From an uncultured bacterium (lineage in GTDB: Bacteria > Verrucomicrobiota > Verrucomicrobiia > Verrucomicrobiales > DEV007), in contig CAXBMO010000001.1 in assembly GCA_963977015.1 (NCBI GenBank), positions 64,001 through 128,000 of the forward strand: a stretch of 64,000 bases of DNA, given 5' to 3'. Shown here piece after piece: positions 1 through 64,000 of the stretch (position 1 is the stretch's first letter; the number at the start of each line of letters is the position of its first letter). The notes under the pieces are model-generated. The model saw only the letters and a list, made by a program, of their open reading frames with translations. It did not search any database and was not told the origin of the DNA. Both the position numbers and the translations under genes were made by a program.

Positions 1-322
1 GCTCGTGGGAAAGTCGACCCACAGTCTTGACCAGGCTCGCGCCGCCTCGCGGGAAACCGGCGTCGACTACATTGGTTTCGGTCCCATTTTCGCGACGCCG
101 ACCAAGCCGGATTACGTTCCCATCGGAAAAGCGGAGATCGACCAGGTTCACAGGGACGTTGAGTTGCCGATTTTCTGCATTGGGGGAATCAAACGAGAAA
201 ATGCCCCCGAAATCTTGCAAGCCGGAGCAAAACGCCTAGTGATCGTTTCCGGCATCCTACAAGCCGCGAACATCCCGGAATACGTTCGAGATGTTCAAAC
301 TCTCCTTCAATCCAATCGTTAA
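1..322 (+). CDS. thiE: Thiamine-phosphate synthase, 3' part (truncated by window start)
   Basis: GKSTHSL..A, DYIGFGPIFATPTK and PIFCIGGI motifs of ThiE. Confidence 0.9.
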   Translation, partial: LVGKSTHSLDQARAASRETGVDYIGFGPIFATPTKPDYVPIGKAEIDQVHRDVELPIFCIGGIKRENAPEILQAGAKRLVIVSGILQAANIPEYVRDVQTLLQSNR

Positions 323-339
323 CTTCGTTCTCACATCTC

Positions 340-1263
340 ATGTCTGTTTTAGTCGCTGGTTCCGTCGGAATCGACCACATCAAAACTCCACACGACGAAG
401 CCCCCAATCTCCTCGGGGGTTCCGCTTCCTACGCCGCCACCAGTGCCAGCTTTTCGAGTCCGGTGCATTTGGTCAGCATTGTGGGACAGGATTTTCCAGA
501 CGAACATGTCGCGTTCTTCAAGTCGCGGAACATCAGCGTCGACGGAGTTGAGTTTGCCCAGGGAAAAACCTTTCGATGGACCGGCGAATACTCCGAGGAT
601 TGGAATGACCGGGAAACCCTGGAAGTCGATCTCAACGTTCTTGAGCATTACAATCCGCAATTGACGGAAGAATATCGCGATTCACGGATCATCCTGTTGG
701 CCAACGCGGGGCCGGATACGCAGCTGAAAGTGCTGGAGCAGGCAAATGCGCCGGTCTTCTCCATCGCCGATACCATGGATCTCTGGATCACGGTGATGCG
801 CGAGCAACTCAACGAGCTGCTTGGCAAGATCGACATGCTGGTTCTCAACGACAGCGAGGCCAAACAGCTGACGGAAACCAGCAATCTGGTGCTTGCGGGC
901 GAGAAGATGCTCGAAATGGGGCCCAAGTTTGTGATTCTCAAAAAGGGCGAGCATGGCGCGTTGCTCTTCAGCCAAACGGGCGATTTTTTCACGATCGGCG
1001 CGTATCCGTTGAAGAATGTTCACGATCCGACCGGCGCGGGCGATACTTTTGTTGGCGGCATTGCGGGACACCTCGCCTCAACCGGCAAAGATGAGATCGG
1101 TTTTGATGATTTGGCGGAAGGCATTCTCCATGGAACGATCATGGCGAGCTACACCTGCGAGCAGTTTGGACTTCGCAGCCTTGAGGCGATTACGGAGGAG
1201 CAGTTGAACGCGCGGAAGGACGAATTTCGCCGCTATTGCCGCATTGCTCACCCGGGCGGCTAG
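340..1263 (+). CDS. PfkB-family carbohydrate/nucleoside kinase
   Basis: N-terminal GGSASYAA and C-terminal DPTGAGDTF PfkB signature. Confidence 0.9.
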   Translation: MSVLVAGSVGIDHIKTPHDEAPNLLGGSASYAATSASFSSPVHLVSIVGQDFPDEHVAFFKSRNISVDGVEFAQGKTFRWTGEYSEDWNDRETLEVDLNVLEHYNPQLTEEYRDSRIILLANAGPDTQLKVLEQANAPVFSIADTMDLWITVMREQLNELLGKIDMLVLNDSEAKQLTETSNLVLAGEKMLEMGPKFVILKKGEHGALLFSQTGDFFTIGAYPLKNVHDPTGAGDTFVGGIAGHLASTGKDEIGFDDLAEGILHGTIMASYTCEQFGLRSLEAITEEQLNARKDEFRRYCRIAHPGG

Positions 1264-2358
1264 TTATTTTACGAAGGGTTTTTTCACCACTTCTGCCCCG
1301 TAGCGTTTGCCGCGAACTTCGAGCTCGACCTGAGTTCCGATTTTGGCGTGTTCCGCTGGAACGTAGCCCATTCCGATCCCGGCACCGAGGCTGGGTGAGA
1401 GCGTTCCGCTGGAAAGGGAACCGACGTTTTCCTCGCCGACAAAAATTCCATACCCGGGGCGCGGTGGTGGACCTTTCGCTGTCGACTTGATCGCCACCAA
1501 ACGGCGATCCGGTCCCTTGGCTTTTTGGCGAACCAGAACGTCTCGACCCAGGAAATCGCCCTTGTCGAGATCGACGAAAAATCCAAGCCCGGCTTCGATG
1601 GGGGAATGCTCGGGTGAAAGATCGTTTCCATTAAGCGGATAGCACTTCTCTAGCCGAAGCGAGTCGCGCGCGCCGAGACCGCAGGGGTTCGCGCCAGCTT
1701 CCAGTGCGCGTTCCCACCACGCGATGGCGGTTTTGGGGGAGCAGAACAGTTCGAAGCCGTCTTCACCCGTGTATCCCGTCCGGCAAACCACGATTTCATT
1801 GCCTTCGGTCGTCTCGATTTTCGTGATTCCGAATCGTTTGGGGAGATCGAACGTGCCCGAAACCATCTTCTTGAATGCGGCTGAGGATTGGGGACCTTGA
1901 ATCGCCATTCCGGCAAAACTGCGACTTTCGTCAACCAACTCGATTCGGCGATCGCGATCCAGGTGATCGTAGAGCCACTCATGATCCTCGGCTGTTCGCG
2001 ATGCGTTCACGACCAGGAAAAACTCATCTTCACCCGTTCGATAAATGATGAGATCGTCGATCACTCCTCCCTTCTCATTGAGCATAAGGGTGTATTGCCC
2101 GTCGCCGATTTTCAGCTTGGAAACGTCGTTGGTCAGCAGGCCGTTGAGCCAATCGACAATGCGATTTCCGTCGCCTGAAATCGTGATTTGTCCCATGTGA
2201 GAAATATCGAAGATGCCGAGTTTCTCGCGCACCGCCTTGTGCTCGGCCAGAATTCCCTCGTACTGGATCGGCATCAGCCACCCTGCGAACGGAACCATTC
2301 GGGCGCCCAATTCCTGGTGAACGGGTTCGAGGGGAGAGTGTTTCACATCGCTTTCCAT
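1264..2358 (-). CDS. gcvT: Glycine cleavage system aminomethyltransferase T
   Basis: [29 protein letters not shown] and [11 protein letters not shown] motifs. Confidence 0.95.
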
Positions 2359-2476
2359 GGTGGTGAGCTACGGGAAACCGGCGCAAGAGAGGACGCAACG
2401 CCAATTTTGTGCCTCAAGGGCAAGTTTCCGGCTTGCTCCGGTGCCGACTTCCTGCCAGTGGTAGCCAGCTTCACTC

Positions 2477-3565
2477 ATGGCACGATCTCTCCCTCGCATA
2501 GGCCTTGTCCGCCGCAGTCACTCCGGAACTGGAGGAGACGAGCGCTACTTGGCGCGTTTCGCGGTGACCCTCAAAAATCGTGGATACGAAACCGTCCTCT
2601 TCACCAGTGAGGCATGGCCTGAGGACAAGCATTTCGAGAAGATCATCCGGTTGCCGGATCGCGGGCCGATCGCGTTTGCCAATGCGCTCGCCAAGGCGGA
2701 TCACCGCGCCTATTGCGACATCCTGTTCAGTTTCGAGCGCGTTTGGGAGTGCGATTTTTATCGGGCGGGCGATGGCGTTCACCAGGCGTGGTTGGATCGA
2801 GTTCACGCCCATGACGGTCCTTATCGCCCTTCGACGAGAGGATCGGGTTCGAAGAACGCCCAGTTGGTCAAATTGGAGAACGAGCTGTTCCGGCCCGATT
2901 CCAAATCCGTCATCATCACGAGTTCCGAATTCGTGAGGCACGAGATTTTGCAGTACTACGGCAAAGCTTCCGACCAGGTCCACATCATCTACAACGGCTA
3001 CAAACCGCCCGCGAAGAAAGGCGATCCCCGTTCGGAAATTCGCAAAAAACTGGGTTTGGATGAGATGGCGATGATGGCGTTGTTTTCCGGCTCGGGATGG
3101 GAACGAAAAGGGCTCGCCTACGCGATCAAAGCCGCTGCATTGCTGCAACATGAGGGGGTTCGGCTGTTCGTGACCGGAAAAGGCAAGCATCGTGGAATGC
3201 CTCGTGGCCCCGTGACGTATCTCGACCAGGTCGATGAAATTTCCCAGTATTACGATGCGGCGGATTTGTTCATTTTGCCGACGCTTTACGATCCGTTTTC
3301 CAACGCGTGTTTGGAAGCGGCGTGCCACGGGCTCCCGGTCATCACAACGACTGCCAACGGGTTTGCCGAGCTCATGGTTCCGTCGCAACACGGCGAAGTT
3401 GTCGAAAATCCGGCCGATGTGGAAAAACTGGGCGAAGCGATGATCAACTGGCTGGGCCCGGAAAAACGCAGCAAAAGCCGGGACGAAATCCGCACGTGGG
3501 CGAGGGGATTCAGCATCAAGGAGAACGTCGACAAGACTCTGGATGTGATTCTGGCCGGAACGTAA
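2477..3565 (+). CDS. Glycosyltransferase family 4 (WaaG/RfaG-like)
   Basis: GGDERY N-terminus, RKG motif, ILPTLYDPFSNACLEAACHGLPVITT. Confidence 0.88.
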   Translation: MARSLPRIGLVRRSHSGTGGDERYLARFAVTLKNRGYETVLFTSEAWPEDKHFEKIIRLPDRGPIAFANALAKADHRAYCDILFSFERVWECDFYRAGDGVHQAWLDRVHAHDGPYRPSTRGSGSKNAQLVKLENELFRPDSKSVIITSSEFVRHEILQYYGKASDQVHIIYNGYKPPAKKGDPRSEIRKKLGLDEMAMMALFSGSGWERKGLAYAIKAAALLQHEGVRLFVTGKGKHRGMPRGPVTYLDQVDEISQYYDAADLFILPTLYDPFSNACLEAACHGLPVITTTANGFAELMVPSQHGEVVENPADVEKLGEAMINWLGPEKRSKSRDEIRTWARGFSIKENVDKTLDVILAGT

Positions 3566-3570
3566 CAGGC

Positions 3571-4290
3571 CTACGGTTTCGCGAAGAGATAAAAGCCGAA
3601 GCCCATCGTTGAGCGTCCCCAACGGAGGTAACCCTCGCTCCATCGGCGGATGCGCTCCAGTTCCCGACCGGTTTTTGAATCTTTGGGATGAAGGGTGATT
3701 TCGGCTTCGACCGCACGACGGTGTTCCCACTCAAAGTCGTCCCATTCATCATCGCTGCTGACGGAGGCGTGAAGCGGTTTCAAGCCGGATTTCTCGCCGT
3801 AGGCCACGTTTTCTGCGTGAGTTCGGTAAATCCCGACCGGTTCACCCAGCAATTCGAGGTATTCAGCTGCGGGAGGTTGCTTCCAGTAGCCTTCGCCAAT
3901 CAGAAGTTGCCCGCCGGGGGCGACGAGGGCTGTGAGCGCGCGAATCGTCTCGGGAAACGCTTCTTCTCCGGGAGCAAACGCGTGAGTCGCGCCGAGGCAG
4001 ATCGCAAGATCGAAGCTTTCGGCATCAAGCTGGGTTTTGGTCAGGTCAGCGTTCAAAAACTCGCAGCGGTTGGAAGAGCCAAGCCGCTTCCCGGCCGTTT
4101 CCCGGGCGTAAGTGAGCGAGTCGTCATCAACATCGACTCCCAAGCCCGAAGCTCCCGTTGCTTCGATGGTCCGAACCAGGAATTCGCCCTGGCCGCATCC
4201 GGCGTCCAAGACACGGCTGGAAGCATTCGCGGTGAAGAGTCGAATCAGACGGTCGGCTTTTTCGGAACTGATGGGATTGTTGAAAACCAT
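3571..4290 (-). CDS. Class I SAM-dependent methyltransferase
   Basis: VLDAGCGQGE motif I; FDLAICLGATH. Confidence 0.88.
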   Translation of the reverse strand: MVFNNPISSEKADRLIRLFTANASSRVLDAGCGQGEFLVRTIEATGASGLGVDVDDDSLTYARETAGKRLGSSNRCEFLNADLTKTQLDAESFDLAICLGATHAFAPGEEAFPETIRALTALVAPGGQLLIGEGYWKQPPAAEYLELLGEPVGIYRTHAENVAYGEKSGLKPLHASVSSDDEWDDFEWEHRRAVEAEITLHPKDSKTGRELERIRRWSEGYLRWGRSTMGFGFYLFAKP

Positions 4291-4467
4291 GATTCAAAGT
4301 CGCGACGTTGAGCTTACAGCCATCTTCAGGCCGGAAAACAGCAGAACCTTCTGAAATCAGCTGAATCCGCGATCTGAGATGCCGCGTCAGATTTTGAGCA
4401 TGATGAAACGGGTGAACGGCATTGAACCAGAGCCGACTTCGGCTTAATGCTTTCCGGCAAGCCCTGC

Positions 4468-6675
4468 ATGACTGACGACATTCAAAGCTCTTTGGTTTTT
4501 AATCCCAGCACTCCGATTCTGGTTTTCGGGATTCTTTTGATCGTCGCAGCTTCATTCCTCTGCATTTGGGCCTGGAAACGCAGCGGATGGGCGAGAGGGG
4601 TTGGATTTCTCGAAGGGCTGCGATTTCTGATCGTGCTGTTGGTGGTGCTGACGCTCTTTCAGCCGGAATGGCGCGAACTGACGCGTCCGGACTCCAAACC
4701 CACGATTGCGGTGCTTTGGGATCAATCGAGAAGCATGGAGACCGCCGACGTGATCGACCCCGAAGGCAACGGGCAGAAGCCGAAGAAGCGTTCCAGCGCG
4801 ATCGCGCCGCTCTTGGAGGAAAAAGCGTGGTGGCCGCTTGGAAACGGGGTTCGCACCGTGATTGAGCCCTTTTCATCAACGATGGATCCTGCCTGGGAGG
4901 GGACGGATTTGCACGGCGCGTTGAATCGCGTTTTGGCGCAGCATCCGCAACTGCGTGGCGTCGTGCTCTTTACCGATGGGGATTGGAATGCGGGAGAGCC
5001 ACCCGTTCGCGCGGCTACGAAGCTGAGAATGCGGAATGTGCCGGTGTTCGCAGTGCCGGTCGGAAGCGAGAGTCGATTACCGGATGTCGAGCTTGTCAGT
5101 CTGGATGCGCCGACTTTTGGGGTGGTTGGGAAGCCGCTTCGCATTCCCTTTGTGATCGAGAGTTCGATGCCGCGAGACTTCAATGCCGATCTGGAACTGA
5201 CAACCTCGACTGGCGAAACCGTCTCCAAAACAATCACGATTCCCGCGATGGGCAAAGTTCAGGACACGATTTCGTGGACTCCCGAGCAAACTGGCGATGT
5301 CGAACTTACCTTGATCGTTCCTCCTGGGCCCAACGAGTTTTTGGAGGAGAACAACCGGCGAGTTGCCCCTATTTCGATTCGCGAGGAGCAACTTCGCGTT
5401 CTGCTGATTGAGTCCTATCCGCGTTGGGAATATCGCTATTTACGCAATGCGCTGGAACGGGATCCCGGCGTTGAAGTCAGTTGTCTGCTGTTTCATCCGG
5501 ACATCGGCAAAACCGGTGGTGGCCGTAGCTATATCGATTCGTTTCCCAGCGACGAGGATTTGGTCAATTATGACGTGGTCTTTCTCGGTGACGTCGGTGT
5601 CGAAGCCAGCCAACTGAGCGAAGAACAGTGCAAACGCCTCGTTCAACTCGTTCGAAATCAGGCGAGCGGACTCGTTTTCCTGCCCGGCTTCCGAGGGCGT
5701 CAATTTTCGCTCCTGGATACGGAATTGAGTGATCTTTATCCGGTTGTTTTGGATGAAACGCAGCCGCGGGGATGGGGATCGCCAGTACCGGGCCAGTTTC
5801 AACTCACCGAGGTCGGAAATCGCAGCTTGTTGACCAAGCTGGAGGACAGCGATTCCGAGAACTACAAGGTCTGGGAGAATTTGCCGGGGTTTCAATGGTT
5901 TGCGCCGGCACTTCGGGCCAAGGCGGGGAGCGAGGTGTTGGCGACGCACAGTTCGGAGTCGACCGAGTTTGGCCGGATTCCGTTGATCGTGACGAAGACC
6001 TTTGGTGCCGGAAAAATCCTGTTCATGGGAACCGATGGAGCCTGGCGCTGGCGTGAAGGGGTTGAGGACAAGTATCACTATCGCTACTGGGGCCAGGTCG
6101 CGCGATGGATGGCCTATCAGCGTAACATGGCCCAGGGAGAGTTGATGCGATTGTTCTACAGCCCGGATCGACCTCGAACGAATGAAGTGCTCACGCTCAA
6201 TGCGAATGTCATCAGCCTGGGAGGCGACCCGCTTCAGGAGGCGAACGTGGTCGTCCAATTCATCAGTCCGAGTGGCAAGACCGGCAGTGTCAGGCTGTCT
6301 CCGGGAGGTGAAGACGCCTGGGGCTTGTTCAGTGGCCGGTTTACTCCGGTTGAGCCCGGCGAGTATCAAGTGATCATGACGTGCCGGGAAAATGGCGCGA
6401 CTCTTGAAACTTCCCTATCGGTTCAGGGCGGAAAACTGGAGAAACTGGGGCGACCGGCGAGAATCAGCGTTTTGGAGGAGATTGCGCAGGTGACTCGCGG
6501 AAAGTTGATGAAAACGCTCGATATGGCCGTGCTTCTCGAAACCGTTCAGTCATTGCCCGACCCGGAGCCAATTGAGCGTCGTTTTCGCCTCTGGTCGCAC
6601 TGGTTGTGGGGCATGCTGTTGGTGTCGATGATGGGGGCTTTTTGGATTGGCCGGAAGATGGTCGGCGTGATCTGA
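4468..6675 (+). CDS. Membrane protein with vWA domain and GATase-like domain (PVC-type)
   Basis: Two N-terminal TM helices, DQSRSM (DxSxS MIDAS), GT and TDG motifs, PRWEYRYLRNALERD, C-terminal TM; start may be 4447 or 4468. Confidence 0.75.
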   Translation: MTDDIQSSLVFNPSTPILVFGILLIVAASFLCIWAWKRSGWARGVGFLEGLRFLIVLLVVLTLFQPEWRELTRPDSKPTIAVLWDQSRSMETADVIDPEGNGQKPKKRSSAIAPLLEEKAWWPLGNGVRTVIEPFSSTMDPAWEGTDLHGALNRVLAQHPQLRGVVLFTDGDWNAGEPPVRAATKLRMRNVPVFAVPVGSESRLPDVELVSLDAPTFGVVGKPLRIPFVIESSMPRDFNADLELTTSTGETVSKTITIPAMGKVQDTISWTPEQTGDVELTLIVPPGPNEFLEENNRRVAPISIREEQLRVLLIESYPRWEYRYLRNALERDPGVEVSCLLFHPDIGKTGGGRSYIDSFPSDEDLVNYDVVFLGDVGVEASQLSEEQCKRLVQLVRNQASGLVFLPGFRGRQFSLLDTELSDLYPVVLDETQPRGWGSPVPGQFQLTEVGNRSLLTKLEDSDSENYKVWENLPGFQWFAPALRAKAGSEVLATHSSESTEFGRIPLIVTKTFGAGKILFMGTDGAWRWREGVEDKYHYRYWGQVARWMAYQRNMAQGELMRLFYSPDRPRTNEVLTLNANVISLGGDPLQEANVVVQFISPSGKTGSVRLSPGGEDAWGLFSGRFTPVEPGEYQVIMTCRENGATLETSLSVQGGKLEKLGRPARISVLEEIAQVTRGKLMKTLDMAVLLETVQSLPDPEPIERRFRLWSHWLWGMLLVSMMGAFWIGRKMVGVI

Positions 6676-6754
6676 GACCGGATTGTTGAAAAAAGTGTGG
6701 CGTTTTTCGGGGTTGCCGGGATAAACTATCCTAACTTCAACGCAGGAGGTAACG

Positions 6755-6961
6755 ATGAATCATTGGAGAAACTTTATTCAAGGGTTCCGGGCGCGCTCGC
6801 TCGAGAGTCACAAAGAAGAACGGGAGCGGCTGGAGCTCCAACTCGAGTTTCGTCCGAAAAAGCCCTCTTCCCGGACTCAGCCCGAACGAAAAGTGGCCGA
6901 GACTTTTGAACCTCCATCCATGAGCGGCGATCCCGACATTGATGATGTTCGATACCTTTAG
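6755..6961 (+). CDS. Small hypothetical protein (68 aa)
   Basis: AGGAGG ribosome-binding site 5 nt before ATG; fills an intergenic gap. Confidence 0.55.
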   Translation: MNHWRNFIQGFRARSLESHKEERERLELQLEFRPKKPSSRTQPERKVAETFEPPSMSGDPDIDDVRYL

Positions 6962-7863
6962 CTCTTAGGGCAGAGCGCTTCCGCGTCTGTGCGAACGGCG
7001 TCCAGAAAGGTTGGGTAAATGGGTTCCCAGCCAAAGTCGCGCAGCTTCTGATTGCTGATCTGTTTGTGCGTCCAGCCCCGTTTACGATTGTGATCCGGGG
7101 GACCTTCGGGAGGGCGGGGGAGGCCGAAATGCTCTGACAGCGCAATGTAGGTCGCCTTCTGCGACGTCGGATTGCCGTCGGAAACGTTGAAGATTTCACC
7201 GCGAGCGTCTTCTTCGTGGATCAGCAAGGTGGCGATTGCTCCCACGACGTCGTCGCGATGGATTTGATTCAGGAATCGGCTTGGCCCCGTTTCGATAATC
7301 GCCGTTTTATTGAGAAATTTCTTCAGGAGCACCGATCGGCCGGGTCCATAGAGACCGGCGAGACGAGCCACAATCCCGCCTTGTGAGATGACGAAGTTTT
7401 CGGCTTTTCGGAGGATTTTGCCGGTTTCGCGCTCGGGTTCGGCAGAACTCAGCTCGGTCACCACTTCCCCGGCGATTTGCGGATAGACGCTCGTGCTGGA
7501 GGTGAAAAGCAGGCAGGCTCCGGGGAAGCTGGTTGCCAGATTACGACATCCTTGGTGATAAACTTTATCGTAGGCGTCGAGTTTTCCGCGACCGGAGCTG
7601 GCGCAATGAACGATCTGGAGTTGAGAAGAATCGATTGGGAGGTTTTGAGCGAATTTCGCGACCTCGTCGGGAGAACTGATGTCGCAGGCATGAACGTCGA
7701 ACGTCACTTCGCGACGCAGCTCCTCAGCAGAAGTTTGCGAATGCGTAAGTCCGATCACCTTTCGTCCGGACTCGACCAGGTGCAGAGCCAAGGCGCGCCC
7801 CACATACCCGCATCCCGCAATGAGGACGGTTTTTGAGGAATTCTTTTCGAGGGGATCATCCAT
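6958..7863 (-). CDS. NAD-dependent epimerase/dehydratase (atypical SDR)
   Basis: IAGCGYVG Rossmann motif, TSSTSVY, RLAGLYGPGR, IHRDD; ATG at 7863 overlaps upstream gene end. Confidence 0.85.
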   Translation of the reverse strand: MDDPLEKNSSKTVLIAGCGYVGRALALHLVESGRKVIGLTHSQTSAEELRREVTFDVHACDISSPDEVAKFAQNLPIDSSQLQIVHCASSGRGKLDAYDKVYHQGCRNLATSFPGACLLFTSSTSVYPQIAGEVVTELSSAEPERETGKILRKAENFVISQGGIVARLAGLYGPGRSVLLKKFLNKTAIIETGPSRFLNQIHRDDVVGAIATLLIHEEDARGEIFNVSDGNPTSQKATYIALSEHFGLPRPPEGPPDHNRKRGWTHKQISNQKLRDFGWEPIYPTFLDAVRTDAEALCPKS

Positions 7864-9319
7864 TGGGGATTCGTTTCCGATGCTGGCGATAATACGCGGC
7901 AACGCCCTCGGAAGCTGCATCGGCATACTCCTGATAAATATTGATGCGCTCTTTGCCGTGAATCCAGCGAGTCCCGGCATACTCGCCTGCTTGAACCCGG
8001 TCATAGGTGAGCTTGTGATTCATGACGTGCGGCTCAAAAAAGACGATCGGACTCTCGTAAACACGAGTCGCGAGCAGGTTTCGAGACCAGACGAACGGGT
8101 TCGGGCTGACCCGTTTGGCGTTGTTCCGCAGATACACGTATGGAGGAAGTTCCGTCGTGTTTGCCATGACGTTGGCGACGGTCTGCGAGACCGCGAGTTC
8201 CTCCGGGTGCGTCCGCTGCAAAAGCCGGCGCAGCAATTCAAACCGTTGGTCGTCGTAGGCGATTTCACCGGCGCTGTAGCAACCGTTGATGAGGATGTGA
8301 AGATGGTTTTTATCGACAAAATCGGGATCGCTCGGGTCGCCCCAGCCTTCCGCATTGACGTGGAGACAGAGCGTCAAATCGGGTTTGAACTGATGGTTGA
8401 TGCGCTCGGCCCGGTATCGAATCTCATCGGTGCGGTAGAACAGAATTTCCGAGTATTTGCGCAGCGATTTGTTGGTCGCGGGATCGGCGTCGGGTGGATA
8501 GTTGCCCCATTCTCGCGCCAAGTCGACGTAGTCCTCGGGGCGCTTCGCATTGACCGGGCGGTTCTCCCGACGAACCAGCGCGACGCGGGCGCCCATTCGG
8601 GTGAGATTCTCCTCCAACAACTCGCCTACCCGCATCACAATCTCTCCTTCTTTTACCGGAAAGGTCGAATCGTCTGCGACTTCTTCCAGATTTTCAGGGG
8701 AGGTTTCCGGGGCCGCTTCGGCGGGCTCGGACTCAGTTTCCGCTTCAGAAACTTCCTCAATCTTGGGAGCAATTTTGAACCAACGTTCCTCCATTTGAGC
8801 CCAAAGTCCGCCGATATGCCCCGGATCGATCGCGATTCGCATCCCTTCGAGCGGTTTTTCGGGATCGCGAATCGGAGGCAATTCCGCTGCAGATCGCCAA
8901 TATTTGGGAATGACTTCCTTGGATTCTCCGGCGAAGCGGAGCTCAAAAACATCGTCGGGACGTTTGAAGTCTTTCACGATGCGGGCGTGATCTTCCAGAA
9001 TCTCGATGAAGTTCCCGGCTGATTTCTCGTTTTCGCAATAATTGGTCAGCAGTTCGCGCTCAAAGTCCTCCCGTGAAATGGTTTCCTGATAGGCTTCAAG
9101 TTGTGACCAGTCTGGAAATTCCGCTAATTTCGAAATCTTTTTTTCGTTATCGGCGAATAGGTTCGCCCCCAGCCCAACAAACGTGAGGAAAACCGACAAC
9201 CAGCTGACCCTGAGACTCGTTGTGCAACGCGAAAATGGCCACTTCTTGTTGAAGGTTGCTCTTGCTGATCCGGAAATTTGGGATTGGCTTGGAAAAATTA
9301 TTGTCACGCTTATCAACAC
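7856..9319 (-). CDS. N-acetylmuramoyl-L-alanine amidase-like secreted protein
   Basis: IAIDPGHIGG, KEGE, CLHVNA and FFEP motifs of Amidase_3; signal-like segment; start codon uncertain. Confidence 0.7.
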   Translation of the reverse strand: MLISVTIIFPSQSQISGSARATFNKKWPFSRCTTSLRVSWLSVFLTFVGLGANLFADNEKKISKLAEFPDWSQLEAYQETISREDFERELLTNYCENEKSAGNFIEILEDHARIVKDFKRPDDVFELRFAGESKEVIPKYWRSAAELPPIRDPEKPLEGMRIAIDPGHIGGLWAQMEERWFKIAPKIEEVSEAETESEPAEAAPETSPENLEEVADDSTFPVKEGEIVMRVGELLEENLTRMGARVALVRRENRPVNAKRPEDYVDLAREWGNYPPDADPATNKSLRKYSEILFYRTDEIRYRAERINHQFKPDLTLCLHVNAEGWGDPSDPDFVDKNHLHILINGCYSAGEIAYDDQRFELLRRLLQRTHPEELAVSQTVANVMANTTELPPYVYLRNNAKRVSPNPFVWSRNLLATRVYESPIVFFEPHVMNHKLTYDRVQAGEYAGTRWIHGKERINIYQEYADAASEGVAAYYRQHRKRIPNG

Positions 9320-9336
9320 ATTACCTTTACGCTTAC

Positions 9337-10131
9337 ATGCTGCGAATTCTATTTCTGGGTGACATCGTTGGCCAATGTGGCCGCAAAGCCGTCATGGCGA
9401 GGCTGCCCGATCTGAAACGAGAGCGCGAAATTGATTTCGCGATAGTGAATGGAGAAAACAGTGCTGGTGGAAGGGGGATTACGCCGAAAATCGCGATCGA
9501 CCTGTTGAGAGCTGGCGCTGCAGTCGTGACAACGGGAGATCATGTGTGGGATCAGCCGGATTTGATTCCTTATCTGCCGACAGAGCCAAGAGTTCTGCGA
9601 CCACTCAATTATCCGGAGGATACTCCAGGATTCGGATCGGTGGTTCTTGAGACCAAGAAAGGTAAGGTCGGGGTAATTAACGCGCAGGGGAGAACCTTTA
9701 TGCGACAGGAATTGGAGAATCCCTTCCTCATGATCGGGGCCGAGGTCGCGAGAATGCGGGAAGAAACGCCCATAATTTTTGTCGATTTTCACGCGGAAAC
9801 GACCAGCGAGAAACACGCAATGGGGCGACATCTGGACGGATCCGTTTCTGCCATGGTGGGAACGCATACCCATGTCCAGACCGCAGATGAACAGGTTTTT
9901 CCCGGAGGAACGGCGTTTCTTTGCGATGCCGGAATGTGTGGTTCGGCAGATTCGGTGATTGGTTCAACGCCTGAGTCGGTTCTGAAACGATTTGTGACCG
10001 CGATGCCGACGAAGTTCATCTTGGCCAAATCGAACATTCGGTTGCACGGAGCGATTATTGATGTCGATGAGACCACCGGAAAGGCGATTCAGATTGAACG
10101 CCTCGTTGAGGATTTTGTGCAGCCGGCGTAA
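9337..10131 (+). CDS. ymdB: YmdB-family metallophosphoesterase
   Basis: ILFLGDIVG, VNGENSAGG, TGDHVWD, VDFHAETTSEK, GTHTHVQTAD. Confidence 0.9.
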   Translation: MLRILFLGDIVGQCGRKAVMARLPDLKREREIDFAIVNGENSAGGRGITPKIAIDLLRAGAAVVTTGDHVWDQPDLIPYLPTEPRVLRPLNYPEDTPGFGSVVLETKKGKVGVINAQGRTFMRQELENPFLMIGAEVARMREETPIIFVDFHAETTSEKHAMGRHLDGSVSAMVGTHTHVQTADEQVFPGGTAFLCDAGMCGSADSVIGSTPESVLKRFVTAMPTKFILAKSNIRLHGAIIDVDETTGKAIQIERLVEDFVQPA

Positions 10132-10214
10132 GGAAAATTGGCCGAAAAGTCGCCATTGTCAGCGGCTTAATCGTAAGCCGCTGAGTTTGTCCAGAAAAAA
10201 CCCTACGGATCTTT

Positions 10215-10242
10215 TTGACAGATTTAGGCAACCGTATAATAT
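10215..10242 (+). promoter_or_regulatory. Candidate sigma-70 promoter for tRNA-Thr/tuf
   Basis: TTGACA at 10215 followed by TATAAT (14-nt spacer) or TAATAT (16-nt spacer). Confidence 0.5.
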
Positions 10243-10378
10243 GCCCTCCGCTCTGGAAGCTGTGTTTTCTGACCGAGTGACCGTTTCTCTAATCCGGAAC
10301 GAGATCTTTTAGGGAGCCAGTCGACAGGCTGACAGGGGTCGATGCACCTCATCCGTGTGGCCTCTGTTCTAAGCTAAG

Positions 10379-10450
<72 letters not shown>

Positions 10451-10572
10451 CCTGTTACATTACCAATTACAAATCCTACTGAATTAAACAACCATACCGG
10501 TCGCTTCGTTACCAACACTACCTAACGTCGACGCCCACTGAACTCTAGACTCTCTTACGAGACCCACGCAAA

Positions 10573-11757
10573 ATGGCTAAGGAAGCATTTGAACGTAATA
10601 AACCGCACGTGAACGTCGGAACCATCGGTCACGTCGACCACGGAAAAACCACCCTCACGGCTGCGATCTGCCACACTTTGGCGGAATTAGGTTTCGCTGA
10701 GAAGAAGGACTACGACGAAATTGACGCTGCTCCTGAGGAGAAAGAGCGCGGTATCACGATTTCCACCGCTCACGTTGAGTATGAGACCGAAAATCGCCAC
10801 TATGCTCACGTGGACTGCCCTGGGCACGCTGACTATGTGAAGAACATGATCACCGGTGCTGCTCAGATGGATGGAGCGATTCTTGTCTGCAGTGCTGCTG
10901 ACGGCCCAATGCCTCAGACTCGTGAGCACATCCTGCTTGCTCGCCAGGTTGGTGTTCCTGCGATCGTTGTGTTCTTGAACAAGGTTGATCAGGTGGATGA
11001 TGAAGAGCTTCTTGAGCTCGTTGAAATCGAAGTTCGCGACCTTCTCAGTCAGTATGAATTTCCTGGTGACGATATTCCTGTCGTGATGGGATCTGCTCTT
11101 AAGGCGCTGGAAGGTGATACGACTCAAAAAGACAACATCATGAAGTTGATGGCGGCAGTGGATGACTACATCCCACAGCCAGATCGTCCGATCGATCAGG
11201 ATTTCTTGATGCCTGTCGAGGATGTCTTCTCGATTGAAGGTCGCGGAACGGTTGCTACCGGTCGTGTTGAGCGGGGAATCGTCAAGAAGATGGAAGAGGT
11301 TGAAATCGTTGGTATTCGCGACACGCAGAAGACCACGGTTACTGACATCGAGATGTTCCGGAAGTTGCTCGACGAGGGGCGCGCTGGTGACAATGTCGGT
11401 CTCCTTCTTCGGGGAACGAAAAAGTCTGATATCGAGCGTGGCCAGGTGATTGCCAAGCCGGGCACCATCACTCCTCACTGCAAATTCAACGCAGAGGTTT
11501 ATGTTTTGAGCAAGGATGAAGGTGGTCGCCACACTCCATTCTTCAGCAACTACCGCCCACAGTTTTATTTTCGGACCACGGACGTGACCGGCAGCATCAA
11601 GCTTCCTGATGGAGTTGAGATGGTTATGCCTGGCGACAATGTCACGATGGAAGTGGAGTTGATTACTCCGATTGCAATGGAGAAGACCATTCGCTTCGCG
11701 ATTCGTGAAGGCGGTCGCACGGTTGGTGCTGGTCGTGTTGCTGACATTCTGGACTAG
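10573..11757 (+). CDS. tuf: Elongation factor Tu
   Basis: [25 protein letters not shown]; 394 aa. Confidence 0.99.
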
Positions 11758-11931
11758 GTTCGGCTCTGCCGAATTCTAATCCGTTTGGATTGAATTTTGC
11801 GCAGCGCGGTGGGTGAGAGCCCATCGCGCTCGCTGACTCTAGAGGGACTGCCTTTGGAGTCTGGAATTGTAAATAACAGAGAGAGTGCTAATTTGTGGCG
11901 TTCTCTTGATTTGATGAAGAATTTTGACAAA

Positions 11932-12007
11932 AGGGTAGTAGCTCAATTGGTAGAGTAGTGGTCTCCAAAACCATTGGTTGTGGGTTCGAGTCCCGCCTGC
12001 CCTGCCA
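11932..12007 (+). tRNA. tRNA-Trp (CCA)
   Basis: Acceptor stem AGGGTAG/CTGCCCT, anticodon arm GTGGT-CTCCAAA-ACCAT, GTTCGAGTC T-loop, encoded 3' CCA; canonical position before secE. Confidence 0.96.
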
Positions 12008-12039
12008 CTTTTTGAGTATACCGACTAAACGAGAGAATC

Positions 12040-12276
12040 ATGGTCCGCCGCATCCAGAAATACATTGGCGAAGTCAAGACTGAGCTTCACAAGGCAACTT
12101 GGCCTTGGGATCCCAAGGAAAAGGGGATGAAGAAGTATAAGGAACTGATCGATTCAACGGTTGTGGTTCTCATCGCGATGATCTTGCTGGGTGGATACGT
12201 TGCATTCGGGGATTTGATCTTGATCAACGTCATGAAGCTTCTCACTCGTGGTCTCCCCGGTGGGGATGTGGGTTAA
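12040..12276 (+). CDS. secE: Preprotein translocase subunit SecE
   Basis: ELHKATWP motif, single TM, position between tRNA-Trp and nusG. Confidence 0.92.
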   Translation: MVRRIQKYIGEVKTELHKATWPWDPKEKGMKKYKELIDSTVVVLIAMILLGGYVAFGDLILINVMKLLTRGLPGGDVG

Positions 12277-12299
12277 CCCGGAAATTTATCGATTACATC

Positions 12300-12875
12300 A
12301 TGGCTCTAGTCCCATCTCCAGAAGATCAATGGTATGTCGTTCACGTTTTGTCCGGACAGGAACAGAATGTGGTGAACAGTCTCAATCGGCGTATTGAGTC
12401 GGAAGAGATGTCTGATGTCATCTTCCAGGTGCTGGTGCCTACCGAGCGAGTCTCTGAGGTTAAGAAGGGGAAGAAGACGGAAACCACGCGGAAGTTCTAT
12501 CCTGGTTACATCATTGTAAACATGCATCTCTACAATGATGATTTTCACACGATGGTGGAGCGGACCTGGTATTTCATCCAGGAGACGCCGGGAGTTATCA
12601 ATTTTGCCGGCGGTAAGGACCGCCCGTTCCCGATGCGTAAGTCGGAAGTTGAGCAGATGAAGGCTCAAATCGAGGCGAGTGAAGACGGCGCTGTTCCCAA
12701 GGTTCAGTTTGAGATTGGCGAGACGGTCAAAGTCGCCGATGGGCCATTCGAGAGTCAGAACGGAACGGTCGAGGAGATCGATCTCGAAAAAGGCAAGCTT
12801 CAGGTCACGGTGGAAGTCTTTGGGCGTCCCACACCTGTTGAGTTGGAATTTTGGCAGGTTGAACGGATTCAGTAA
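12300..12875 (+). CDS. nusG: Transcription termination/antitermination factor NusG
   Basis: WYVVHVLSGQE, FYPGYI, KOW domain, VFGRPTPVELEF. Confidence 0.97.
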   Translation: MALVPSPEDQWYVVHVLSGQEQNVVNSLNRRIESEEMSDVIFQVLVPTERVSEVKKGKKTETTRKFYPGYIIVNMHLYNDDFHTMVERTWYFIQETPGVINFAGGKDRPFPMRKSEVEQMKAQIEASEDGAVPKVQFEIGETVKVADGPFESQNGTVEEIDLEKGKLQVTVEVFGRPTPVELEFWQVERIQ

Positions 12876-12922
12876 CTGCCCCCAAACAGAACGAAGAACT
12901 CTTTTTTTAGAAACTCAGAATC

Positions 12923-13348
12923 ATGGCCAAAGAAGTCATCAAACAAATCAAACTGCAGATCCCTGCGGGCCAAGCCAATCCGTCTCCTCCAGTGGGGCCA
13001 GCTCTTGGTCAGGCTGGTGTCAACATCATGGGGTTTTGCAAGGAATTCAACGCAGCTACCCAGGCGCAATCCGGAAATTTGCTTCCGACCGTCATCACGG
13101 TTTACAAGGACCAGAGCTTCTCGTTTATCACGAAGCAGCCGCCGGCAGCCGTTCTGCTGAAGAAAGCCGCCAATATCGCCGCCGGGTCAGGAGAGCCGCA
13201 CAAGAAGAAGGTTGCCCAACTTACCAAGGAGAAGCTGATGGAAGTGGTGAAGATGAAGATTGAGGATCTCAATACGGACGACGAAGAAGCAGCTGCTCGC
13301 GTTCTTGCCGGAACTGCGCGCCAGATGGGGATCGATATCGTCGATTGA
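12923..13348 (+). CDS. rplK: 50S ribosomal protein L11
   Basis: [27 protein letters not shown]. Confidence 0.98.
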
Positions 13349-13365
13349 TTATTTTTAACGAAAAC

Positions 13366-13401
13366 TGCAGGAGGGCCCGAGACGGGTTCGTTTGAACTGC
13401 A
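13366..13401 (+). promoter_or_regulatory. Putative L1-binding autoregulatory RNA element upstream of rplA
   Basis: TGCAG-GAG-GGCCCG-AGA-CGGGTT...GAA-CTGCA: two stems separated by an asymmetric purine-rich internal loop, 8 nt before the rplA ATG. Confidence 0.6.
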
Positions 13402-13409
13402 CCAATACA

Positions 13410-14117
13410 ATGCCCAAAAAACGAAGTAAGCGATATGTGAAGGCTGCCGAGATGGTGGACTTCAAAAAACAGTATGCTCTGAGTGATGCGGTGGAAGTCA
13501 TCAAAAAGTTTCCCGCTCCCAAGTTCGATCAGAGTATCACCATCAGCTTCAAGCTCGGAGTTGATCCTCGGAAATCCGACCAAATGGTCCGCGGAACTTG
13601 TGCTCTGCCGCACGGGAGTGGTAAGGAAGTGAAAGTCGTCGTTTTCGCCGAGGGTGAAGCCGCGATCGCTGCCAAAAATGCCGGAGCCGAGCATGTTGGA
13701 TATGAGGACCTGCTCAAGAAAGTCAAAGACGGCTTTACTGACTTTGACGTTGCCATTGCAACTCCAGCCGCGATGGCGGAAGTGAGAAAGCTGGGCCGGG
13801 TGTTGGGGCCGAGAGGTTTGATGCCCAATCCAAAAACTGGAACCGTCACGGACGATACGGCTACTGCGATTCAGGAAGTGAAAGCCGGACGGGTAGATTT
13901 CAAAATCGATCGCAATTCCAACGTGTCTGTCCCAGTTGGAAAAGTCTCGTTTGAGCCTCAGCAATTGGTTGAGAACACGAAGGCTGTCATTGATGCAATT
14001 TCAACGGCGAAGCCTGCATCCGCAAAAGGAGTCTTCGTTCAGGCGATGACACTGGCGGCGACGATGTCCCCTGGAATCTCGGTGGACTCCGCCGGGTTGA
14101 TCAAAGCAACAGTGTAA
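13410..14117 (+). CDS. rplA: 50S ribosomal protein L1
   Basis: LGVDPRKSDQMVRG, LGPRGLMPNPKTGTVT. Confidence 0.98.
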   Translation: MPKKRSKRYVKAAEMVDFKKQYALSDAVEVIKKFPAPKFDQSITISFKLGVDPRKSDQMVRGTCALPHGSGKEVKVVVFAEGEAAIAAKNAGAEHVGYEDLLKKVKDGFTDFDVAIATPAAMAEVRKLGRVLGPRGLMPNPKTGTVTDDTATAIQEVKAGRVDFKIDRNSNVSVPVGKVSFEPQQLVENTKAVIDAISTAKPASAKGVFVQAMTLAATMSPGISVDSAGLIKATV

Positions 14118-14138
14118 CTTTAGAGACGGAGAATTACG

Positions 14139-14687
14139 ATGAGTGAGACCCAAACAGCGGAAAAACAGCCCCGCAATGCAGATAAAACGACGATCATTGA
14201 CTCAATTCTTGAGGACATCAATGGCTCGGCTTTTATCATTCTGACCGAATACACCGGCATCACGGTGGATCAGTTTGGTGAGTTGCGGAAGCGATTGCGT
14301 GCGACCGGCTCAAAATGCCAGGTTGCCAAGAACACCTTCGTTCGCGAAGCGCTGAGAAGTGCTGAGGCACCGAGTGAGATTGAAGAAAGCCTCAAGGGGC
14401 AGACTGCGATCGTAACCGGCGAACAGGATATTTGTGCTGCGGCCAAGGTTCTGAAAGACTTTGCCAAAGAGTTTGAGAAGCCGGCATTGAGGTCGGGAAT
14501 TCTGGACGGGAAGTACATCAGCGAAGACGAGATTCGCGGCCTTGCCGATCTTCCTCCCAAGCCGGTCCTGTTGGCCCAGCTTCTGGGCGTTCTGAATGCA
14601 CCCGGTTCCAAACTGGTTCGCACCATCAACGAGCCAGGCGCATCACTGGCCCGCTTGTTGCAAGCGAAGGCAGACAAAGGCGAGTAA
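14139..14687 (+). CDS. rplJ: 50S ribosomal protein L10
   Basis: YTGITVDQFGELRKRL, VAKNT, LADLP; position in operon. Confidence 0.96.
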   Translation: MSETQTAEKQPRNADKTTIIDSILEDINGSAFIILTEYTGITVDQFGELRKRLRATGSKCQVAKNTFVREALRSAEAPSEIEESLKGQTAIVTGEQDICAAAKVLKDFAKEFEKPALRSGILDGKYISEDEIRGLADLPPKPVLLAQLLGVLNAPGSKLVRTINEPGASLARLLQAKADKGE

Positions 14688-14820
14688 ACAAAAAATTTGA
14701 ACTGATGGCCCGAATCATCCGGGCCTGATTATTAAAACATAAAAGGTTCCTTGTCGGCTTCGCGGCGGCGTTGCTAAAACGGAAGGACGCTTTCTTCCAC
14801 GACGATACCAAAACTACAAA

Positions 14821-15204
14821 ATGGCTGATCTAGACAAAATTAAAGACGAGCTCAACAAGCTCACCATCCTTGAAGTGGCCGAATTGGTCAAAACCCTCGA
14901 AGAAGAGTGGGGCGTAAGCGCTGCTGCACCTGTTGCTGCGATTGCAGCTGCTGGGGGTGGCGACGGCGGCGGAGAAGCTGCTGAAGAGAAAACCGAATTC
15001 GACATCGTTCTCGATGGATTCGGAGACAACAAGATCGCAGTGATTAAGGAAGTTCGTGGAGCCGTTCCAGGCCTCGGACTTGCTGACGCCAAGAAGATGG
15101 TGGAAGCTGCTCCTTCAACGTTGCGTGAAGGCGTTGCCAAGGAAGAAGCTGAAGAGATCAAAAAGAAGCTCGAAGAAGCTGGAGCAAAGATTACCCTCAA
15201 GTAA
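14821..15204 (+). CDS. rplL: 50S ribosomal protein L7/L12
   Basis: [35 protein letters not shown]. Confidence 0.98.
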
Positions 15205-15230
15205 TTTTTTAGTCCTATCTCTTTCAATTT

Positions 15231-15262
15231 GCCGTCCTTGGATTTCCAAGGGCGGCTTTTTT
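15231..15262 (+). terminator. Rho-independent terminator after rplL
   Basis: GCCGTCCTTGGA/TCCAAGGGCGGC hairpin followed by T6. Confidence 0.85.
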
Positions 15263-15738
15263 GTGAAGGAAAAGAGGTTGGAAATGGGGCTTGGCTAAAA
15301 TTTTTCCGGAAATCTTAAGTTTTTTGCGTACAAGGCTCTTGACATTTTGCAAATTATCCGTTCTCTACCGTTCGGATTTTGCACCTGCGTTGGAAATTGA
15401 CGAAATGAGTCTCCAAGTTTGGCGTCCCTTTCTACGATTTCCTCCTTTGAACCTTTCTCGACGAGAGTCCCCGGCCTTCTCTGAATTCAGATCTTCCAAG
15501 TTATACTCGTAACGCTCAGTTCGAGGTCTTTGATGGACCCCGAATGGGTGTTTTTGTGTCGAGTAGGAGCGAGGTGCAATCTTCCAACCTTTAGAACTAT
15601 AGCAATCATACGGCTGGAATCGATTACTTTTTTCAGTCGGCCCCTTCCGAATCCGGATCGATGACCCCGGAGCATACTCCGCGAGACTTATCGCGGCTCA
15701 CTTAAATCATAACGCCACAACCCTAGACTCCAACGAGC

Positions 15739-18700
15739 ATGGAAAAACTAGAAAGACGCTACTTCGGTAAACTTAAAGAGCCAATCACTCCACCGAACCT
15801 TATCGAGGTTCAGGTAGAGTCCTACGAGGAATTTTTGCAGCGTGATGTGCCTCCGAGCAAGCGCAAAATGACCGGACTGCATGCGGTTTTCAAGGAGGTC
15901 TTTCCGATCGACAGTTATGACGAGAAGTTCACGCTGGATTTTGTTACCTATGATGTGGGCGATCCAAAGCTCACGGCCTTGGAGGCATTGCGCGAGGGCG
16001 AGACCTTTAGCGCTCCGCTCTACGTAACGTTTTCGTTGAAGGAAGAGCAGGGGACCAAGGAAGAGCGGGTTTACATGGGTGAATTGCCACTGATGACCCG
16101 GCGCGGGACGTTTGTTATCAACGGTGCTGAGCGGGTTGTTGTCAGTCAGTTGCACCGTTCACCTGGTGTTTGCTTTGAACGGAGTTATCACCTGAACGGA
16201 AAAGAACTTCACGGCTTCCGAATTATTCCCGATCGCGGTTCCTGGCTCGAGGTTCAGTTCGACACGAACGATCTTCTTTACGTTTACCTGGATCGCCGCC
16301 GTCGCCGCCGGAAGTTTCTTGCGACGACCTTCCTCCGCGCAATCGGATTTGGCACGGATGAAGAGATCATTCGCGAATTTTACGACGTGGAGGAGATGAA
16401 GCTTCGCGAAGATATCGACGAAGAGATTCTCAGTTCGAAGGTTCCTTTCACCGACTTGCTCGATGGAGAGATTATTCTCTGTAAGGCTTATGAGCCAATG
16501 ACCATCGGCGTGGTGAAACAATTGATCGCTCTGGGCCACAAGAAAGTCCCGGTTGTTGATACCAGCAAGGACGACATCCTGCTCAAGTCTCTCAAGAAAG
16601 ATCCTGCACATGACGAGGAGGAGGCGCTCAAAGACATCTATCGTCGTTTGCGCCCTGGCGATCCGCCAACGGTTCCCAACTCTCGCGCTCTCTTGAAGCG
16701 GCTTTTCTTTGATCCGAAGAAATATGACCTGACTCGCGTTGGGCGCTACAAGATCAATCAGAAGTTGAACGTCGGTGTTGATGACGATCAGCGGGTTCTT
16801 GTGAAAGAGGACTTTGTTGCCGCTCTCAAATATCTCCTGAATCTCAAACAGGGTGAGGGCGTGCTCGACGATATCGATCACCTAGGAAGTCGACGCGTTC
16901 GCGCCGTTGGCGAACTTCTCGGCAACCAGTGCCGCGTGGGCTTGGCCCGCACCGAGCGCTTGGTGAAGGAGCGGATGACTCTCTTCGATGTCAACATCGA
17001 GGGGATGACGCCCCAGAAGCTGATCAATCCAAAAGCGCTGAGCGCTGTGGTTCGCGATTTCTTTGGTCGTTCCCAGCTCAGCCAGTTCATGGATCAGACC
17101 AACCCGCTGTCAGAGCTGACTCACAAACGTCGTCTTTCGGCGCTTGGACCGGGTGGTTTGAACCGCGATCGTGCCGGATTTGAAGTTCGCGACGTTCATC
17201 CTTCGCACTACGGCCGGATCTGCCCGATTGAGACTCCGGAAGGACCGAATATTGGTCTGATCAACTCCATGTCCACGTTTGCACGGATCAACGAGTTTGG
17301 TTTCATTGAAACTCCGTATCGCAAGATTGTGAAAGGGGTTGTGAAGCCGGAGATCGAATATCTGACGGCTGACCAGGAAGAGCAGCACTATATTGCCCAG
17401 GCCAACAATGAGTTTGATGAAAAGGGCAAGTTCCTCAACAAACGGATTACGGTTCGTTATCGGGGTGACTTCCTCGATCTGGAGCCAACCCAGTCCAGCT
17501 ACATGGACGTTTCCCCCAAGCAGCTGGTTTCGGTTGCTGCGGGATTGATTCCATTCCTGGAGCACGATGACGCGAACCGCGCATTGATGGGATCGAACAT
17601 GCAGCGCCAGGGCGTGCCATTGTTGATCTCTGACTCGCCCTACATTGGCACCGGAATGGAAGCCAAGGTGGCCCAGGATTCTCGTGCGGTGATGGTTGCT
17701 GAAGGCGACGGGATCGTTGCTGCTGCCACGGCGGAGATGATCGTCACTACCAAGGACGGAAAATTGCCGGTGACCGATCGGGAATTTCTTTCCAATCCCA
17801 ATTCGGTGAAGCCGAACAAGAGCAAGGGGATCTTCATCTACCCACTTCGCAAGTTCATGCGCTCCAACGCTGGAACCTGCATGAACCAGAAGCCAATCGT
17901 TCGTCTTGGTGAAAAGATCAAGGAAGGCGACATTCTCGCTGACGGTCCGAATACCGAATACGGTGAGTTGGCGCTTGGTCGAAATGTCCTCGTGGCATTC
18001 ATGCCTTGGAATGGTTACAACTTTGAGGATGCCATCACCATCAGTGAACGGGTCGTAAAGGAAGACGTCTACACATCGATTCACATTGATGAATTTGAAG
18101 TGGGAGCCCGGGACACGAAACTTGGACCTGAAGAAATCACCCGGGATATTCCCAATGTCGGTGAAGAGGCCCTTAAGAATCTGGCGCAGGACGGTGTCGT
18201 TCGTGTCGGCGCCGAGGTGAAGCCTGGCGATATTCTGGTCGGGAAGATTACTCCGAAGAGCGAAACCGAGCTGGCTCCGGAAGAGCGCCTGCTTCGCGCG
18301 ATCTTTGGAGAGAAAGCGGCCGACGTGAAAGATACTTCGCTTCGCGTCCCATCCGGTTGCACCGGCATCGTGATGGATGTTCGCGTTTCATCTCGAAACA
18401 CTCCTACCCGCCAGAAGTTGAGTAAGGCGGAGAAAGAGAAGCAGATGAAGGAGATCGATGAGGAGTGGAAGCGTAAGCGTGAAGAGTTGACCGATGAATT
18501 GACGGAGAAACTCAGCGACGTGTTGCTTGGTGAGAAAATTCCTCTGGATGTCGTCAACGGCCAAACTGGTGAGATCGTCATTCCTGCGAACAAGAAAATC
18601 ACGAAGACGCTGCTGCGGAAGCTTGCTGAAAGCTATGACACGATTGAGATCGATCCGAGCCCGATTCGCGTCAAGATCGTCGAGATCATTGGCGGATTTG

Positions 18701-19575
18701 AGCAGAAGTTCAGCGACGTCGATGAACAGCGGGATACCCGCCTTGATTCCATTGAAACGGGTGACGATGTCGATCCCGGCATCATCAAGCAGGTGAAAGT
18801 CTACGTCGCGAAAAAGCGCAAGCTCAGCGTGGGTGACAAAATGGCGGGTCGTCACGGGAACAAAGGGGTTGTTGCCAACATCGTTCCTGAGCAAGACATG
18901 CCCTTCCTTTCCGATGGAACGGTTGTTGATATCTGCCTGAATCCTCTCGGGGTGCCGAGCCGGATGAACGTTGGTCAGGTCTTGGAAACGCACTTGGGTG
19001 TCGCGGCCAAGGCTCTTGGATTCAAAGTTGCAACTCCGGTTTTCGACGGAATTTCCGAAGCCAAGGTCATGGAATACATGAAAGAAGCCAAGAAGGTGGA
19101 AGGATTCACTTGGATTGGCGAAAACGGAAAGTCCGAGCTCTTTGACGGACGAACCGGTGACCGGTTCCACCAAGAGGTGGTGGTTGGCATCATTTACATG
19201 CTGAAACTCGGCCACTTGGTTGAAGACAAGATCCACGCCCGTGCGGTTGGTCCTTACTCTTTGGTTACGCAGCAGCCTCTGGGCGGAAAGGCTCAGTATG
19301 GTGGTCAGCGTTTTGGAGAGATGGAGGTCTGGGCGCTCGAAGCCTACGGTGCCGCCTACACGCTTCAGGAACTTCTCACCGTCAAGTCTGACGATGTGCA
19401 GGGCCGGACCCGAATCTACGAGGCGATTGTGAAAGGCGACAACAACCTGGAGGCCGGGACTCCCGAATCCTTCAACGTGTTGATCAAGGAAATGCAGAGC
19501 TTGGGACTAAACGTAAAAGTCGGCCCAAGCAATCAATCTGAAGCTGAGCAAATTGAAAGTCTCGGCGCCGCCTAA
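15739..19575 (+). CDS. rpoB: RNA polymerase beta subunit
   Basis: [62 protein letters not shown]. Confidence 0.99.
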
Positions 19576-19612
19576 ACCTCACTTCTGAATCAAATTTTAA
19601 GTTTCTCCACCC

Positions 19613-22600
19613 ATGGAAAATAGCGTCCAATCCCATCTAAAAGAACTCTTTGGCGGCGAGCTAAAGGGAAAAGGCTTTGACCAGGTCACCATCACTGTGG
19701 CCTCAGCCGACGTCATTCGCTCCTGGAGCGAAGGCGAGGTCAAGAATCCGGAAACCATCAACTATCGAACCTTTAAGCCGGAAAAAGGTGGCTTGTTCTG
19801 TGAGCGAATCTTCGGTCCTACCAAGGACTGGGAATGCGCCTGTGGAAAATACAAGCGGATCAAGCACAAAGGCGTGATCTGCGATCGTTGTGGTGTTGAA
19901 GTTACCTTGAGCCGTGTTCGTCGCGAGCGCATGGGCCACATCGAGTTGGCGGTCCCCGTCAGCCACATCTGGTTCTACAAGTGTATGCCATCCCGCATCG
20001 GTCTGATGCTCGACATGAGCGCACGCCACCTTGAGCGTGTCATCTATTACGAGGATTACATTGTGATCGAGCCGGGCAATACACCGCTTGAGGCTGGACA
20101 ATTGCTGACGGAAATGGAGTGGCGCGAAGCTGAGGAAGAATATGGCGAAGACTCGTTCCGGGTGGGAATGGGGGCTGAAGCTGTGAAAGAGCTTCTTTCT
20201 CAGGCGAACTTGGCAGAATTGGTCACTGAGCTTGAAGAAGCGATGACCAAGACTCGCTCCAAGCAGATCCGTAAGAAACTGGCCAAGCGTTTGAAGCTGG
20301 CCCAGGGATTCGCCAGTTCGCACACGCGTCCTGAGTGGATGATCCTGGAAGTGCTTCCGGTTATCCCTCCAGATTTGCGACCACTGGTTCCATTGGAAGG
20401 CGGTCGCTTCGCGACGTCGGATCTCAACGATCTCTATCGCCGTGTCATCAACCGGAACAACCGCTTGAAGAACCTGCTGCAACTCAAAACTCCGGATGTG
20501 ATTATCCGGAACGAGAAGCGGATGCTTCAGGAAGCCGTTGACGCCTTGTTCGACAACGGACGCCACGGCCGTGCGGTCACCGGAGCTGGAAACCGTGCAC
20601 TCAAGTCGCTTAGCGATATGCTGAAGGGTAAGAGTGGTCGTTTCCGTCAAAACTTGCTCGGAAAACGGGTCGATTACTCGGGACGTTCCGTCATCGTTAT
20701 CGGACCTGAACTGAAGTTGGGACAATGTGGATTGCCGAAGAAGATGGCTTTGGTTCTGTTCGAGCCATTCATCATTCGCCGTCTTAAAGAGATGAATTTC
20801 GTGCACACGGTGCGAAGCGCGAAGAAGATGATTGAGCGCCGGACTCCTGAAGTCTGGGACATCTTGGAAGAAGTGACCAAAGGGCACCCGGTGATGTTGA
20901 ACCGGGCCCCAACCTTGCACCGTCTTTCGATCCAGGCTTTCGAGCCGGTGTTGATCGAAGGGTCTGCGATCCGTTTGCATCCGCTGGTTTGTGGAGCTTA
21001 CAACGCTGACTTCGATGGCGACCAGATGGCAGTTCACGTTCCTCTCTCGATCGAGGCTCAGCTGGAAGCGCGCATGTTGATGCTTGCTCCAAACAACATC
21101 TTCTCGCCTTCATCCGGTCGACCAGTTACGACTCCGTCTCAGGATATTACGCTGGGTTGTTATCATCTGACGTGGACGAAACAGCTTCCCATCCGCGAAG
21201 ACGACAAGCTGAAGACGCTTCCGTTGTTTGCCGATATGGGTGAGGTTGAGTTTGCGGTTGCAACTCGCCGGGTTCACATCCACGACGCGATTCGCCTCAA
21301 GAATCCTGACTTCGGAACCGACACGGTTTACGGAGAGAAAGACATCAAAGTCATCGTGACCACGCCAGGACGAGTCCGGTTTAATGAGATCTGGCCTGAG
21401 GGGCTTGGTTTCATTAATAAGACTGCCGGTAAAAAGGTGCTCGGCGACGTGATTTGGCGTTGTTACCAAGTTGCCGGTCAAGACGGAACGGTTCTTGCCC
21501 TTGATCGCCTTAAGAACCTTGGGTTCCGCGAAGCTACTCGATCCGGTGCGTCGATTGGAATTAGCGACATGGTAATTCCGGTCGAGAAGCGTGGAGCTCT
21601 CGACAAGGCTTATGAGCAGTTGGAAGTCGTCGAGACTCAGTACGCTCGGGGTATCATTACCAATGGTGAGCGATACAACCGCGTGATTGATATCTGGACT
21701 GACGCAGGTGATGAGATCACGAAGGCTCTGTTCAGAACGATTGAGTTTAACGATGGTAAAGCCGCTCCAAACCCACTCTTCATGATGGTTGACTCTGGAG
21801 CCCGTGGTAACCGCCAGCAGATCAAGCAGCTCTCCGGAATGCGTGGACTGATGGCCAAGCCAAGTGGTGAGATTATCGAACGTCCTATTACGTCGAACTT
21901 CCGCGAGGGATTGAGCGTGTTGGAATACTTCATCTCAACTCACGGAGCTCGTAAAGGTCTTGCGGATACGGCGTTGAAGACGGCTGACTCCGGATACTTG
22001 ACTAGGAAGCTGGTTGATGTTGCACAGGACGTGATCATCACTGAGCACGATTGTGGCACTGTAAACGGTATCGTAGTCGCTCCGATTTATGAGGGTGACG
22101 AGGAAGTCGTCGATTTGCAGACTCGAACCTACGGGCGAGTCAGCGCCGAACGCGTGAAGGATCCGGTCAGCGGCAAAGTCGTTGTCGATCTGAATGAATT
22201 GATCGATGAAGGTGCCGCAAACCGCTTGGCTGCGGTTGGATGTGAGCAATTGAAAATCCGCTCCGTTCTCACCTGCGAATCAACAGCAGGATGTTGCGCC
22301 CTTTGCTACGGCATGAGTCTCGCAACTCAGAAGATGGCACAAGAAGGCGCGGCCGTCGGTATTGTTGCCGCTCAGTCCATTGGAGAGCCGGGAACGCAGC
22401 TTACGATGCGGACCTTCCACGTTGGTGGTGTTGCCGCCCACTCCTTGAAGCAACCGATTATCAAGCTCAAGCATTCCGGAGCACTTCACTACAACAATCT
22501 CCGAACGGTAGAGAGTGTGGATGGCCGCTGGGTTGTCCTTAGTAAGAACGGTAGCATCAGCGTTCACGATGCCGATGGTCGTGAGCTCGAGAGCCACAAT

Positions 22601-23779
22601 CTGGTGGTTGGTTCAGAGATTTCCAAGCCCGATAACGCCAAGGTCAAATCCGGCGAGACAATCGTGCAATGGGATCAGCACAACATTCCGATTATTACGG
22701 AAAAAGGTGGTGTGATCGAGTTCCGTGACATGATTCTCGGAATTACCGTTGCGAAGAAAGCAGAGGAATCTTCTGGCGGAGAAAGCATGGTGGTCGTTGA
22801 GCACAAGGAGGATTTGCATCCACAGATTGTGATCAAGGATCCCAAGACCAAAGAGCATCTCGCGAACTACTCGATTCCTGCCGGGGCTCACTTGTCGGTC
22901 GAAGAAGGCCAGAAGGTAACGGGTGGAACCATGGTCGCCAAAACGCCACGGAAAGTTGCCAAGACGAAGGATATTACCGGTGGTCTGCCTCGAGTAGCCG
23001 AACTGTTTGAAGCTCGTAAGCCCAAAGATTCTGCGGAGATCGCAAAGATCGATGGAATTGTGGAGCAGAGCGGCATGGCTCGCGGTAAAAAGCGGCTCAT
23101 CATTACCGACCCGGATACCGGGGAGGAAGAAGAGCATCTCATCCCAATGAACAAACACATCGTTGCCCAAAACGGTGAGTTGGTTGAAAAGGGATCGCAA
23201 CTTACCGAAGGCCCCGTTGTTCCTCACGAAATTCTGGAGATTTGCGGACCTCACGAGTTGCAGGAACACTTGGTCAACGAAGTCCAGGAGGTCTATCGCC
23301 TCCAGGGTGTGGAGATCAACGACAAGCACATTGAGATCATCATCCGCCAAATGTTGCGGAAGGTGAAAGTGACCGATCCGGGCGACACGCATTTCCTCTG
23401 GGGAGACCAAATCGAGCGAATCGATTTTGAACTCACCAACAAGGATATCGAAGAACAGGGTGGTAAACCTGCTGAAGGTGAACCCGTCCTTCTTGGGATC
23501 ACCAAGGCTTCATTGGAAACCGACAGCTTCATCTCTGCGGCTTCCTTCCAGGACACGACTCGAGTTCTGACTGATGCGGCGACACTAGGAAAAGTGGATA
23601 CCCTTCGTGGATTCAAGGAAAACGTGATCATGGGTCACCTCATTCCCGCGGGAACTGGTTTCCACCTTGCGCGGAACATTGAAATTCAAGCCACGGTGGA
23701 ACCTGAAAAACCAAGCGAGCCTGAATTCGTCGAAGAAGACGAAGAATCCATCGAGCCAGATTTTGTGGCGATGGATTAA
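19613..23779 (+). CDS. rpoC: RNA polymerase beta' subunit
   Basis: NADFDGDQM catalytic motif, N-terminal Zn finger, [13 protein letters not shown]. Confidence 0.99.
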
Positions 23780-23816
23780 GGTTCGCGATTCCGAGCCGAA
23801 ATACTTCTTACCAATT

Positions 23817-23853
23817 AGGCGCGTCTGTTCGATATCGGGCAGGCGCGCCTTTT
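23817..23853 (+). terminator. Rho-independent terminator after rpoC
   Basis: AGGCGCGTCTGTTCGA/TCGGGCAGGCGCGCCT hairpin followed by a T run. Confidence 0.8.
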
Positions 23854-24151
23854 GGTTTCGGGGCTCTGAGTGAATATCGGCACAGAAAAGGCCCCGTTTG
23901 AAATAGGGGCCGCTTCAATTTTGTGCCTGCCAGATATTTTCCCGATCGGGTTGTCGCTCTCTGGCGAGAGTGAGATGTCGCTTACCGTGGAGAGGGGGCC
24001 GACACCTTGTTGAGAGGGACGCAGAGGTGATCTGCGATCGGCAAGAACTCAGTACGAAGCCAAAAATACTGTTGTCGATCTTCCGTTAGCCGTCCTGTGC
24101 TCGTTGTTCGAGCTTCTCCAAATCATTGGATATCAGTTCACTGAAAGTGCT

Positions 24152-25105
24152 CTAGTCCTGATCTTGGGAACCGACGGTTCCCTTTGGCTTGTCGGGATCT
24201 TCGCGAACAAAGACGCGCATTTGGCCAAACCCTGTTCGTTCGCCAGTCTTCAACTTGAGTTGGAGGGTGTGGCCATCCTTGTCGATTTCAATTTTGTCAG
24301 CCATCTCCAAGCCCTGCACAGTCAAACCTTCAATCGGGTCATCAAAGGTGATGCTGCGAACGACGAACTCGTTGGAGTCCTGTTCGCTCTCGTCCCCATC
24401 CAGTTGAATCAGGTAACTTCGCATCCCATCACTGGGAACTTCGCGAGCCCCTCCCTCACCCGGAGTTTGGTCCATGGTGATTTGTTGGCCTGGTTCAAGA
24501 CTGGTTTCTTTTTCGACCACGACAGTGGGGCCAGGCTCACTCGAACCAATGACCACAGAGCCATAGTTGTTGGTGGCACTTTGGCCGTCCAGCATCGGTA
24601 ATTTGTGGGTTGGATTTGCGGCCAACGTGCTTTCAGGTCTTTCGGAATCTCCAGATTCCCATTCCATCGCGTCCGTGGCGACCAATGGTTGGTTCGATTC
24701 CGAAGAGTTAAAGAAATCGGGTGCGACGTAGACTGCCACGATGATCGCTGCAGCTGCCGCAATTCCTGCGGACCAAGCAATCTTACGACTCCCTGGAAAT
24801 GTGATGATTTTCGAGCCGTTGATCTTGTCGTCGGCTTCTTTGAGTTTGGGAATCAACTCGGCGATGAATTCCTCGGATGTTTCCTGGGCCCTGACCCGGG
24901 TTTCCAAACCGTCGAGAAAGGCCGAAAAGGAGCGCTCCGGGTTCAAGCTCTGTTCCAGCAGGTCTACGAAGGCTAGTTCGCTCTTGGCCTTCTGAACCCG
25001 GACTGGATCCTGAGTCAGGAGTTCCGCGAACTCGTCTGTTTGGCTCGGAGAAAGATCTCCATCGACCAATTCGCTCAATAGTTCCTGATATCGTTCAGCA
25101 CTCAT
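24152..25105 (-). CDS. Putative membrane anti-sigma factor
   Basis: ATGA overlap with ECF sigma gene; N-terminal LLSELVDGDLS anti-sigma-like helices, one TM (IAAAAAIIVAVYV), extracytoplasmic C-terminus. Confidence 0.7.
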   Translation of the reverse strand: MSAERYQELLSELVDGDLSPSQTDEFAELLTQDPVRVQKAKSELAFVDLLEQSLNPERSFSAFLDGLETRVRAQETSEEFIAELIPKLKEADDKINGSKIITFPGSRKIAWSAGIAAAAAIIVAVYVAPDFFNSSESNQPLVATDAMEWESGDSERPESTLAANPTHKLPMLDGQSATNNYGSVVIGSSEPGPTVVVEKETSLEPGQQITMDQTPGEGGAREVPSDGMRSYLIQLDGDESEQDSNEFVVRSITFDDPIEGLTVQGLEMADKIEIDKDGHTLQLKLKTGERTGFGQMRVFVREDPDKPKGTVGSQDQD

Positions 25106-25647
25106 ATTTGTGGTTGGGTTGTAGTCTCCGCGAGACGCAGCTCCATACATTTTCGGATCTGGGCGCGGATGCGTTCTAACGACTTCCGCACAGCAGCAGC
25201 TTTCATACCCAGAACCTCTGCCAGATCAGAAGCTCTGACATTTTTTTCATAACGTTGGCGAACCATCTCCCGGCTTTTCCCGGGAATTTGGTCCAAACAC
25301 TCTTTTAAAGCCCGGACTCGACTGCGGTCCTCATCGGTCATTCCCTCTTCCTCATCAGAGGCGCTGGAAGTCGACATCAAAATGTCGGTCACATTGTCGT
25401 GGAGTATCCGGCTCCTCCGCGCCGATTTGCGGCGGTCATTGAGAACACAATTGCGGGCAATTCCCCAGACCCAGTTGCGGAATGGCAGAGTCTCGTCGTA
25501 TTGGTCGCGCCGTTCGTAGGCGATAACGAGGGCCTCCTGGGCCACATCATCAACCCACATGCCATCAATGCCGAGAGATCGAATAAATGCTCTCAAGCCG
25601 GCTTGGTGTTCTCGCACCTGTTCTACAAATTGTTCGTTGCTGAGCAT
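25102..25647 (-). CDS. ECF-type sigma-70 factor
   Basis: Region 2 (DDVAQEAL, FRNWVWGIARN) and region 4 HTH (LAEVLGMKAAAVRKSLERIR). Confidence 0.92.
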   Translation of the reverse strand: MLSNEQFVEQVREHQAGLRAFIRSLGIDGMWVDDVAQEALVIAYERRDQYDETLPFRNWVWGIARNCVLNDRRKSARRSRILHDNVTDILMSTSSASDEEEGMTDEDRSRVRALKECLDQIPGKSREMVRQRYEKNVRASDLAEVLGMKAAAVRKSLERIRAQIRKCMELRLAETTTQPQI

Positions 25648-26122
25648 AGGTTTGCTTGCATAAGAAGATTGTCATGAAACTCCCAGATGTGACAGCCGAA
25701 AAATGTTGAGCAATTGATCCTTGGATGATGCAAAAGTGCCCTCGCAAATTTTCAACGTATCCGTCACACCGGGAGTTTGAGAGACAACTCTTCCCTGGAA
25801 GGCGCGAATTCTAGAATTTCGTTACTTCCACTCCCAATTTTTTAACCACCACAGAACTGTGGGAGGAGGAATGGTCGCTCATCCTTCTAAACACAGCCCA
25901 CAGCGCCTCTCATACCCTGCCCGCCTTGGTCGGCGTCTTCAGTTACCCAACTGGACTGCCGACCAAGGTTTTTTCTTTTCGGGGAGGGTTTGTATTCGCC
26001 AAAGTTTAAAATTTTTGGCAAAAAAGGGTTCCGTTTTTGCAACTTAGTTGGTCTGCATAGCTTGTGAAGCGGGTGCCACGTGGTATCTTTTTCAGAATTT
26101 CCAAAAGACGCCTGAAAATTCG

Positions 26123-27211
26123 ATGCTCTCAGCCAAACAGACCGGCATTTTGCTGCTTCTCCTTGTTTTGACAGGAGTGTTTTCCGGTTTTGTGAGCACG
26201 ACTTATCAGGAAAAAGTTGAAGTCGAGCTGCTGGCGAGAGTCGGGGAGGCGCTTCACGCGGATCCGATGCTGCAAAGCGTTGAGCCTGTGTTTGATGGCT
26301 TGACGGGAATGCTGGATGGGATCGTCGCGGAACCGAGTCTGATTAAACATGCTCAAGAGGTTGCCGAGCGAGCGGCTCCCGGAGTGCGTTTTGTCGAAAA
26401 CCGGATCAGTCTGGCAAGCGAGTCACCGCGGCTGCAGGCAGAGTTTGAGGGGAATTCCTTGGTCCTGCGTGGTGAAGTCTCCGATGTGAACATTCGGGAT
26501 CAGCTTGTTAAAATGGCGGCGAATCTTGAACATGTGGAGGAAGTTCGCGATCAGCTGGCAGTCGATGCAGGCGTGCGGAGGGCAGAATGGATGACGAGTT
26601 TTGTGGAATTCTTGCCCCAATTTGTGGGAGTCGCGACGGTTGGTGTTGCTGAAGCGACCGATGGGAGTTGGTCGCTGGTTGGCGAAGTCGAGGGGCCGAA
26701 AATACGGCAGGACTTGATCGCGACTTGGGAGAAGATTGTCCCGGGGGGAGCAGATCTAAAATTGGCTGATTTGAAAGTGAAGCAATCCGGGGCTGAGCGG
26801 ACCAAAAAGCCTTCATCCGGAGAGCAATCGCACGTCGGCTCGGAAGCGACTGTGGAGTCGCAACTTGCGGATCGTCTAGAGCAACTGACGGTCTATTTTC
26901 CGGTCAATTCCAGTCTCATGGATGAGTTGGAAGAAGCCAAATTGGTCGAAGTCGCCAACGTTCTCCATGAACTCAAGGGGAGGCAGGAGCTGGAGCTGGT
27001 CGCTTTCAGTGACAATCAGGGCGATTCGGAATACAATTTGTGGCTCAGTAACAAGCGGGCGGTTCGGGTGCGGGATTCGTTGCAGGCGAAAGGTGTCGTC
27101 ATTCGCTCGACCCGAGTGGAGAAGTCGCCAATTGAGCAGGGATCAGGCAATGACCGAACCATAGATCAATTGCAGCAGCAACGGCGCGTCGAGTTGCGAC
27201 TCGTGAAGTAG
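26123..27211 (+). CDS. Membrane-anchored BON-domain + OmpA-like peptidoglycan-binding protein
   Basis: N-terminal TM; BON-like repeats (LVLRGEV, EVRDQLAV); C-terminal OmpA-like domain (VYFPVNSS, SDNQGDSEYNLWLSNKRA, RRVEL). Confidence 0.8.
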   Translation: MLSAKQTGILLLLLVLTGVFSGFVSTTYQEKVEVELLARVGEALHADPMLQSVEPVFDGLTGMLDGIVAEPSLIKHAQEVAERAAPGVRFVENRISLASESPRLQAEFEGNSLVLRGEVSDVNIRDQLVKMAANLEHVEEVRDQLAVDAGVRRAEWMTSFVEFLPQFVGVATVGVAEATDGSWSLVGEVEGPKIRQDLIATWEKIVPGGADLKLADLKVKQSGAERTKKPSSGEQSHVGSEATVESQLADRLEQLTVYFPVNSSLMDELEEAKLVEVANVLHELKGRQELELVAFSDNQGDSEYNLWLSNKRAVRVRDSLQAKGVVIRSTRVEKSPIEQGSGNDRTIDQLQQQRRVELRLVK

Positions 27212-27218
27212 ACTTACC

Positions 27219-27407
27219 ATGATGATTCCCGATATTTTCGTTCCAACGCTGAGTGGCGCACTCATTTTGGCATTTCTGGGATTTGCGATTGGAGCCTTCG
27301 TCGGATGGATTCTTTGGCGGCGAAATTTGGCAGAATCTCGTGATCTGATCGAAAGCCTTCGAATGCTCAAAGAAGAAGTAACGCTCCTTCGCAAAGGGGA
27401 TTCCTAA
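27219..27407 (+). CDS. Small single-TM protein
   Basis: 62 aa, hydrophobic helix followed by WRR and a short coiled segment; tightly packed in operon. Confidence 0.65.
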   Translation: MMIPDIFVPTLSGALILAFLGFAIGAFVGWILWRRNLAESRDLIESLRMLKEEVTLLRKGDS

Positions 27408-27425
27408 ACTAAGAACCAACTCTCC

Positions 27426-29009
27426 TTGAACCCGGATATAGTCATCTTTTTGCTGAAATCTTACGGTCTTTGGACCTGGGGGTTTCTCGGTGTCTCGATG
27501 CTACTGGGGGTGATGTTTGCGAGCGATCGTTGGAATTACACGTCGCGTCGCCTTGCAAAGCTTCAGGATCAACGTTCGAAATTGGAGCAGGAACTTCGCG
27601 AACTCCGGCAGAAACAGGACTGGGCGACGGACGTTCCCTCCGCAGGGCAAGGCGCTGGCGATCTGATTGTCGAGGATCAGGATTTGGTTCCGCCGAAAAA
27701 CGGCGGTGCTGCTGCCGTGATCCTTGAGTCCGATACCGGCAATGTTGATCACCGCGCCGTGATCGAGAAGTATTTTTCCAACGAGTCCGTCGAGGTTGAT
27801 CCCGATTTCGGAATTCTCTACACGAGTGTTCCCAACGTCATCGATCCATTGCGGCTGGTTCGAGGAGTTGGACCGCGGGTGGAGTACAGTCTGAATGAAT
27901 TGGGGGTTTTTCGGTTCAAGCAGATCGCCAATTGGTCTGACGGGAATGTGGCAGCCTTTGCCCGATCGCTTCCCCAAGGCCACGTCAACATCAAGCGCGA
28001 TAAATGGCCCCGGCAATCTCATTCACTTTGGCAGATGGTTGCGGGCAGTGCAGAGCCGGCTGAGGAAGTCGACTATGAATCCAAAATTTTGAGCGAGTTT
28101 CGCGGCGAGGCGGTGACGGCGGATCCAAATCTTGGAGTTGTCTACACGGGGATCATGACGGTTCCCGACTCATTGCAACGGATTGAAGGGATTGACGCCG
28201 TCATGGCTGAAGCGTTGGGAAATCTCGGGATTCACCGCTTCGCCCAGGTTTCAACCTGGTCTCGTCGCAGCATGGAGCAGATTGCTGGTCGGCTCTCGAT
28301 TTCGCCGCAACAGATCGTTGATCAACGATGGATTCCGCAGTCTCGACTGCTGGAATGGGAACGCCAGACCGCAAGCCCAGAGTGGGGGACCACCAAACCG
28401 ACCATGACGGATTATGCGGCGAAAGCATCCCGGGATTACGAGGGGGAACCATTGGGACTGAGCATCAGCATGGGGATTATCTACAAGACGGCCCCTGCAA
28501 TCGTGGATGATCTGACCGAGATCTTTGGAATCGATCAATCGACTGCCCAAAAACTGAATGGCGAAGGCGTTTGGAAGTATCAGCAGATCGCCGATTGGTC
28601 GGATGCGAACGTGAAGGCTTTTGCCTCTCGACTGGGGGTAACTCGCGACATGATTCTGGGCCAGCGTTGGATTCCACAGGCCGAGCGCTTTGCGGCGACG
28701 GCGCGGAAAAGAGCCGCCTTTGCCGGCGAAAGCTTTCGAACCGATCCCAAGCTGGGCATCGTCTACTACATGGAGCCGCCCAATGCGGATGACTTGTCCA
28801 GAATCAAGGGAATGACACCCGAATTGGCAGCTGTGCTCAATCGAGAAGGAGTCTTCACCTACAAACAAATTGCACTTTGGGAGCCTTCAAATCTGGAGGT
28901 GTTTGCCGGTCGCGCGGGTGTTGATCTTGGTGGAATTCTCCGGGATGGCTGGATTCATCAATCCCAGCAACTCCATCTTGAGAAGTATGGAGTCGAAATG
29001 AAGGGCTGA
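27426..29009 (+). CDS. Membrane-anchored protein with four COG3743-like helix-hairpin-helix repeats
   Basis: TM + coiled coil, then four repeats of D.L..I.G(I/V).P....L...G...(F/Y).QIA.W ... W..Q. Confidence 0.75.
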   Translation: MNPDIVIFLLKSYGLWTWGFLGVSMLLGVMFASDRWNYTSRRLAKLQDQRSKLEQELRELRQKQDWATDVPSAGQGAGDLIVEDQDLVPPKNGGAAAVILESDTGNVDHRAVIEKYFSNESVEVDPDFGILYTSVPNVIDPLRLVRGVGPRVEYSLNELGVFRFKQIANWSDGNVAAFARSLPQGHVNIKRDKWPRQSHSLWQMVAGSAEPAEEVDYESKILSEFRGEAVTADPNLGVVYTGIMTVPDSLQRIEGIDAVMAEALGNLGIHRFAQVSTWSRRSMEQIAGRLSISPQQIVDQRWIPQSRLLEWERQTASPEWGTTKPTMTDYAAKASRDYEGEPLGLSISMGIIYKTAPAIVDDLTEIFGIDQSTAQKLNGEGVWKYQQIADWSDANVKAFASRLGVTRDMILGQRWIPQAERFAATARKRAAFAGESFRTDPKLGIVYYMEPPNADDLSRIKGMTPELAAVLNREGVFTYKQIALWEPSNLEVFAGRAGVDLGGILRDGWIHQSQQLHLEKYGVEMKG

Positions 29010-29053
29010 TTCCCGATTGACCATGGAGCAACTCTTCGCTTTCATGGTCCCGT

Positions 29054-30085
29054 ATGAAAAAACTTAACGTCGGGATCGCTGGTTATGGCTGGGCGGCCAC
29101 TGCCCATATTGGCGCCATTCAAAACACGAGATTGGGTCAGGTTGGGGCCATCTATTCGTCCCGAGCGGCCGAACTCGATGTTTCCGAACACGGGAAAGAC
29201 GTTAAGCTCTACTCGAGCTTCGACGAAATGGTTGCCGACCCGGACCTCGATGTCATCGATATCACGAGCTACCCGAATCAGCACAAAGAGCAGGCCATCA
29301 AGGTGGCGGAAGCCGGTAAACACCTCATTATCGAGAAGCCGTTGGCCCTGAGCCTCGAAGATTGCCGTGCGATTCGCGACGCGGTGGCGCAGGCTGGAGT
29401 TAAGAGCTGCGTTTGCTTCGAATGCCGCTATTCCGGCCAATTTGTCACTACAAAGAAACTCATCGACGATGGCGTTCTGGGAAGCGTCCACTACGGCGAG
29501 ATTGACTATTATCATGGCGTTGGCCCGTGGTATGGGCAGTTTCGCTGGAATGTGAAAAAGGAGAATGGAGGAAGTTCTCTGCTCTCAGCAGGATGCCATG
29601 CACTTGATGCGTTGCTGCTTTGTATGGATGGTGAGGTGGAAAGTGTTACGAGCTATGCCACGGGCTCCAAAAACGAGATCTTCAGCCAATACGAGTATCC
29701 CACAACCAGCGTTCAGATTCTGAAATTTGCAGACGGTCGAATTGGAAAATGCGCTTCGGTCATCGATTGCCTTCAGCCTTACTATTTTCATACCCATTTG
29801 GTGGGCAGTGAAGGAAGCCTTTTGGATGACAAGTTCCATTCCAACAAGTTTGGCGCCTTGAAGAAGGACGGTTGGAGCAAGTTAAATATGGCGTTGATGG
29901 ATTCAGGCGATGTTGCGGATCATCCTTACCAGGTTCAGTTTGATGCCTTTTTTGATGCGTTGGAGCAGGGGCAGTCGATGCCGCTGACGAGCCTGGAGGA
30001 AGCCTACAAATCGTTCGAAGTCATCTTTGCGTGCGACAAGTCGGCCAATGAAGGGCGCGAGGTGAAGTTGAGTGAACTTCGATAG
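29054..30085 (+). CDS. Gfo/Idh/MocA family oxidoreductase
   Basis: VGIAGYGWA, GKHLIIEKPLA, GCHALD. Confidence 0.9.
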   Translation: MKKLNVGIAGYGWAATAHIGAIQNTRLGQVGAIYSSRAAELDVSEHGKDVKLYSSFDEMVADPDLDVIDITSYPNQHKEQAIKVAEAGKHLIIEKPLALSLEDCRAIRDAVAQAGVKSCVCFECRYSGQFVTTKKLIDDGVLGSVHYGEIDYYHGVGPWYGQFRWNVKKENGGSSLLSAGCHALDALLLCMDGEVESVTSYATGSKNEIFSQYEYPTTSVQILKFADGRIGKCASVIDCLQPYYFHTHLVGSEGSLLDDKFHSNKFGALKKDGWSKLNMALMDSGDVADHPYQVQFDAFFDALEQGQSMPLTSLEEAYKSFEVIFACDKSANEGREVKLSELR

Positions 30086-30106
30086 TTCAAGGCCGAAAAC
30101 TATCTT

Positions 30107-31216
30107 ATGAGCCCCGAAACATTTTGCCGGTGGGGCATTCTCAGCACTGCTGGAATTGCCCGCAAAAATTGGCAGGCAATCCATAATTCTGGAAATGGTC
30201 AAATTGTTGCAGTTGCGAGCCGCGATGCTGGAAAAGCTGCGCAATTTATTACGGAATGCCAAGCCGAGGCACCATTTTCGCCTCCACCAGAGGCCGTTGC
30301 TGGTTACGAGGGCCTGCTTGCTCGCAATGACATTGACGCGGTCTACATTCCACTTCCGACCGGGCTCCGCAAAGAATGGGTAATCAAGGCAGCCCAGGCC
30401 GGGAAACATGTTCTGTGTGAGAAGCCCTGCGCAATCAACGCCGCGGATCTTCGCGAAATGGTCGAAGCCTGCAGGGCCAACAACGTGCAATTCATGGACG
30501 GCATCATGTACATGCACAGCAAGCGGATGGATGCCTTGCGCGAGGTGATTGACGATGGGCAGAGCATCGGTGAAATCCGCCGAATCACGACCCAGTTCAG
30601 CTTCTGTGCGCCTCAGGATTTCCTGGCGGAAAATATTCGGTTAAACAGTTCCCTGGAGCCTGCCGGTTGCCTGGGGGACTTGGGATGGTACACCATCCGG
30701 TTCATCCTTTGGACTTTGAACTACGAGATGCCAAACAGCGTATCGGCACGCCTCATCTCAGGCGCCGGTCGGAGCGACAGCCCCGACAAAGTTCCAACGC
30801 AATTCAGCGCGGAACTGTTCTTTGGTAACGATGTAACCGCCAGTTTCTTTAATTCGTTTCGAACCGAGCATCAGCAATGGGCCAACGTCAGTGGCTCAAA
30901 GGGGCATCTAACGGTGAATGACTTTGTCTTGCCGTATTGCGGCAATGAACTGGATTTCACGGTCTCCAATGCCCATTTCGATGTCCGAAACACCCAGTTT
31001 GTGATGGAGCGCCATGACCGCAGGATTGCGGTTTCAGAGTATTCGAACAATCACCCGACCGCTCAAGAGACGAACCTCTTTCGCCGATTTGGCGAACTGG
31101 TGATTGGTGGTCAACCCGATGAACACTGGGCGGAAATTGCCCTCAAGACGCAACGGGTGCTCGACATCTGCCTTGAATCCGCACGAGCCAGCGGTGAGGA
31201 GCTTCCTTTAGATTGA
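30107..31216 (+). CDS. Gfo/Idh/MocA family oxidoreductase
   Basis: WGILSTAGIA, GKHVLCEKP, GCLGDLGWY. Confidence 0.9.
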   Translation: MSPETFCRWGILSTAGIARKNWQAIHNSGNGQIVAVASRDAGKAAQFITECQAEAPFSPPPEAVAGYEGLLARNDIDAVYIPLPTGLRKEWVIKAAQAGKHVLCEKPCAINAADLREMVEACRANNVQFMDGIMYMHSKRMDALREVIDDGQSIGEIRRITTQFSFCAPQDFLAENIRLNSSLEPAGCLGDLGWYTIRFILWTLNYEMPNSVSARLISGAGRSDSPDKVPTQFSAELFFGNDVTASFFNSFRTEHQQWANVSGSKGHLTVNDFVLPYCGNELDFTVSNAHFDVRNTQFVMERHDRRIAVSEYSNNHPTAQETNLFRRFGELVIGGQPDEHWAEIALKTQRVLDICLESARASGEELPLD

Positions 31217-31367
31217 TTCAATGGGCTGACCTTCGCCCCGGATTGGGCGCACCGAAGGAGAAGTCCATCTCAAATTGGCGAGTGGAAGCTTGATCTGCAA
31301 TCAAGTCACTGGCGCCCTCATTTGGCTACCAAATTGCGGGGTCTTGTTCTCCTGATCGTTTCCCTGA

Positions 31368-31395
31368 AGCAGGGACGAACAGCAGGGACGAACAG
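31368..31395. repeat. Tandem duplication AGCAGGGACGAAC x2
   Basis: Exact 13-nt direct repeat plus AG; first copy can pair with upstream CTGATCGTTTCCCTG. Confidence 0.85.
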
Positions 31396-31444
31396 AAAAG
31401 TGGGTTGGCTCAATCTCGCCATCGCTCGAGCGCCCCTCGCGGAG

Positions 31445-31487
31445 AAAAGAAAAACGGGGTGACAGATCAAAGATCCATCACCCCGTT
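31445..31487 (-). terminator. Rho-independent terminator of the porin gene
   Basis: AACGGGGTGA/TCACCCCGTT stem followed on the minus strand by a T-rich tail. Confidence 0.8.
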
Positions 31488-31521
31488 GGAAAAGAATTAA
31501 ATCTTTAGAATCAGCAGTGTC

Positions 31522-32247
31522 TTAGAAAGAAACCGTGACGCTTGCACCACCGTGCACGTCGTCATCTTCACCTGCGTCAGACAAGTCCTCGAGAGGGAAG
31601 TTGCCACCGACGTAGATGTCGAACGTTGCTGCTTCCGTCATGGACCAGCTAAGGCCAGCGGTAGCGAATGCGTGGTTGAAGCTGCTAACACCGTAGTAGT
31701 CATCGCCGTAGCCAATGCCTGCTCCGAGTCCAAGCTCAAGACAATCGGTAAGAGGAATGCCTTTGCTTGCGCTCAGCTCGTAATACCAGCCAGCGGTGGT
31801 TTCGTCATAGACGACCAATGCGCCCAAGTCGAAGATGTCACCAACGGAGTAACCGAGGCTAAGAGCACCTTCCAGTGCTTCAGTATCAGCTTCTGCGAAG
31901 TAGAACCAAGTAGCACCAATGCCTGCGTCGAAAATCCACAATGGGAAGTTCAAGAATGCATAGACGTCCAACTCATCAAAGTTAGCTGGATCTTGAGTTG
32001 GGTTGATGTACCAAGTTCCGAAGTTCAAGCTCAGCGTGTCGCTGAAGTCGTAGTTCAGATCTACTCCGGTCCAAGGTGCGTCGCTTCCGAAATCGGTACC
32101 ACGGAACAGGTAAGTGGTTTCGTAACCTGCAGAAACAGAACCGTAGAATGGAACTGCGCATACGGGATCTTCAATAACTGGCATTTCACCACCGACCAGG
32201 ATTGCTGGAGCAGCTAGTGTCGCCAAGAGGACAGTTAGTTTTTTCAT
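31522..32247 (-). CDS. Putative outer-membrane beta-barrel porin (TorF/Gcw_chp-like)
   Basis: Signal peptide MKKLTVLLA, TYLFRG motif, alternating beta-strands, C-terminal Phe. Confidence 0.75.
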   Translation of the reverse strand: MKKLTVLLATLAAPAILVGGEMPVIEDPVCAVPFYGSVSAGYETTYLFRGTDFGSDAPWTGVDLNYDFSDTLSLNFGTWYINPTQDPANFDELDVYAFLNFPLWIFDAGIGATWFYFAEADTEALEGALSLGYSVGDIFDLGALVVYDETTAGWYYELSASKGIPLTDCLELGLGAGIGYGDDYYGVSSFNHAFATAGLSWSMTEAATFDIYVGGNFPLEDLSDAGEDDDVHGGASVTVSF

Positions 32248-32302
32248 ATTAAGGTGTGTTGACTTGTGTTGGTTGTTTACTCGAAACGTGAGTTGAATAC
32301 AG

Positions 32303-32319
32303 AGCAGAAAGGATGCCAA
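32303..32319 (-). promoter_or_regulatory. Sigma-54 promoter (porin)
   Basis: Minus strand TTGGCATCCTTTCTGCT (GG-N10-GC), ~55 nt before ATG. Confidence 0.7.
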
Positions 32320-32392
32320 GTTAGGATAAATCGTTCCCCGGCGCTTTAAATCAGTATTCGTGCGGGACTCTAACAGTAAGCTTTGAAATAAT

Positions 32393-34180
32393 TCAACCAT
32401 TTCTGACGAAATTTCGCCAGTTTTTCACCTCCGTGATTCGTTTTGCCCGTTGGAGGATGAAATTTTCGCAGAGAAAGCCGGGAATTACCTCCCCAGAAGC
32501 CATTCTAATCTTCCCAATTCCAAGAGGCTCGGGAATTTGAGTGACAAATTCGCCAAACTCTCGAAGGGGCAGGGCCCAAACCTCGACTTCGATCGATTTC
32601 CCGGCGTCTTCATTTCTGACAAGGCCGGGGCGTGGCGGCAAATTGTCCATTTCCGGAAGCGCGTAGAGGTCGTAGCAGGGCGCTGTCTCAGCCGTGCCGA
32701 GAAATCGCCCTTGTCGCTCCGTGAGTTGATGATTGAGCGGTAATCCACGCATGTGAGCGCCACAGACGACCAGAGGGCTCCATCCTTCGGGGACACTGGT
32801 GCCGGTTTCCGTCCCTGAGAGGGAGGGAGGAGTCGCTGAATCGAATCGATCAGCAAGTTCGAGCAGCTTGCGGTCGTGGAACGCTGGTGCGAAAAAAGTA
32901 ACACCGAAGGGAAGGCCGGAATCCAGTTTCCCGGCGGGAAACGCGGTCGCGCTGTAATCCAGCAGGTTCATGAAATTGGTGTAGTAACCCAAATTGGAGT
33001 TGAGCTGAATTGGCTCGGCTTCGACTTCAGCGGCTTTGTAGATCGTGCCAGCGGTTGGAGTCAGAATCACATCGACCAACTTCCAGGCTTCGTCGGCCCG
33101 GCGTTTCAAAGCGCGAAGTCGATATTCTGCGTTGAAGGCATCGACAGCCAGCGGTTTGGCGCCTCCTTCTACGATCGTTCGAGTTACCGGGTGAAGAATC
33201 TCCGGCCGGGTCTTGAACACCTCTTCCATTGCGGCGTAGCGCTCAGCAACCCAGGGGCCTTCGTAAAGCAGACGCGCCGCCTCCAGAAATGGGGAAAAGT
33301 CGATCGATACCAATTCTCCGCCAGCCTCTTGCAGCTGCTTGATCTTCTCGGCGAAAAGGGCGCGAGCCGAATCATTGCCGAAAAATTCCAATTGGTCCGC
33401 GTTTGGGACTCCAAAGCGAAAATGCTGCCCCAGTGGAGCGGCTTCCGGAGATGTCGGATCTTCTCGAGCATAGGCGTCCGAGGGATCGAACACCGCTGCC
33501 ACGTCGAGGATGGCTTCTGCATCTCCTGAGTTGTTGGCGAAAATGGAGACGCAATCCAAAGTCTTGCAGGCGGGAAAGACGCCCGAGCAGCTGAGAAGGC
33601 CGCGGCTTGGCTTGTGACCCACCAATTCGTTGAAGGCTGCGGGGATTCGGCCCGATCCTGCGGTGTCGGTGCCGAGAGAGAAGCTGGCAAATTCTTGTGC
33701 CACGGCTATGGCCGATCCCGAGCTTGATCCGCCGGGGATGTATTCCGGATCAAAGGCGTTCTCCGGAAACCCATACGGGGATCGAACTCCGACCAATCCG
33801 GTCGCAAACTGGTCGAGATTCGTTTTTCCGATCGGAATCGCCCCTGCGTCGATCAGTGTTTGCACGACAAACGCCGATCGCTCGGGGTCGTAGGCAAATT
33901 CGGGACAGGCAGCAGTGGTTGGCGCGCCTTTCAGATCAATATTGTCTTTGATGGCGAAGGGAACTCCGAAAAGCGGCAATGACGCGGGATCGAGGGACTC
34001 GATTTGCTTCGCGTATTCCAACAACTCGTCGAGCGAGAGCCGGTGGATCCAAATCCTTGTGGGCTCGGCCTTGGTGATCGCCTCATCCAGGGCTTGAACG
34101 AGTTTTGTGGGAGTCCAATCGCCGCCAGCATACGCTTCGCGAAGGGATTTGAGGTCCAAATTGGGTAGCTTGGTGCTCAT
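32393..34180 (-). CDS. atzF: Allophanate hydrolase
   Basis: Amidase signature FAIKDNID, GGSSSGSA, GTDTAGSGR; C-terminal VVCGAHMRGLPLN domain. Confidence 0.95.
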   Translation of the reverse strand: MSTKLPNLDLKSLREAYAGGDWTPTKLVQALDEAITKAEPTRIWIHRLSLDELLEYAKQIESLDPASLPLFGVPFAIKDNIDLKGAPTTAACPEFAYDPERSAFVVQTLIDAGAIPIGKTNLDQFATGLVGVRSPYGFPENAFDPEYIPGGSSSGSAIAVAQEFASFSLGTDTAGSGRIPAAFNELVGHKPSRGLLSCSGVFPACKTLDCVSIFANNSGDAEAILDVAAVFDPSDAYAREDPTSPEAAPLGQHFRFGVPNADQLEFFGNDSARALFAEKIKQLQEAGGELVSIDFSPFLEAARLLYEGPWVAERYAAMEEVFKTRPEILHPVTRTIVEGGAKPLAVDAFNAEYRLRALKRRADEAWKLVDVILTPTAGTIYKAAEVEAEPIQLNSNLGYYTNFMNLLDYSATAFPAGKLDSGLPFGVTFFAPAFHDRKLLELADRFDSATPPSLSGTETGTSVPEGWSPLVVCGAHMRGLPLNHQLTERQGRFLGTAETAPCYDLYALPEMDNLPPRPGLVRNEDAGKSIEVEVWALPLREFGEFVTQIPEPLGIGKIRMASGEVIPGFLCENFILQRAKRITEVKNWRNFVRNG

Positions 34181-34182
34181 AA

Positions 34183-37100
34183 TTATTTTTCCAGCTCAAG
34201 AATCGCCAAAATCTGGCCGGCGCTGACGCTGGCTCCTTCTTCCACCAGAATCTCGCGAAGCTTACCGGTCTCTGGCGCTCCGACCGAAATTTCCATTTTC
34301 ATGCTTTCCACGATGAGAAGAGTTTGATCTTCGGTGACCGAGTCGCCGGGCTTTGCCTCAATCTTCCAAAGGCTTCCCGCAACCGGCGAAGTTACCGCTT
34401 CGCAGCCGTCGGGAATCTCGATAGCATCCTGTTGAGTCGGCAATTCGGTTTCTTCCGCCTCGAAACTCATCGCGCCGCTCGCTTCCCAGCGTTCGCGTTC
34501 TTCCGCAAATGCTTGGCGCTGAGTCTCTCGAAACGATGCGATGCTGGTGTCGTTCTCCTTCAGAAACGCGTGGTAATCTTTCGGGCGAAATGTGGTTTCT
34601 TCGATTTTGATCTCATATTGGCCGGTCAAAAACTGGCGGCGCATTTCAAGAAGTTGATCTGCCTCGACCGGAAACCACCGAATTTGGTCAAAAAAGCGCA
34701 GCAGCCACGGCTTTCCTGCCTCAAAATGCTCAGTAGTGTTAAATCTATTCCAGACTGGAAGCGTGCGTCCCACAAACTGATAGCCGCCGGGACCTTCCAT
34801 CCCATAAATGCAGAGGTAGGCTCCACCAATTCCAACGGCATTTTCCGGAGTCCAGGTTCGCGCCGGATTATATTTCGTCGTGACGAGGCGATGTCTCGGG
34901 TCGAGTGGGGTGGCGACTGGAGCACCCAGGTAAACATCGCCAAGGCCCATCACGAAATAGCTCGCGTCATAAACGATTCGGCGAACCTCATCGACTGATT
35001 CGAGCCCGTTAATTCGGCGAATGAACTCAATATTGCTCGGGCACCACGGGGCGTCAGCCCGAACGATCTGCATGTATTTGTCGATCGCTTCCTGAGTCGC
35101 GGGATCATCCCAACTCAGCGGCAGATGGACGATTCGGCTCGGAAACTCCATTTCGTCCGGCGAAGGCAGGCTGCTTTCCGCGCTTTCGATCAGCTTGAGC
35201 ACGTCTTTTCCCTGAATTTGAGTCGGATCGAATTGCACCTGCAGCGAACGAATCCCGGGCACGAGTTCGAGCAGTCCGTTGAACGGAGCCGCCTGAATTG
35301 CGTCATGAAGCGCTTGAACTCGGAATCGTAAATCGAGATCGAGCACCAAATCGCCAAACTCGACCAGAATGACGCCGTCTCCGCTTTGGCGAAAAATCAC
35401 CCCACGCTCATCAATGGCGTCAAGAATGGGCGGCGTTCGACGGGAGGAGACGCTGGCGTCGCGAACTGTCGTCTCGCGAATTCCTTCTTCCTGAGACAAG
35501 AGAATACTCTCCGCGTCTTCATTGGAGACGGAAACAAAGCGGATGGAGTCACCCGGCTTCATTTGGCCCATTTTCCAGAGATCGGCACGAATGATCACCG
35601 CCGGACAGACGAATCCACCCAGACTGGGGCCGTCCGGTCCAAGGAGAATTGGCATGTCCCCCGTGAAGTCGATCGAGCCGACGCAATAGGCGTTGTCGTG
35701 AATGTTGGAGGGGTGAAGACCGGCTTCTCCCCCATCTCGGCGTGCCCATTTGGGTTTTGGACCGATCAATCGAATTCCAGTTCGGTCCGAATTGTAGTGA
35801 ACCTCCCAACTTGTCGAGAAAAAGGTTTCGATGTCGGAATCCGTAAAAAACTCGGGGGCTCCGTGTGGCCCGTAAACAACGCGGACTTCCCACTGGTTTG
35901 TCAGATCCGGGCGATTGACGTCTGACGGGGAGGGGAGGGCTTCAACGGATCCTGCCAAGTGCAGAACGTCGCCGGTTTTGAGTGCTCTGCCGCCGTGGCC
36001 ACCGAATTTTCCCAATCGAAAGGTGGCGCGACTTCCCAGGTATTCCGGAACATCCACTCCTCCCTGAATCAGGAGATATGCGCGTTGGCCCGGGCCGGAA
36101 ACGTCCTTGAGTTTTAAAACCTGACCCGCATTCACGGACACGGGAGCGAATCGCTCGATCGGCTCTCCATCGAGCATGGCGTTCATATCAGCGCCGGTCA
36201 GGCAAATGACCGTGCTCGAGTTGAATTTCAGTTTCGGTCCTCGGACTGCCATCTCCAATCCGGCCGCTGCTTCGTCATTACCGAGAATCTGGTTTCCCAA
36301 CCGGAAGCTCAACGGATCAAAAGGTCCTGATGGAGGAACGCCGACATCCCACATCCCGATTCGTCCCGGATAATCCTGGATGGTCGTCTCCAGGCCCGGA
36401 TCCAGCACATCGATCGTCGTCGGTGCATAGGCGAAGTCGTTCAAGAAGCGGGTGGTAATCGTGCCCTCGACAAAGGCTTCAGATTCCAGAATGCTCGAAA
36501 CGTAAGCTTGGTTCGTTTCAATTCCGTGGCAGCCCAAGGTCGACAGCGCTTTTTTCAGGCCCTCGGTCGCTTTGGTGCGGTCGGACTCATGGACGATGAC
36601 CTTCGCGACCATGGGGTCGTAAAAACTGGGGACCTCGGTTCCAGACTTGATCCAGGTGTCGCAACGGGCGTTCTCCGGGGCGGTGAACTCGGTGACCAAA
36701 CCGCTGCTGGGTTGGAAATTCTTGTTCGGGTCTTCCGCATAAATCCGGGTCTGAATCGCGTGCCCCTTCGGGCTTGCCGAAGCCGCCAGCTCATCGATGG
36801 AAGGCAAGTCGCCGGCTGCCAGACGAATCATCCATTCGACCAGGTCAATTCCCCAGACTTCCTCGGTCACCCCGTGCTCGACTTGTAGGCGAGCGTTCAC
36901 CTCCAGGAAGTAAAAACGGCGGTCAATGTCGTCCCAAAGAAACTCGACGGTGCCCGCTGAGCGATAGTTGACGGACTTGGCAATCCGAATCGCAGCATCG
37001 GCGATTGCCTGGCGTTCTTCATCGCTCAACCCGGGAGCGGGCGTCTCCTCGATGACCTTCTGATTGCGGCGTTGCGCAGAGCAATCGCGTTCGCCAAGCG

Positions 37101-37764
37101 CAATCACGTTGCCTTTTCCATCTCCGAAAACCTGGACTTCAATGTGACGTGCGCGCTCGATGTATTTTTCGAGAAACAGGCTGGGGTCGCCAAAGTTGGA
37201 TTGGGAGAGGCGCCGGACCTGATCGAACAGGGTTGGAACTTCCTCGGCAGAATACGCGATTTGCATCCCAATTCCTCCACCTCCGGCGGAAGATTTCAGA
37301 ATCACCGGAAACCCGACTTTGATTGCCGTTTCCAGGGCTTCTTCCGCAGTTTTCAAGAGGTCGCTGCCTTCCAGCAGTGGAACCTGGGCATCGCGCGCGA
37401 TATCGCGACACACATGTTTGAGGCCACAGGTCTCGAGCTGCTTGGGAGTTGGGCCGATGAACGCAATTCCGGCCTCTTCGCAGGCATTCGCGAATCCCGC
37501 GTTTTCGCTCAAAAAACCGTAGCCGGGGTGGATGGCTTCCGCACCGGTTTCCCTGGCGGCTTCAATGATTTTCTGAACATCAAGATAGGTTTCGGAGGCT
37601 AGGTTTCCCGGCAAAAGAACCCCTTCGTCCGCATCCAGTGCGTGGAGGGATTCACGATCCGGATTCGAAAAGACGGCAACTGACCCAATGTTCAGTTTGC
37701 GAAGCGTGCGTTGAATCCGGCAAGAGATGGCGCCACGGTTGGCGATAAGGACTTTCTTAAACAT
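34183..37764 (-). CDS. uca: Urea/guanidine carboxylase
   Basis: Biotin carboxylase domain (LIANRG, RDCSAQRRNQK), carboxyltransferase domain (GLHPSNIHD, TTKYNPARTWT), biotinyl ESMKME. Confidence 0.95.
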   Translation of the reverse strand: MFKKVLIANRGAISCRIQRTLRKLNIGSVAVFSNPDRESLHALDADEGVLLPGNLASETYLDVQKIIEAARETGAEAIHPGYGFLSENAGFANACEEAGIAFIGPTPKQLETCGLKHVCRDIARDAQVPLLEGSDLLKTAEEALETAIKVGFPVILKSSAGGGGIGMQIAYSAEEVPTLFDQVRRLSQSNFGDPSLFLEKYIERARHIEVQVFGDGKGNVIALGERDCSAQRRNQKVIEETPAPGLSDEERQAIADAAIRIAKSVNYRSAGTVEFLWDDIDRRFYFLEVNARLQVEHGVTEEVWGIDLVEWMIRLAAGDLPSIDELAASASPKGHAIQTRIYAEDPNKNFQPSSGLVTEFTAPENARCDTWIKSGTEVPSFYDPMVAKVIVHESDRTKATEGLKKALSTLGCHGIETNQAYVSSILESEAFVEGTITTRFLNDFAYAPTTIDVLDPGLETTIQDYPGRIGMWDVGVPPSGPFDPLSFRLGNQILGNDEAAAGLEMAVRGPKLKFNSSTVICLTGADMNAMLDGEPIERFAPVSVNAGQVLKLKDVSGPGQRAYLLIQGGVDVPEYLGSRATFRLGKFGGHGGRALKTGDVLHLAGSVEALPSPSDVNRPDLTNQWEVRVVYGPHGAPEFFTDSDIETFFSTSWEVHYNSDRTGIRLIGPKPKWARRDGGEAGLHPSNIHDNAYCVGSIDFTGDMPILLGPDGPSLGGFVCPAVIIRADLWKMGQMKPGDSIRFVSVSNEDAESILLSQEEGIRETTVRDASVSSRRTPPILDAIDERGVIFRQSGDGVILVEFGDLVLDLDLRFRVQALHDAIQAAPFNGLLELVPGIRSLQVQFDPTQIQGKDVLKLIESAESSLPSPDEMEFPSRIVHLPLSWDDPATQEAIDKYMQIVRADAPWCPSNIEFIRRINGLESVDEVRRIVYDASYFVMGLGDVYLGAPVATPLDPRHRLVTTKYNPARTWTPENAVGIGGAYLCIYGMEGPGGYQFVGRTLPVWNRFNTTEHFEAGKPWLLRFFDQIRWFPVEADQLLEMRRQFLTGQYEIKIEETTFRPKDYHAFLKENDTSIASFRETQRQAFAEERERWEASGAMSFEAEETELPTQQDAIEIPDGCEAVTSPVAGSLWKIEAKPGDSVTEDQTLLIVESMKMEISVGAPETGKLREILVEEGASVSAGQILAILELEK

Positions 37765-37768
37765 GATG

Positions 37769-38401
37769 TTAGTCCCAGATTAAAACGCGCACAGGTGTCG
37801 GGTTATACGCATTGCAGGGATTGTTGAGTTGAGGACAGTTCGAGATGAGCGCGATCACGTCCATTTCGGCTCGCATTTCCACATATCTTCCCGGTGCCGA
37901 GATTCCATCGGCAAACGTTAGTTTCCCTTCAGGAGTAACCGGTACATTCATGAAGAAATTGATATTGCAGGTGATGTCTCGTTTTCCCATGTCGTGGCCC
38001 CACTCGGTAACGCCACATAGGAAGCTATCGCGACACGCGTGCATGTATTCCTTGTCCAAGGCATAGCGCATGGTGTTGCTTTCGCGGGAGCAGGCGCCGC
38101 CGACAGTGTCATGACGGCCGCAGGTGTCCGCTACGATGGTGAGGAGAACATTTCCCTCGGTGGAGATAAGTTCGGTTCCCGTCGTGAGATAAAGGTTTGC
38201 CTGACGTTGGATCGTGTCGCTGGCGCTATACCGATCACTGACATCATGGGCGTTGTAGAAGAGCGTGTCAGCCGCTTGGTTTCCTTCCAGATCGAGGATG
38301 CGAAAGGTTTGGCCCTTCTTGATTTCACGCATCCAATGATCACCGGCAAGAACCGTGTAATCATAGGATGCGTCTTCTGGGACTAGTGAGGATTCGGTCA
38401 T
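37769..38401 (-). CDS. cgdB: Carboxyguanidine deiminase subunit B (DUF1989)
   Basis: [39 protein letters not shown]. Confidence 0.88.
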
Positions 38402-39126
38402 GAGCGCAGCGCGTGATAGTTTGTGGTATTCAGATAAGCTCGTTCGTTCTCCGGGCAGGAAGCTCGGTATTGGCCGTCATTCTCCGATTCAAAAACACTC
38501 AAAAGTAGAGGCTTGGGAGAGTAATCGGGATTGGGATCGAGCGGATGCTGGCAGGTATTCAGAATCACCAGCGTGTCCATTTCAAAACTCAGATCAACGA
38601 CGGACCCGGGAGGAGATGCGCCTTCTGCGTAAGTGAGATTTCCGTCTTCATCAGAAACCACTTTGCTAAACCAATTCACATTGGGAACCAGATCCCGTTT
38701 GCCAAGACCCCATTTTGCCATCTCAATCAAAAAATCGTCTTTTGCGTTTCGGTGGAAGTCATTGCGCGCGGTTTGATAGTTGTTCTCCCCATACTTTTTG
38801 AGCACCAACCCGGCATTCGAACATCCGCAGACGGTGTCGTGCCATCCCATGGTATCTTCCGAGATGCCGGCAAAGATTCTGCCCATGTCAGAATGCAGGC
38901 AGTAAGGTTTTGTCAGGAAAAAGATCTGCTGCCCCTTCAGGGTGTCCGGCATGTTATAACGCTCCAATGGTTGGTCCGCATTAAAGAGCAACATTCCGAC
39001 ATTCACTCCTCCTTCGAGGTCCGTCATTCGCAAGGTTTTTCCCTTCCCAATGACCTGGGACCACATTCCGCCGCCGCGAATGGTTGTTTCAAAGCGAAGC
39101 TTGTCTTGAGGTATGGTCGTGCTCAT
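38398..39126 (-). CDS. cgdA: Carboxyguanidine deiminase subunit A (DUF1989)
   Basis: [39 protein letters not shown] overlap with cgdB. Confidence 0.88.
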
Positions 39127-39593
39127 GATTCGTCAGGAAGAGGGTGGATCGGTGGTAGTATCATTGAGAAAATGGTCAGGCGTCCGGATTTCACCCCTTT
39201 GGCGGTGATCAGCTCATCTGAAATCGCTTTGAGCCGTTTTGCGGGGCCCTGAACGAGCAGCACTTCCATGGTGTGTTCGTTTTCGAGCAATATATGTTGG
39301 GAACTGATCACTTCGTTAATGTGTTTGCGCTCAATGTCAGAAAGTGTCTGAAGCAGGCCGGGGCGCGACGCATCATAGAAAAGCGTGATGGTGCCTGCCA
39401 TGACCTCCTCACCAAGTTCACTGCGATGCTCCAGCGCACTTTGCTGAATCATCTCGGCTACGGCCTGAGAACGGCTTTGAAAGCCCCGTTGCTCGATCAG
39501 GCGATCAAGCGCGTCGTAGACTTCGGGCAAAAGTGAAACGGTGATGCGTTTCACCCCGTCGACATGGTTCAAACTGGGAGGTGCTTCATTCAT
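39123..39593 (-). CDS. NikR-family (RHH + ACT-like) transcriptional regulator lacking most Ni ligands
   Basis: RITVSL..E.YDALD.L...RGF.SRSQA RHH domain; GTITLFYD...SSQH..L...HTMEV C-domain. Confidence 0.85.
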
Positions 39594-39616
39594 ACTTATG
39601 TTTTCGAAAGTATTAC
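39589..39616. promoter_or_regulatory. Candidate operator of the NikR-like regulator (overlaps its ATG)
   Basis: Imperfect inverted repeat TCATACTT-N10-AAGTATTA; minus strand reads GTAATAC-N14-GTATGA. Confidence 0.5.
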
Positions 39617-39626
39617 CAATGTTTGG

Positions 39627-39643
39627 AGCATTTATTGTGCCAA
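39627..39643 (-). promoter_or_regulatory. Sigma-54 promoter (regulator-cgdAB-uca-atzF operon)
   Basis: Minus strand TTGGCACAATAAATGCT (GG-N10-GC). Confidence 0.8.
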
Positions 39644-39663
39644 TACAAGGCCTTTGAGGGGAT

Positions 39664-39680
39664 TTGGCGCGGAACCTGCT
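39664..39680 (+). promoter_or_regulatory. Sigma-54 promoter (ABC ATPase)
   Basis: TTGGCGCGGAACCTGCT (GG-N10-GC), 36 nt before ATG. Confidence 0.7.
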
Positions 39681-39716
39681 TTTACGGTTTCTGTTCAACT
39701 TTTAACCAGCTTTCCC

Positions 39717-40625
39717 ATGGTCCAATCGCTTCAATTGCCCAGTTACCTCGAACAAGATCCAAAAGTTGCGTCTCGCTTTGAGAGGCTCAAACAACGTGAC
39801 ATCGAGCTCGATGTGCGAAATTTGGGAAAGATCTTCAACGGCTCGGGAGGCGAAGTGGAAGCCCTGCATGACGTGAGTTTCAGTGTCTATCGGCGGGAGT
39901 TCATGTGCGTGCTTGGTGCCTCGGGATGCGGAAAATCAACCCTGATCAGGATTTTGGCCGGACTTGAAAGCCCAACCTCAGGAGAGGTTATTCTCGATGG
40001 GAAGCCTGTCTCCGGGCCGGGGCCTGATCGCGGAATGGTGTTTCAGAGTTACACGCTCTTCCCGTGGTTGACGGTGAAAGACAACGTGATGTTTGGGTTG
40101 GAAATGACGGGCAGGGGTGGCTCTGCGGCGGAAAGCGAGGCCCGCCAATGGATTGACCTGGTTGGACTTTCCAAGTTCGAGGATACCTACCCTCATCAAT
40201 TGTCAGGTGGAATGAAGCAGCGGGTCGCCATCGCGCGAGCACTCGCCAATCAACCCCGGATCCTGCTGATGGATGAGCCGTTTGGTGCCCTGGATGCTCA
40301 GACAAGGGCCCACATGCAGGCCTACCTGCTCCAAATCTGGAAGAATGTGGACATTACCATTTTGTTCATCACGCATGATCTTGATGAGGCAGTTTACCTG
40401 TCTGACCGAATCCTGGTTCTTAGTCCCAACCCGGGCGAAGTCGCCGAGATGATCGAGGTTCCCGTGCCTCGGCCGCGCTCGCCCGATCAGTCAATTATGC
40501 CTGAGTTTCTGGCCACCAAGAAGCGGCTTGAAGAACTGATTCACCCGAAGCACAGCAGCTCATCGGATGACGATGAGTCGATCCCCATTCTCAGGATGAC
40601 GGCGCTGGATGATGATGTGGAGTGA
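39717..40625 (+). CDS. NitT/TauT-type ABC transporter ATP-binding protein
   Basis: Walker [33 protein letters not shown]. Confidence 0.95.
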
Positions 40626-41469
40626 AGTCAGCCTGCCAGGCTGAGAACGCCTTGCGCAGCTCGATTCCCATCCACTGATTGATCTCCCACAGGTCCGCCA
40701 CAGGTTTCTTGGAATAGGGCTCCAGGTGAAGGTAACCGTCCGTGCCGAACTCTGGAGTCATCGTGAAGGTTTCGAAACCGCGAAGAGCCTGACACTCCCA
40801 CATGGTTTCCCACCAGGTCAGGTGCGCTGCAACGGCCTCGGCATATTCGGGGGCGCGCGGGTCTGGAACCTGCGGACCCTGGTCGTAGCCAACCCGGGCG
40901 TGGAGATGCCAACAATTTTTTCCGAGAGCGGCTAACAAGTCAGCATTGTCATTCATCACGAGACGTTCCGCGACGCAGCACCAATGGCTGAAATCCAGAT
41001 TCAGCTTGAGATCCGGCAACTCGTGAATCAACTCAGCGGTGACCCACGGGGTGAAGGTTGAGCGGCTCCGGTGAGTTTCGATCGTGATGGTTGTGTTGAA
41101 CTCGCTTTCCAGTTCGAGCAATTGGCCAAAGTAGTCGATCTGCGTTCTGAGGGGCCAGGCGTCCAAACCCGTTTGCGTGTTCACGAAGGTTGGCTCCAAC
41201 GGAAGGCTTCGCTCCAGCCCGCGGCGCAAATCATCAAGGTGGTTGGACGGTGTGGCGCACGGATCAGGGACATACCAACCACCTGTGAAAATCTCGGCGA
41301 TCATTTCGAGGTCGGCCGCCTCAAGTTGCTCTTTGAGCAAGGATCGTTCGTCGTCTTGAGCTGGGACCGGTCCCTCGATCCCGTCAAACTCTGCGCTGAC
41401 GGCTTGTTCGATCGCTTCGGTCAGCGTTCCTTCATGACCCCAGAGCGGTTTGTAAATCTTTAACTTCAT
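40591..41469 (-). CDS. Sugar-phosphate isomerase/epimerase-like TIM-barrel protein of unknown function
   Basis: FDGIE, ETHR, DFSHW, HARVG and TPEFG motifs; TAATG coupling to upstream gene. Confidence 0.75.
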
Positions 41470-42328
41470 TATTGCTTTTCGAAGTCGATTTCGCGGCGGG
41501 CGGTGGGATTCTCGAGCACATAACGGGCGAGTTCCGATCCGGTCGTGATCCAGGTGTCACCGCTTTCCAGCAGGCCGCGAATGATGCGCTCCAGAAGTTG
41601 CACCCGGGAAGGGCGACCGCTGAGCCAGGGGTGAAGTGTCAGGACAAAGCAGCAGCCGTAATCGCGCATTGCCTCGAATTCGCGCCACCAGAGTTGGAAG
41701 ACCTTTTCGCAATCCTCGGGAATGACTCCCCAGGCTGGATCGGCGTTGAAGGCGAATTGTTCCCAGTCTTCCAGCAGCCATTGGCCGGGAATCTCGACCA
41801 AACCGTTTTGATGAATGAACGGGACATCATCGCTCATCATGCTGGCGTCATAGAGAAACCCGTGGGATTTGAGCAAATCGGGTGTTCCGGGATTGAGCTC
41901 AAACCATGGCGCGCGAAATCCGATTGGCCGGCTGCCGACGATCCGTTCCAGAATGGCGGTGGATTTTTCCAGAATCGCCTCTTCTTCGGGTGGTGCGAGC
42001 GTCGGCAACTTTTCGTGAAGATGACCATGGGCGCCAATCTCGTGACCCTGGTTCGCGATTGCTTCGGTCATTTTGGGATACTGCTCCGCAACCCAGGAAG
42101 GAATGAAAAACGTGCCGGGAACGTTGTAGTGTTTCAGGAGTCCGAGGATCCGCGGCACGCCAATTGAAGGGCCGTAGCTGCACTGCGACATCGTGGTGAT
42201 GCGGCTTACGAGGTTGGGATCTTCAGAAAGCGCGGTGGTCTCGCCATCGACGTCAAAGCAAAGCATGGCGGCGGCTTTGCAACCATTGGGCCAGGAGAAG
42301 CGGGGCTCCGGTTGATATTTGGGAAGGT

Positions 42329-42332
<4 letters not shown>
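41469..42332 (-). CDS. CE4/polysaccharide deacetylase family amidohydrolase (PuuE/HpPgdA-like)
   Basis: CFDVD, HEIGAHGHLH, GFRAPWF, LTLHPW; no signal peptide. Confidence 0.85.
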
Positions 42333-43005
<673 letters not shown>

Positions 43006-43006
<1 letters not shown>

Positions 43007-43794
43007 CAGGCGTCGGCTCCTTTCCAGGCTCCATCGATCCATTCGAGCGGAGGAGTCAAGTCATAGTGGTTCCACCCTGCGCTCACGCCGCCATCCACAG
43101 GAATGATCGCTCCGGAAATGAATCGAGCATCGTCCGATGCGAGGAATTCGTAAACGGGAGCAATTTCCTCCGGAGTTGCGGCTCGTCCCAATGGCGTTCG
43201 GTCGGTCATGAATGCAGGTTCCGGATTGTCCGGAATCTGGGTGACTGCAGGTGTTAGGATGAGACCCGGGGCAACGGCGTTGACTCGGATTTGCCGTTTG
43301 CCCAATTCGATCGCTCCGATTCGGGTCAGGTGATCGACAGAGGCTTTTGAGGCGGCATAACTTGGGCAGTTGGGAACGCCGGTCGAGCCGACGAACGAAC
43401 TGGAGTTGATGACCGAACCGCCTGATTCGAGGAATCGCGCGGCGATCTGAATGCCAAAAAAAACGGCATGCGAATTCACCTGGAAAACCAGATCCAGCAG
43501 TTCGGGTGTCGTATCAGCCAGCGAGATTCCGTGCGGTTGAATCGCTGCGTTGCTGATCAGGCAATCAATGTGGCCAGCCCAATCCTGAACTGCCTCAAAG
43601 GCTTGCTCCAGTTCCGCTTTCTTGCTGACGTCCCCCTTGATCGTGAAGAACGCTTCCGTGTCGGGATCAGGAAACTTTTGGTCGAAAATGGCGACCCTGG
43701 CTCCGGCTGCGGAGAACCGTCTCGCGATTTCCAGTCCCAACCCTGAGGCTCCTCCAGTGATCAGAGCGACCTTGTTCTCAAGTCTCCCGCTCAT
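43006..43794 (-). CDS. Short-chain dehydrogenase/reductase
   Basis: TGGASGLG, NAA, YAASK, VNAVAPG, VDGG. Confidence 0.93.
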
Positions 43795-45146
43795 CGCTGG
43801 CTTGGTGCTGCGGGGCGGTCAAGTGTTGGATACGTTCCACGTGCGCGTGCTGCCAGGTAGCGTTGAATCAACCAGACCGACATTTCCAAATGACTAAGCC
43901 GGCCACGCTGGAATCCGTCGGAATGGAGGCTGCGTTGAACGGCGGAGAGAACCTCCATATCCTCCAAATGAAATCCGATGGCGTCTTGGGTGGCGCGCTG
44001 ATGCATCTTCTCATAGTCGGGATGCTCAACGGTGGATTTTGGAACCAACACGGTCGTCATCAGTCTGACCAAATTGGGTGAGACAGGTTCGATGCGGTAC
44101 CAGACGGCCTGGTCGGGAGTGACCAAAAATGTAAAAAGTGGGAAGCCGAGGTAGAGTCCCCATTCGTGGCGCTTTTCATCGTTCAAACCGGCGATGGGCG
44201 GAAATGCATCCCAAGTCTCACCTTTGGATTCCGCTTCGACGATCGCGTTGCGACTCTTCTCACCGTAGGGGAGGTGACAGCGGATGAAGTGGGCTTCCTC
44301 GCCCTCGTTCCACGTGCCCTTTGCCGGCATGATGGTCTGCAGGGTTTTCACATGGGTTCCCGCATGATGATAGGACTCCATGAAGTTTTCGGTCAGGACT
44401 TTCCAATTGCAGGGAACCTCCCAATGAGCTTCGAAGATCAGTTCCATTTCTCCAAGATTCCACGGTTGAATTTCGGCGTCGATCTTGGCGTATTGCTCTG
44501 CGACCGTGGTTTTGGAGTCGCCATCCAGATTGACGAAAACGAAGCCGTTCCAGACTTCGGCCCGGAATTCCTTCAACCCCCATTCGCAGCGTTGGAAGCC
44601 CTTGGCGTTTTGCATCTCGGGGCAGGCTTTGAGCTGGCCGTCCAGCTCGAACGTCCAAGAATGGTAGGGACAAAGAAACAGTCTGGTGTGGCCACGGTTT
44701 TCGCCACCCTGACGGAACTCCGCGGGTCCATGTCCGTCGTGACCGAATCCGGGAGGCATGATGTCCATTCCCCGATGAGGGCAAACCCGCGATAGCACGT
44801 GGATGTCATCGGACTTGTCCCGCACCACGAGCAACGGTTCGCCGAAGAGTTCCACGTTGATGAAGTCTCCCGCCTTGGGGATCTGTGAAACATGTGCCAG
44901 GCACATCCAGTCGGGACGGAAAAGGTTTTCAATCTCCCAACCGAAAAATTCTTCGCTCGTGAAAGCTTCCTTGGGCAACGTGGTTGCCTCTTCAAGCGGT
45001 AGGTCGGCAATGCGCTGAATTTCGGCGAGAATCTCGTCCAGAGTGAGATCTTTCGATCCGTATGGCCAGGAAGGGCTCTGCAGATCGTTGAGTTTGGCGT
45101 TAAAAGAGGATGCTTTGCGCACCTGTTGTTCATCGATAATTGGCAT
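43791..45146 (-). CDS. Rieske non-heme iron oxygenase alpha subunit (choline monooxygenase/CntA-like)
   Basis: CPH...CPYH Rieske ligands; NWK..TENFMESYHH...H and C-terminal ED iron site. Confidence 0.9.
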   Translation of the reverse strand: MPIIDEQQVRKASSFNAKLNDLQSPSWPYGSKDLTLDEILAEIQRIADLPLEEATTLPKEAFTSEEFFGWEIENLFRPDWMCLAHVSQIPKAGDFINVELFGEPLLVVRDKSDDIHVLSRVCPHRGMDIMPPGFGHDGHGPAEFRQGGENRGHTRLFLCPYHSWTFELDGQLKACPEMQNAKGFQRCEWGLKEFRAEVWNGFVFVNLDGDSKTTVAEQYAKIDAEIQPWNLGEMELIFEAHWEVPCNWKVLTENFMESYHHAGTHVKTLQTIMPAKGTWNEGEEAHFIRCHLPYGEKSRNAIVEAESKGETWDAFPPIAGLNDEKRHEWGLYLGFPLFTFLVTPDQAVWYRIEPVSPNLVRLMTTVLVPKSTVEHPDYEKMHQRATQDAIGFHLEDMEVLSAVQRSLHSDGFQRGRLSHLEMSVWLIQRYLAARARGTYPTLDRPAAPSQR

Positions 45147-45178
45147 AGCGAAGATAGGATTACGTCAGAACATAGAGT

Positions 45179-45195
45179 AGCAATATATGTACCAA
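45179..45195 (-). promoter_or_regulatory. Sigma-54 promoter (Rieske operon)
   Basis: Minus strand TTGGTACATATATTGCT (GG-N10-GC). Confidence 0.75.
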
Positions 45196-45206
45196 TTGCA
45201 GTGGTA

Positions 45207-45223
45207 TTGGCACGCTGCCTGCT
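45207..45223 (+). promoter_or_regulatory. Sigma-54 promoter (aldehyde reductase)
   Basis: TTGGCACGCTGCCTGCT (GG-N10-GC). Confidence 0.75.
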
Positions 45224-45236
45224 TCATACTGGCACG

Positions 45237-46253
45237 GTGATCATTCCAGCTTTCTCGACTTCCGCGCCGAACCTTCCTTTCGCCCTAACCGAAATTGAAC
45301 TGCCGGACGCTTTGGGGCCCGATCAGGTTGAAATCGCGGTCGAAAGTTGTGGGCTTTGCCACAGCGATCTCAGCATGAAGAATAACGACTGGGGCCTCAC
45401 CAGTTACCCTTTTGTTGGGGGACATGAAGTGGTGGGCCGGGTTGCGAAGAAAGGGGAGTTTGTCACCCATTTGGAGGTCGGGCAGCGTGTTGGTTTGGGG
45501 TGGTATTCCGGAGCCTGTTTAACGTGTCCAACCTGCATGGGTGGGGATCACAATCTCTGTCCGCAAGCGGAAGGGACGATCGTGGGACGACATGGTGGAT
45601 TTGCGAGTCGGGTTCGTGCCCAGGCGATCTGGTGCGCTCCGATCCCCGAGAAGCTGAACCCGAACGTTGTCGGCCCGCTCTTCTGCGGTGGAATCACGGT
45701 GTTTAATCCGATTGTTCAGAATCGAATCGTCGCTTCGGATCACGTCGGAGTCATCGGCATTGGAGGGTTGGGGCACCTGGCGCTCCAGTTTCTTTCTGCG
45801 TGGGGATGTGAAGTCACGGCTTTTTCCACGAACCCTTCCAAAGAGGAAGAAGCGCGAAGTATGGGGGCCGATCATTTCGTGAATTCGCGGGATTCAGCTT
45901 CGTTTAAGGCTCTGGAAGGCACCTTTGATATGATTCTGGTCACCGTGAATGTCGCGCTGGATTGGCCCGCCTACATGACGATGTTGAAGCGTAAGGGGAC
46001 ACTTCATGTCGTCGGCGCCGTTCCTCCGATCGAAACCTCGTCGGAGCCTCTCATCGAACACCAGAAATCTCTGACCGGCAGTCCGTTGGGAAGTCCGGCC
46101 CTCGTGCAGACCATGTTGAACTTCTGTGCCCGAAAAGAGATTGCTCCCATCACTCAGTCATTTCCATTGAGCGAGATCAATGCGGCATTCGCTGAGTTGG
46201 AGGCTGGAAATGCTCGCTATCGAATCGTCTTGGAAAACGATCTTCAGGATTGA
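45237..46253 (+). CDS. Zn-dependent NAD(P)H aldehyde reductase (CAD/Ahr-like)
   Basis: CHSD, GHE, CxxCxxCx7C structural Zn site, PLFCGGIT, GIGGLG; probable GTG start at 45237. Confidence 0.9.
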   Translation: MIIPAFSTSAPNLPFALTEIELPDALGPDQVEIAVESCGLCHSDLSMKNNDWGLTSYPFVGGHEVVGRVAKKGEFVTHLEVGQRVGLGWYSGACLTCPTCMGGDHNLCPQAEGTIVGRHGGFASRVRAQAIWCAPIPEKLNPNVVGPLFCGGITVFNPIVQNRIVASDHVGVIGIGGLGHLALQFLSAWGCEVTAFSTNPSKEEEARSMGADHFVNSRDSASFKALEGTFDMILVTVNVALDWPAYMTMLKRKGTLHVVGAVPPIETSSEPLIEHQKSLTGSPLGSPALVQTMLNFCARKEIAPITQSFPLSEINAAFAELEAGNARYRIVLENDLQD

Positions 46254-46885
46254 ACGTTGTCCCAGACTGATCCCGCCCGAGGAGTGTCGATGCGATAGTC
46301 CGTGTAGAAACGTTCAAACATCGTCGCCCCCAACGTTCGAGCCTCCTCAATGGCGCCCGAAGGATCAGCGTCGACATCTCCGCGCTTGTTTCCGATTCCC
46401 TGAACGACCCCGACAAACTCCGAGTACGTGTAGCGGGAGAACTCTTGAATCGAGTGAACGATCCCCATCGTGGCGGCGGGGTAGGATTCTTCCGAGCTGA
46501 TCACCAATCCCAGCTTCTTTCCGCACATCGCCTTCGCGTATTCATCGCTCTTGGGGTGTGATGCTGCATAGTAGCAGAATGAGCGATCGAAAAACGTCTT
46601 CAATTGGCCGCTCATGCCATACCAATAAAGCGGAGTGGCAAAGATAATACCGTCAGCCGGAAGATACTTGGTCAGGAACAGTTCGCGGTAATCGTCATCG
46701 ATTGAGCATTCGCCGTTCTCATTTCGGCACTGACGGCAATCCTTTAGAAAATGGCGAAGATAGTCGTCAATGTAGATTAATTCGGCATCGTGGCCCGAAG
46801 ATTGGGCACCTTCCAGTGCGGCATGGGCAAGGCGAAAGGAATTTCCGTCTCGTCTTGGACTTGAACTCAGGATCAAAACCTTCAT
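46244..46885 (-). CDS. Flavodoxin-fold NAD(P)H:FMN reductase / iron-sulfur flavoprotein-like protein
   Basis: SSPRRDGNS, CRQC-x6-C, ATPLYWY, LKTFFDR; ATGA overlap with upstream gene. Confidence 0.85.
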   Translation of the reverse strand: MKVLILSSSPRRDGNSFRLAHAALEGAQSSGHDAELIYIDDYLRHFLKDCRQCRNENGECSIDDDYRELFLTKYLPADGIIFATPLYWYGMSGQLKTFFDRSFCYYAASHPKSDEYAKAMCGKKLGLVISSEESYPAATMGIVHSIQEFSRYTYSEFVGVVQGIGNKRGDVDADPSGAIEEARTLGATMFERFYTDYRIDTPRAGSVWDNVQS

Positions 46886-47436
46886 GGGCGACTCCATGCC
46901 AGATTTTGGACTTGAGGATCGAGAGGTGTCTCCGCAATCCCGTTGGTATAGTTGCTGATCAGTTTCACGGCCAGACCGAGAATGACTTCCATCGCCTGGG
47001 TGTCGCTGTATCCCGCTTCCCAGAAGGCGTCTCGTTCCTCCATCGGAGGGTGGCCGCGATGTTCAATGAGCGAAGCGGTGAAACGCCGGAGCGCTTCCAG
47101 TTTGGGATCGGACAGTGGTGTTCCCTGCCGCAACGCTTCGACGTCCTCCGGTTTCATACCCGCGTTCTTGCTGAGCAAGGTATGCCAGGGGACGCAATAC
47201 GTACAGTTGTTCAGGAAATTCGCGGTTTGATAGACGACTTGTTGCTCGATCGGTGTGAGCGTTGTTTTCGCAAACAAATCCCAAAGTTGGACGTAGCCTT
47301 CCAAGGCTGGTGGAGCAGAGGCAAGCGTCCTTTCCAGGTTCGGAATCATCCCGAAGTCGCCTTGGACCTGGTTTAACAGATCCCGGGACGCTTCCGGAGC
47401 CGTCTCGAACTGGTGCTGAGGGAATTTGTCAGTCAT
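46882..47436 (-). CDS. AhpD/carboxymuconolactone decarboxylase family protein
   Basis: GMIPNL, NNCTYCVPWH, SNYTN motifs. Confidence 0.88.
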   Translation of the reverse strand: MTDKFPQHQFETAPEASRDLLNQVQGDFGMIPNLERTLASAPPALEGYVQLWDLFAKTTLTPIEQQVVYQTANFLNNCTYCVPWHTLLSKNAGMKPEDVEALRQGTPLSDPKLEALRRFTASLIEHRGHPPMEERDAFWEAGYSDTQAMEVILGLAVKLISNYTNGIAETPLDPQVQNLAWSRP

Positions 47437-47442
47437 TGATGG

Positions 47443-48864
47443 CTAAACAAAGGTCAAGCGGTCCTCGCGTTGCTGATCGTAGATCGTGTAGAACTGCTTC
47501 TCCCATTCCATCATCTTCTGTTCCACGTAGATATCCTTCATCTCGCCAAAGACGCCATCGACGAATGGATCGGAATCGAAGGCTTCAATGGCGTGAAGCA
47601 AGGTCCCGGGAAGAAATTCGATTCCAGCCTTCCGGATTTCCTTCTTTGAGCGGAGGTAGAGATTGTCGTTGAGTGGCTCTCCCGGATCCATCTCCTGCTC
47701 AATACCATCGAGCCCGGCAGCCAGTTGGAGCGCCGCGGCAAGGTATGGGTTGACGCTCATGTCGGGAGCGCGGTTCTCGATGCAGTAACGGTTTGGGGGC
47801 AAGCGCAGCATCGCGGATCGATTGTTCGCCCCATAGGTAACCAAAACAGGAGCCCAACTGACATCCGGCATGTCGCCTTGAGCGAGGAACCCCTGATAGC
47901 TGTTGTAGGTTGGTGAGGTTACGGCCGTGATCGCAGCCGCATGTTTCAGAATTCCGGCGAGGAAATGATAGGCGAGCTTGGAAACCTGGATTCCATGGGC
48001 ATCAATGAATTTGTTGGAACCGGCTTCGGGGGCGAACTGGTTTTCGCCGGATTCGGTGTCTGCCAGGGACATGTTGAAATGACAGCCGGAACGGAAATCA
48101 TCCGCAAACGGTTTGGGCATGAAGCTCGCGACGCAGCCAATGGAGCTTGCAATCTGTTTGGCCATGAGCCGGAGAAAAACGAGGCGATCGGAAGTGGTGA
48201 GAGCATCTGCATAATTCGAGTCGAATTCGTACTGACTTTGACCGCCCTCTTGATCGAAGGAGAAAACTCCCCAATCCAACTGGTTCATGGCCTTTACCAT
48301 CGGGTCGAGAAAGTCCATGGAATTCTGCGCCTGGTAGATGTCGTATGCTGGGCATAGGCCTCCGTATTTTTGTGGGGCGAGGCTGGTGCGCTTTCCGGTT
48401 TCCGGATCCACCCGAAAGACGTAGAACTCAGGCTCAACTCCGAGATTGAAGGTGAACCCCATTGAGGCCGCTCGCTCAAGTTGGCGCTTCAGGATCTGAC
48501 GGGAATCGTTGGGATAGAGGGTTCCGTGGTGATAGAGATCGCTGAAAAAGTACGCAAAGCGTTCATCCCAAGGGCAGACGATTGCCGTATCAAGATCGGG
48601 GACGGCAGCACATTCATCTTCTTGAGGGCCTACCAGTCCCATTCCTTCCATCGCTCCGACGGTAAATAGTTCCGAACCGTTTGCCATTTTCTCCAACGCG
48701 GCGATGGGATTGACCTTGGCTTTTGGGACGCCATGAACATCCACATAAGTGGAGAGCAGGTATTCCACGCCTTTGGACTCTAGTTCGCTCTTGAGGCGGG
48801 CGATCTTTTCAGGATCGCACATCGTGGAATCGGGGACAGCAAAGACAGGAGTTGTGTCGGGCAT
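47443..48864 (-). CDS. Glutamine synthetase-like ligase (GlnT/GmaS-like, probable gamma-glutamyl-amine ligase)
   Basis: YVDVHGVPKAK, GVEPEF, FMPKPF, SGCHFNMSL, NNRSAMLR, ENRAPD..VNPYLA. Confidence 0.85.
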   Translation of the reverse strand: MPDTTPVFAVPDSTMCDPEKIARLKSELESKGVEYLLSTYVDVHGVPKAKVNPIAALEKMANGSELFTVGAMEGMGLVGPQEDECAAVPDLDTAIVCPWDERFAYFFSDLYHHGTLYPNDSRQILKRQLERAASMGFTFNLGVEPEFYVFRVDPETGKRTSLAPQKYGGLCPAYDIYQAQNSMDFLDPMVKAMNQLDWGVFSFDQEGGQSQYEFDSNYADALTTSDRLVFLRLMAKQIASSIGCVASFMPKPFADDFRSGCHFNMSLADTESGENQFAPEAGSNKFIDAHGIQVSKLAYHFLAGILKHAAAITAVTSPTYNSYQGFLAQGDMPDVSWAPVLVTYGANNRSAMLRLPPNRYCIENRAPDMSVNPYLAAALQLAAGLDGIEQEMDPGEPLNDNLYLRSKKEIRKAGIEFLPGTLLHAIEAFDSDPFVDGVFGEMKDIYVEQKMMEWEKQFYTIYDQQREDRLTFV

Positions 48865-48883
48865 GGTTTGGAGAGTAGATGGG

Positions 48884-49666
48884 TTAAATATTGATCGGAG
48901 AAAGGTTGTTCCAGAATTTGGAATCCAGGGGCGGCGTTTCGGTTTTGGCTTGGGTCACCAATTCAGCAAGTCGGTCTCCCATTTTTCGGAAAAGTCGTTC
49001 ACCGTCTTCGGCGTTGCCTTCACTCGGTTTCCCGGTGATTCCGTTCTTGCTGGTTTGGGCAACCGGATAGCTGAAAATGGTGTCCGTCGTCCGGTCGGGA
49101 TCATCTTCCACCATGTCCATCCTGACCGTTTCTGGCGCGAGATGGAGCATCAAATCGGTTTCAGACTTATTGGCATGCAAGTCTTCAGCATCCTTTGTAA
49201 ATTCGTCCCAGATTTCCGGTGACAGGGTAAACGTGTTCAACCCCGCGATTTGCAGTTTCCCCAGATGGCGCAAACGAAGCTTGTCGACCGCAACCCGCAG
49301 GGACGCGTCGTTCCCGAAATGGGAATTGACGATGAGCAGGCGATTCCAACCTGTTGCGACCGTCCAATCGACGATGTCGCCCAGCACCTGGATGAGCGTC
49401 TCGTGCCGAAGGGAAAACGTTCCCGGCCACTTGGTGGTATGACCGGTGGAGACGGTGAAGGAGATGGGAGGTAGGACCGGAATCTGGGTCGCCGCTGAAG
49501 CATAGGCGCAGATTCGAGAGGCAATGACCGTATCGGTATTGATTGGAAGATGGGGGCCATGCTGCTCGGTCGCGCCCAAGGGCAGGATGAGCATCGATAC
49601 ACCACTCGACTGAAGTTCCTCGATCGCTTTCCAAGAAAGCGACTCTAAATGAACGGTATCACCCAT
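48884..49666 (-). CDS. Creatininase-family amidohydrolase
   Basis: PLGATEQHGPHLP..TD, VNSHFGN, HA...ET metal-ligand motifs. Confidence 0.9.
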   Translation of the reverse strand: MGDTVHLESLSWKAIEELQSSGVSMLILPLGATEQHGPHLPINTDTVIASRICAYASAATQIPVLPPISFTVSTGHTTKWPGTFSLRHETLIQVLGDIVDWTVATGWNRLLIVNSHFGNDASLRVAVDKLRLRHLGKLQIAGLNTFTLSPEIWDEFTKDAEDLHANKSETDLMLHLAPETVRMDMVEDDPDRTTDTIFSYPVAQTSKNGITGKPSEGNAEDGERLFRKMGDRLAELVTQAKTETPPLDSKFWNNLSPINI

Positions 49667-49671
49667 CTTGA

Positions 49672-51099
49672 TCAGACCTTGGAGGTTTGCTTGGTCAGCA
49701 ACTCATCCATTGCTTCGTTGCGTTCGTTTGCTCCCTGCTTCAGCCAATTGGGAAGCCAAAGAAGCGAACGCATCATGAATCCGGTCTTCTTTTCCGCGAC
49801 CCATGGGAAGAGGACGGGGCGCATCTTGGAGAGAAATTGGTCCGAAACGAATCCGGTGATCCCGATGAGCAGGATCGTCGCGTAAACGATGTCGAAGTTA
49901 AACCGGCGACCGTGGGTGTCGATGATTTCGGTGAGGCCGCTTTTGACGCCCATCAGTTCGGCGATGACGAGCCAAGTCCAGGCCCAACCGAGGAGAATAC
50001 GGAGGTCGTTGTACAAGTTGTGAATCACCCCGGGGATCACCACCTTAAAAACAAGATCAAACTTTCGAGCGCCCAAGGTCTGCGCGGCGTCCAGGAGCCC
50101 AGTGTCAAGCTGGCGGGTCGTGTTCGCCGTCATCAGAATGGCTTGGCAAACGGTCCCGAGAAAGACGAGCGCAACTTTGGGGGCATCGTGGCTTCCCAGC
50201 AGGAAAACAAGAAGCGTTCCAAACGCGGGAGCTGGCATGTAGCGAAAGAAATCGACGAAGGGCTCGAAGAGCTTTGAGAAAAAGTCAAACGTGCCCGCGA
50301 GCAGGCCAATCGGCAGACCGATCAAGCATGCAAAGAGGAATCCCATGAAGACAATGCCGAGCGAGTCGGCGTATCGATTGCCAAGACCGGCATCGACGCG
50401 CTGGGACGTTCCAAACATCAGGTCTCGCCCGGCCAAGAGAACCTGGTGGGGCGCCGGGAGGTAGGAAGGTCTGCCAACAGCGCGTTCGCCATGCGGAATC
50501 AAATGCAGGAGCGGTTCCTTGGGAAAGGTGGATGAATCGTATTGATCGCCGCCTGCACTCATCATCTCCCAATTGATCTTGATGATTTCCAGATTCTCGG
50601 CGGAAAGCAGCTTGGTGGGGACTGTGCGACTTCCCGTGGCAAGGTCTCCCCAAATTGCGAAGAGGGCGTCGTTGTCCGTTCCCTGCTCCTCCGTCATCCA
50701 TTCCATCTCAACGGCAATGGGATGGAGCTTGCGGAGGATCTTTGAGTTCGATCGCGAACTAACGCTGATGCCTTCGGGGAGTTCGCCTTTTCCCGCGTGA
50801 TAGTCTTGAATTTGCGAGTTCGTCTCGCGAACCATTTCCTGGAAGGCGAGGTAGCGCTCTTTCTCCATCACGTGGCTAGGGCGATAGATTGTTGGATAGT
50901 CACCACTCTTTACGTCAGTGGTGATCTTCAATTTGTGACTGATATCCCACAGTCCGGGGGTGTAAGCGAAAAAGGACCAGAGAATAAGAGGGACCGCAAA
51001 CGATGCGACCATCAAGACGCTGACTCGAAAGTGGTTGAGGGAGCCCCGAACCTGAAACCAGGATTCGCTACCACTCTTGCCTGGACTCTTTTTCGACAT
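49672..51099 (-). CDS. ABC transporter permease (NitT/TauT-type) with large soluble insertion
   Basis: C-terminal DFFRYMPAPAFG, LLDAAQTLGA (EAA-like), GWAWTWLVIAEL; ~170-aa hydrophilic segment after TM1. Confidence 0.9.
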   Translation of the reverse strand: MSKKSPGKSGSESWFQVRGSLNHFRVSVLMVASFAVPLILWSFFAYTPGLWDISHKLKITTDVKSGDYPTIYRPSHVMEKERYLAFQEMVRETNSQIQDYHAGKGELPEGISVSSRSNSKILRKLHPIAVEMEWMTEEQGTDNDALFAIWGDLATGSRTVPTKLLSAENLEIIKINWEMMSAGGDQYDSSTFPKEPLLHLIPHGERAVGRPSYLPAPHQVLLAGRDLMFGTSQRVDAGLGNRYADSLGIVFMGFLFACLIGLPIGLLAGTFDFFSKLFEPFVDFFRYMPAPAFGTLLVFLLGSHDAPKVALVFLGTVCQAILMTANTTRQLDTGLLDAAQTLGARKFDLVFKVVIPGVIHNLYNDLRILLGWAWTWLVIAELMGVKSGLTEIIDTHGRRFNFDIVYATILLIGITGFVSDQFLSKMRPVLFPWVAEKKTGFMMRSLLWLPNWLKQGANERNEAMDELLTKQTSKV

Positions 51100-51125
51100 G
51101 GCGAGGAGGGGGTGGTTGTTGTGAA

Positions 51126-51167
51126 TTGGGACGCAACGCTGAACGTGTCGGACAGCGTTGCGCCCAA
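51126..51167. other. Intercistronic hairpin between binding-protein and permease genes
   Basis: TTGGG-A-CGCAACGCTG/CAGCGTTGCG-CCCAA stem; no long U tail on the coding strand. Confidence 0.65.
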
Positions 51168-51195
51168 AACATCACACTAAAAAGGGAGGAAGTTA

Positions 51196-52197
51196 CTACT
51201 CAACGGACTTTGCATATTCTGCAGTGAGAGAAGGATCGATATAAGATTCGTAGTCCTTCGCTTCCGTGTAGACTTCGTACTTTACGTTGAAATCATCAGA
51301 GATTTTGCTGGATCCGTAGATGGACTTCAGACCTTCAGCACTCTCCCAAACTGGAAGAACTTCTTCCAATGTAAGAATGTAGGTTCCGGCCAGGAAAGGC
51401 TCGTATTCATCAGGTGTAACGCTAACGCGTCCTGCGAGGATCTCGAGAACCTCATCGATGTTGTCCTCGTCTTTCAGGAAATCGACGACTTTATACCACA
51501 CGGAAATGACCTTCATCCAATCATCGCGATTCTCCTTCAGTGATTCAGGAGTCACGAAAAGGCAGTCATAGATAAGGCCAGGGCAGTCTTTGGAGGTGTA
51601 GATGGCTTTGGAGCCAGGGACCTCGCGAAGTGCTGTTCCCGAGCTGGGCTGCCAAGCGCAAACCGCGTTGACCGCTCCGGTTTTGAGAACCTGAGGAGTC
51701 TGGTCTGTAGGAGTGTTGACGATCTCGATGCTCGACTCTTCCATATCGTTATCCTCAAGCGCTTGAAGGACGAGAAGGTGAGGGACGAAGCCTTCCTCCA
51801 GACCTACCTTCTTACCGGCAAGGTCTTTGACAGAGTCGATGCCTTTTTCTGCAATCAACATGTCGTTGCCGTTCGAGTAGTCATTAATCAAGATACATAC
51901 GGAAGGCTGGTCGGTGCCGATTACGAGAGCGTCACCATTTGTCATATGACATCCATCCAAGTTTCCTGCTGCGAATGCGTCGAGCGAACCGACATAGTCC
52001 ATCCACTTGAAGTCCACTTCGACTCCGGCTTCTTCAAACCATCCTTTCTTGATGGCGATTTCCCAAGGCGTCCAACCGGGCCAGTCACTGTAGGCAATGG
52101 TTAGAGGCTCAGCGTTGACACTATTAAGACCGACAGCTGCGATGAGGGGAAGCGCAAGACGTTGAAGCAAGCGGTTCACGGATAAGGGCAATTTCAT
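51196..52197 (-). CDS. ABC transporter substrate-binding protein (urea-carboxylase-associated/NMT1-like)
   Basis: Signal peptide, [24 protein letters not shown] motifs. Confidence 0.9.
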
Positions 52198-52228
52198 AGA
52201 GATAGTTAGTTAGTTGATTGCAATTTTA

Positions 52229-52257
52229 GTATTACCGTGAGAGTGTCGCCGTATGAT
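52229..52257. promoter_or_regulatory. Second candidate operator of the NikR-like regulator
   Basis: GTATTAC-N15-GTATGA between the sigma-54 site and the ATG; resembles the site at 39589-39616. Confidence 0.4.
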
Positions 52258-52283
52258 TGCGGAAACGTCTCCGGATACTGAAG

Positions 52284-52300
52284 AGCATTAGTCATGCCAA
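52284..52300 (-). promoter_or_regulatory. Sigma-54 promoter (SBP-permease-creatininase-GS-AhpD-flavoprotein operon)
   Basis: Minus strand TTGGCATGACTAATGCT (GG-N10-GC). Confidence 0.75.
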
Positions 52301-52390
52301 TATCTCGATTCGCCCGATGGACCTTGCCCGATATCGCAAGATTCACCTAAATCCTGTCAATAATTAGACAGCGTAAGAGTGCGAAGAGGC

Positions 52391-54352
52391 TTAATGTGCC
52401 AGGTTTCGAAGCAGCATAAAGTGAGGGCCAGGTCGTTCCCAACTTTGAAGTAGATCTGTCGGGATGGTGCCGGGGCCCATCAGGGCGCGCTGAAAGTTGC
52501 CTAACACGATATCGATGTCTCCATCGGAATCAATGTCGCCAACATCCATGGGAAGCCATCGACCTCGAAGAGCGGCTTCGACCGTGAAGGGATGGAAGTC
52601 CAGGAACTGGCCACCCTCGTTCTGAAGGTAGACGAACGATTCCTGCGGGCGTTCCTGGTAGTCCGGGAAATAGGCCAAACAGGCGATGTCGATATCGCCA
52701 TCCAGATCGAAGTCTCTCGCATGCGCGTTGAAGGCACCGTTGATCGGATAAAAGTAGGCGATCTCGAATTGGTCCTCTCCCTGGTTCAGCCAGACATAGA
52801 CTCCATGATAGGGTTTGAAAATCTGGGAGAAGTCCGCGTTGTCGCCGCAGGTCTGGATGATGTCCAGTTTTCCGTCCTGATTGATGTCGACCATCTCAAA
52901 CGAACTGGATCCATAGACTGGAGGTATTTGGATGAGGGGTTGGGTCTCAAATTCACCCTTGCCGTTGTTTCGGAGCAGGAAGACACCTTCGCGAGCCTGC
53001 GCCATGAGGGTGACGACGTCCTGATCTCCGTCCTGGTCGTAGTCCAGGATCTGGGAACGAAGCGAGCCCGGGCGAGGGATGAGGATTCGTTCGCGAAAAC
53101 TGCCATTGCGTTGACTCTCATACCAAGCCAGTTGCCCGATGGTATCGCCAAACTGGCTGATGACCGGGTCGAGGCGTCCGTCGCCATTGAGGTCGCCGAA
53201 ACGGGTGCTCACAGGGCGTCGCAACTGAGTGAGTGGCATCACCGGGCGGTCATACGCGGGAATTCCCGGTTGCTCATCGACGAAGACCAGGCTTCCCGAT
53301 TGAAAGTCGTTGGGATCCATGTGGCCAGAGAGCGTCACCGACATTTTGGCTTGGCCCTGATTGGTGACGAGCGGCTCGAACCAGGTTGGCGGGCTGCTGA
53401 GCCGTGCTTCCTGGATCAGGCGTAGCTTTTGGTCAAAGACGAGAAAGGTGTTCGGGTCGGTCTCTCCAACGAGGATGTGTCCCCGTTCCGGATGAATTCG
53501 AATCGTGTTGGTGGCTGGGCGCTGGACAAGGAGGTCCGGAAATTCCACATGGAAGCCGGGAAGCCCTGCGTCAATTGGGCGTGGCGGGGGGGCTGGTTCC
53601 AGGGTTTCCGGAGCATTGCGCCCGTAGTAGGCGACGATACTTTGCCAAGTTTGATCGTTGATCGCCGGCGCGGGAAGTTTGGCTGACTTCAGCGGGTCGT
53701 TGATCGACTCCAGAGAAACCGTGCCGGTATCTGCATGGGGAGTGTATCGGCTGCCACCGGGAGCCATTCTTGGCAAAACGCTGGTGAGCCATGTTTCGCG
53801 ATCCAGTAATTCTGGACCGGGGACCAGATGGCAGGTGGCACAGTAGATCTGGGTCGCCTTCTCACCCGCCAGGGCCAGTTGTGGATCAAAATCGTCGGGT
53901 TGGGCTGGCCGGGTAAGATTGACAAAGCCTTCCGGGATCTCCAGATCGGAATTCGGGATGAGCGGCTGTGGAATGAGAGGTGCTTCCATCTCCTCCGGCA
54001 GCGGGGAGAGGGGAGTTCGGAGGCTGGTTTCGGTTCCAGCAACGGGGTTGAACTGTGGGAATCGGGGTTGGAGCTCCTGGCTTGGGGGGGATGGCTGTGA
54101 TCCGAGATCGACAGGCGAAGGGGCTTCGGGGGCGGTCAGATCAATAACGGGTGTCGTGACCCCAGGTTCGGGAAGGGACTTGATCAAGTCCGCCATCGGA
54201 TGCTTGCCGCGAGGTTTGCCTCCACCGCTGATTAGTGCGCAGCTTGGAAGCAACATCGCGAGCAGGAGAAGCATTATGATGGCCGGATTCCCCGATGACT
54301 TTTCCGTGAAATCCGATGAGAGGGCAATCGATTTGCGATTTTGGCGTTTCAC
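52391..54352 (-). CDS. Putative lipoprotein with c-type heme motif and FG-GAP/VCBS repeats
   Basis: Lipobox-like LPSC, Pro-rich linker, CATCH, repeated DxNxDGxxD motifs; start uncertain. Confidence 0.8.
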   Translation of the reverse strand: MKRQNRKSIALSSDFTEKSSGNPAIIMLLLLAMLLPSCALISGGGKPRGKHPMADLIKSLPEPGVTTPVIDLTAPEAPSPVDLGSQPSPPSQELQPRFPQFNPVAGTETSLRTPLSPLPEEMEAPLIPQPLIPNSDLEIPEGFVNLTRPAQPDDFDPQLALAGEKATQIYCATCHLVPGPELLDRETWLTSVLPRMAPGGSRYTPHADTGTVSLESINDPLKSAKLPAPAINDQTWQSIVAYYGRNAPETLEPAPPPRPIDAGLPGFHVEFPDLLVQRPATNTIRIHPERGHILVGETDPNTFLVFDQKLRLIQEARLSSPPTWFEPLVTNQGQAKMSVTLSGHMDPNDFQSGSLVFVDEQPGIPAYDRPVMPLTQLRRPVSTRFGDLNGDGRLDPVISQFGDTIGQLAWYESQRNGSFRERILIPRPGSLRSQILDYDQDGDQDVVTLMAQAREGVFLLRNNGKGEFETQPLIQIPPVYGSSSFEMVDINQDGKLDIIQTCGDNADFSQIFKPYHGVYVWLNQGEDQFEIAYFYPINGAFNAHARDFDLDGDIDIACLAYFPDYQERPQESFVYLQNEGGQFLDFHPFTVEAALRGRWLPMDVGDIDSDGDIDIVLGNFQRALMGPGTIPTDLLQSWERPGPHFMLLRNLAH

Positions 54353-54482
54353 GAACGGTTCAGATGAGTAAGATAAAAAATAGTCGAGTCGGTTGCGCGA
54401 ATCAAAGACCGGGTTGGTTCGTCATTGAAGAGGAGAACTCCAAGTTCTGGTAAATCTAGAAATTTCTAAATTTGTTCAACAC

Positions 54483-56003
54483 ATGAAAGCAATTCTAAAG
54501 AATACGTCGCGATTTGCCAGCGTTTTTCTGATCGCCACCATCTTGTCTGTGCCGGTGACGCTCAGTGCCCGGCCCAATGTGGTCTTGTTCCTCGTTGATG
54601 ATTTGGGATGGCATGATCTTGGATGTTACGGGGAGACCTGGATTGAGACGCCTCGCATCGACGAGTTCGCTCAATCGTCGGTTAGATTTACCAATTTTTA
54701 CGCAAATGGAGCGGTCTGCTCCCCAACTCGTGCGGCGATCCAATCGGGCCAATACCCAACCCGATTTCAGCTGACGGCTCATATTCCGGGACATTATCGA
54801 CCGTTTGAGAAGGTTACCGAACCACCGAACGCGATGTCGATGCCTGAGGAGATTGTGACGCTTGGCGAAACCATGGGCCAATCCGGTTACCACACGGGGT
54901 ATTTTGGGAAGTGGCATCTCGGGAAGGACGCGGAGCATCAACCGGAAAACCAAGGCTACCAAACCGTCGTTCGCACCGGAGGAAGCCACTTTGCGCCTGG
55001 ATTTCGGGCCTGGACTCATGGAGTGGGGGATTCGTTGCCGAGCCTTGATTCAGGGACTGAGCGGGGAACGTATCTGGCCGACTATTTGTCGGATTTGACG
55101 TGCGATTACATCCAGGCTCATCAGGACGAAGAGTTCTTTGTGACCGTCGCGCATTATGGAGTTCATATTCCGCTTCAAGCGAAGCGCGAATTGATCGACA
55201 AATATGAGGCGAAGGCGAAAGCGGATCCCGAAGACCCGACTCATCCGGTTTACGCGGCCATGGTGGAGCATATTGACCAGAGCTTTGGAAAGGTTCTCGA
55301 CAAACTGGATGAGCTGGAGCTTGCGAGCAACACCATCGTCATTTTCACCAGTGACAACGGAGCGTTGAAATCGCGCTACGATGAGCAGGGTCACATCGTC
55401 ACCACCAACCAACCGTTGCGTGACGAGAAAGGATCGCCCTATGAAGGCGGAGTGCGGATTCCGACGTTGGTTCGATGGCCAACAGAGTCCATGCCGGGAA
55501 CCGTTTGCCATGAACCCACCATGAGTATCGACTTCTACCCGACGTTGATTGAGGCTGCGGAGTCGATTGGTCCGGATCAGGTTCTGGATGGACACAGCTT
55601 ATTGCCGCTGTTGCGCCGTCCGGGGAGTCGGCTTTCCCGGGAAACCGTGTTTTGGCATTACCCGCATTATCATCACTCGCGACCAAGCAGCAGTGTTCGG
55701 GCGCGGGACTATAAGCTGATTCATTTTTTTGATGATGGAAGCGTTGAGCTTTACAATTTGGCCGAAGACATCGGCGAATCGCAGAACCTGGCGGACGTTG
55801 AGGCCGAATTGGTTCGGGATCTGTTACAGGAGTTGGTCATCTGGAGGGATGAAACCGGGGCTTTAACGCCCTATTGGAATGAGCGTTATAACCCGAAACG
55901 CGCTCATGAATGGTGGAACAAGATGACCTTGGAACCGCTCGATTTGTCGGCGATTCATCAGAGAATTCGCGAGCTTCCGTTCGATGGACCCAAGGGCCAG
56001 TGA
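54483..56003 (+). CDS. Secreted Cys-type sulfatase (family S1)
   Basis: Signal peptide, PNVVLFLVDDLG, CSPTRAA, GKWHLG, FTSDNG. Confidence 0.95.
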   Translation: MKAILKNTSRFASVFLIATILSVPVTLSARPNVVLFLVDDLGWHDLGCYGETWIETPRIDEFAQSSVRFTNFYANGAVCSPTRAAIQSGQYPTRFQLTAHIPGHYRPFEKVTEPPNAMSMPEEIVTLGETMGQSGYHTGYFGKWHLGKDAEHQPENQGYQTVVRTGGSHFAPGFRAWTHGVGDSLPSLDSGTERGTYLADYLSDLTCDYIQAHQDEEFFVTVAHYGVHIPLQAKRELIDKYEAKAKADPEDPTHPVYAAMVEHIDQSFGKVLDKLDELELASNTIVIFTSDNGALKSRYDEQGHIVTTNQPLRDEKGSPYEGGVRIPTLVRWPTESMPGTVCHEPTMSIDFYPTLIEAAESIGPDQVLDGHSLLPLLRRPGSRLSRETVFWHYPHYHHSRPSSSVRARDYKLIHFFDDGSVELYNLAEDIGESQNLADVEAELVRDLLQELVIWRDETGALTPYWNERYNPKRAHEWWNKMTLEPLDLSAIHQRIRELPFDGPKGQ

Positions 56004-56049
56004 GCAAGTTTCTTGTTTGGGTTTTGTAAATAAAATAAACATTTATTAA

Positions 56050-56076
56050 AAATCACAATTTTCATAATTGTGATTT
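56050..56076. promoter_or_regulatory. Perfect 11-bp inverted repeat in AT-rich intergenic region
   Basis: AAATCACAATT-TTCAT-AATTGTGATTT. Confidence 0.6.
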
Positions 56077-56143
56077 CAGCGTGTCGGCTTAACTTTGTTT
56101 CCTGATATTAAATATCTGGATCTCAAAATTAAGTGAACCTCTG

Positions 56144-59100
56144 ATGCGTTTCTTTGCGATTTTCGCTACTGTCCTGCTTTCTCTGACGTGCCTTGGCGGC
56201 ACGTCTTTTGCTGAGGGCGGGTATTCCCATAAGCGAATCGTTTTCACGAACATCACCGAGGGGCAGGGGCTGACTGCGGGGCGGATCCGGAGCATTGTCG
56301 AGGATCGCCGGGGGTTCATCTGGTTGGCGAGCGAAAGTGGGCTTGCCCGATACGATGGGTTTGAGGTTCAGCCATATTTGGGCAGTAGCGGGCTTCAATG
56401 GTCCAATGATCTCCAGGTTTTGGCGGAAGATGTCGCCGGCTGGTTTTGGATCGGCACGCGGAAAAATGGCTTGATCCGTTTTCATCCTGATTCGGGCCGG
56501 ATGGCGCAATTTCGAAGCCAACCCGGGAATTCTGCGACACTGAGTCACAATTCAGTGACCTGCATTCAGCAGGATGGGGATCGCTTCATTTGGGTTGGAA
56601 CCGAATCCGGGCTTAACCGGCTCGACCGCAAAACGGCAGCCTTTGAGCGAATGCTTCTCGGCCCAAACCAGGGCAGGGAATTCGTGACCGACATTGCGTT
56701 TACTGATGGCCCAAAAGGCCGGAACATTTGGGTAGGAACGAAAGGGAGCGGCCTTTATCGCCAGCAAGTCGAAAATACGTGGGAGCAAATTTGGAATCCA
56801 ACCGTCGAATGCACCTCAATTGCTGTCGGACGAGATGAGTCTGGAGCCTTTATCTGGATGGGGACCATCGGCGGAGGAATCTATCGAATTAGTGGAGCGG
56901 GCAAGGTGGTGGATCAGATTAACCCTGGAGACGATCCCGCTTTCGGATTGAATGGGAGCGATATTCTATCCCTGAAGGTCGATAGCAAGGGTGATCTTTG
57001 GGCGGGAACGCCATCCGGTCTGTGCCGATTCGACCACAAACATCGGGAATGGACCTTCTACAATCATAAACACCATGACAGCAGCAGCGTCGTGCGTGGT
57101 GCAGTGGAGACGATTTTCGAGGACCGGGGAAACGTCCTCTGGGTTGGAACCAGCACGGGGGAAATCAGTCAGCATAATTTGGACCGACTTTGGTTCCCGC
57201 ATTATATCGCTGATCCCGCAGATAAAGAATCACTCAGTCACAATTCCGTTTGGGGAATCAGTGAAGGGGCCGACGGTAAGGTCTGGGTGGGAACAGAAGA
57301 GGGCTTGAATCTTTTTGACCCGAAGACGGAAACGTTTTCAAGGGAGTTGAAGGACTCCAGCGGTTCGAAGATTCTCCCCGAAGATTACATTTACTGCGTA
57401 TTGGTCGATGGAAAGGGCAGAATCTGGTTGGGCACCCGGGGGGGCGGACTTTTGCGGAAGGATCCCGGTCAGCATGATTTTCGCGCCTATCGACGAAACA
57501 TTCGTAAGCCGGGTTCGTTGCCTGGCGATTCAGTGTCCACGTTGTTTGAAGACCATGCCGGTCAAATTTGGGTAGGTGTGCTGGGAAGCGGATTGCTGCG
57601 ATTCTCCGAGGAGAGTGAAAGCTTTGAGGCGGTCAAAAACGGTGATGAATTGCGGTTCGTCAATCAGCTGCATCAGGATGACGACGGGCGCATCTGGGCG
57701 GCTTCGGTCGGACGCGGCCTTTGGTATTATGATCGGGAAACCGATGAGATGCGAAGCTACTTTGAACTGCCGGGGATATCTGCTGAAATTCCGTTTGAGA
57801 ACATTTACGCGATTGCGACGGATCAGGACGGTTCAGTATGGTTGGGGGCAGTGGATGGTGGGCTCTGTCGGTTTAATCCCAAAGAGGATGAGGTTCGCGT
57901 CTTCAGTCGACGGACGGCACAACAGGATGCCTGGAATGTGTTTGGCTTGGTTTTCGACGATCGCGGAAAGTTGTGGATCTCAAGTGGGTCCGGATTGTCC
58001 ACCTATGATGCGGAGGAAGATAAGTTTCGTCATTTCACGATTCAAGATGGTCTGCAGGGATTGGGGTTTCATCCAAAAGCAATTCTCAAGGCGTCCGATG
58101 GTTCCCTCTATTTTGGCGGCGTGAACGGATTCAATCGGATTTTTCCCTCCCGGTTGCCTGCTCCGCAGGATCCGCCGCTACCGCTGCTGATTGGCTTGGA
58201 ATTGAATGGTGAGCGTGTCGAAGTCAGCGAAAACGGGCCGCTCCGAAAACCGTTGGCAGCGATGTTTGATGAGCCGCTTCGCCTTGGGTTTGATCGCGAG
58301 CGGCATTTGGCGTTTCGCTTTGGAACACTCGATTATTCGGCGGCGAGTTCGAGCCAGTTTGAATATCGCTTGGAAAATTTTGACAGTGCCTGGCAGCCGG
58401 CCGGCGACATGCGGAAGGCTCGCTATCCCAAACTTCAGCCCGGCGAATATCAATTTCGCGTCCGCGTTTCGCCAGATGGTCAGAGCTGGCAGGAGATGCG
58501 GCAGGCGCTTCGGGTGATCATTTCTCCGCCGTGGTATCAGACAGTTTGGGCGATTGTTCTTTTTGTTGTGGCCGGTATGATGGCGATTGGAGGAGGTGGG
58601 GCGGTTCTCTATCGGATTCGTTCAGCTCAAGAGGTTGCTCAGCGCGAGATGCTGGCCAATGAGCGCAACCGAGCCGAAGCGGCGCTCTCGCGACAGCTTC
58701 AGCAGTCGATGTTGCTGGAGCGAACCAGTGCGGAATTCCGGCGGAGCTTGGATGGAACGCAAGTTTTTGAGAGCGCCCTGCGCGCATTGGGCGAAGACTT
58801 CAACGTTAGCCGTTGTCTTGTTGCCACATTCTCGACGGAGGATCCTTCGAAGCTCGAAGTTCTGGCCGAATATCTCGCTCCTGAAACGCCAAGCCTGCGT
58901 CACCTCGAAGTTGTTGCGAGTCATCCCCTGGCGTTCCAGGTTCTGAACTCTGGTCATGCCGTTGCGATTGAGTCGGCTGATCCCAAGGGCAATATTGCCG
59001 ACTCCTCCCGCCAGGTCATTGGGTTTGATGCTCGCTCGACGTTGGCCGTTCGCACAGCCCATTTGGAAAGTGCGAACGGGATGATTATTCTTCAACAGTG

Positions 59101-60442
59101 TGATGCGATGCGATACTGGGAGGAAGATGAGAGCAAGTTGCTTCTGTCGGTGGCAGGACAGGTTGGTATCGCGATTGCCCAGTTTAAACTAAGCCAAAAA
59201 GAGGCTCGTCAGGCGAGGGAATTGTCTGATGCCCGGCGCGCTGCCGATGAAGCAAACCAGGCAAAAAGTGACTTCCTTGCAAAAATGACCCACGAGCTGA
59301 GGACGCCGTTGAATGCGATCATTGGCTTCTCGGAAGTGATGACCAGCGAAGAGGATTTGAATGCGCGCCAACGGGAGAACCTGGAGATCATCAACAGCAG
59401 TGGTGAGCACCTCCTGGGCGTAATCAATGATGTGCTGGAGGTCTCCAAAATTGAGGCGGGTAAAGCGGAATTGCTGTTGGAGAGGGTCGATCTGGAGGTC
59501 CTGCTGAAATCGGTTCACGGAATGTTGTCCGTGAACGCGAAGGCCAAGTCAATTGGCCTTCAATTGGAAGCGACCTCGACCCTGCCGAAATGGATTGAGG
59601 GAGATAAGGGCAAGCTGCGGCAGATCCTGATCAACCTTCTGAGTAATGCCGTTAAATTTACCAGTGAAGGTTCCGTGGTTCTGCGAGTTGGAGCGCACTA
59701 TCCATCGACCGAACCTCAGGAATCAAACCGGTATCCGTTTATCCTTTCGGTGGAAGTCATTGATTCTGGAGAAGGGATTTCAGAAGAGGAACTTCCCAAT
59801 CTTTTTCAGAAGTTTGTTCAGACCAAGAGCGGGAAGTCATCCAGCCAGGGAACCGGGTTGGGGCTTGCGATCGTCAAGGGGTTTACGGAGCTGATGGGCG
59901 GTGCCGTCCGGGTGGCGAGCAAGGTGGGTCAGGGGACGAATTTTGCACTTCAAATTCCCATGATCCAAGTGGCCGATCTTGGAGAAGGTGAAGAAGCCAA
60001 CGAAAAAGGCGAAGTGATCAGTTTGGCGCCAGGTCATCCGGAGGTTCGTGTTCTGGTTGCCGAAGACCAGCCGTTGAACCGGCTCTTGATGCGGAAGTTT
60101 CTGCTGTCTGCCGGCTTCACTCTTGCCGAAGCTGAGGACGGCAAGATTGCGGTCGAGAAATGGCGAGAGTGGCGCCCGCACGTCATCTTCATGGACGAAG
60201 AGATGCCGAACATGCGCGGAACCGAAGCGACGCGGGCAATCGCAGCAGAGGCGGGAAGTGAGATGCCGGTGATCGTTTCGTTGACGGCGTTCGCGCTCGA
60301 AGATCAACGCATCGCTGCCATGGAAGCTGGCTGTGTCGATTTCGTGGCGAAACCGTTCAAGCGTCACGAATTGTTCGAGGTGATCGCCAAGCATCTCCCG
60401 GTTCGCTACCTTTACAGCAACGAGCAATCTGTCGCGGCTTAG
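56144..60442 (+). CDS. Hybrid sensor histidine kinase (beta-propeller/Y_Y_Y sensor, TM, GAF, HisKA, HATPase, REC)
   Basis: Repeated D..G.(I/L)W.GT propeller motifs, PGEYQFRV, PPWY-TM, GAF, FLAKMTHELRTPLN, NLLSNAVKFT, GTGLGL, receiver MD...P / KP. Confidence 0.93.
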   Translation: MRFFAIFATVLLSLTCLGGTSFAEGGYSHKRIVFTNITEGQGLTAGRIRSIVEDRRGFIWLASESGLARYDGFEVQPYLGSSGLQWSNDLQVLAEDVAGWFWIGTRKNGLIRFHPDSGRMAQFRSQPGNSATLSHNSVTCIQQDGDRFIWVGTESGLNRLDRKTAAFERMLLGPNQGREFVTDIAFTDGPKGRNIWVGTKGSGLYRQQVENTWEQIWNPTVECTSIAVGRDESGAFIWMGTIGGGIYRISGAGKVVDQINPGDDPAFGLNGSDILSLKVDSKGDLWAGTPSGLCRFDHKHREWTFYNHKHHDSSSVVRGAVETIFEDRGNVLWVGTSTGEISQHNLDRLWFPHYIADPADKESLSHNSVWGISEGADGKVWVGTEEGLNLFDPKTETFSRELKDSSGSKILPEDYIYCVLVDGKGRIWLGTRGGGLLRKDPGQHDFRAYRRNIRKPGSLPGDSVSTLFEDHAGQIWVGVLGSGLLRFSEESESFEAVKNGDELRFVNQLHQDDDGRIWAASVGRGLWYYDRETDEMRSYFELPGISAEIPFENIYAIATDQDGSVWLGAVDGGLCRFNPKEDEVRVFSRRTAQQDAWNVFGLVFDDRGKLWISSGSGLSTYDAEEDKFRHFTIQDGLQGLGFHPKAILKASDGSLYFGGVNGFNRIFPSRLPAPQDPPLPLLIGLELNGERVEVSENGPLRKPLAAMFDEPLRLGFDRERHLAFRFGTLDYSAASSSQFEYRLENFDSAWQPAGDMRKARYPKLQPGEYQFRVRVSPDGQSWQEMRQALRVIISPPWYQTVWAIVLFVVAGMMAIGGGGAVLYRIRSAQEVAQREMLANERNRAEAALSRQLQQSMLLERTSAEFRRSLDGTQVFESALRALGEDFNVSRCLVATFSTEDPSKLEVLAEYLAPETPSLRHLEVVASHPLAFQVLNSGHAVAIESADPKGNIADSSRQVIGFDARSTLAVRTAHLESANGMIILQQCDAMRYWEEDESKLLLSVAGQVGIAIAQFKLSQKEARQARELSDARRAADEANQAKSDFLAKMTHELRTPLNAIIGFSEVMTSEEDLNARQRENLEIINSSGEHLLGVINDVLEVSKIEAGKAELLLERVDLEVLLKSVHGMLSVNAKAKSIGLQLEATSTLPKWIEGDKGKLRQILINLLSNAVKFTSEGSVVLRVGAHYPSTEPQESNRYPFILSVEVIDSGEGISEEELPNLFQKFVQTKSGKSSSQGTGLGLAIVKGFTELMGGAVRVASKVGQGTNFALQIPMIQVADLGEGEEANEKGEVISLAPGHPEVRVLVAEDQPLNRLLMRKFLLSAGFTLAEAEDGKIAVEKWREWRPHVIFMDEEMPNMRGTEATRAIAAEAGSEMPVIVSLTAFALEDQRIAAMEAGCVDFVAKPFKRHELFEVIAKHLPVRYLYSNEQSVAA

Positions 60443-60455
60443 AACATTGGGAAAT

Positions 60456-61355
60456 TTAGCGCAGCAGTCCCGTTCGGCTGACGCTGAGAGTCTTGAACTC
60501 GATCGTTTGCTTGACGGGAAGATCGATGCGTTGTGATGGATTCTGGGGATTCGGCGCTTCCATCGTCATGGTGATGTTGGCGGTGCCGTTTCTTGGGAAA
60601 CGCTGCTTTTTGTTGATGGCGACGCTTCCGGTCATCTTGCCGTCCTCAATCTTGAGCGACATCTTCGAGTCCTTTTCATCACCTCCACCCGTCAGTTGCA
60701 TGGCAAGGTTGGCGGAATATTCGATGATGGCGTGCGGATCATCAGCAACTTCGTCACCGGTGTATTTCAGTTCGTAATCCACGTTGAGATTCGTGCCGGG
60801 CCCAAACTGACCGTCCACCTTGTTGCTCCACGTTTCTCCGATGTTGACGCCGGCGACCGGGATCCCGAGATTGAGTTGGGGAATCACCATTTGCGAGAGT
60901 TGCTTGGGGCCAAACTGTTGAGCGAGCGGATTGTTCCCCAAGTCCTTCAGTCCTTCAACCTCCACGACCTCGTCAGCTTCATTGAGATAGATTTTGAATT
61001 CCTGATCCAGAATCGTCGAGAAAGTCTGACCCAGCAGCGTCTTCTCACTGCCCGCCTCTTCGGAATTGTAATTCATCGACAACGCTCCCAGCTTCATGTC
61101 CGCTTTGAGTCGAGTGACCATTGTATTCAGGACGCGCTGCCCTTCCCGGCCTTTGGCGCGGTCGCAGCGCACCACAATATCCAGGCTCAAATCGATGGCC
61201 TGATTGCCAACGCCTCCGGCGATTTCTGTACGCTGCGTGTTTTGTAACACGTACTCCTTGCCGGCCTGATAGGTGGGAGGGAGGAGGGGATCATTGGCGA
61301 GGCTGAGAATCGGAATGAGGAAGAATCCGAACAAGGCGAGAGCAAAGGGCTTCAT
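60456..61355 (-). CDS. Secreted hypothetical protein (DUF6263-like)
   Basis: Signal peptide MKPFALALFG..., beta-rich body with P...V.IGETW motif. Confidence 0.65.
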   Translation of the reverse strand: MKPFALALFGFFLIPILSLANDPLLPPTYQAGKEYVLQNTQRTEIAGGVGNQAIDLSLDIVVRCDRAKGREGQRVLNTMVTRLKADMKLGALSMNYNSEEAGSEKTLLGQTFSTILDQEFKIYLNEADEVVEVEGLKDLGNNPLAQQFGPKQLSQMVIPQLNLGIPVAGVNIGETWSNKVDGQFGPGTNLNVDYELKYTGDEVADDPHAIIEYSANLAMQLTGGGDEKDSKMSLKIEDGKMTGSVAINKKQRFPRNGTANITMTMEAPNPQNPSQRIDLPVKQTIEFKTLSVSRTGLLR

Positions 61356-61514
61356 GGGCGGGAACATACTCTTCAGACGGTGATGGCGAGTCTTTCCCCC
61401 AAGAAATTCAATTGTGAACTTGGTGGTAAGAAATTTACCACCAAGGGGAACGAGAATGATCATGTGAGGCTGGAAAACGGAACGTTTCGACGCGGTTCAT
61501 CCCTTTTGATGAAG

Positions 61515-61925
<411 letters not shown>

Positions 61926-61950
61926 GCCAGTCTGATTCGTAAAGTCTTGC

Positions 61951-61983
61951 AAACGCGAGTGGGGAAACCTGCTCGCGTTTTTT
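61951..61983 (+). terminator. Terminator after PII gene (possibly bidirectional)
   Basis: AAACGCGAG/CTCGCGTTT stem followed by a T run. Confidence 0.75.
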
Positions 61984-62587
61984 AGGCTCCGCTCCAAATG
62001 CCTTTGGCGTCTGAGACTGCAGCCGCTACGGTTGGGTGGTGGAGGCGCGTTTCGTCATTCGTTGTAAAGATGCGGTCGACGTAGAGTTGGAGCAGGGATG
62101 CACTCTCGAGAATCGGGCCAAGATCAGGTTCTCGATCCGATTCGCCAACCTGAAGTCCGATTCCCACCGAAGAAAGCGGCCATTCCCAAGCGAGGCGTTG
62201 AAGCGGGAGGATCATGGGGTCAGCTGAGGCGATATTGTGGGCGCGGCGAAGCAATTCCGGCAGCCAATGCATCGTCAGATCGACGCTGTAGGTTTGAGAC
62301 GGACCCTTGGGCGAGGGGCATGGTGGCTTCAAATCCGCGTCGATCTGCTCTGCCGGAATTTCGCGGTAGACGAGAAACTGGCAAATTCGGGCGACCTGTT
62401 TTGCAGCCCAAATCGCCGAATCGAGATCGAGCTCCGGAGCGGCATGCGCCATTTCCAGTTTTCGGCGTTCGTCCATCCGCTTCAGTTCGTGTTCCGTCGA
62501 AGTTCGCACAAATCCGATCGGATCGGTCGACTCAAACGGCAACTCGCCGGTGCTTTGAAGTCGAACGAGAAACTCGGCTAAGTCCAT
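61982..62587 (-). CDS. Hypothetical protein resembling the bpX4 domain of MoxR-vWA-beta-propeller systems
   Basis: A.WAA......CQFLV.R, YSVDL....LP, D.....L..LAWEWPLSSVG, LYVDRI recognised from memory of the family. Confidence 0.55.
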   Translation of the reverse strand: MDLAEFLVRLQSTGELPFESTDPIGFVRTSTEHELKRMDERRKLEMAHAAPELDLDSAIWAAKQVARICQFLVYREIPAEQIDADLKPPCPSPKGPSQTYSVDLTMHWLPELLRRAHNIASADPMILPLQRLAWEWPLSSVGIGLQVGESDREPDLGPILESASLLQLYVDRIFTTNDETRLHHPTVAAAVSDAKGIWSGA

Positions 62588-62722
62588 TCCCTGACCTAAG
62601 AAATCATTCATCGCCACGTCAAGAAAGGATGAGGAAGTCCATCCGTTCCGCCATTGAAGCCTCCATCGATTATCTTTAGGTGAAAGATTAACACCCTGAT
62701 GGAAGGTTATTGAGAATACAGA

Positions 62723-64000
62723 ATGCCGTCTCTTGATCAGCAACTACTTGAGTTGAAAGAGGATCCCAGAAATTGGGATCTGAGACTTGAGGTCATTGAG
62801 CGCCTTGCGGCGAAGGGAAACCTGGAGGAAGCACGCAAATTGGTTCGCGATTCGCCGGATGGTCCGGTGCCGTATCCCGTGCAAAAGCGGCTATGGTCTG
62901 CTCTCTCAGGAGAGTCTGACGTTCGGGTCATTTCCAAGGAAGATTCCGGTGTGAAACCGAATCTCGTGGCGAAGGCGAAAGTCTTGAATCCCGATGAAGA
63001 ATCAGTTCCTCCGAAGCCGGTTCCGTATCAACCAAAGGCAAAGTTGGATTCGGAGAAGGAGGCTCCGCAGGTTGTAGAGCCGAAGCCTCATCAGATTTCA
63101 AAACCCGATGCTGCCGAGAAAGAACCCCTCAAGATTGGCCTCAACAAATCCAAAGGCGACCCTGAAGCTGCGGCCGGGATTAAGTTGGAACCGTTGGATA
63201 AGGCGACGCTGCCGATCCGGAAGTCACCTCCAACGACCGGCAGCAAAATGTCGGCCCTCACCACGGCGATTGTGGCGCACCTGGGATTGATTCTGCTCTT
63301 TACGTTTGTGGCGATTCACGTGCCGGTTGCCCGGGCGCCGAAGATCACGGTTCTACCCGCGCCTCCCGGTGAAAAAGAGGAGGTGATGCGGAAGACCATC
63401 GTGCAAAAGACCGAGCTTTCGACGCCCGCCGCTCCATCGATGGCGGCTGCCGCAGTCATCACCGTCGCGGCGGCTTCTCCGGTAAAAGCGCCGCAAGTCC
63501 AACAGGATAGCCAACAACTCGACGTCAACGTGTTGGATACCGCGGTTGGCATGTCGATGGGCTTTAGTTTTGAAGGCGAAGGGCGCGAATCTGCGGTGAG
63601 CTTTTTTGGGATCGAGGGCGGTGGCCGCCGGATTGCGTTTCTGGTCGATGCGAATCCAGAAATGTTGCTCGATGAGAAGGGAGGCATGTTCGCCTACGAC
63701 AAGGTGAAGGCGGAGATCGCGGCGATGCTTTCCGCTCTGAATCGTGGAACCGCGTTCAACATCATTGTGTTTCAGGGCAAACGACTTTCGATGTTTCGGA
63801 GCGAACCCGTTCGCGCGCTTCCTTCCAATATCCATCGGGCCAAGCAATGGCTGGATCCTCTGAATCGGACGTATGAGGCGCTTGGGCTTCGGGAGGATTT
63901 TACGGAGGAAGGCATTCGTCCGGGAGCCGAGCCAATTGATCATCGAGACATCGCCTACTACTCAAAAGCGATTCAGGCTGCCCTGGAGCAAGACGTCAAC
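62723..64000 (+). CDS. Membrane protein with vWA-like domain (truncated by window end; absent from ORF track)
   Basis: My translation from ATG 62723 (MPSLDQQLL...) is open to the window end; Pro/Lys/Glu-rich region, TM (AIVAHLGLILLFTFVAI), then SFFGIEG..RRIAFLVDANPEM...FNIIVF. Confidence 0.8.
   Translation, partial: MPSLDQQLLELKEDPRNWDLRLEVIERLAAKGNLEEARKLVRDSPDGPVPYPVQKRLWSALSGESDVRVISKEDSGVKPNLVAKAKVLNPDEESVPPKPVPYQPKAKLDSEKEAPQVVEPKPHQISKPDAAEKEPLKIGLNKSKGDPEAAAGIKLEPLDKATLPIRKSPPTTGSKMSALTTAIVAHLGLILLFTFVAIHVPVARAPKITVLPAPPGEKEEVMRKTIVQKTELSTPAAPSMAAAAVITVAAASPVKAPQVQQDSQQLDVNVLDTAVGMSMGFSFEGEGRESAVSFFGIEGGGRRIAFLVDANPEMLLDEKGGMFAYDKVKAEIAAMLSALNRGTAFNIIVFQGKRLSMFRSEPVRALPSNIHRAKQWLDPLNRTYEALGLREDFTEEGIRPGAEPIDHRDIAYYSKAIQAALEQDVN

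Follow-up and report, generated by a model that had tools for sequence, protein, structure and literature searches.

Guanidine carboxylase genes joined to two conserved, uncharacterised enzyme sets in a marine Verrucomicrobium

Background

The known guanidine carboxylase pathway comprises the carboxyguanidine deiminase subunits CgdA and CgdB, a carboxylase and an allophanate hydrolase. A second, non-homologous sink is provided by guanidinases, among them Synechocystis GdmH (7OI1) and the N. inopinata enzyme (9FEK), as identified in PMC11410670. There is also precedent, in PMC12508155, for a guanidine carboxylase operon to which genes for a hydroxylase and for a dedicated hemiaminal lyase have been added. 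In the marine Verrucomicrobium considered here, genes for guanidine as a nitrogen source are joined to two conserved, uncharacterised enzyme sets, which most likely convert substituted guanidines to guanidine by undescribed chemistry. Full-text literature searches turned up no described pathway with this gene set, in agreement with an earlier note that knew of none.

Organization of the region

The region lies within a window of 64,000 nucleotides (the whole stretch of DNA that was analysed). Every gene that the earlier note had named is present where it was placed, as judged by open reading frames, Pfam and NCBIfam, and its interpretation as a whole is partly supported. The region consists of four layers and is not one cassette. 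The first is the guanidine carboxylase pathway, headed by a NikR-like regulator that was missing from the earlier gene list; the second (module A) is an importer with a creatininase-like hydrolase and a GmaS-like ligase; the third (module B) is optional and consists of a Rieske oxygenase, an FGE-fold protein and a TIM barrel, with or without a short-chain dehydrogenase/reductase (SDR) and a CE4 enzyme; the fourth is confined to close relatives. G+C content is unremarkable (0.51-0.575) and no mobility genes were seen in the region, so that "island" is used here as a functional term only.

The tight coupling described earlier holds for the ATGA overlaps (nikR/cgdA, cgdA/cgdB, Rieske/SDR and FGE/CE4) and for the TAATG at the CE4/TIM junction, and the TGATG at the SDR/FGE junction exists provided that the FGE-fold gene begins at its second Met. 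Most of the remaining junctions are gaps of 2 to 19 nt.

The guanidine carboxylase operon

The carboxylase pathway is complete, as had been claimed, and all four of its proteins, encoded on the minus strand, score above curated NCBIfam cut-offs. These are CgdA (UAAP1; 38398..39126; TIGR03425, 304.7 bits against 205.95) and CgdB (UAAP2; 37769..38401; TIGR03424, 340.4 against 284.7), both DUF1989 proteins; the biotin-dependent urea/guanidine carboxylase (34183..37764; TIGR02712, 1806 against 1303.85), with its full domain set and the biotinylation motif ESMKM at K1156; and the allophanate hydrolase AtzF (32393..34180; TIGR02713, 745.7 against 511.05; Pfam Amidase and AH_C). Homology at this level shows the route: the carboxylase carboxylates guanidine, CgdAB carries out the deimination, and hydrolysis by AtzF yields ammonia and CO2.

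The last gene of the operon (31522..32247, minus strand), previously called a porin, encodes a putative outer-membrane beta-barrel protein of 241 aa counted from its second Met. This label comes only from a signal-peptide-like N-terminus, MKKLTVLLATLAAPAILVGG, and a C-terminal ...VSF ending in Phe, both recognized by eye; no Pfam or NCBIfam family is matched, and the sole relative at related loci (L035) is weak, with 25% identity.

Module A: importer, hydrolase and ligase

The importer comprises a NitT/TauT-type ATPase (39717..40625, plus strand; ABC_tran, 7.3e-36), a permease (49672..51099, minus strand) that is extended at its N-terminus by about 230 aa and in which BPD_transp_1 occupies residues 261-422 of 475, and an NMT1/SsuA-type periplasmic substrate-binding protein (SBP; 51196..52197, minus strand). 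The flanking "ABC transporter" reported beside nikR is thus the ATPase gene and nothing beyond it. The top NCBIfam matches of the ATPase (SaoA, nitrate and taurine ATPases) are all under cut-off, and the binding protein comes closest to TIGR03427, the uca-associated binding-protein family, with only 155.7 bits against a cut-off of 333.9.

The creatininase-family metal amidohydrolase (Crn; 48884..49666, minus strand; Pfam Creatininase, 1.2e-63) keeps residues E34, H36, D45, H116 and H164 invariant in 23 sequences. It scores 143 with the MftE model (cut-off 172) and 129.2 bits with the creatininase model TIGR04448 (cut-off 235). It is not a creatininase orthologue, and the proposed creatininase-type ring opening is unproven. 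The adjoining GS-like ATP-dependent glutamate ligase (47443..48864, minus strand; Gln-synt_C, 3.7e-82) is paralogue "A" of the GmaS/type III GS clade and reaches 433.7 bits with TIGR03105 (469.6). Amine trapping by this ligase is plausible, because the nearest solved structure is a glutamate-methylamine ligase (9qur, 3.1e-81).

Module B: the Rieske oxygenase module

The genes of this module are all on the minus strand. The Rieske non-haem-iron oxygenase alpha subunit (43791..45146; Pfam Rieske and Ring_hydroxyl_A) represents a new CntA/GbcA-like subfamily: GbcA is its best NCBIfam model, yet at only 138.5 bits against a cut-off of 670, and CntA is its best solved structure (5.1e-32). Both of these closest relatives cleave C-N bonds. 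The cofactor ligands C122, H124, C159, H162, E257, H260, H265 and D396 are all invariant in 19 sequences. No ferredoxin or reductase gene for this enzyme was found in any cassette among 58 of 117 unassigned plus-strand ORFs, picked by eye inside or close to the cassettes.

The SDR (43006..43794; adh_short_C2, 4e-60) reaches no NCBIfam equivalog. The FGE-fold protein (42329..43042; FGE-sulfatase, 1.4e-45) matches PvdO (5hha) best, both by sequence and by fold (TM 0.83); unlike FGE, it is without the FGE cysteine pair, and no Cys is invariant in 28 sequences. The CE4 (NodB-type) metal-dependent de-N-acylase (41469..42332; Polysacc_deac_1) has as its best solved structure 3rxz (2.4e-70), a protein without known function. 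It lies far from PuuE (structure match only 2.9e-17; model score 69.9 against 424.6) and retains the full metal-deacetylase motif set, with D27, D29, H102, H106, R140-P142-W143, D189-W190 and H234 invariant in 22 sequences; the PuuE-type ring opening suggested for it is likewise unproven. The last gene encodes a metal-dependent xylose-isomerase-like TIM-barrel protein (40591..41469; AP_endonuc_2, 1.8e-09) with invariant residues E131, H133, D159, H162, H188 and E240, whose structural model (pLDDT 90.4) has generic fold matches only (TM about 0.63). The folds of the FGE-fold and TIM-barrel proteins point to no specific function, and the roles proposed for them below are assigned by elimination.

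Distribution across loci and genomes

Conservation was assessed at 27 verrucomicrobial loci where the sequence extends 6 kb or more to both sides of the Rieske orthologue, neighbours being counted within 10 kb. TIM is found at 25 loci, FGE, Crn, a GS-like gene and an ATPase relative at 24 each, SBP at 23, CE4 at 19, SDR at 17, cgdA at 16, uca at 14 and nikR at 12. Relatedness among the sampled genomes makes such locus and genome counts overstate independence. At L043, one of the Rieske loci, no FGE or TIM gene lies within 10 kb. SDR and CE4 come and go as a pair (both at 16 loci, neither at 7, CE4 only at 3, SDR only at 1). Carboxylase-pathway genes lie within 10 kb of the Rieske gene at 16 of the 27 loci, and cgdA is elsewhere in the genome for 7 more; for the remaining 4 it is absent from the genome. 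In the genome holding L006, which may be incomplete, cgdA was not found.

These genes are conserved together, both among themselves and alongside the guanidine carboxylase genes, which supports the reading of the earlier note, and in many genomes they form one collinear cluster of about 15 genes in the order SBP-perm-ATPase-Crn-GS-Rieske-(GFA)-(SDR)-FGE-(CE4)-TIM-NikR-cgdA-cgdB-uca-atzF. Luteolibacter marinus (L035) and Haloferula sargassicola (L023), both cultured, also have this cluster. The arrangement is not due to chance.

A sample of 401 genomes from the phylum, in which the Rieske orthologue alone served as marker of the oxygenase module and FGE and TIM were unscored, separates the layers that had been read as a single 10-enzyme cassette. 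In this sample cgdA occurs in 42 genomes, Crn in 18 and the Rieske orthologue in 4, and all genomes with Crn or the Rieske gene fall within the 42. A GS-like gene follows Crn in 16 of 16 Crn genomes whose locus was read; module A, with Crn and the GS-like ligase, is part of the standard guanidine operon of the phylum. The Rieske orthologue is absent from 38 of the 42 genomes with cgdA, and the use of guanidine as such does not require module B.

The fourth layer also falls outside the supposed cassette. The Ahr-like NADPH-dependent aldehyde reductase (45237..46253, plus strand; NF047908, 462.1 bits against 470), which probably starts at GTG 45237, is found at 1 of the 27 loci and also in L001 and L003-L005, which are close relatives. 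The flavodoxin-fold NAD(P)H-dependent FMN reductase-like protein (46244..46897, minus strand; Flavodoxin_2 and FMN_red) occurs at 1 locus and the AhpD/CMD-family protein (46882..47436, minus strand; CMD, 4.5e-08) at 4.

Proposed function

We propose that the genes together make up a supra-operon for nitrogen scavenging, with free guanidine at its centre, in which, from gene context, the two uncharacterised modules would feed or accompany the carboxylase pathway. The strongest evidence for guanidine as the shared intermediate comes from a swap of the sink. In 4 genomes without cgdA, layers two and three are flanked by a urease operon and a gene for a 498-aa arginase-family protein, whose matches to guanidinases are at 4e-155 (7esr/7oi1) and 1e-152 (9fek). 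That two non-homologous sinks for guanidine occur in one and the same setting suggests that guanidine is the intermediate common to both.

A second indication concerns formaldehyde. Among 75 cassette-related loci (L001-L055 and L081-L100; L056-L080, where the Rieske relative is from another phylum or sits on a short fragment, were dropped), a PF04828 GFA (formaldehyde-activating) gene (1.4e-25) lies in or beside the Rieske module at 13; in L020, L021, L034, L035 and L041 it immediately follows the Rieske gene. Separately, a SugE-like SMR gene lies inside the module in L006 and L008 (70-75 bits, under the cut-off of 126). The GFA and SugE-like assignments are both at family level only. The sink swap and the GFA gene fit the oxidative dealkylation postulated earlier, with an aldehyde as one product and guanidine passing to the carboxylase.

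Module B is tentatively assigned, at a little under an even chance, to oxidative N-dealkylation, probably demethylation, of alkylguanidines, which would make it a non-homologous functional analogue of the methylguanidine demethylase MgdH/MgdL. It would strip N-alkyl, most likely N-methyl, groups off substituted guanidines. The Rieske monooxygenase would hydroxylate the carbon bonded to a guanidine nitrogen to give a carbinolamine; the carbinolamine N-(hydroxymethyl)guanidine has been published as unusually stable. This product may be resolved into guanidine and aldehyde, with the TIM-barrel metalloenzyme, the FGE-fold protein or both acting as the lyase; alternatively, the SDR may oxidize it to an N-acylguanidine, from which hydrolysis by the CE4 deacylase would yield guanidine and an acid. 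The aldehyde would be disposed of by Ahr here and by the GFA protein in other genomes.

For module A, the most economical guess is that it makes and breaks an N-acyl (gamma-glutamyl) bond on guanidine or a small amine. Since a GS-like gene often adjoins the Rieske gene (L010-L013, L015, L020, L033, L034, L045, L052, L081 and L082), the oxygenase substrate could be a gamma-glutamyl conjugate rather than the free alkylguanidine assumed in the dealkylation scheme.

Regulatory elements

The first gene of the cgdAB operon encodes the NikR-like ribbon-helix-helix regulator (39123..39593, minus strand; RHH_1 and NikR_C; NF003381, 105.5 bits, cut-off 105). In an alignment with P. horikoshii NikR (2bj1), the HxH...C stretch is replaced by HxL...T and the His of YNHD by Ala, so that the protein is predicted to be without the canonical nickel site. 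Relatives are present at 12 of the 27 Rieske loci and in 13 of 13 simple operons examined, and the protein is probably a repressor that senses something other than nickel.

Five sigma-54-like elements are distributed over three intergenic regions, each oriented toward the adjacent gene. The divergent nikR/ATPase region (39594..39716) carries two of these -24/-12 elements, TGGCACAATAAATGC at 39642-39628 (minus strand) and TGGCGCGGAACCTGC at 39665-39679 (plus strand); the likewise divergent region that separates the Rieske operon from the aldehyde reductase gene (45147..45236) carries TGGTACATATATTGC at 45194-45180 (minus strand) and TGGCACGCTGCCTGC at 45208-45222 (plus strand); and the regulatory region of the importer operon (52198..52390) carries TGGCATGACTAATGC at 52299-52285 (minus strand). 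The motif is not enriched window-wide (76 matches against a mean of 59.4, with 2 of 100 shuffles reaching 76). Sigma-54-type promoters appear to serve all five transcription units. A candidate operator, TCATAC-N14-GTATTA, is located at 39590-39615 and is kept in the closest relative (L001); the importer region has TCATAC-N15-GTAATA at 52256-52230 (minus strand), and the exact 9-mer AGTATTACC is common to it and the nikR region.

Gene content of the region

The region comprises five transcription units located at 31.5-52.3 kb of the window. Unit 1, on the minus strand, encodes a NikR-like regulator, CgdA, CgdB, a biotin carboxylase, an allophanate hydrolase and a putative outer-membrane barrel, and its genes are joined by ATGA overlaps or gaps of 2-4 nt, apart from a 145-nt gap ahead of the putative barrel gene. 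Unit 2, on the plus strand, is a single ABC ATPase gene that is divergent from unit 1. Unit 3 (minus strand) encodes a Rieske oxygenase, an SDR, an FGE-fold protein, a CE4 deacylase and a TIM barrel, unit 4 (plus strand) an Ahr-like aldehyde reductase, and unit 5 (minus strand) a binding protein (SBP), a permease, a creatininase-family hydrolase (Crn), a GmaS-like ligase (GS-like), an AhpD-like protein and a flavodoxin-fold protein. The genes that an earlier note had read from the sequence are thus present, with corrections to details, and the tight coupling it described within unit 3 is seen as ATGA, TGATG and TAATG overlaps. The DNA is chromosomal, with rpoB and rpoC at 15.7-23.8 kb of the window, and the nearest relatives of the window's proteins are Verrucomicrobial. 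The metagenomes that contain this DNA are marine. A recently acquired island was considered and rejected; the G+C content is unremarkable, and no integrase or transposase domain was found in Pfam scans of the window's larger ORFs.

The 96-nt gap between the SBP and permease genes (51100-51195) contains an inverted repeat rich in G+C, GGGCGCAACGCTG...CAGCGTTGCGTCCC when read on the coding strand, which may form an intra-operon hairpin that sets the SBP:permease ratio. The permease (49672-51099) has 475 aa, compared with mostly 285-370 aa among the permeases of related loci, and its transporter domain is confined to residues 261-422, so that the N-terminal ~230 aa belong to no family. The flavodoxin-fold protein (46244-46897) has a compact Cys-x2-Cys-x6-Cys stretch, DCRQCRNENGEC, that might bind an Fe-S cluster, and the protein could be the electron donor to the Rieske enzyme in this lineage.

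Guanidine has only lately been accepted as a genuine bacterial nitrogen source. The guanidine carboxylase module of the window is complete, as had been claimed, and all four enzymes exceed the NCBIfam curated cut-offs. CgdA scores 304.7 bits (TIGR03425, cut-off 205.95) and CgdB 340.4 bits (TIGR03424, cut-off 284.7), their genes being neighbours with a 4-nt overlap. The carboxylase scores 1806 bits (TIGR02712, cut-off 1303.85), with every Pfam domain found and an ESMKM biotin motif at K1156, and the allophanate hydrolase 745.7 bits (TIGR02713, cut-off 511.05). No enzyme of the region besides these four attains an NCBIfam equivalog cut-off. The adjacent cgdAB genes suggest that the carboxylase may kinetically prefer guanidine to urea. 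The canonical guanidine carboxylase pathway shares with the region these four enzymes and a NitT/TauT-type importer, whereas the operon of this phylum routinely adds a Crn-like protein, a GS-like protein and a NikR-like regulator. Judged by its genes, the region would be classed as an extended guanidine-assimilation operon that includes enzymes of undescribed function.

Distribution and gene order

Nineteen Rieske orthologues were aligned, and the alignment was used to scan one genome per species; 593 of the 600 matched stretches encode a relative, and the best 80 of these were kept as related loci. Identity to the window's Rieske protein is 46-88% in loci L001-L055, all of them Verrucomicrobial. 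Among L056-L080, 24 loci are from other phyla, have at most 49% identity and are without the cassette, and L076, a short Opitutaceae fragment, carries CE4.

The gene maps of related loci rest on tblastn, which was used to score the 27 Verrucomicrobial loci that extend 6 kb or more to either side of the Rieske gene. In these counts, which ignore the kinship of mutually related genomes, the TIM barrel is found in 25 of the 27 loci, the FGE-fold protein, Crn, GS-like ligase and ATPase in 24 each, SBP in 23, CE4 in 19, SDR in 17, cgdA and cgdB in 16 each, the carboxylase gene uca in 14, nikR in 12, the allophanate hydrolase gene atzF in 11, a protein of the formaldehyde-activating family (GFA) in 6, the guanidinase GdmH and AhpD in 4 each, and Ahr and the flavodoxin-fold protein in 1 each. 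SDR and CE4 co-vary, with both present in 16 loci, neither in 7 and one alone in 4. In locus L043 the FGE-fold and TIM proteins are both missing, and only a permease and an SBP gene stand beside the Rieske gene. This locus and L034, which has most of the cassette, come from two MAGs titled Akkermansia muciniphila, one genome being ~6.5 Mb; the label is probably wrong.

Many genomes have the genes in one direction and in the order SBP-perm-ATPase-Crn-GS-Rieske-(GFA)-(SDR)-FGE-(CE4)-TIM-NikR-cgdA-cgdB-uca-atzF, collinear examples being L020, L034, L035 (Luteolibacter marinus), L041 and L082/L083. The same genes, again in one direction, are found in Haloferula sargassicola (L023), where Crn follows GS, and GFA and TIM precede Rieske.

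A core operon with an optional insert

Among 401 genomes sampled from the phylum, cgdA was detected in 42, a Crn orthologue in 18 and a Rieske orthologue in 4, counts that are possibly too low because the initial filter scores few candidates per genome. All 18 Crn genomes and all 4 Rieske genomes fall within the 42 that have cgdA. Thirteen regions were fetched from Crn-bearing genomes, 12 of which are without the Rieske orthologue; the remaining genome, G249, has it on another contig. All 13 of these simple operons have the order SBP-...-Crn-GS-NikR-cgdA-cgdB-uca, although the permease gene, the ATPase gene and atzF were not seen in each of them. This makes Crn-GS and the NikR-like regulator standard components of the lineage's guanidine operon. 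The Rieske-FGE-TIM trio is, to judge from these maps, an optional insert. It stands alone with its own SBP on other contigs of the sampled genomes G005 and G249 and at L044. The host genome has a second, paralogous module (L081, contig C19, 49000-68999, genes at ~7010-12190) with the composition SBP-FGE-TIM-Rieske-GS(B), which lies between two sulfatase genes and away from any guanidine gene; its FGE, TIM, Rieske and GS proteins are 44-51% identical to their window counterparts and its SBP 25%. What had been proposed as one 10-enzyme cassette is thus co-conserved with guanidine genes but layered, with Crn in 18 and Rieske in 4 of the 401 genomes.

Two paralogues of the ligase can be recognized. 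Paralogue B is widespread and 68-79% identical throughout the phylum, and paralogue A, the window copy, is found in 13 loci. Seven loci have both, and here A usually abuts Crn and B abuts Rieske in four (L011, L012, L013 and L082).

Exchange of guanidine sinks

Carboxylase-pathway genes lie within 10 kb of the Rieske gene in 16 of the 27 scored loci, and in 7 loci there are none close by and cgdA is found elsewhere in the genome. No cgdA was found in the whole genomes of the remaining loci (L036, L037, L038 and L040), one of which is a complete 5.9-Mb chromosome, nor in the MAG that holds L006. At the four loci L036, L037, L038 and L040 the cassette begins with a 498-aa arginase-family gene, and after the cassette come ureD, ureAB, ureC, ureF and ureG. 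Matches of the arginase-family protein are to 7esr/7oi1 (4e-155) and 9fek (1e-152); according to passages of PMC11410670, 7OI1 is GdmH of Synechocystis and 9FEK the guanidinase of Nitrospira inopinata. Close GdmH homologues and urease genes thus flank the cassette in four relatives, whereas the window has the carboxylase route and no GdmH homologue in the region studied. The co-occurrence with uca/cgdAB that the earlier note expected is accordingly found, with cgdA in 23 of the 27 Rieske-locus genomes and a guanidinase plus urease in the other 4. On the evidence of gene order, one and the same cassette is connected with the carboxylase route in some genomes and with an unrelated guanidinase-urease route in others, and two sinks for one cassette are hard to explain unless the cassette delivers or shares free guanidine.

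Protein-level features

The Rieske protein has eight residues that are invariant in 19 sequences (C122, H124, C159, H162, H260, H265, E257 and D396), of which D396 is probably the third iron ligand. Its best solved structure is CntA, with a match that covers residues 53-268 only, and it scores 138.5 bits on the GbcA model against a cut-off of 670. CntA and GbcA cleave C-N bonds through hydroxylation of the carbon adjoining nitrogen. The Rieske and mononuclear-iron ligands and a Glu at the bridging position are shared with these enzymes, yet equivalog-level similarity is not reached and a CntB/GbcB-type reductase gene is absent nearby. Pfam found no reductase partner in the window region, and there was no ferredoxin or reductase in the 58 of 117 unassigned plus-strand ORFs of related loci that were picked by eye as inside or near cassettes; the kinds of protein recognized among these 58 were permeases, SBPs, regulators of the LuxR type, gamma subunits of urease, and SugE-like SMR and RelB-like proteins.

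The model of the FGE-fold protein (pLDDT 89.4) has a TM of 0.78-0.81 to FGE and 0.83-0.84 to PvdO, and a fold search confirmed the PvdO/FGE likeness and indicated no function. No Cys is invariant or nearly so in 28 sequences, and the C-terminal RGGGWDSMPRLARPSNRD, compared at what we take to be the location of the FGE catalytic cysteine pair, is without Cys. The protein is therefore not a formylglycine-generating enzyme. The TIM barrel gave a good model, and a set of its acidic and His residues is invariant. Its fold search returned generic xylose-isomerase-like matches at a TM of ~0.6 (sugar epimerases, AsbF and C-glycoside deglycosidase), the profile search of solved structures one match (E 0.0089), and homologue searches only the automatic names 'sugar phosphate isomerase/epimerase'; by these comparisons it is close to no characterised enzyme.

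The CE4 protein had been taken for a PuuE-like ring-opener, a claim that finds no support, as it scores 69.9 bits on the PuuE model (cut-off 424.6) and its metal-deacetylase motif set is intact. D27, D29, H102, H106, R140-P142-W143, D189-W190 and H234 do not vary among 22 sequences and correspond to all five NodB motifs (Asp-Asp, His-His, Arg-Pro-aromatic, Asp-Trp and Leu-x-His). PuuE-type ring-openers are not known to have metal-deacetylase motifs, and the CE4 protein, which keeps them all, looks like a metal-dependent de-N-acylase instead. The Ahr-like reductase scores 462.1 bits against a cut-off of 470.

Two further genes are associated with the cassette. A GFA gene (PF04828) is present in 13 of the 75 cassette-related loci (L001-L055 and L081-L100, with L056-L080 left out) and directly follows Rieske in five. 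A SugE-like SMR gene, below cut-off, lies within the module in L006 and L008; SugE/Gdx proteins are guanidinium exporters.

Proposed chemistry and its precedent

Sinn et al. describe a guanidine carboxylase operon to which a hydroxylase and a dedicated lyase have been added. In Vreelandella boliviensis these are MgdH, a 2-oxoglutarate/Fe(II) dioxygenase, and MgdL, an N-(hydroxymethyl)guanidine lyase that is needed because N-(hydroxymethyl)guanidine is unusually stable; the excerpts of the paper drawn on here name no Pfam family for MgdL (PMC12508155). Together with the clues from the Rieske, GFA, CE4 and ligase proteins, this precedent leads to the proposal that module B (the Rieske oxygenase, FGE-fold and TIM proteins, with or without SDR and CE4) is a non-homologous analogue. 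Dealkylation of substituted guanidines to guanidine is the preferred reading, at a confidence just short of even. The Rieske enzyme would hydroxylate an N-alkyl, probably N-methyl, guanidine, and the hemiaminal would then be resolved by a lyase, for which the TIM and/or the FGE-fold protein are candidates. Alternatively, the SDR could oxidise the hemiaminal and CE4 could deacylate the product. The parts are present and conserved, and from them we infer each enzymatic step. Counting against this reading are the lack of a nearby reductase gene for the Rieske enzyme, the frequent adjacency of GS-like and Rieske genes, locus L043 with neither FGE-fold nor TIM protein, the L006 MAG in which no cgdA was found, and the kinship of the sampled genomes.

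The MgdH/MgdL operon and the window have in common an ABC importer, CgdAB, the carboxylase, allophanate hydrolase and an inserted oxygenase with further proteins, as well as the proposed logic of N-alkyl hydroxylation, hemiaminal resolution, delivery of guanidine to the carboxylase and release of formaldehyde. They differ in the oxygenase, which is a Rieske enzyme here, Pfam finding no 2OG-Fe(II) domain in the region's 21 proteins, and in the candidate lyases, which are FGE-fold and TIM-barrel proteins here, MgdL being compared by description only. The SDR-CE4 pair, Crn and the GS-like ligase are found only here, and control seemingly involves the NikR-like regulator and sigma-54-type promoters.

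The hydrolase-ligase pair and alternative explanations

Crn scores 129.2 bits on the creatininase model TIGR04448 (cut-off 235) and 143 on the MftE model (cut-off 172), and the first of these scores speaks against the creatininase-type ring opening that the earlier note had assigned to it. Five of its residues, E34, H36, D45, H116 and H164, do not vary among 23 sequences and may match the binuclear metal ligands of creatininase. The GS-like ligase scores 433.7 bits on TIGR03105, missing the equivalog cut-off of 469.6, and its best solved structure is the glutamate-methylamine ligase 9qur (3.1e-81).

These two proteins are central to the foremost alternative, which is unlikely but has some weight. 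The ligase would glutamylate a nitrogen of guanidine or an alkylguanidine, the Rieske enzyme would act on the conjugate and Crn would release the product; where an operon has no Rieske module, ligase and Crn would together amount to a third, ATP- and glutamate-dependent handling of guanidine. The model for such a route is aniline dioxygenase, whose substrate is gamma-glutamylanilide, and the known gamma-glutamylation systems (GmaS; PuuA/PuuD; AtdA1-A5) share with the region a GS-family ligase and an amide hydrolase, often with a Rieske enzyme. Consistent with this, Crn adjoins the GS-like gene in nearly all loci, including all 13 simple operons, paralogue B is highly alike phylum-wide, one ligase abuts Crn and the other Rieske in four of the seven two-paralogue loci, the host C19 module includes Rieske-GS, and the ligase is nearest to glutamate-methylamine ligase. 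Furthermore, creatinine is a cyclic acylguanidine, and the chemistry of the creatininase family is acylguanidine hydrolysis. However, a ligase and a hydrolase acting on one bond would be futile without an intervening step, and the pair looks redundant for guanidine because the operons keep the full CgdAB-carboxylase-AtzF route. We know of no GS-family enzyme that acylates a guanidine nitrogen. A PuuD-/GAT-type gamma-glutamyl hydrolase is absent; in contrast to the known systems, the hydrolase here is of the creatininase family and not GAT/peptidase C26, and N-methylglutamate genes are absent. The frequent GS-Rieske adjacency means that gamma-glutamyl intermediates may still occur. A joint reading, in which the ligase acylates the guanidine nitrogen, Rieske and its FGE/TIM helpers dealkylate the conjugate and Crn releases the product, would be chemistry without precedent and a third route of guanidine assimilation in bacteria, under a NikR-type repressor whose ligand has changed from nickel to a guanidine-type compound; it is likewise doubtful.

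It is improbable that the cassette salvages amines, that is, that an alkylguanidine is converted into an alkylamine such as methylamine by the carboxylase pathway or a hydrolase, that the GmaS-like ligase forms gamma-glutamylmethylamide, and that the Rieske enzyme demethylates this to glutamine and formaldehyde, replacing the N-methylglutamate pathway. The ligase's scores on TIGR03105 and 9qur favour such a scheme, as do the GFA gene that adjoins the Rieske gene and the stand-alone SBP-FGE-TIM-Rieske-GS unit on host contig C19, and GbcA-type Rieske enzymes are N-demethylases. It leaves unexplained, however, the module that lies between guanidinase and urease genes in genomes without the carboxylase pathway; the product of guanidinase is urea, not an alkylamine. 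The Rieske trio, moreover, often occurs with its own SBP and no ligase (L044, L097 and L098), and the published organism, according to the excerpts of PMC12508155, demethylates methylguanidine first.

The earlier note had favoured import of a cyclic guanidino or ureido compound such as creatinine, its ring-opening by Crn and CE4, Rieske cleavage and delivery of guanidine or urea to the carboxylase, and this is now quite improbable. The creatininase-family and CE4 folds are present, and creatinine is a widespread nitrogen waste. Its abiotic decay is a proposed natural source of methylguanidine (PMC12508155, in the same excerpts). Against this, Crn is far under the creatininase cut-off and about as near MftE, it occurs in 14 sampled genomes without Rieske, in which no operon enzyme could cleave creatine to guanidine, and CE4 retains metal-deacetylase motifs and co-travels with SDR, not with Crn. 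It is very improbable that the oxygenase and hydrolase-ligase operons are unrelated neighbours that degrade other nitrogen compounds (for example, quaternary amines) within a shared N-starvation regulon. In favour of this, carnitine and glycine betaine are the substrates of the nearest characterised Rieske relatives, nitrogen regulons typically have sigma-54-type promoters, and the trio of G005 and G249 is on a contig other than that of cgdAB. Against it, a guanidine-degrading system is present in 27 of 27 tested genomes (versus 42 of 401 in the phylum sample), the sink is swapped to guanidinase and urease at the same position, collinear clusters have the module inserted between importer and cgdA, and two loci have a SugE-like exporter gene within the module.

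Regulation

The NikR-like regulator has RHH_1 (1.6e-06) and NikR_C (1.1e-21) domains and scores 105.5 bits on NF003381 against 105. Compared with 2bj1, the 'slhvhmdehncle' stretch is changed and the His of 'ynhd' is replaced, the sequence reading 'ydas'. In an alignment to solved NikR proteins three of the four nickel-ligand positions, which we take to be three His and one Cys, are lost. In some relatives, LuxR-type regulators, one with a PDC sensor domain, replace the NikR-like gene inside the cassette (L022:5142-6350, L022:9157-9891 and L049:7226-7948).

A sigma-54-like -24/-12 element is found in the correct orientation upstream of each of the five units. These five sites compare with ~0.5 expected in the 406 nt of three intergenic regions, with no window-wide enrichment; the element of the Ahr gene is 15 nt from the proposed start codon. 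The sequence TCATAC-N14/15-GTAWTA occurs at the nikR and SBP promoters and is retained in the closest relative, L001. When TCATAC-N13-17-GTATGA was allowed up to 2 mismatches, the window gave 3 sites, compared with a mean of 4.4 in shuffles, and there is therefore no overall enrichment of the candidate operator; two of the three are in the nikR and SBP regulatory regions. Among related loci, 10 of 40 operator matches are near a gene start, with clear retention in L001 only. The TCATAC-type element is a lead towards a possible shared NikR-type operator. No riboswitch was detected in the window, where Rfam at gathering thresholds gave two tRNAs only.

Novelty and significance

A search of full-text literature, to which subscription-only papers and supplements were external, gave no description of this gene set, in agreement with the earlier note, which knew of no described pathway of this kind. 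The review of guanidine physiology in PMC12186494 leaves creatininase, Rieske enzymes and glutamine synthetase unmentioned. As far as seen, the guanidinase-urease sink swap, the GFA and SugE-like neighbours, the co-variation of SDR and CE4, the two ligase paralogues and the layered cassette are new here. Conserved gene order and the swap of unrelated sinks link guanidine to as many as seven uncharacterised enzyme families. To our knowledge, little has been established about where substituted guanidines (methylguanidines, creatinine decay and metformin breakdown products) come from in nature and what becomes of them. If true, the proposed scheme would provide a Rieske-based alkylguanidine dealkylase, new functions for FGE-fold, TIM-barrel and CE4 proteins, and a role for the creatininase-like and GS-like proteins, a pair that is widespread. 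Cultured carriers suited to direct testing are Luteolibacter marinus NBU1238 and Haloferula sargassicola NBRC 104335.

Neighbouring genes

Beside the island, window positions 52391-56003 encode a 653-aa FG-GAP repeat protein and a sulfatase, neither of which was found at a related locus. Further along, two genes at 60456-62743 stand downstream of the gene for a 1432-aa hybrid sensor kinase; one encodes a DUF6263 protein and the other a protein with the bpX4 domain of the MoxR-vWA-beta-propeller ternary system.

Follow-up and report, generated by a model that had tools for sequence, protein, structure and literature searches.

Proteins of the NikR family bind nickel in a square-planar site that is formed by His87, His89 and Cys95 of one chain and by His76 of the neighbouring chain (E. 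coli numbering), and the E. coli protein recognizes the operator GTATGA-N16-TCATAC (PMC7055735). In a 2026 preprint, the family is regarded as specialised for sensing nickel, and its members are inferred to be nickel-responsive. Guanidine utilization is known for a control element of another kind: The guanidine-I riboswitch opens transcription when guanidine is present, and in the corresponding pathway two DUF1989 proteins, CgdA and CgdB, make up the carboxyguanidine deiminase (PMC11410670). According to a 2025 minireview, no receptors for guanidine other than riboswitches are known apart from transporters and enzymes, and guanidine-binding regulatory proteins may yet emerge (PMC12186494). Our own literature search, with supplementary files outside its scope, retrieved no paper in which genes for a guanidine or urea carboxylase are connected with a NikR homologue, and none that describes a protein guanidine sensor. 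Here, we present a NikR-family transcription factor that, on balance, probably no longer senses nickel and is devoted to the local control of guanidine uptake and the carboxylase pathway, with guanidine as the most likely effector.

The window, i. e. the whole 64-kb stretch of DNA that was analysed, contains the regulator gene at the head of an operon and, divergent from it, the gene for an ATPase:

39123..39593, minus strand: NikR-family regulator of 156 amino acids with an RHH and a NikR_C domain (ORF list, Pfam, HMMER alignment and fold search)
38398..39126, minus strand: DUF1989 protein TIGR03425 (UAAP1), a member of the cgdA/cgdB-like pair (304.7 bits, above the cut-off)
37769..38401, minus strand: DUF1989 protein TIGR03424 (UAAP2), the other subunit of the carboxyguanidine deiminase (340.4 bits, above the cut-off)
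34183..37764, minus strand: biotin-dependent carboxylase TIGR02712 of 1193 amino acids (1806 bits)
32393..34180, minus strand: allophanate hydrolase with Amidase and AH_C domains (TIGR02713, 745.7 bits, above the cut-off)
31522..32400, minus strand: last open reading frame of the operon, no family match in profile searches
39717..40625, plus strand: NitT/TauT-like ATP-binding protein of an ABC transporter, encoded divergently from the regulator and away from its permease and binding protein

The stop codon of the regulator gene overlaps the start of the next gene (the ends of the two reading frames are at 39123 and 39126). A first-pass annotation of this DNA had proposed that the operon encodes a guanidine carboxylase pathway. 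As described by Palatinszky et al., guanidine carboxylases can be told apart from urea carboxylases by aspartate residues at the positions corresponding to 1330 and 1584 of the K. lactis enzyme (PMC11410670). With the full-length K. lactis chain (5i8i) as the reference of the alignment, the carboxylase of the window has Asp where the yeast protein has Asn1330, and Asp is also present at 1584. The enzyme thus bears the guanidine signature, and judged by this motif the assignment as a guanidine rather than a urea carboxylase stands. In 109 related loci, the strict motif was readable in 28, and all 28 have Asp. The product of the last reading frame looks like an outer-membrane beta-barrel protein, since an internal Met followed by a signal-peptide-like stretch as well as a C-terminal Phe can be recognized by eye; the true start of this frame is probably near 32247, and a weak homologue is present in the cluster of locus L032.

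The other genes of the importer form a second operon on the minus strand:

51196..52197, minus strand: substrate-binding protein of the ABC importer (TIGR03427 is the best-scoring family with 155.7 bits, which is less than its cut-off)
49672..51099, minus strand: ABC permease, TauC/SaoP-like (profile search)
48884..49666, minus strand: creatininase-family amidohydrolase, a conserved partner gene that is also found in loci L034 and L144 (profile search)
47443..48864, minus strand: glutamine-synthetase-type-III-like ligase, likewise a conserved partner in L034 and L144 (433.7 bits, below the TIGR03105 cut-off)

The binding-protein gene is thus followed by those for the permease, the creatininase-family hydrolase and the ligase, and the matching ATPase gene (39717..40625) has been relocated beside the regulator on the opposite strand. 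In related loci, the ATPase orthologues sit inside the clusters, and the ATPase, the binding protein, the permease and both partner enzymes are encoded in a single operon. In locus L073, one of six Verrucomicrobiota cgdB loci that lack the regulator, an open reading frame of 154 amino acids without any family match is located ahead of the binding-protein gene.

Pfam places an RHH_1 domain at residues 16-51 of the regulator (28.7 bits) and a NikR_C domain at residues 66-141 (77.9 bits). The score for the NCBIfam equivalog NF003381 lies just above the threshold (106.3 bits, cut-off 105), so that automatic pipelines call some members of the clade NikR and others CopG family. Together with the order of the reading frames, these matches agree with the first-pass annotation, which had seen here an RHH protein with a NikR C-domain heading a cgdAB-carboxylase-atzF operon and which had suggested a comparison of the predicted structure with NikR. 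Among PDB sequences, 2bj1 (NikR of P. horikoshii) is the best match with an E value of 1.1e-26, and the H. pylori and E. coli proteins come next (HMMER). From 31 homologues, AlphaFold gave a model with a mean pLDDT of 83.1 that has exclusively NikR chains as its top PDB fold matches in Foldseek, with an rmsd of about 0.9-1.2 A for the C-domain.

The fold is that of NikR, but the nickel ligands are not: The H-x10-H-x-H-x5-C spacing of the metal site maps to R89, H100, L102 and T108 of the regulator in the HMMER alignment to 2bj1, and the same alignment columns hold H, H, H and C in 16 canonical NikRs of the same phylum. The substitutions that had been read by eye from the sequence (H76R, H87 kept, H89L, C95T) are therefore exactly those given by the structure-anchored alignment. 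The loss of the nickel site, as claimed earlier for this one protein, extends to the whole clade. A protein search returned 1675 hits, and from these we used the best 120 clusters (52-92% identical, mostly from Verrucomicrobiota). In the query and these 120 best homologue clusters, R89 is found in 116, H100 in 118 and L102 in 103 of the 121 sequences, and position 108 is occupied by T, V, I, R, K or A and by Cys in none of the 121. Similarly, the ligand quartets of 80 genome loci, five of them from Gammaproteobacteria, are RHLV (45), RHLT (18), RHLI (5), RNLT (3), HHHT (3) and six singletons, with Cys at the fourth position in 0/80. The substituting residues are themselves conserved, and this speaks for selection or a new constraint rather than for decay or a chance lesion. 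In these alignments, the loss of the nickel site is thus confirmed as a trait of the clade and not a single lesion.

There is tight linkage between the clade and guanidine genes: A cgdA-like gene is located directly 3' of the regulator gene on the same strand in 68 of the 80 loci. The remaining twelve comprise eight loci with the layout of the Opitutales/Puniceicoccaceae, in which the regulator is divergent from the importer operon, one importer cassette (L144) and three short contigs. Among 301 sampled genomes of Verrucomicrobiota, 94 have a NikR_C match and 29 have cgdB. From this sample, 40 loci were taken, one of them without a usable match: 21 of the 23 non-HHHC proteins are encoded at a distance of at most 10 kb from cgdAB and the carboxylase gene, as compared to none of the 16 canonical HHHC NikRs. 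The two exceptions are L078, a split assembly in which the cluster is on another contig, and a fragment of 111 amino acids from a genome without cgdB. The regulator is present in 23 of the 29 cgdB-bearing genomes; the other six (G002, G010, G013, G136, G175 and G220) each have three DUF1989 genes, and neither a riboswitch nor a recognisable regulator was found at their cgdB loci. Thus, the pathway can be controlled by other means in 6/29 cases, and this counts against our preferred explanation.

The position of the regulator at the head of the operon corresponds to that of the guanidine riboswitch in other bacteria. At the gathering score, the Rfam search of the 64-kb window yielded two tRNAs only, and no guanidine riboswitch was detected between positions 30000 and 47000 even at E<=10, in line with the first-pass annotation, which had seen none in the short leaders and had pointed to such a search. 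Seven further regulator-linked loci gave no match to guanidine riboswitches of any Rfam class, and overall the element was not found in the window or in the 14 related loci that were searched. Moreover, none of the 29 cgdB-bearing Verrucomicrobiota contains the guanidine-I riboswitch RF00442, with B. subtilis as a positive control that did give a match (at most 91-95 candidates per genome were scored in these scans). The most informative comparison comes from the Gammaproteobacteria, the class of one regulator-bearing member, for which 23 of 301 sampled genomes have cgdB (22 after omitting the centre genome). Fourteen of the 22 contain RF00442, six a NikR-like gene, two neither of them, and not a single one both. 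In 13 of the 14 cases the riboswitch is on the same contig and strand as cgdB, 0.9-6 kb upstream of the gene (on another contig in one case), and five of the six NikR-like genes adjoin cgdB, the sixth being on another contig. The chance of finding zero overlap would be about 4e-4 if the genomes were independent, which related genomes are not, so that the count overstates the significance of the exclusivity; in these genomes, too, no more than 95 candidates each were scored. As far as genome comparison can show it, the regulator and the guanidine-I riboswitch are mutually exclusive at orthologous cgdB loci: The two never occurred together at one cgdB locus among the 22 Gammaproteobacteria. This result, along with the lack of RF00442 in the Verrucomicrobiota (0/29), lends support to the earlier suggestion that a protein regulator takes the place of the riboswitch.

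The exclusivity applies to loci rather than to genomes. In G304, the regulator gene ends a cassette for the importer and the creatininase- and GS-like enzymes that has no carboxylase gene, and three guanidine-I riboswitches are present at other importer loci; regulator and riboswitches can thus coexist in one genome at different loci, an observation that counts against our preferred explanation. It would fit a regulator that senses another small molecule. Urea, carboxyguanidine and allophanate are candidates, as are a substituted guanidine or a cyclic amide on which the creatininase- and GS-like enzymes act and a metabolite that reports the nitrogen status. The clusters regularly hold a creatininase-family hydrolase and a GS-III-like ligase, and Arg89 would suit an anionic ligand. 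However, the orthologous cgdB operons of other bacteria are headed by guanidine-I riboswitches that are opened by guanidine (PMC11410670), and the carboxylase bears the guanidine signature. We therefore regard a signal other than guanidine as rather unlikely.

Three of the four nickel ligands have been kept in two carboxylase-linked subgroups, with the quartet HHHY in six Verrucomicrobiota and HHHT in three Gammaproteobacteria, and to judge from these residues both subgroups might still bind metal. In a quick tree with SH-aLRT support and a midpoint root, the HHHY proteins form the sister group of the canonical HHHC proteins; a branch with 99% SH-aLRT has the HHHC clade on one of its sides, and across the midpoint root there are 85 Arg-type rows. 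The placement of the HHHY proteins fits a stepwise loss from a nickel sensor, and the intermediates may have kept some response to metal. This raises the question whether the regulator is a metal-sparing switch, i. e. whether the remodelled site still senses nickel or another metal and the protein represses the nickel-independent, ATP-costly carboxylase route as long as there is enough metal for urease and guanidinase. Two routes of guanidine degradation are indeed known, one of them nickel-dependent and the other not (PMC11410670). In addition to the three retained histidines and the position of the HHHY proteins in the tree, such a switch would be compatible with the presence of urease in all six HHHY genomes, none of which has a second NikR match, with the location of the G252 regulator about 3 kb from ureC, and with the conservation of H91, H100 and H107; together with H56, these are histidines conserved in the clade, and they count against our preferred explanation. 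On the other hand, none of the carboxylase-linked members examined has the Cys, and a square-planar site (PMC7055735) cannot be built when three of its four ligands are replaced by Arg, Leu and Thr. The genome of the window (95% complete) encodes a single NikR_C protein, the regulator itself, and searches of this genome for urease alpha, [NiFe] hydrogenase, NiCoT and CbiM yielded no match. Urease is present in 13 of the 29 cgdB genomes and absent from the other 16. Finally, the mutual exclusion with the guanidine riboswitch points to a guanidine-type signal. Taken together, we consider a metal-sparing switch quite improbable.

We searched 78 regions upstream of regulator genes for palindromic dyads, with shuffled regions as the control. 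Perfect GTATGA-N16-TCATAC dyads are present in 23/78 regions, GTAATA-N16-TATTAC in nine and GTATTA-N16-TAATAC in four, and 36 of the 78 regions have a perfect dyad of one of the three types, as compared to at most two perfect dyads in the shuffled regions. These comparisons show that the clade has retained putative operators of the NikR type at the operon heads, with the consensus GTAWKA-N16-TMWTAC. The dyads are located just 5' of the regulator start codon, in several loci only 4-6 nt away; a second one precedes the importer operon in L097, L104, L111, L117 and L139, in L142 a second dyad lies 183 nt upstream of the regulator gene, and the gammaproteobacterial operons are likewise headed by such dyads. 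The N16 spacing would fit binding by a tetramer. The type of half-site goes along with the DNA-binding strand of the protein: Of the 30 scored loci that have T at position 18, 29 combine an RxTVSM beta-strand with TGA half-sites, and the 25 scored loci with S at this position (RISxSL) have symmetric ATA/TTA half-sites in 16 cases, mixed ones in seven and others in two; R16 and S20 of the regulator are invariant across the clade. The half-site types correspond to two clades, and thus the covariation supports a direct reading of the DNA by the protein without proving it. No GTA...N16...TAC dyads at a score of at least 11 were found near the gene in the HHHC and HHHY loci, so that the box cannot be called ancestral within the Verrucomicrobiota.

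The window itself has two candidate boxes:

39589..39616, read on the minus strand: Box 1, GTAATA-N16-TATGAA, two mismatches from GTAATA-N16-TATTAC
52251..52278, read on the minus strand: Box 2, GTATCC-N16-TCATAC, two mismatches from GTATGA-N16-TCATAC

Box 1 overlaps the start codon of the regulator gene and is situated in the gap of 123 bp between this gene and the divergent one for the ATPase. Box 2, the only site in the 64-kb window with at most two mismatches from GTATGA-N16-TCATAC, is located 54 nt upstream of the binding-protein gene, which had been identified by TIGR03427 independently of the box. The degenerate dyad pattern with at most two mismatches occurs at eight sites in the window as compared to 5.6 expected, and two of the eight fall into the promoter gaps predicted from the gene context, covering both of them, for which about 0.03 chance sites are expected in 316 bp. 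The degeneracy of the two boxes, with two mismatches each, counts against our preferred explanation, as does the nearest relative L079, for which no good dyad was found. A palindrome ATACTT-N10-AAGTAT at 39592-39613 was dropped in favour of the N16 dyad; it is not conserved in related loci. A scan for sigma-70 promoters yielded none in the region 39400-39900. Searching the genome of the window for the degenerate box with one mismatch resulted in 34 sites versus 55 for a control pattern; thus, a wider regulon cannot be claimed.

A box ahead of the regulator's own gene corresponds to an autoregulatory layout, and this would also fit a protein that needs no ligand at all. In such a regulator, the remodelled site, for instance with a salt bridge of Arg89, would lock the DNA-binding state, and the protein would do no more than damp its own expression, or it would be under the control of a partner protein. 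Apo-NikR is a tetramer, and apo structures that match the fold of the regulator have been deposited (2bj3, 1q5v), so nickel is dispensable for the fold; moreover, a structural role would also fit the conserved replacement residues. Yet catabolic operons with a dedicated importer are normally induced by their substrate, and a blind repressor is an unlikely substitute for a ligand-sensing riboswitch. We accordingly attribute a very low probability to ligand-independent control.

We return to the idea that the regulator responds to guanidine, for which it is a strong candidate receptor. We propose that the regulator would bind, as a NikR-like tetramer, to the N16 dyads over the start regions of the operon that it heads and of the importer operon. 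As the boxes abut or overlap start codons, it would repress the operon that it heads, the gene for the ATPase on the opposite strand and the operon for the binding protein and permease. An effector accommodated in the remodelled pocket of the C-domain would then release the regulator from the DNA. This effector is most likely guanidine since the protein holds the regulatory place that is occupied by a guanidine ON riboswitch in other bacteria. The binding of guanidine or of another organic ligand by the C-domain is suggested by two arguments, the gene context and the replacement of the riboswitch; a pathway intermediate, a substituted guanidine on which the creatininase- and GS-like enzymes would act, a signal of the nitrogen status or a metal may also be the effector. 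It is tempting to go one step further and to speculate that with this clade we see the first protein that controls transcription as a receptor of free guanidine, and that the metal site at the tetramer interface was lost stepwise, from HHHC via HHHY/HHHT to RHLT, to become a guanidinium pocket. We put this forward tentatively, as a possibility to which we give somewhat less than an even chance. In its boldest form, the guanidinium group of Arg89 would fill the former position of nickel and hold the DNA-binding state, and free guanidinium would compete with Arg89 and thereby free the repressor from its operator.

To judge by the literature that we found, the clade is a functional variant of the NikR family that has not been described before. 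The question of a protein receptor for guanidine becomes testable with this clade since cultured hosts exist among the Haloferula and Luteolibacter strains. If the proposed function is correct, a metal sensor would have been turned to another signal while its operator was kept, and an RNA would have been replaced by a protein at one and the same regulatory position. In this case, the name 'nickel-responsive regulator' that is assigned automatically would need correction, and the protein might provide a part for guanidine biosensors.

Among the known systems, the canonical NikR proteins (E. coli 1q5v/2hzv, H. pylori 2ca9/6mrj, P. horikoshii 2bj1) are the closest. The clade shares with them the architecture of RHH and NikR_C domains, the fold, the location of the gene next to the target operon and the N16 dyads, which are identical to the E. 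coli operator in many loci of the clade. The two differ in the metal site, HHHC in canonical NikR as opposed to R, L and T at three of the ligand positions in the regulator of the window and a clade-wide lack of the Cys. They differ in their genomic surroundings as well: Canonical NikR has nickel transporters and nickel enzymes as its targets, whereas the neighbours of the clade regulator are predicted genes of guanidine uptake and catabolism. Moreover, the metal acts as a co-repressor of canonical NikR, whereas an effector-induced release would be expected for the clade. The operons under the control of the guanidine-I riboswitch (ykkC, RF00442) have the same content, i. e. an ABC importer, cgdAB, guanidine carboxylase and allophanate hydrolase, and here, too, the control element is located at the operon head; however, it is a leader RNA, whereas the clade has a DNA-binding protein with a putative operator. 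Finally, RHH regulators have been combined with small molecules in other cases: MetJ is an RHH regulator that works with SAM, and CdbA is reportedly one that works with c-di-GMP. As proposed here for the clade, both couple an RHH reading head to ligand-dependent DNA binding, but they do so with different effector domains, without a NikR_C tetramerisation domain and without any tie to guanidine.

Besides the canonical HHHC form of NikR, named after the residues at the four nickel ligand positions, intermediate forms were found that keep the three histidine ligands and carry tyrosine or threonine instead of the cysteine: HHHY (loci L045-L050) and HHHT (L103, L112 and L134). Guanidine carboxylase genes adjoin every one of them. 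Urease is present in all six HHHY genomes, and a second NikR match was found in none of the six. An HHHY-type NikR fragment of 111 amino acids (L058, G171:C18) lies in a genome that lacks the carboxyguanidine deiminase subunit gene cgdB, and it is possibly a relic from a lost guanidine cluster. In genome G252, the NikR-like gene has a urease cluster at a distance of about 3 kb, and this cluster contains an Rfam 5_ureB_sRNA match (L040, 4855-5153, minus strand; 55.2 bits), which is probably the usual match to the ureB coding sequence.

Six Verrucomicrobiota guanidine carboxylase clusters (L072-L077; genomes G002, G010, G013, G136, G175 and G220) contain three rather than two DUF1989 genes, and both the NikR-like regulator and a riboswitch are absent from all six.

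The following features of the window are considered here:

10379-10450 and 11932-12004: two tRNA genes
10573-11757 and 15739-23779: long ORFs
31522-32400, minus strand: last ORF of the operon
39717-40625, plus strand: importer ATPase gene
47443-49666, minus strand: creatininase-family hydrolase and GS-III-like ligase genes
49672-52197, minus strand: importer permease and binding-protein genes

For the long ORFs, size and order only suggest EF-Tu and rpoB/rpoC as candidate identities. The family search gave no match for the last ORF of the operon. It has an internal methionine followed by a signal-peptide-like stretch, and its C-terminal residue is phenylalanine; as judged from its sequence, the putative product resembles an outer-membrane beta-barrel and is possibly a substrate channel.

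In Verrucomicrobiota and Gammaproteobacteria, creatininase-family hydrolase and GS-III-like ligase genes accompany the guanidine importer (also L034, 13739-15978, and L144, 3783-5955), and this pair may indicate a substituted or cyclic guanidino substrate. The importer ATPase gene is inverted relative to the permease and binding-protein genes, with about 9 kb of unrelated genes in between (flavodoxin-like, ADH, Rieske oxygenase, SDR, FGE-sulfatase, deacetylase and TIM-barrel), whereas in related loci the three importer genes are grouped.
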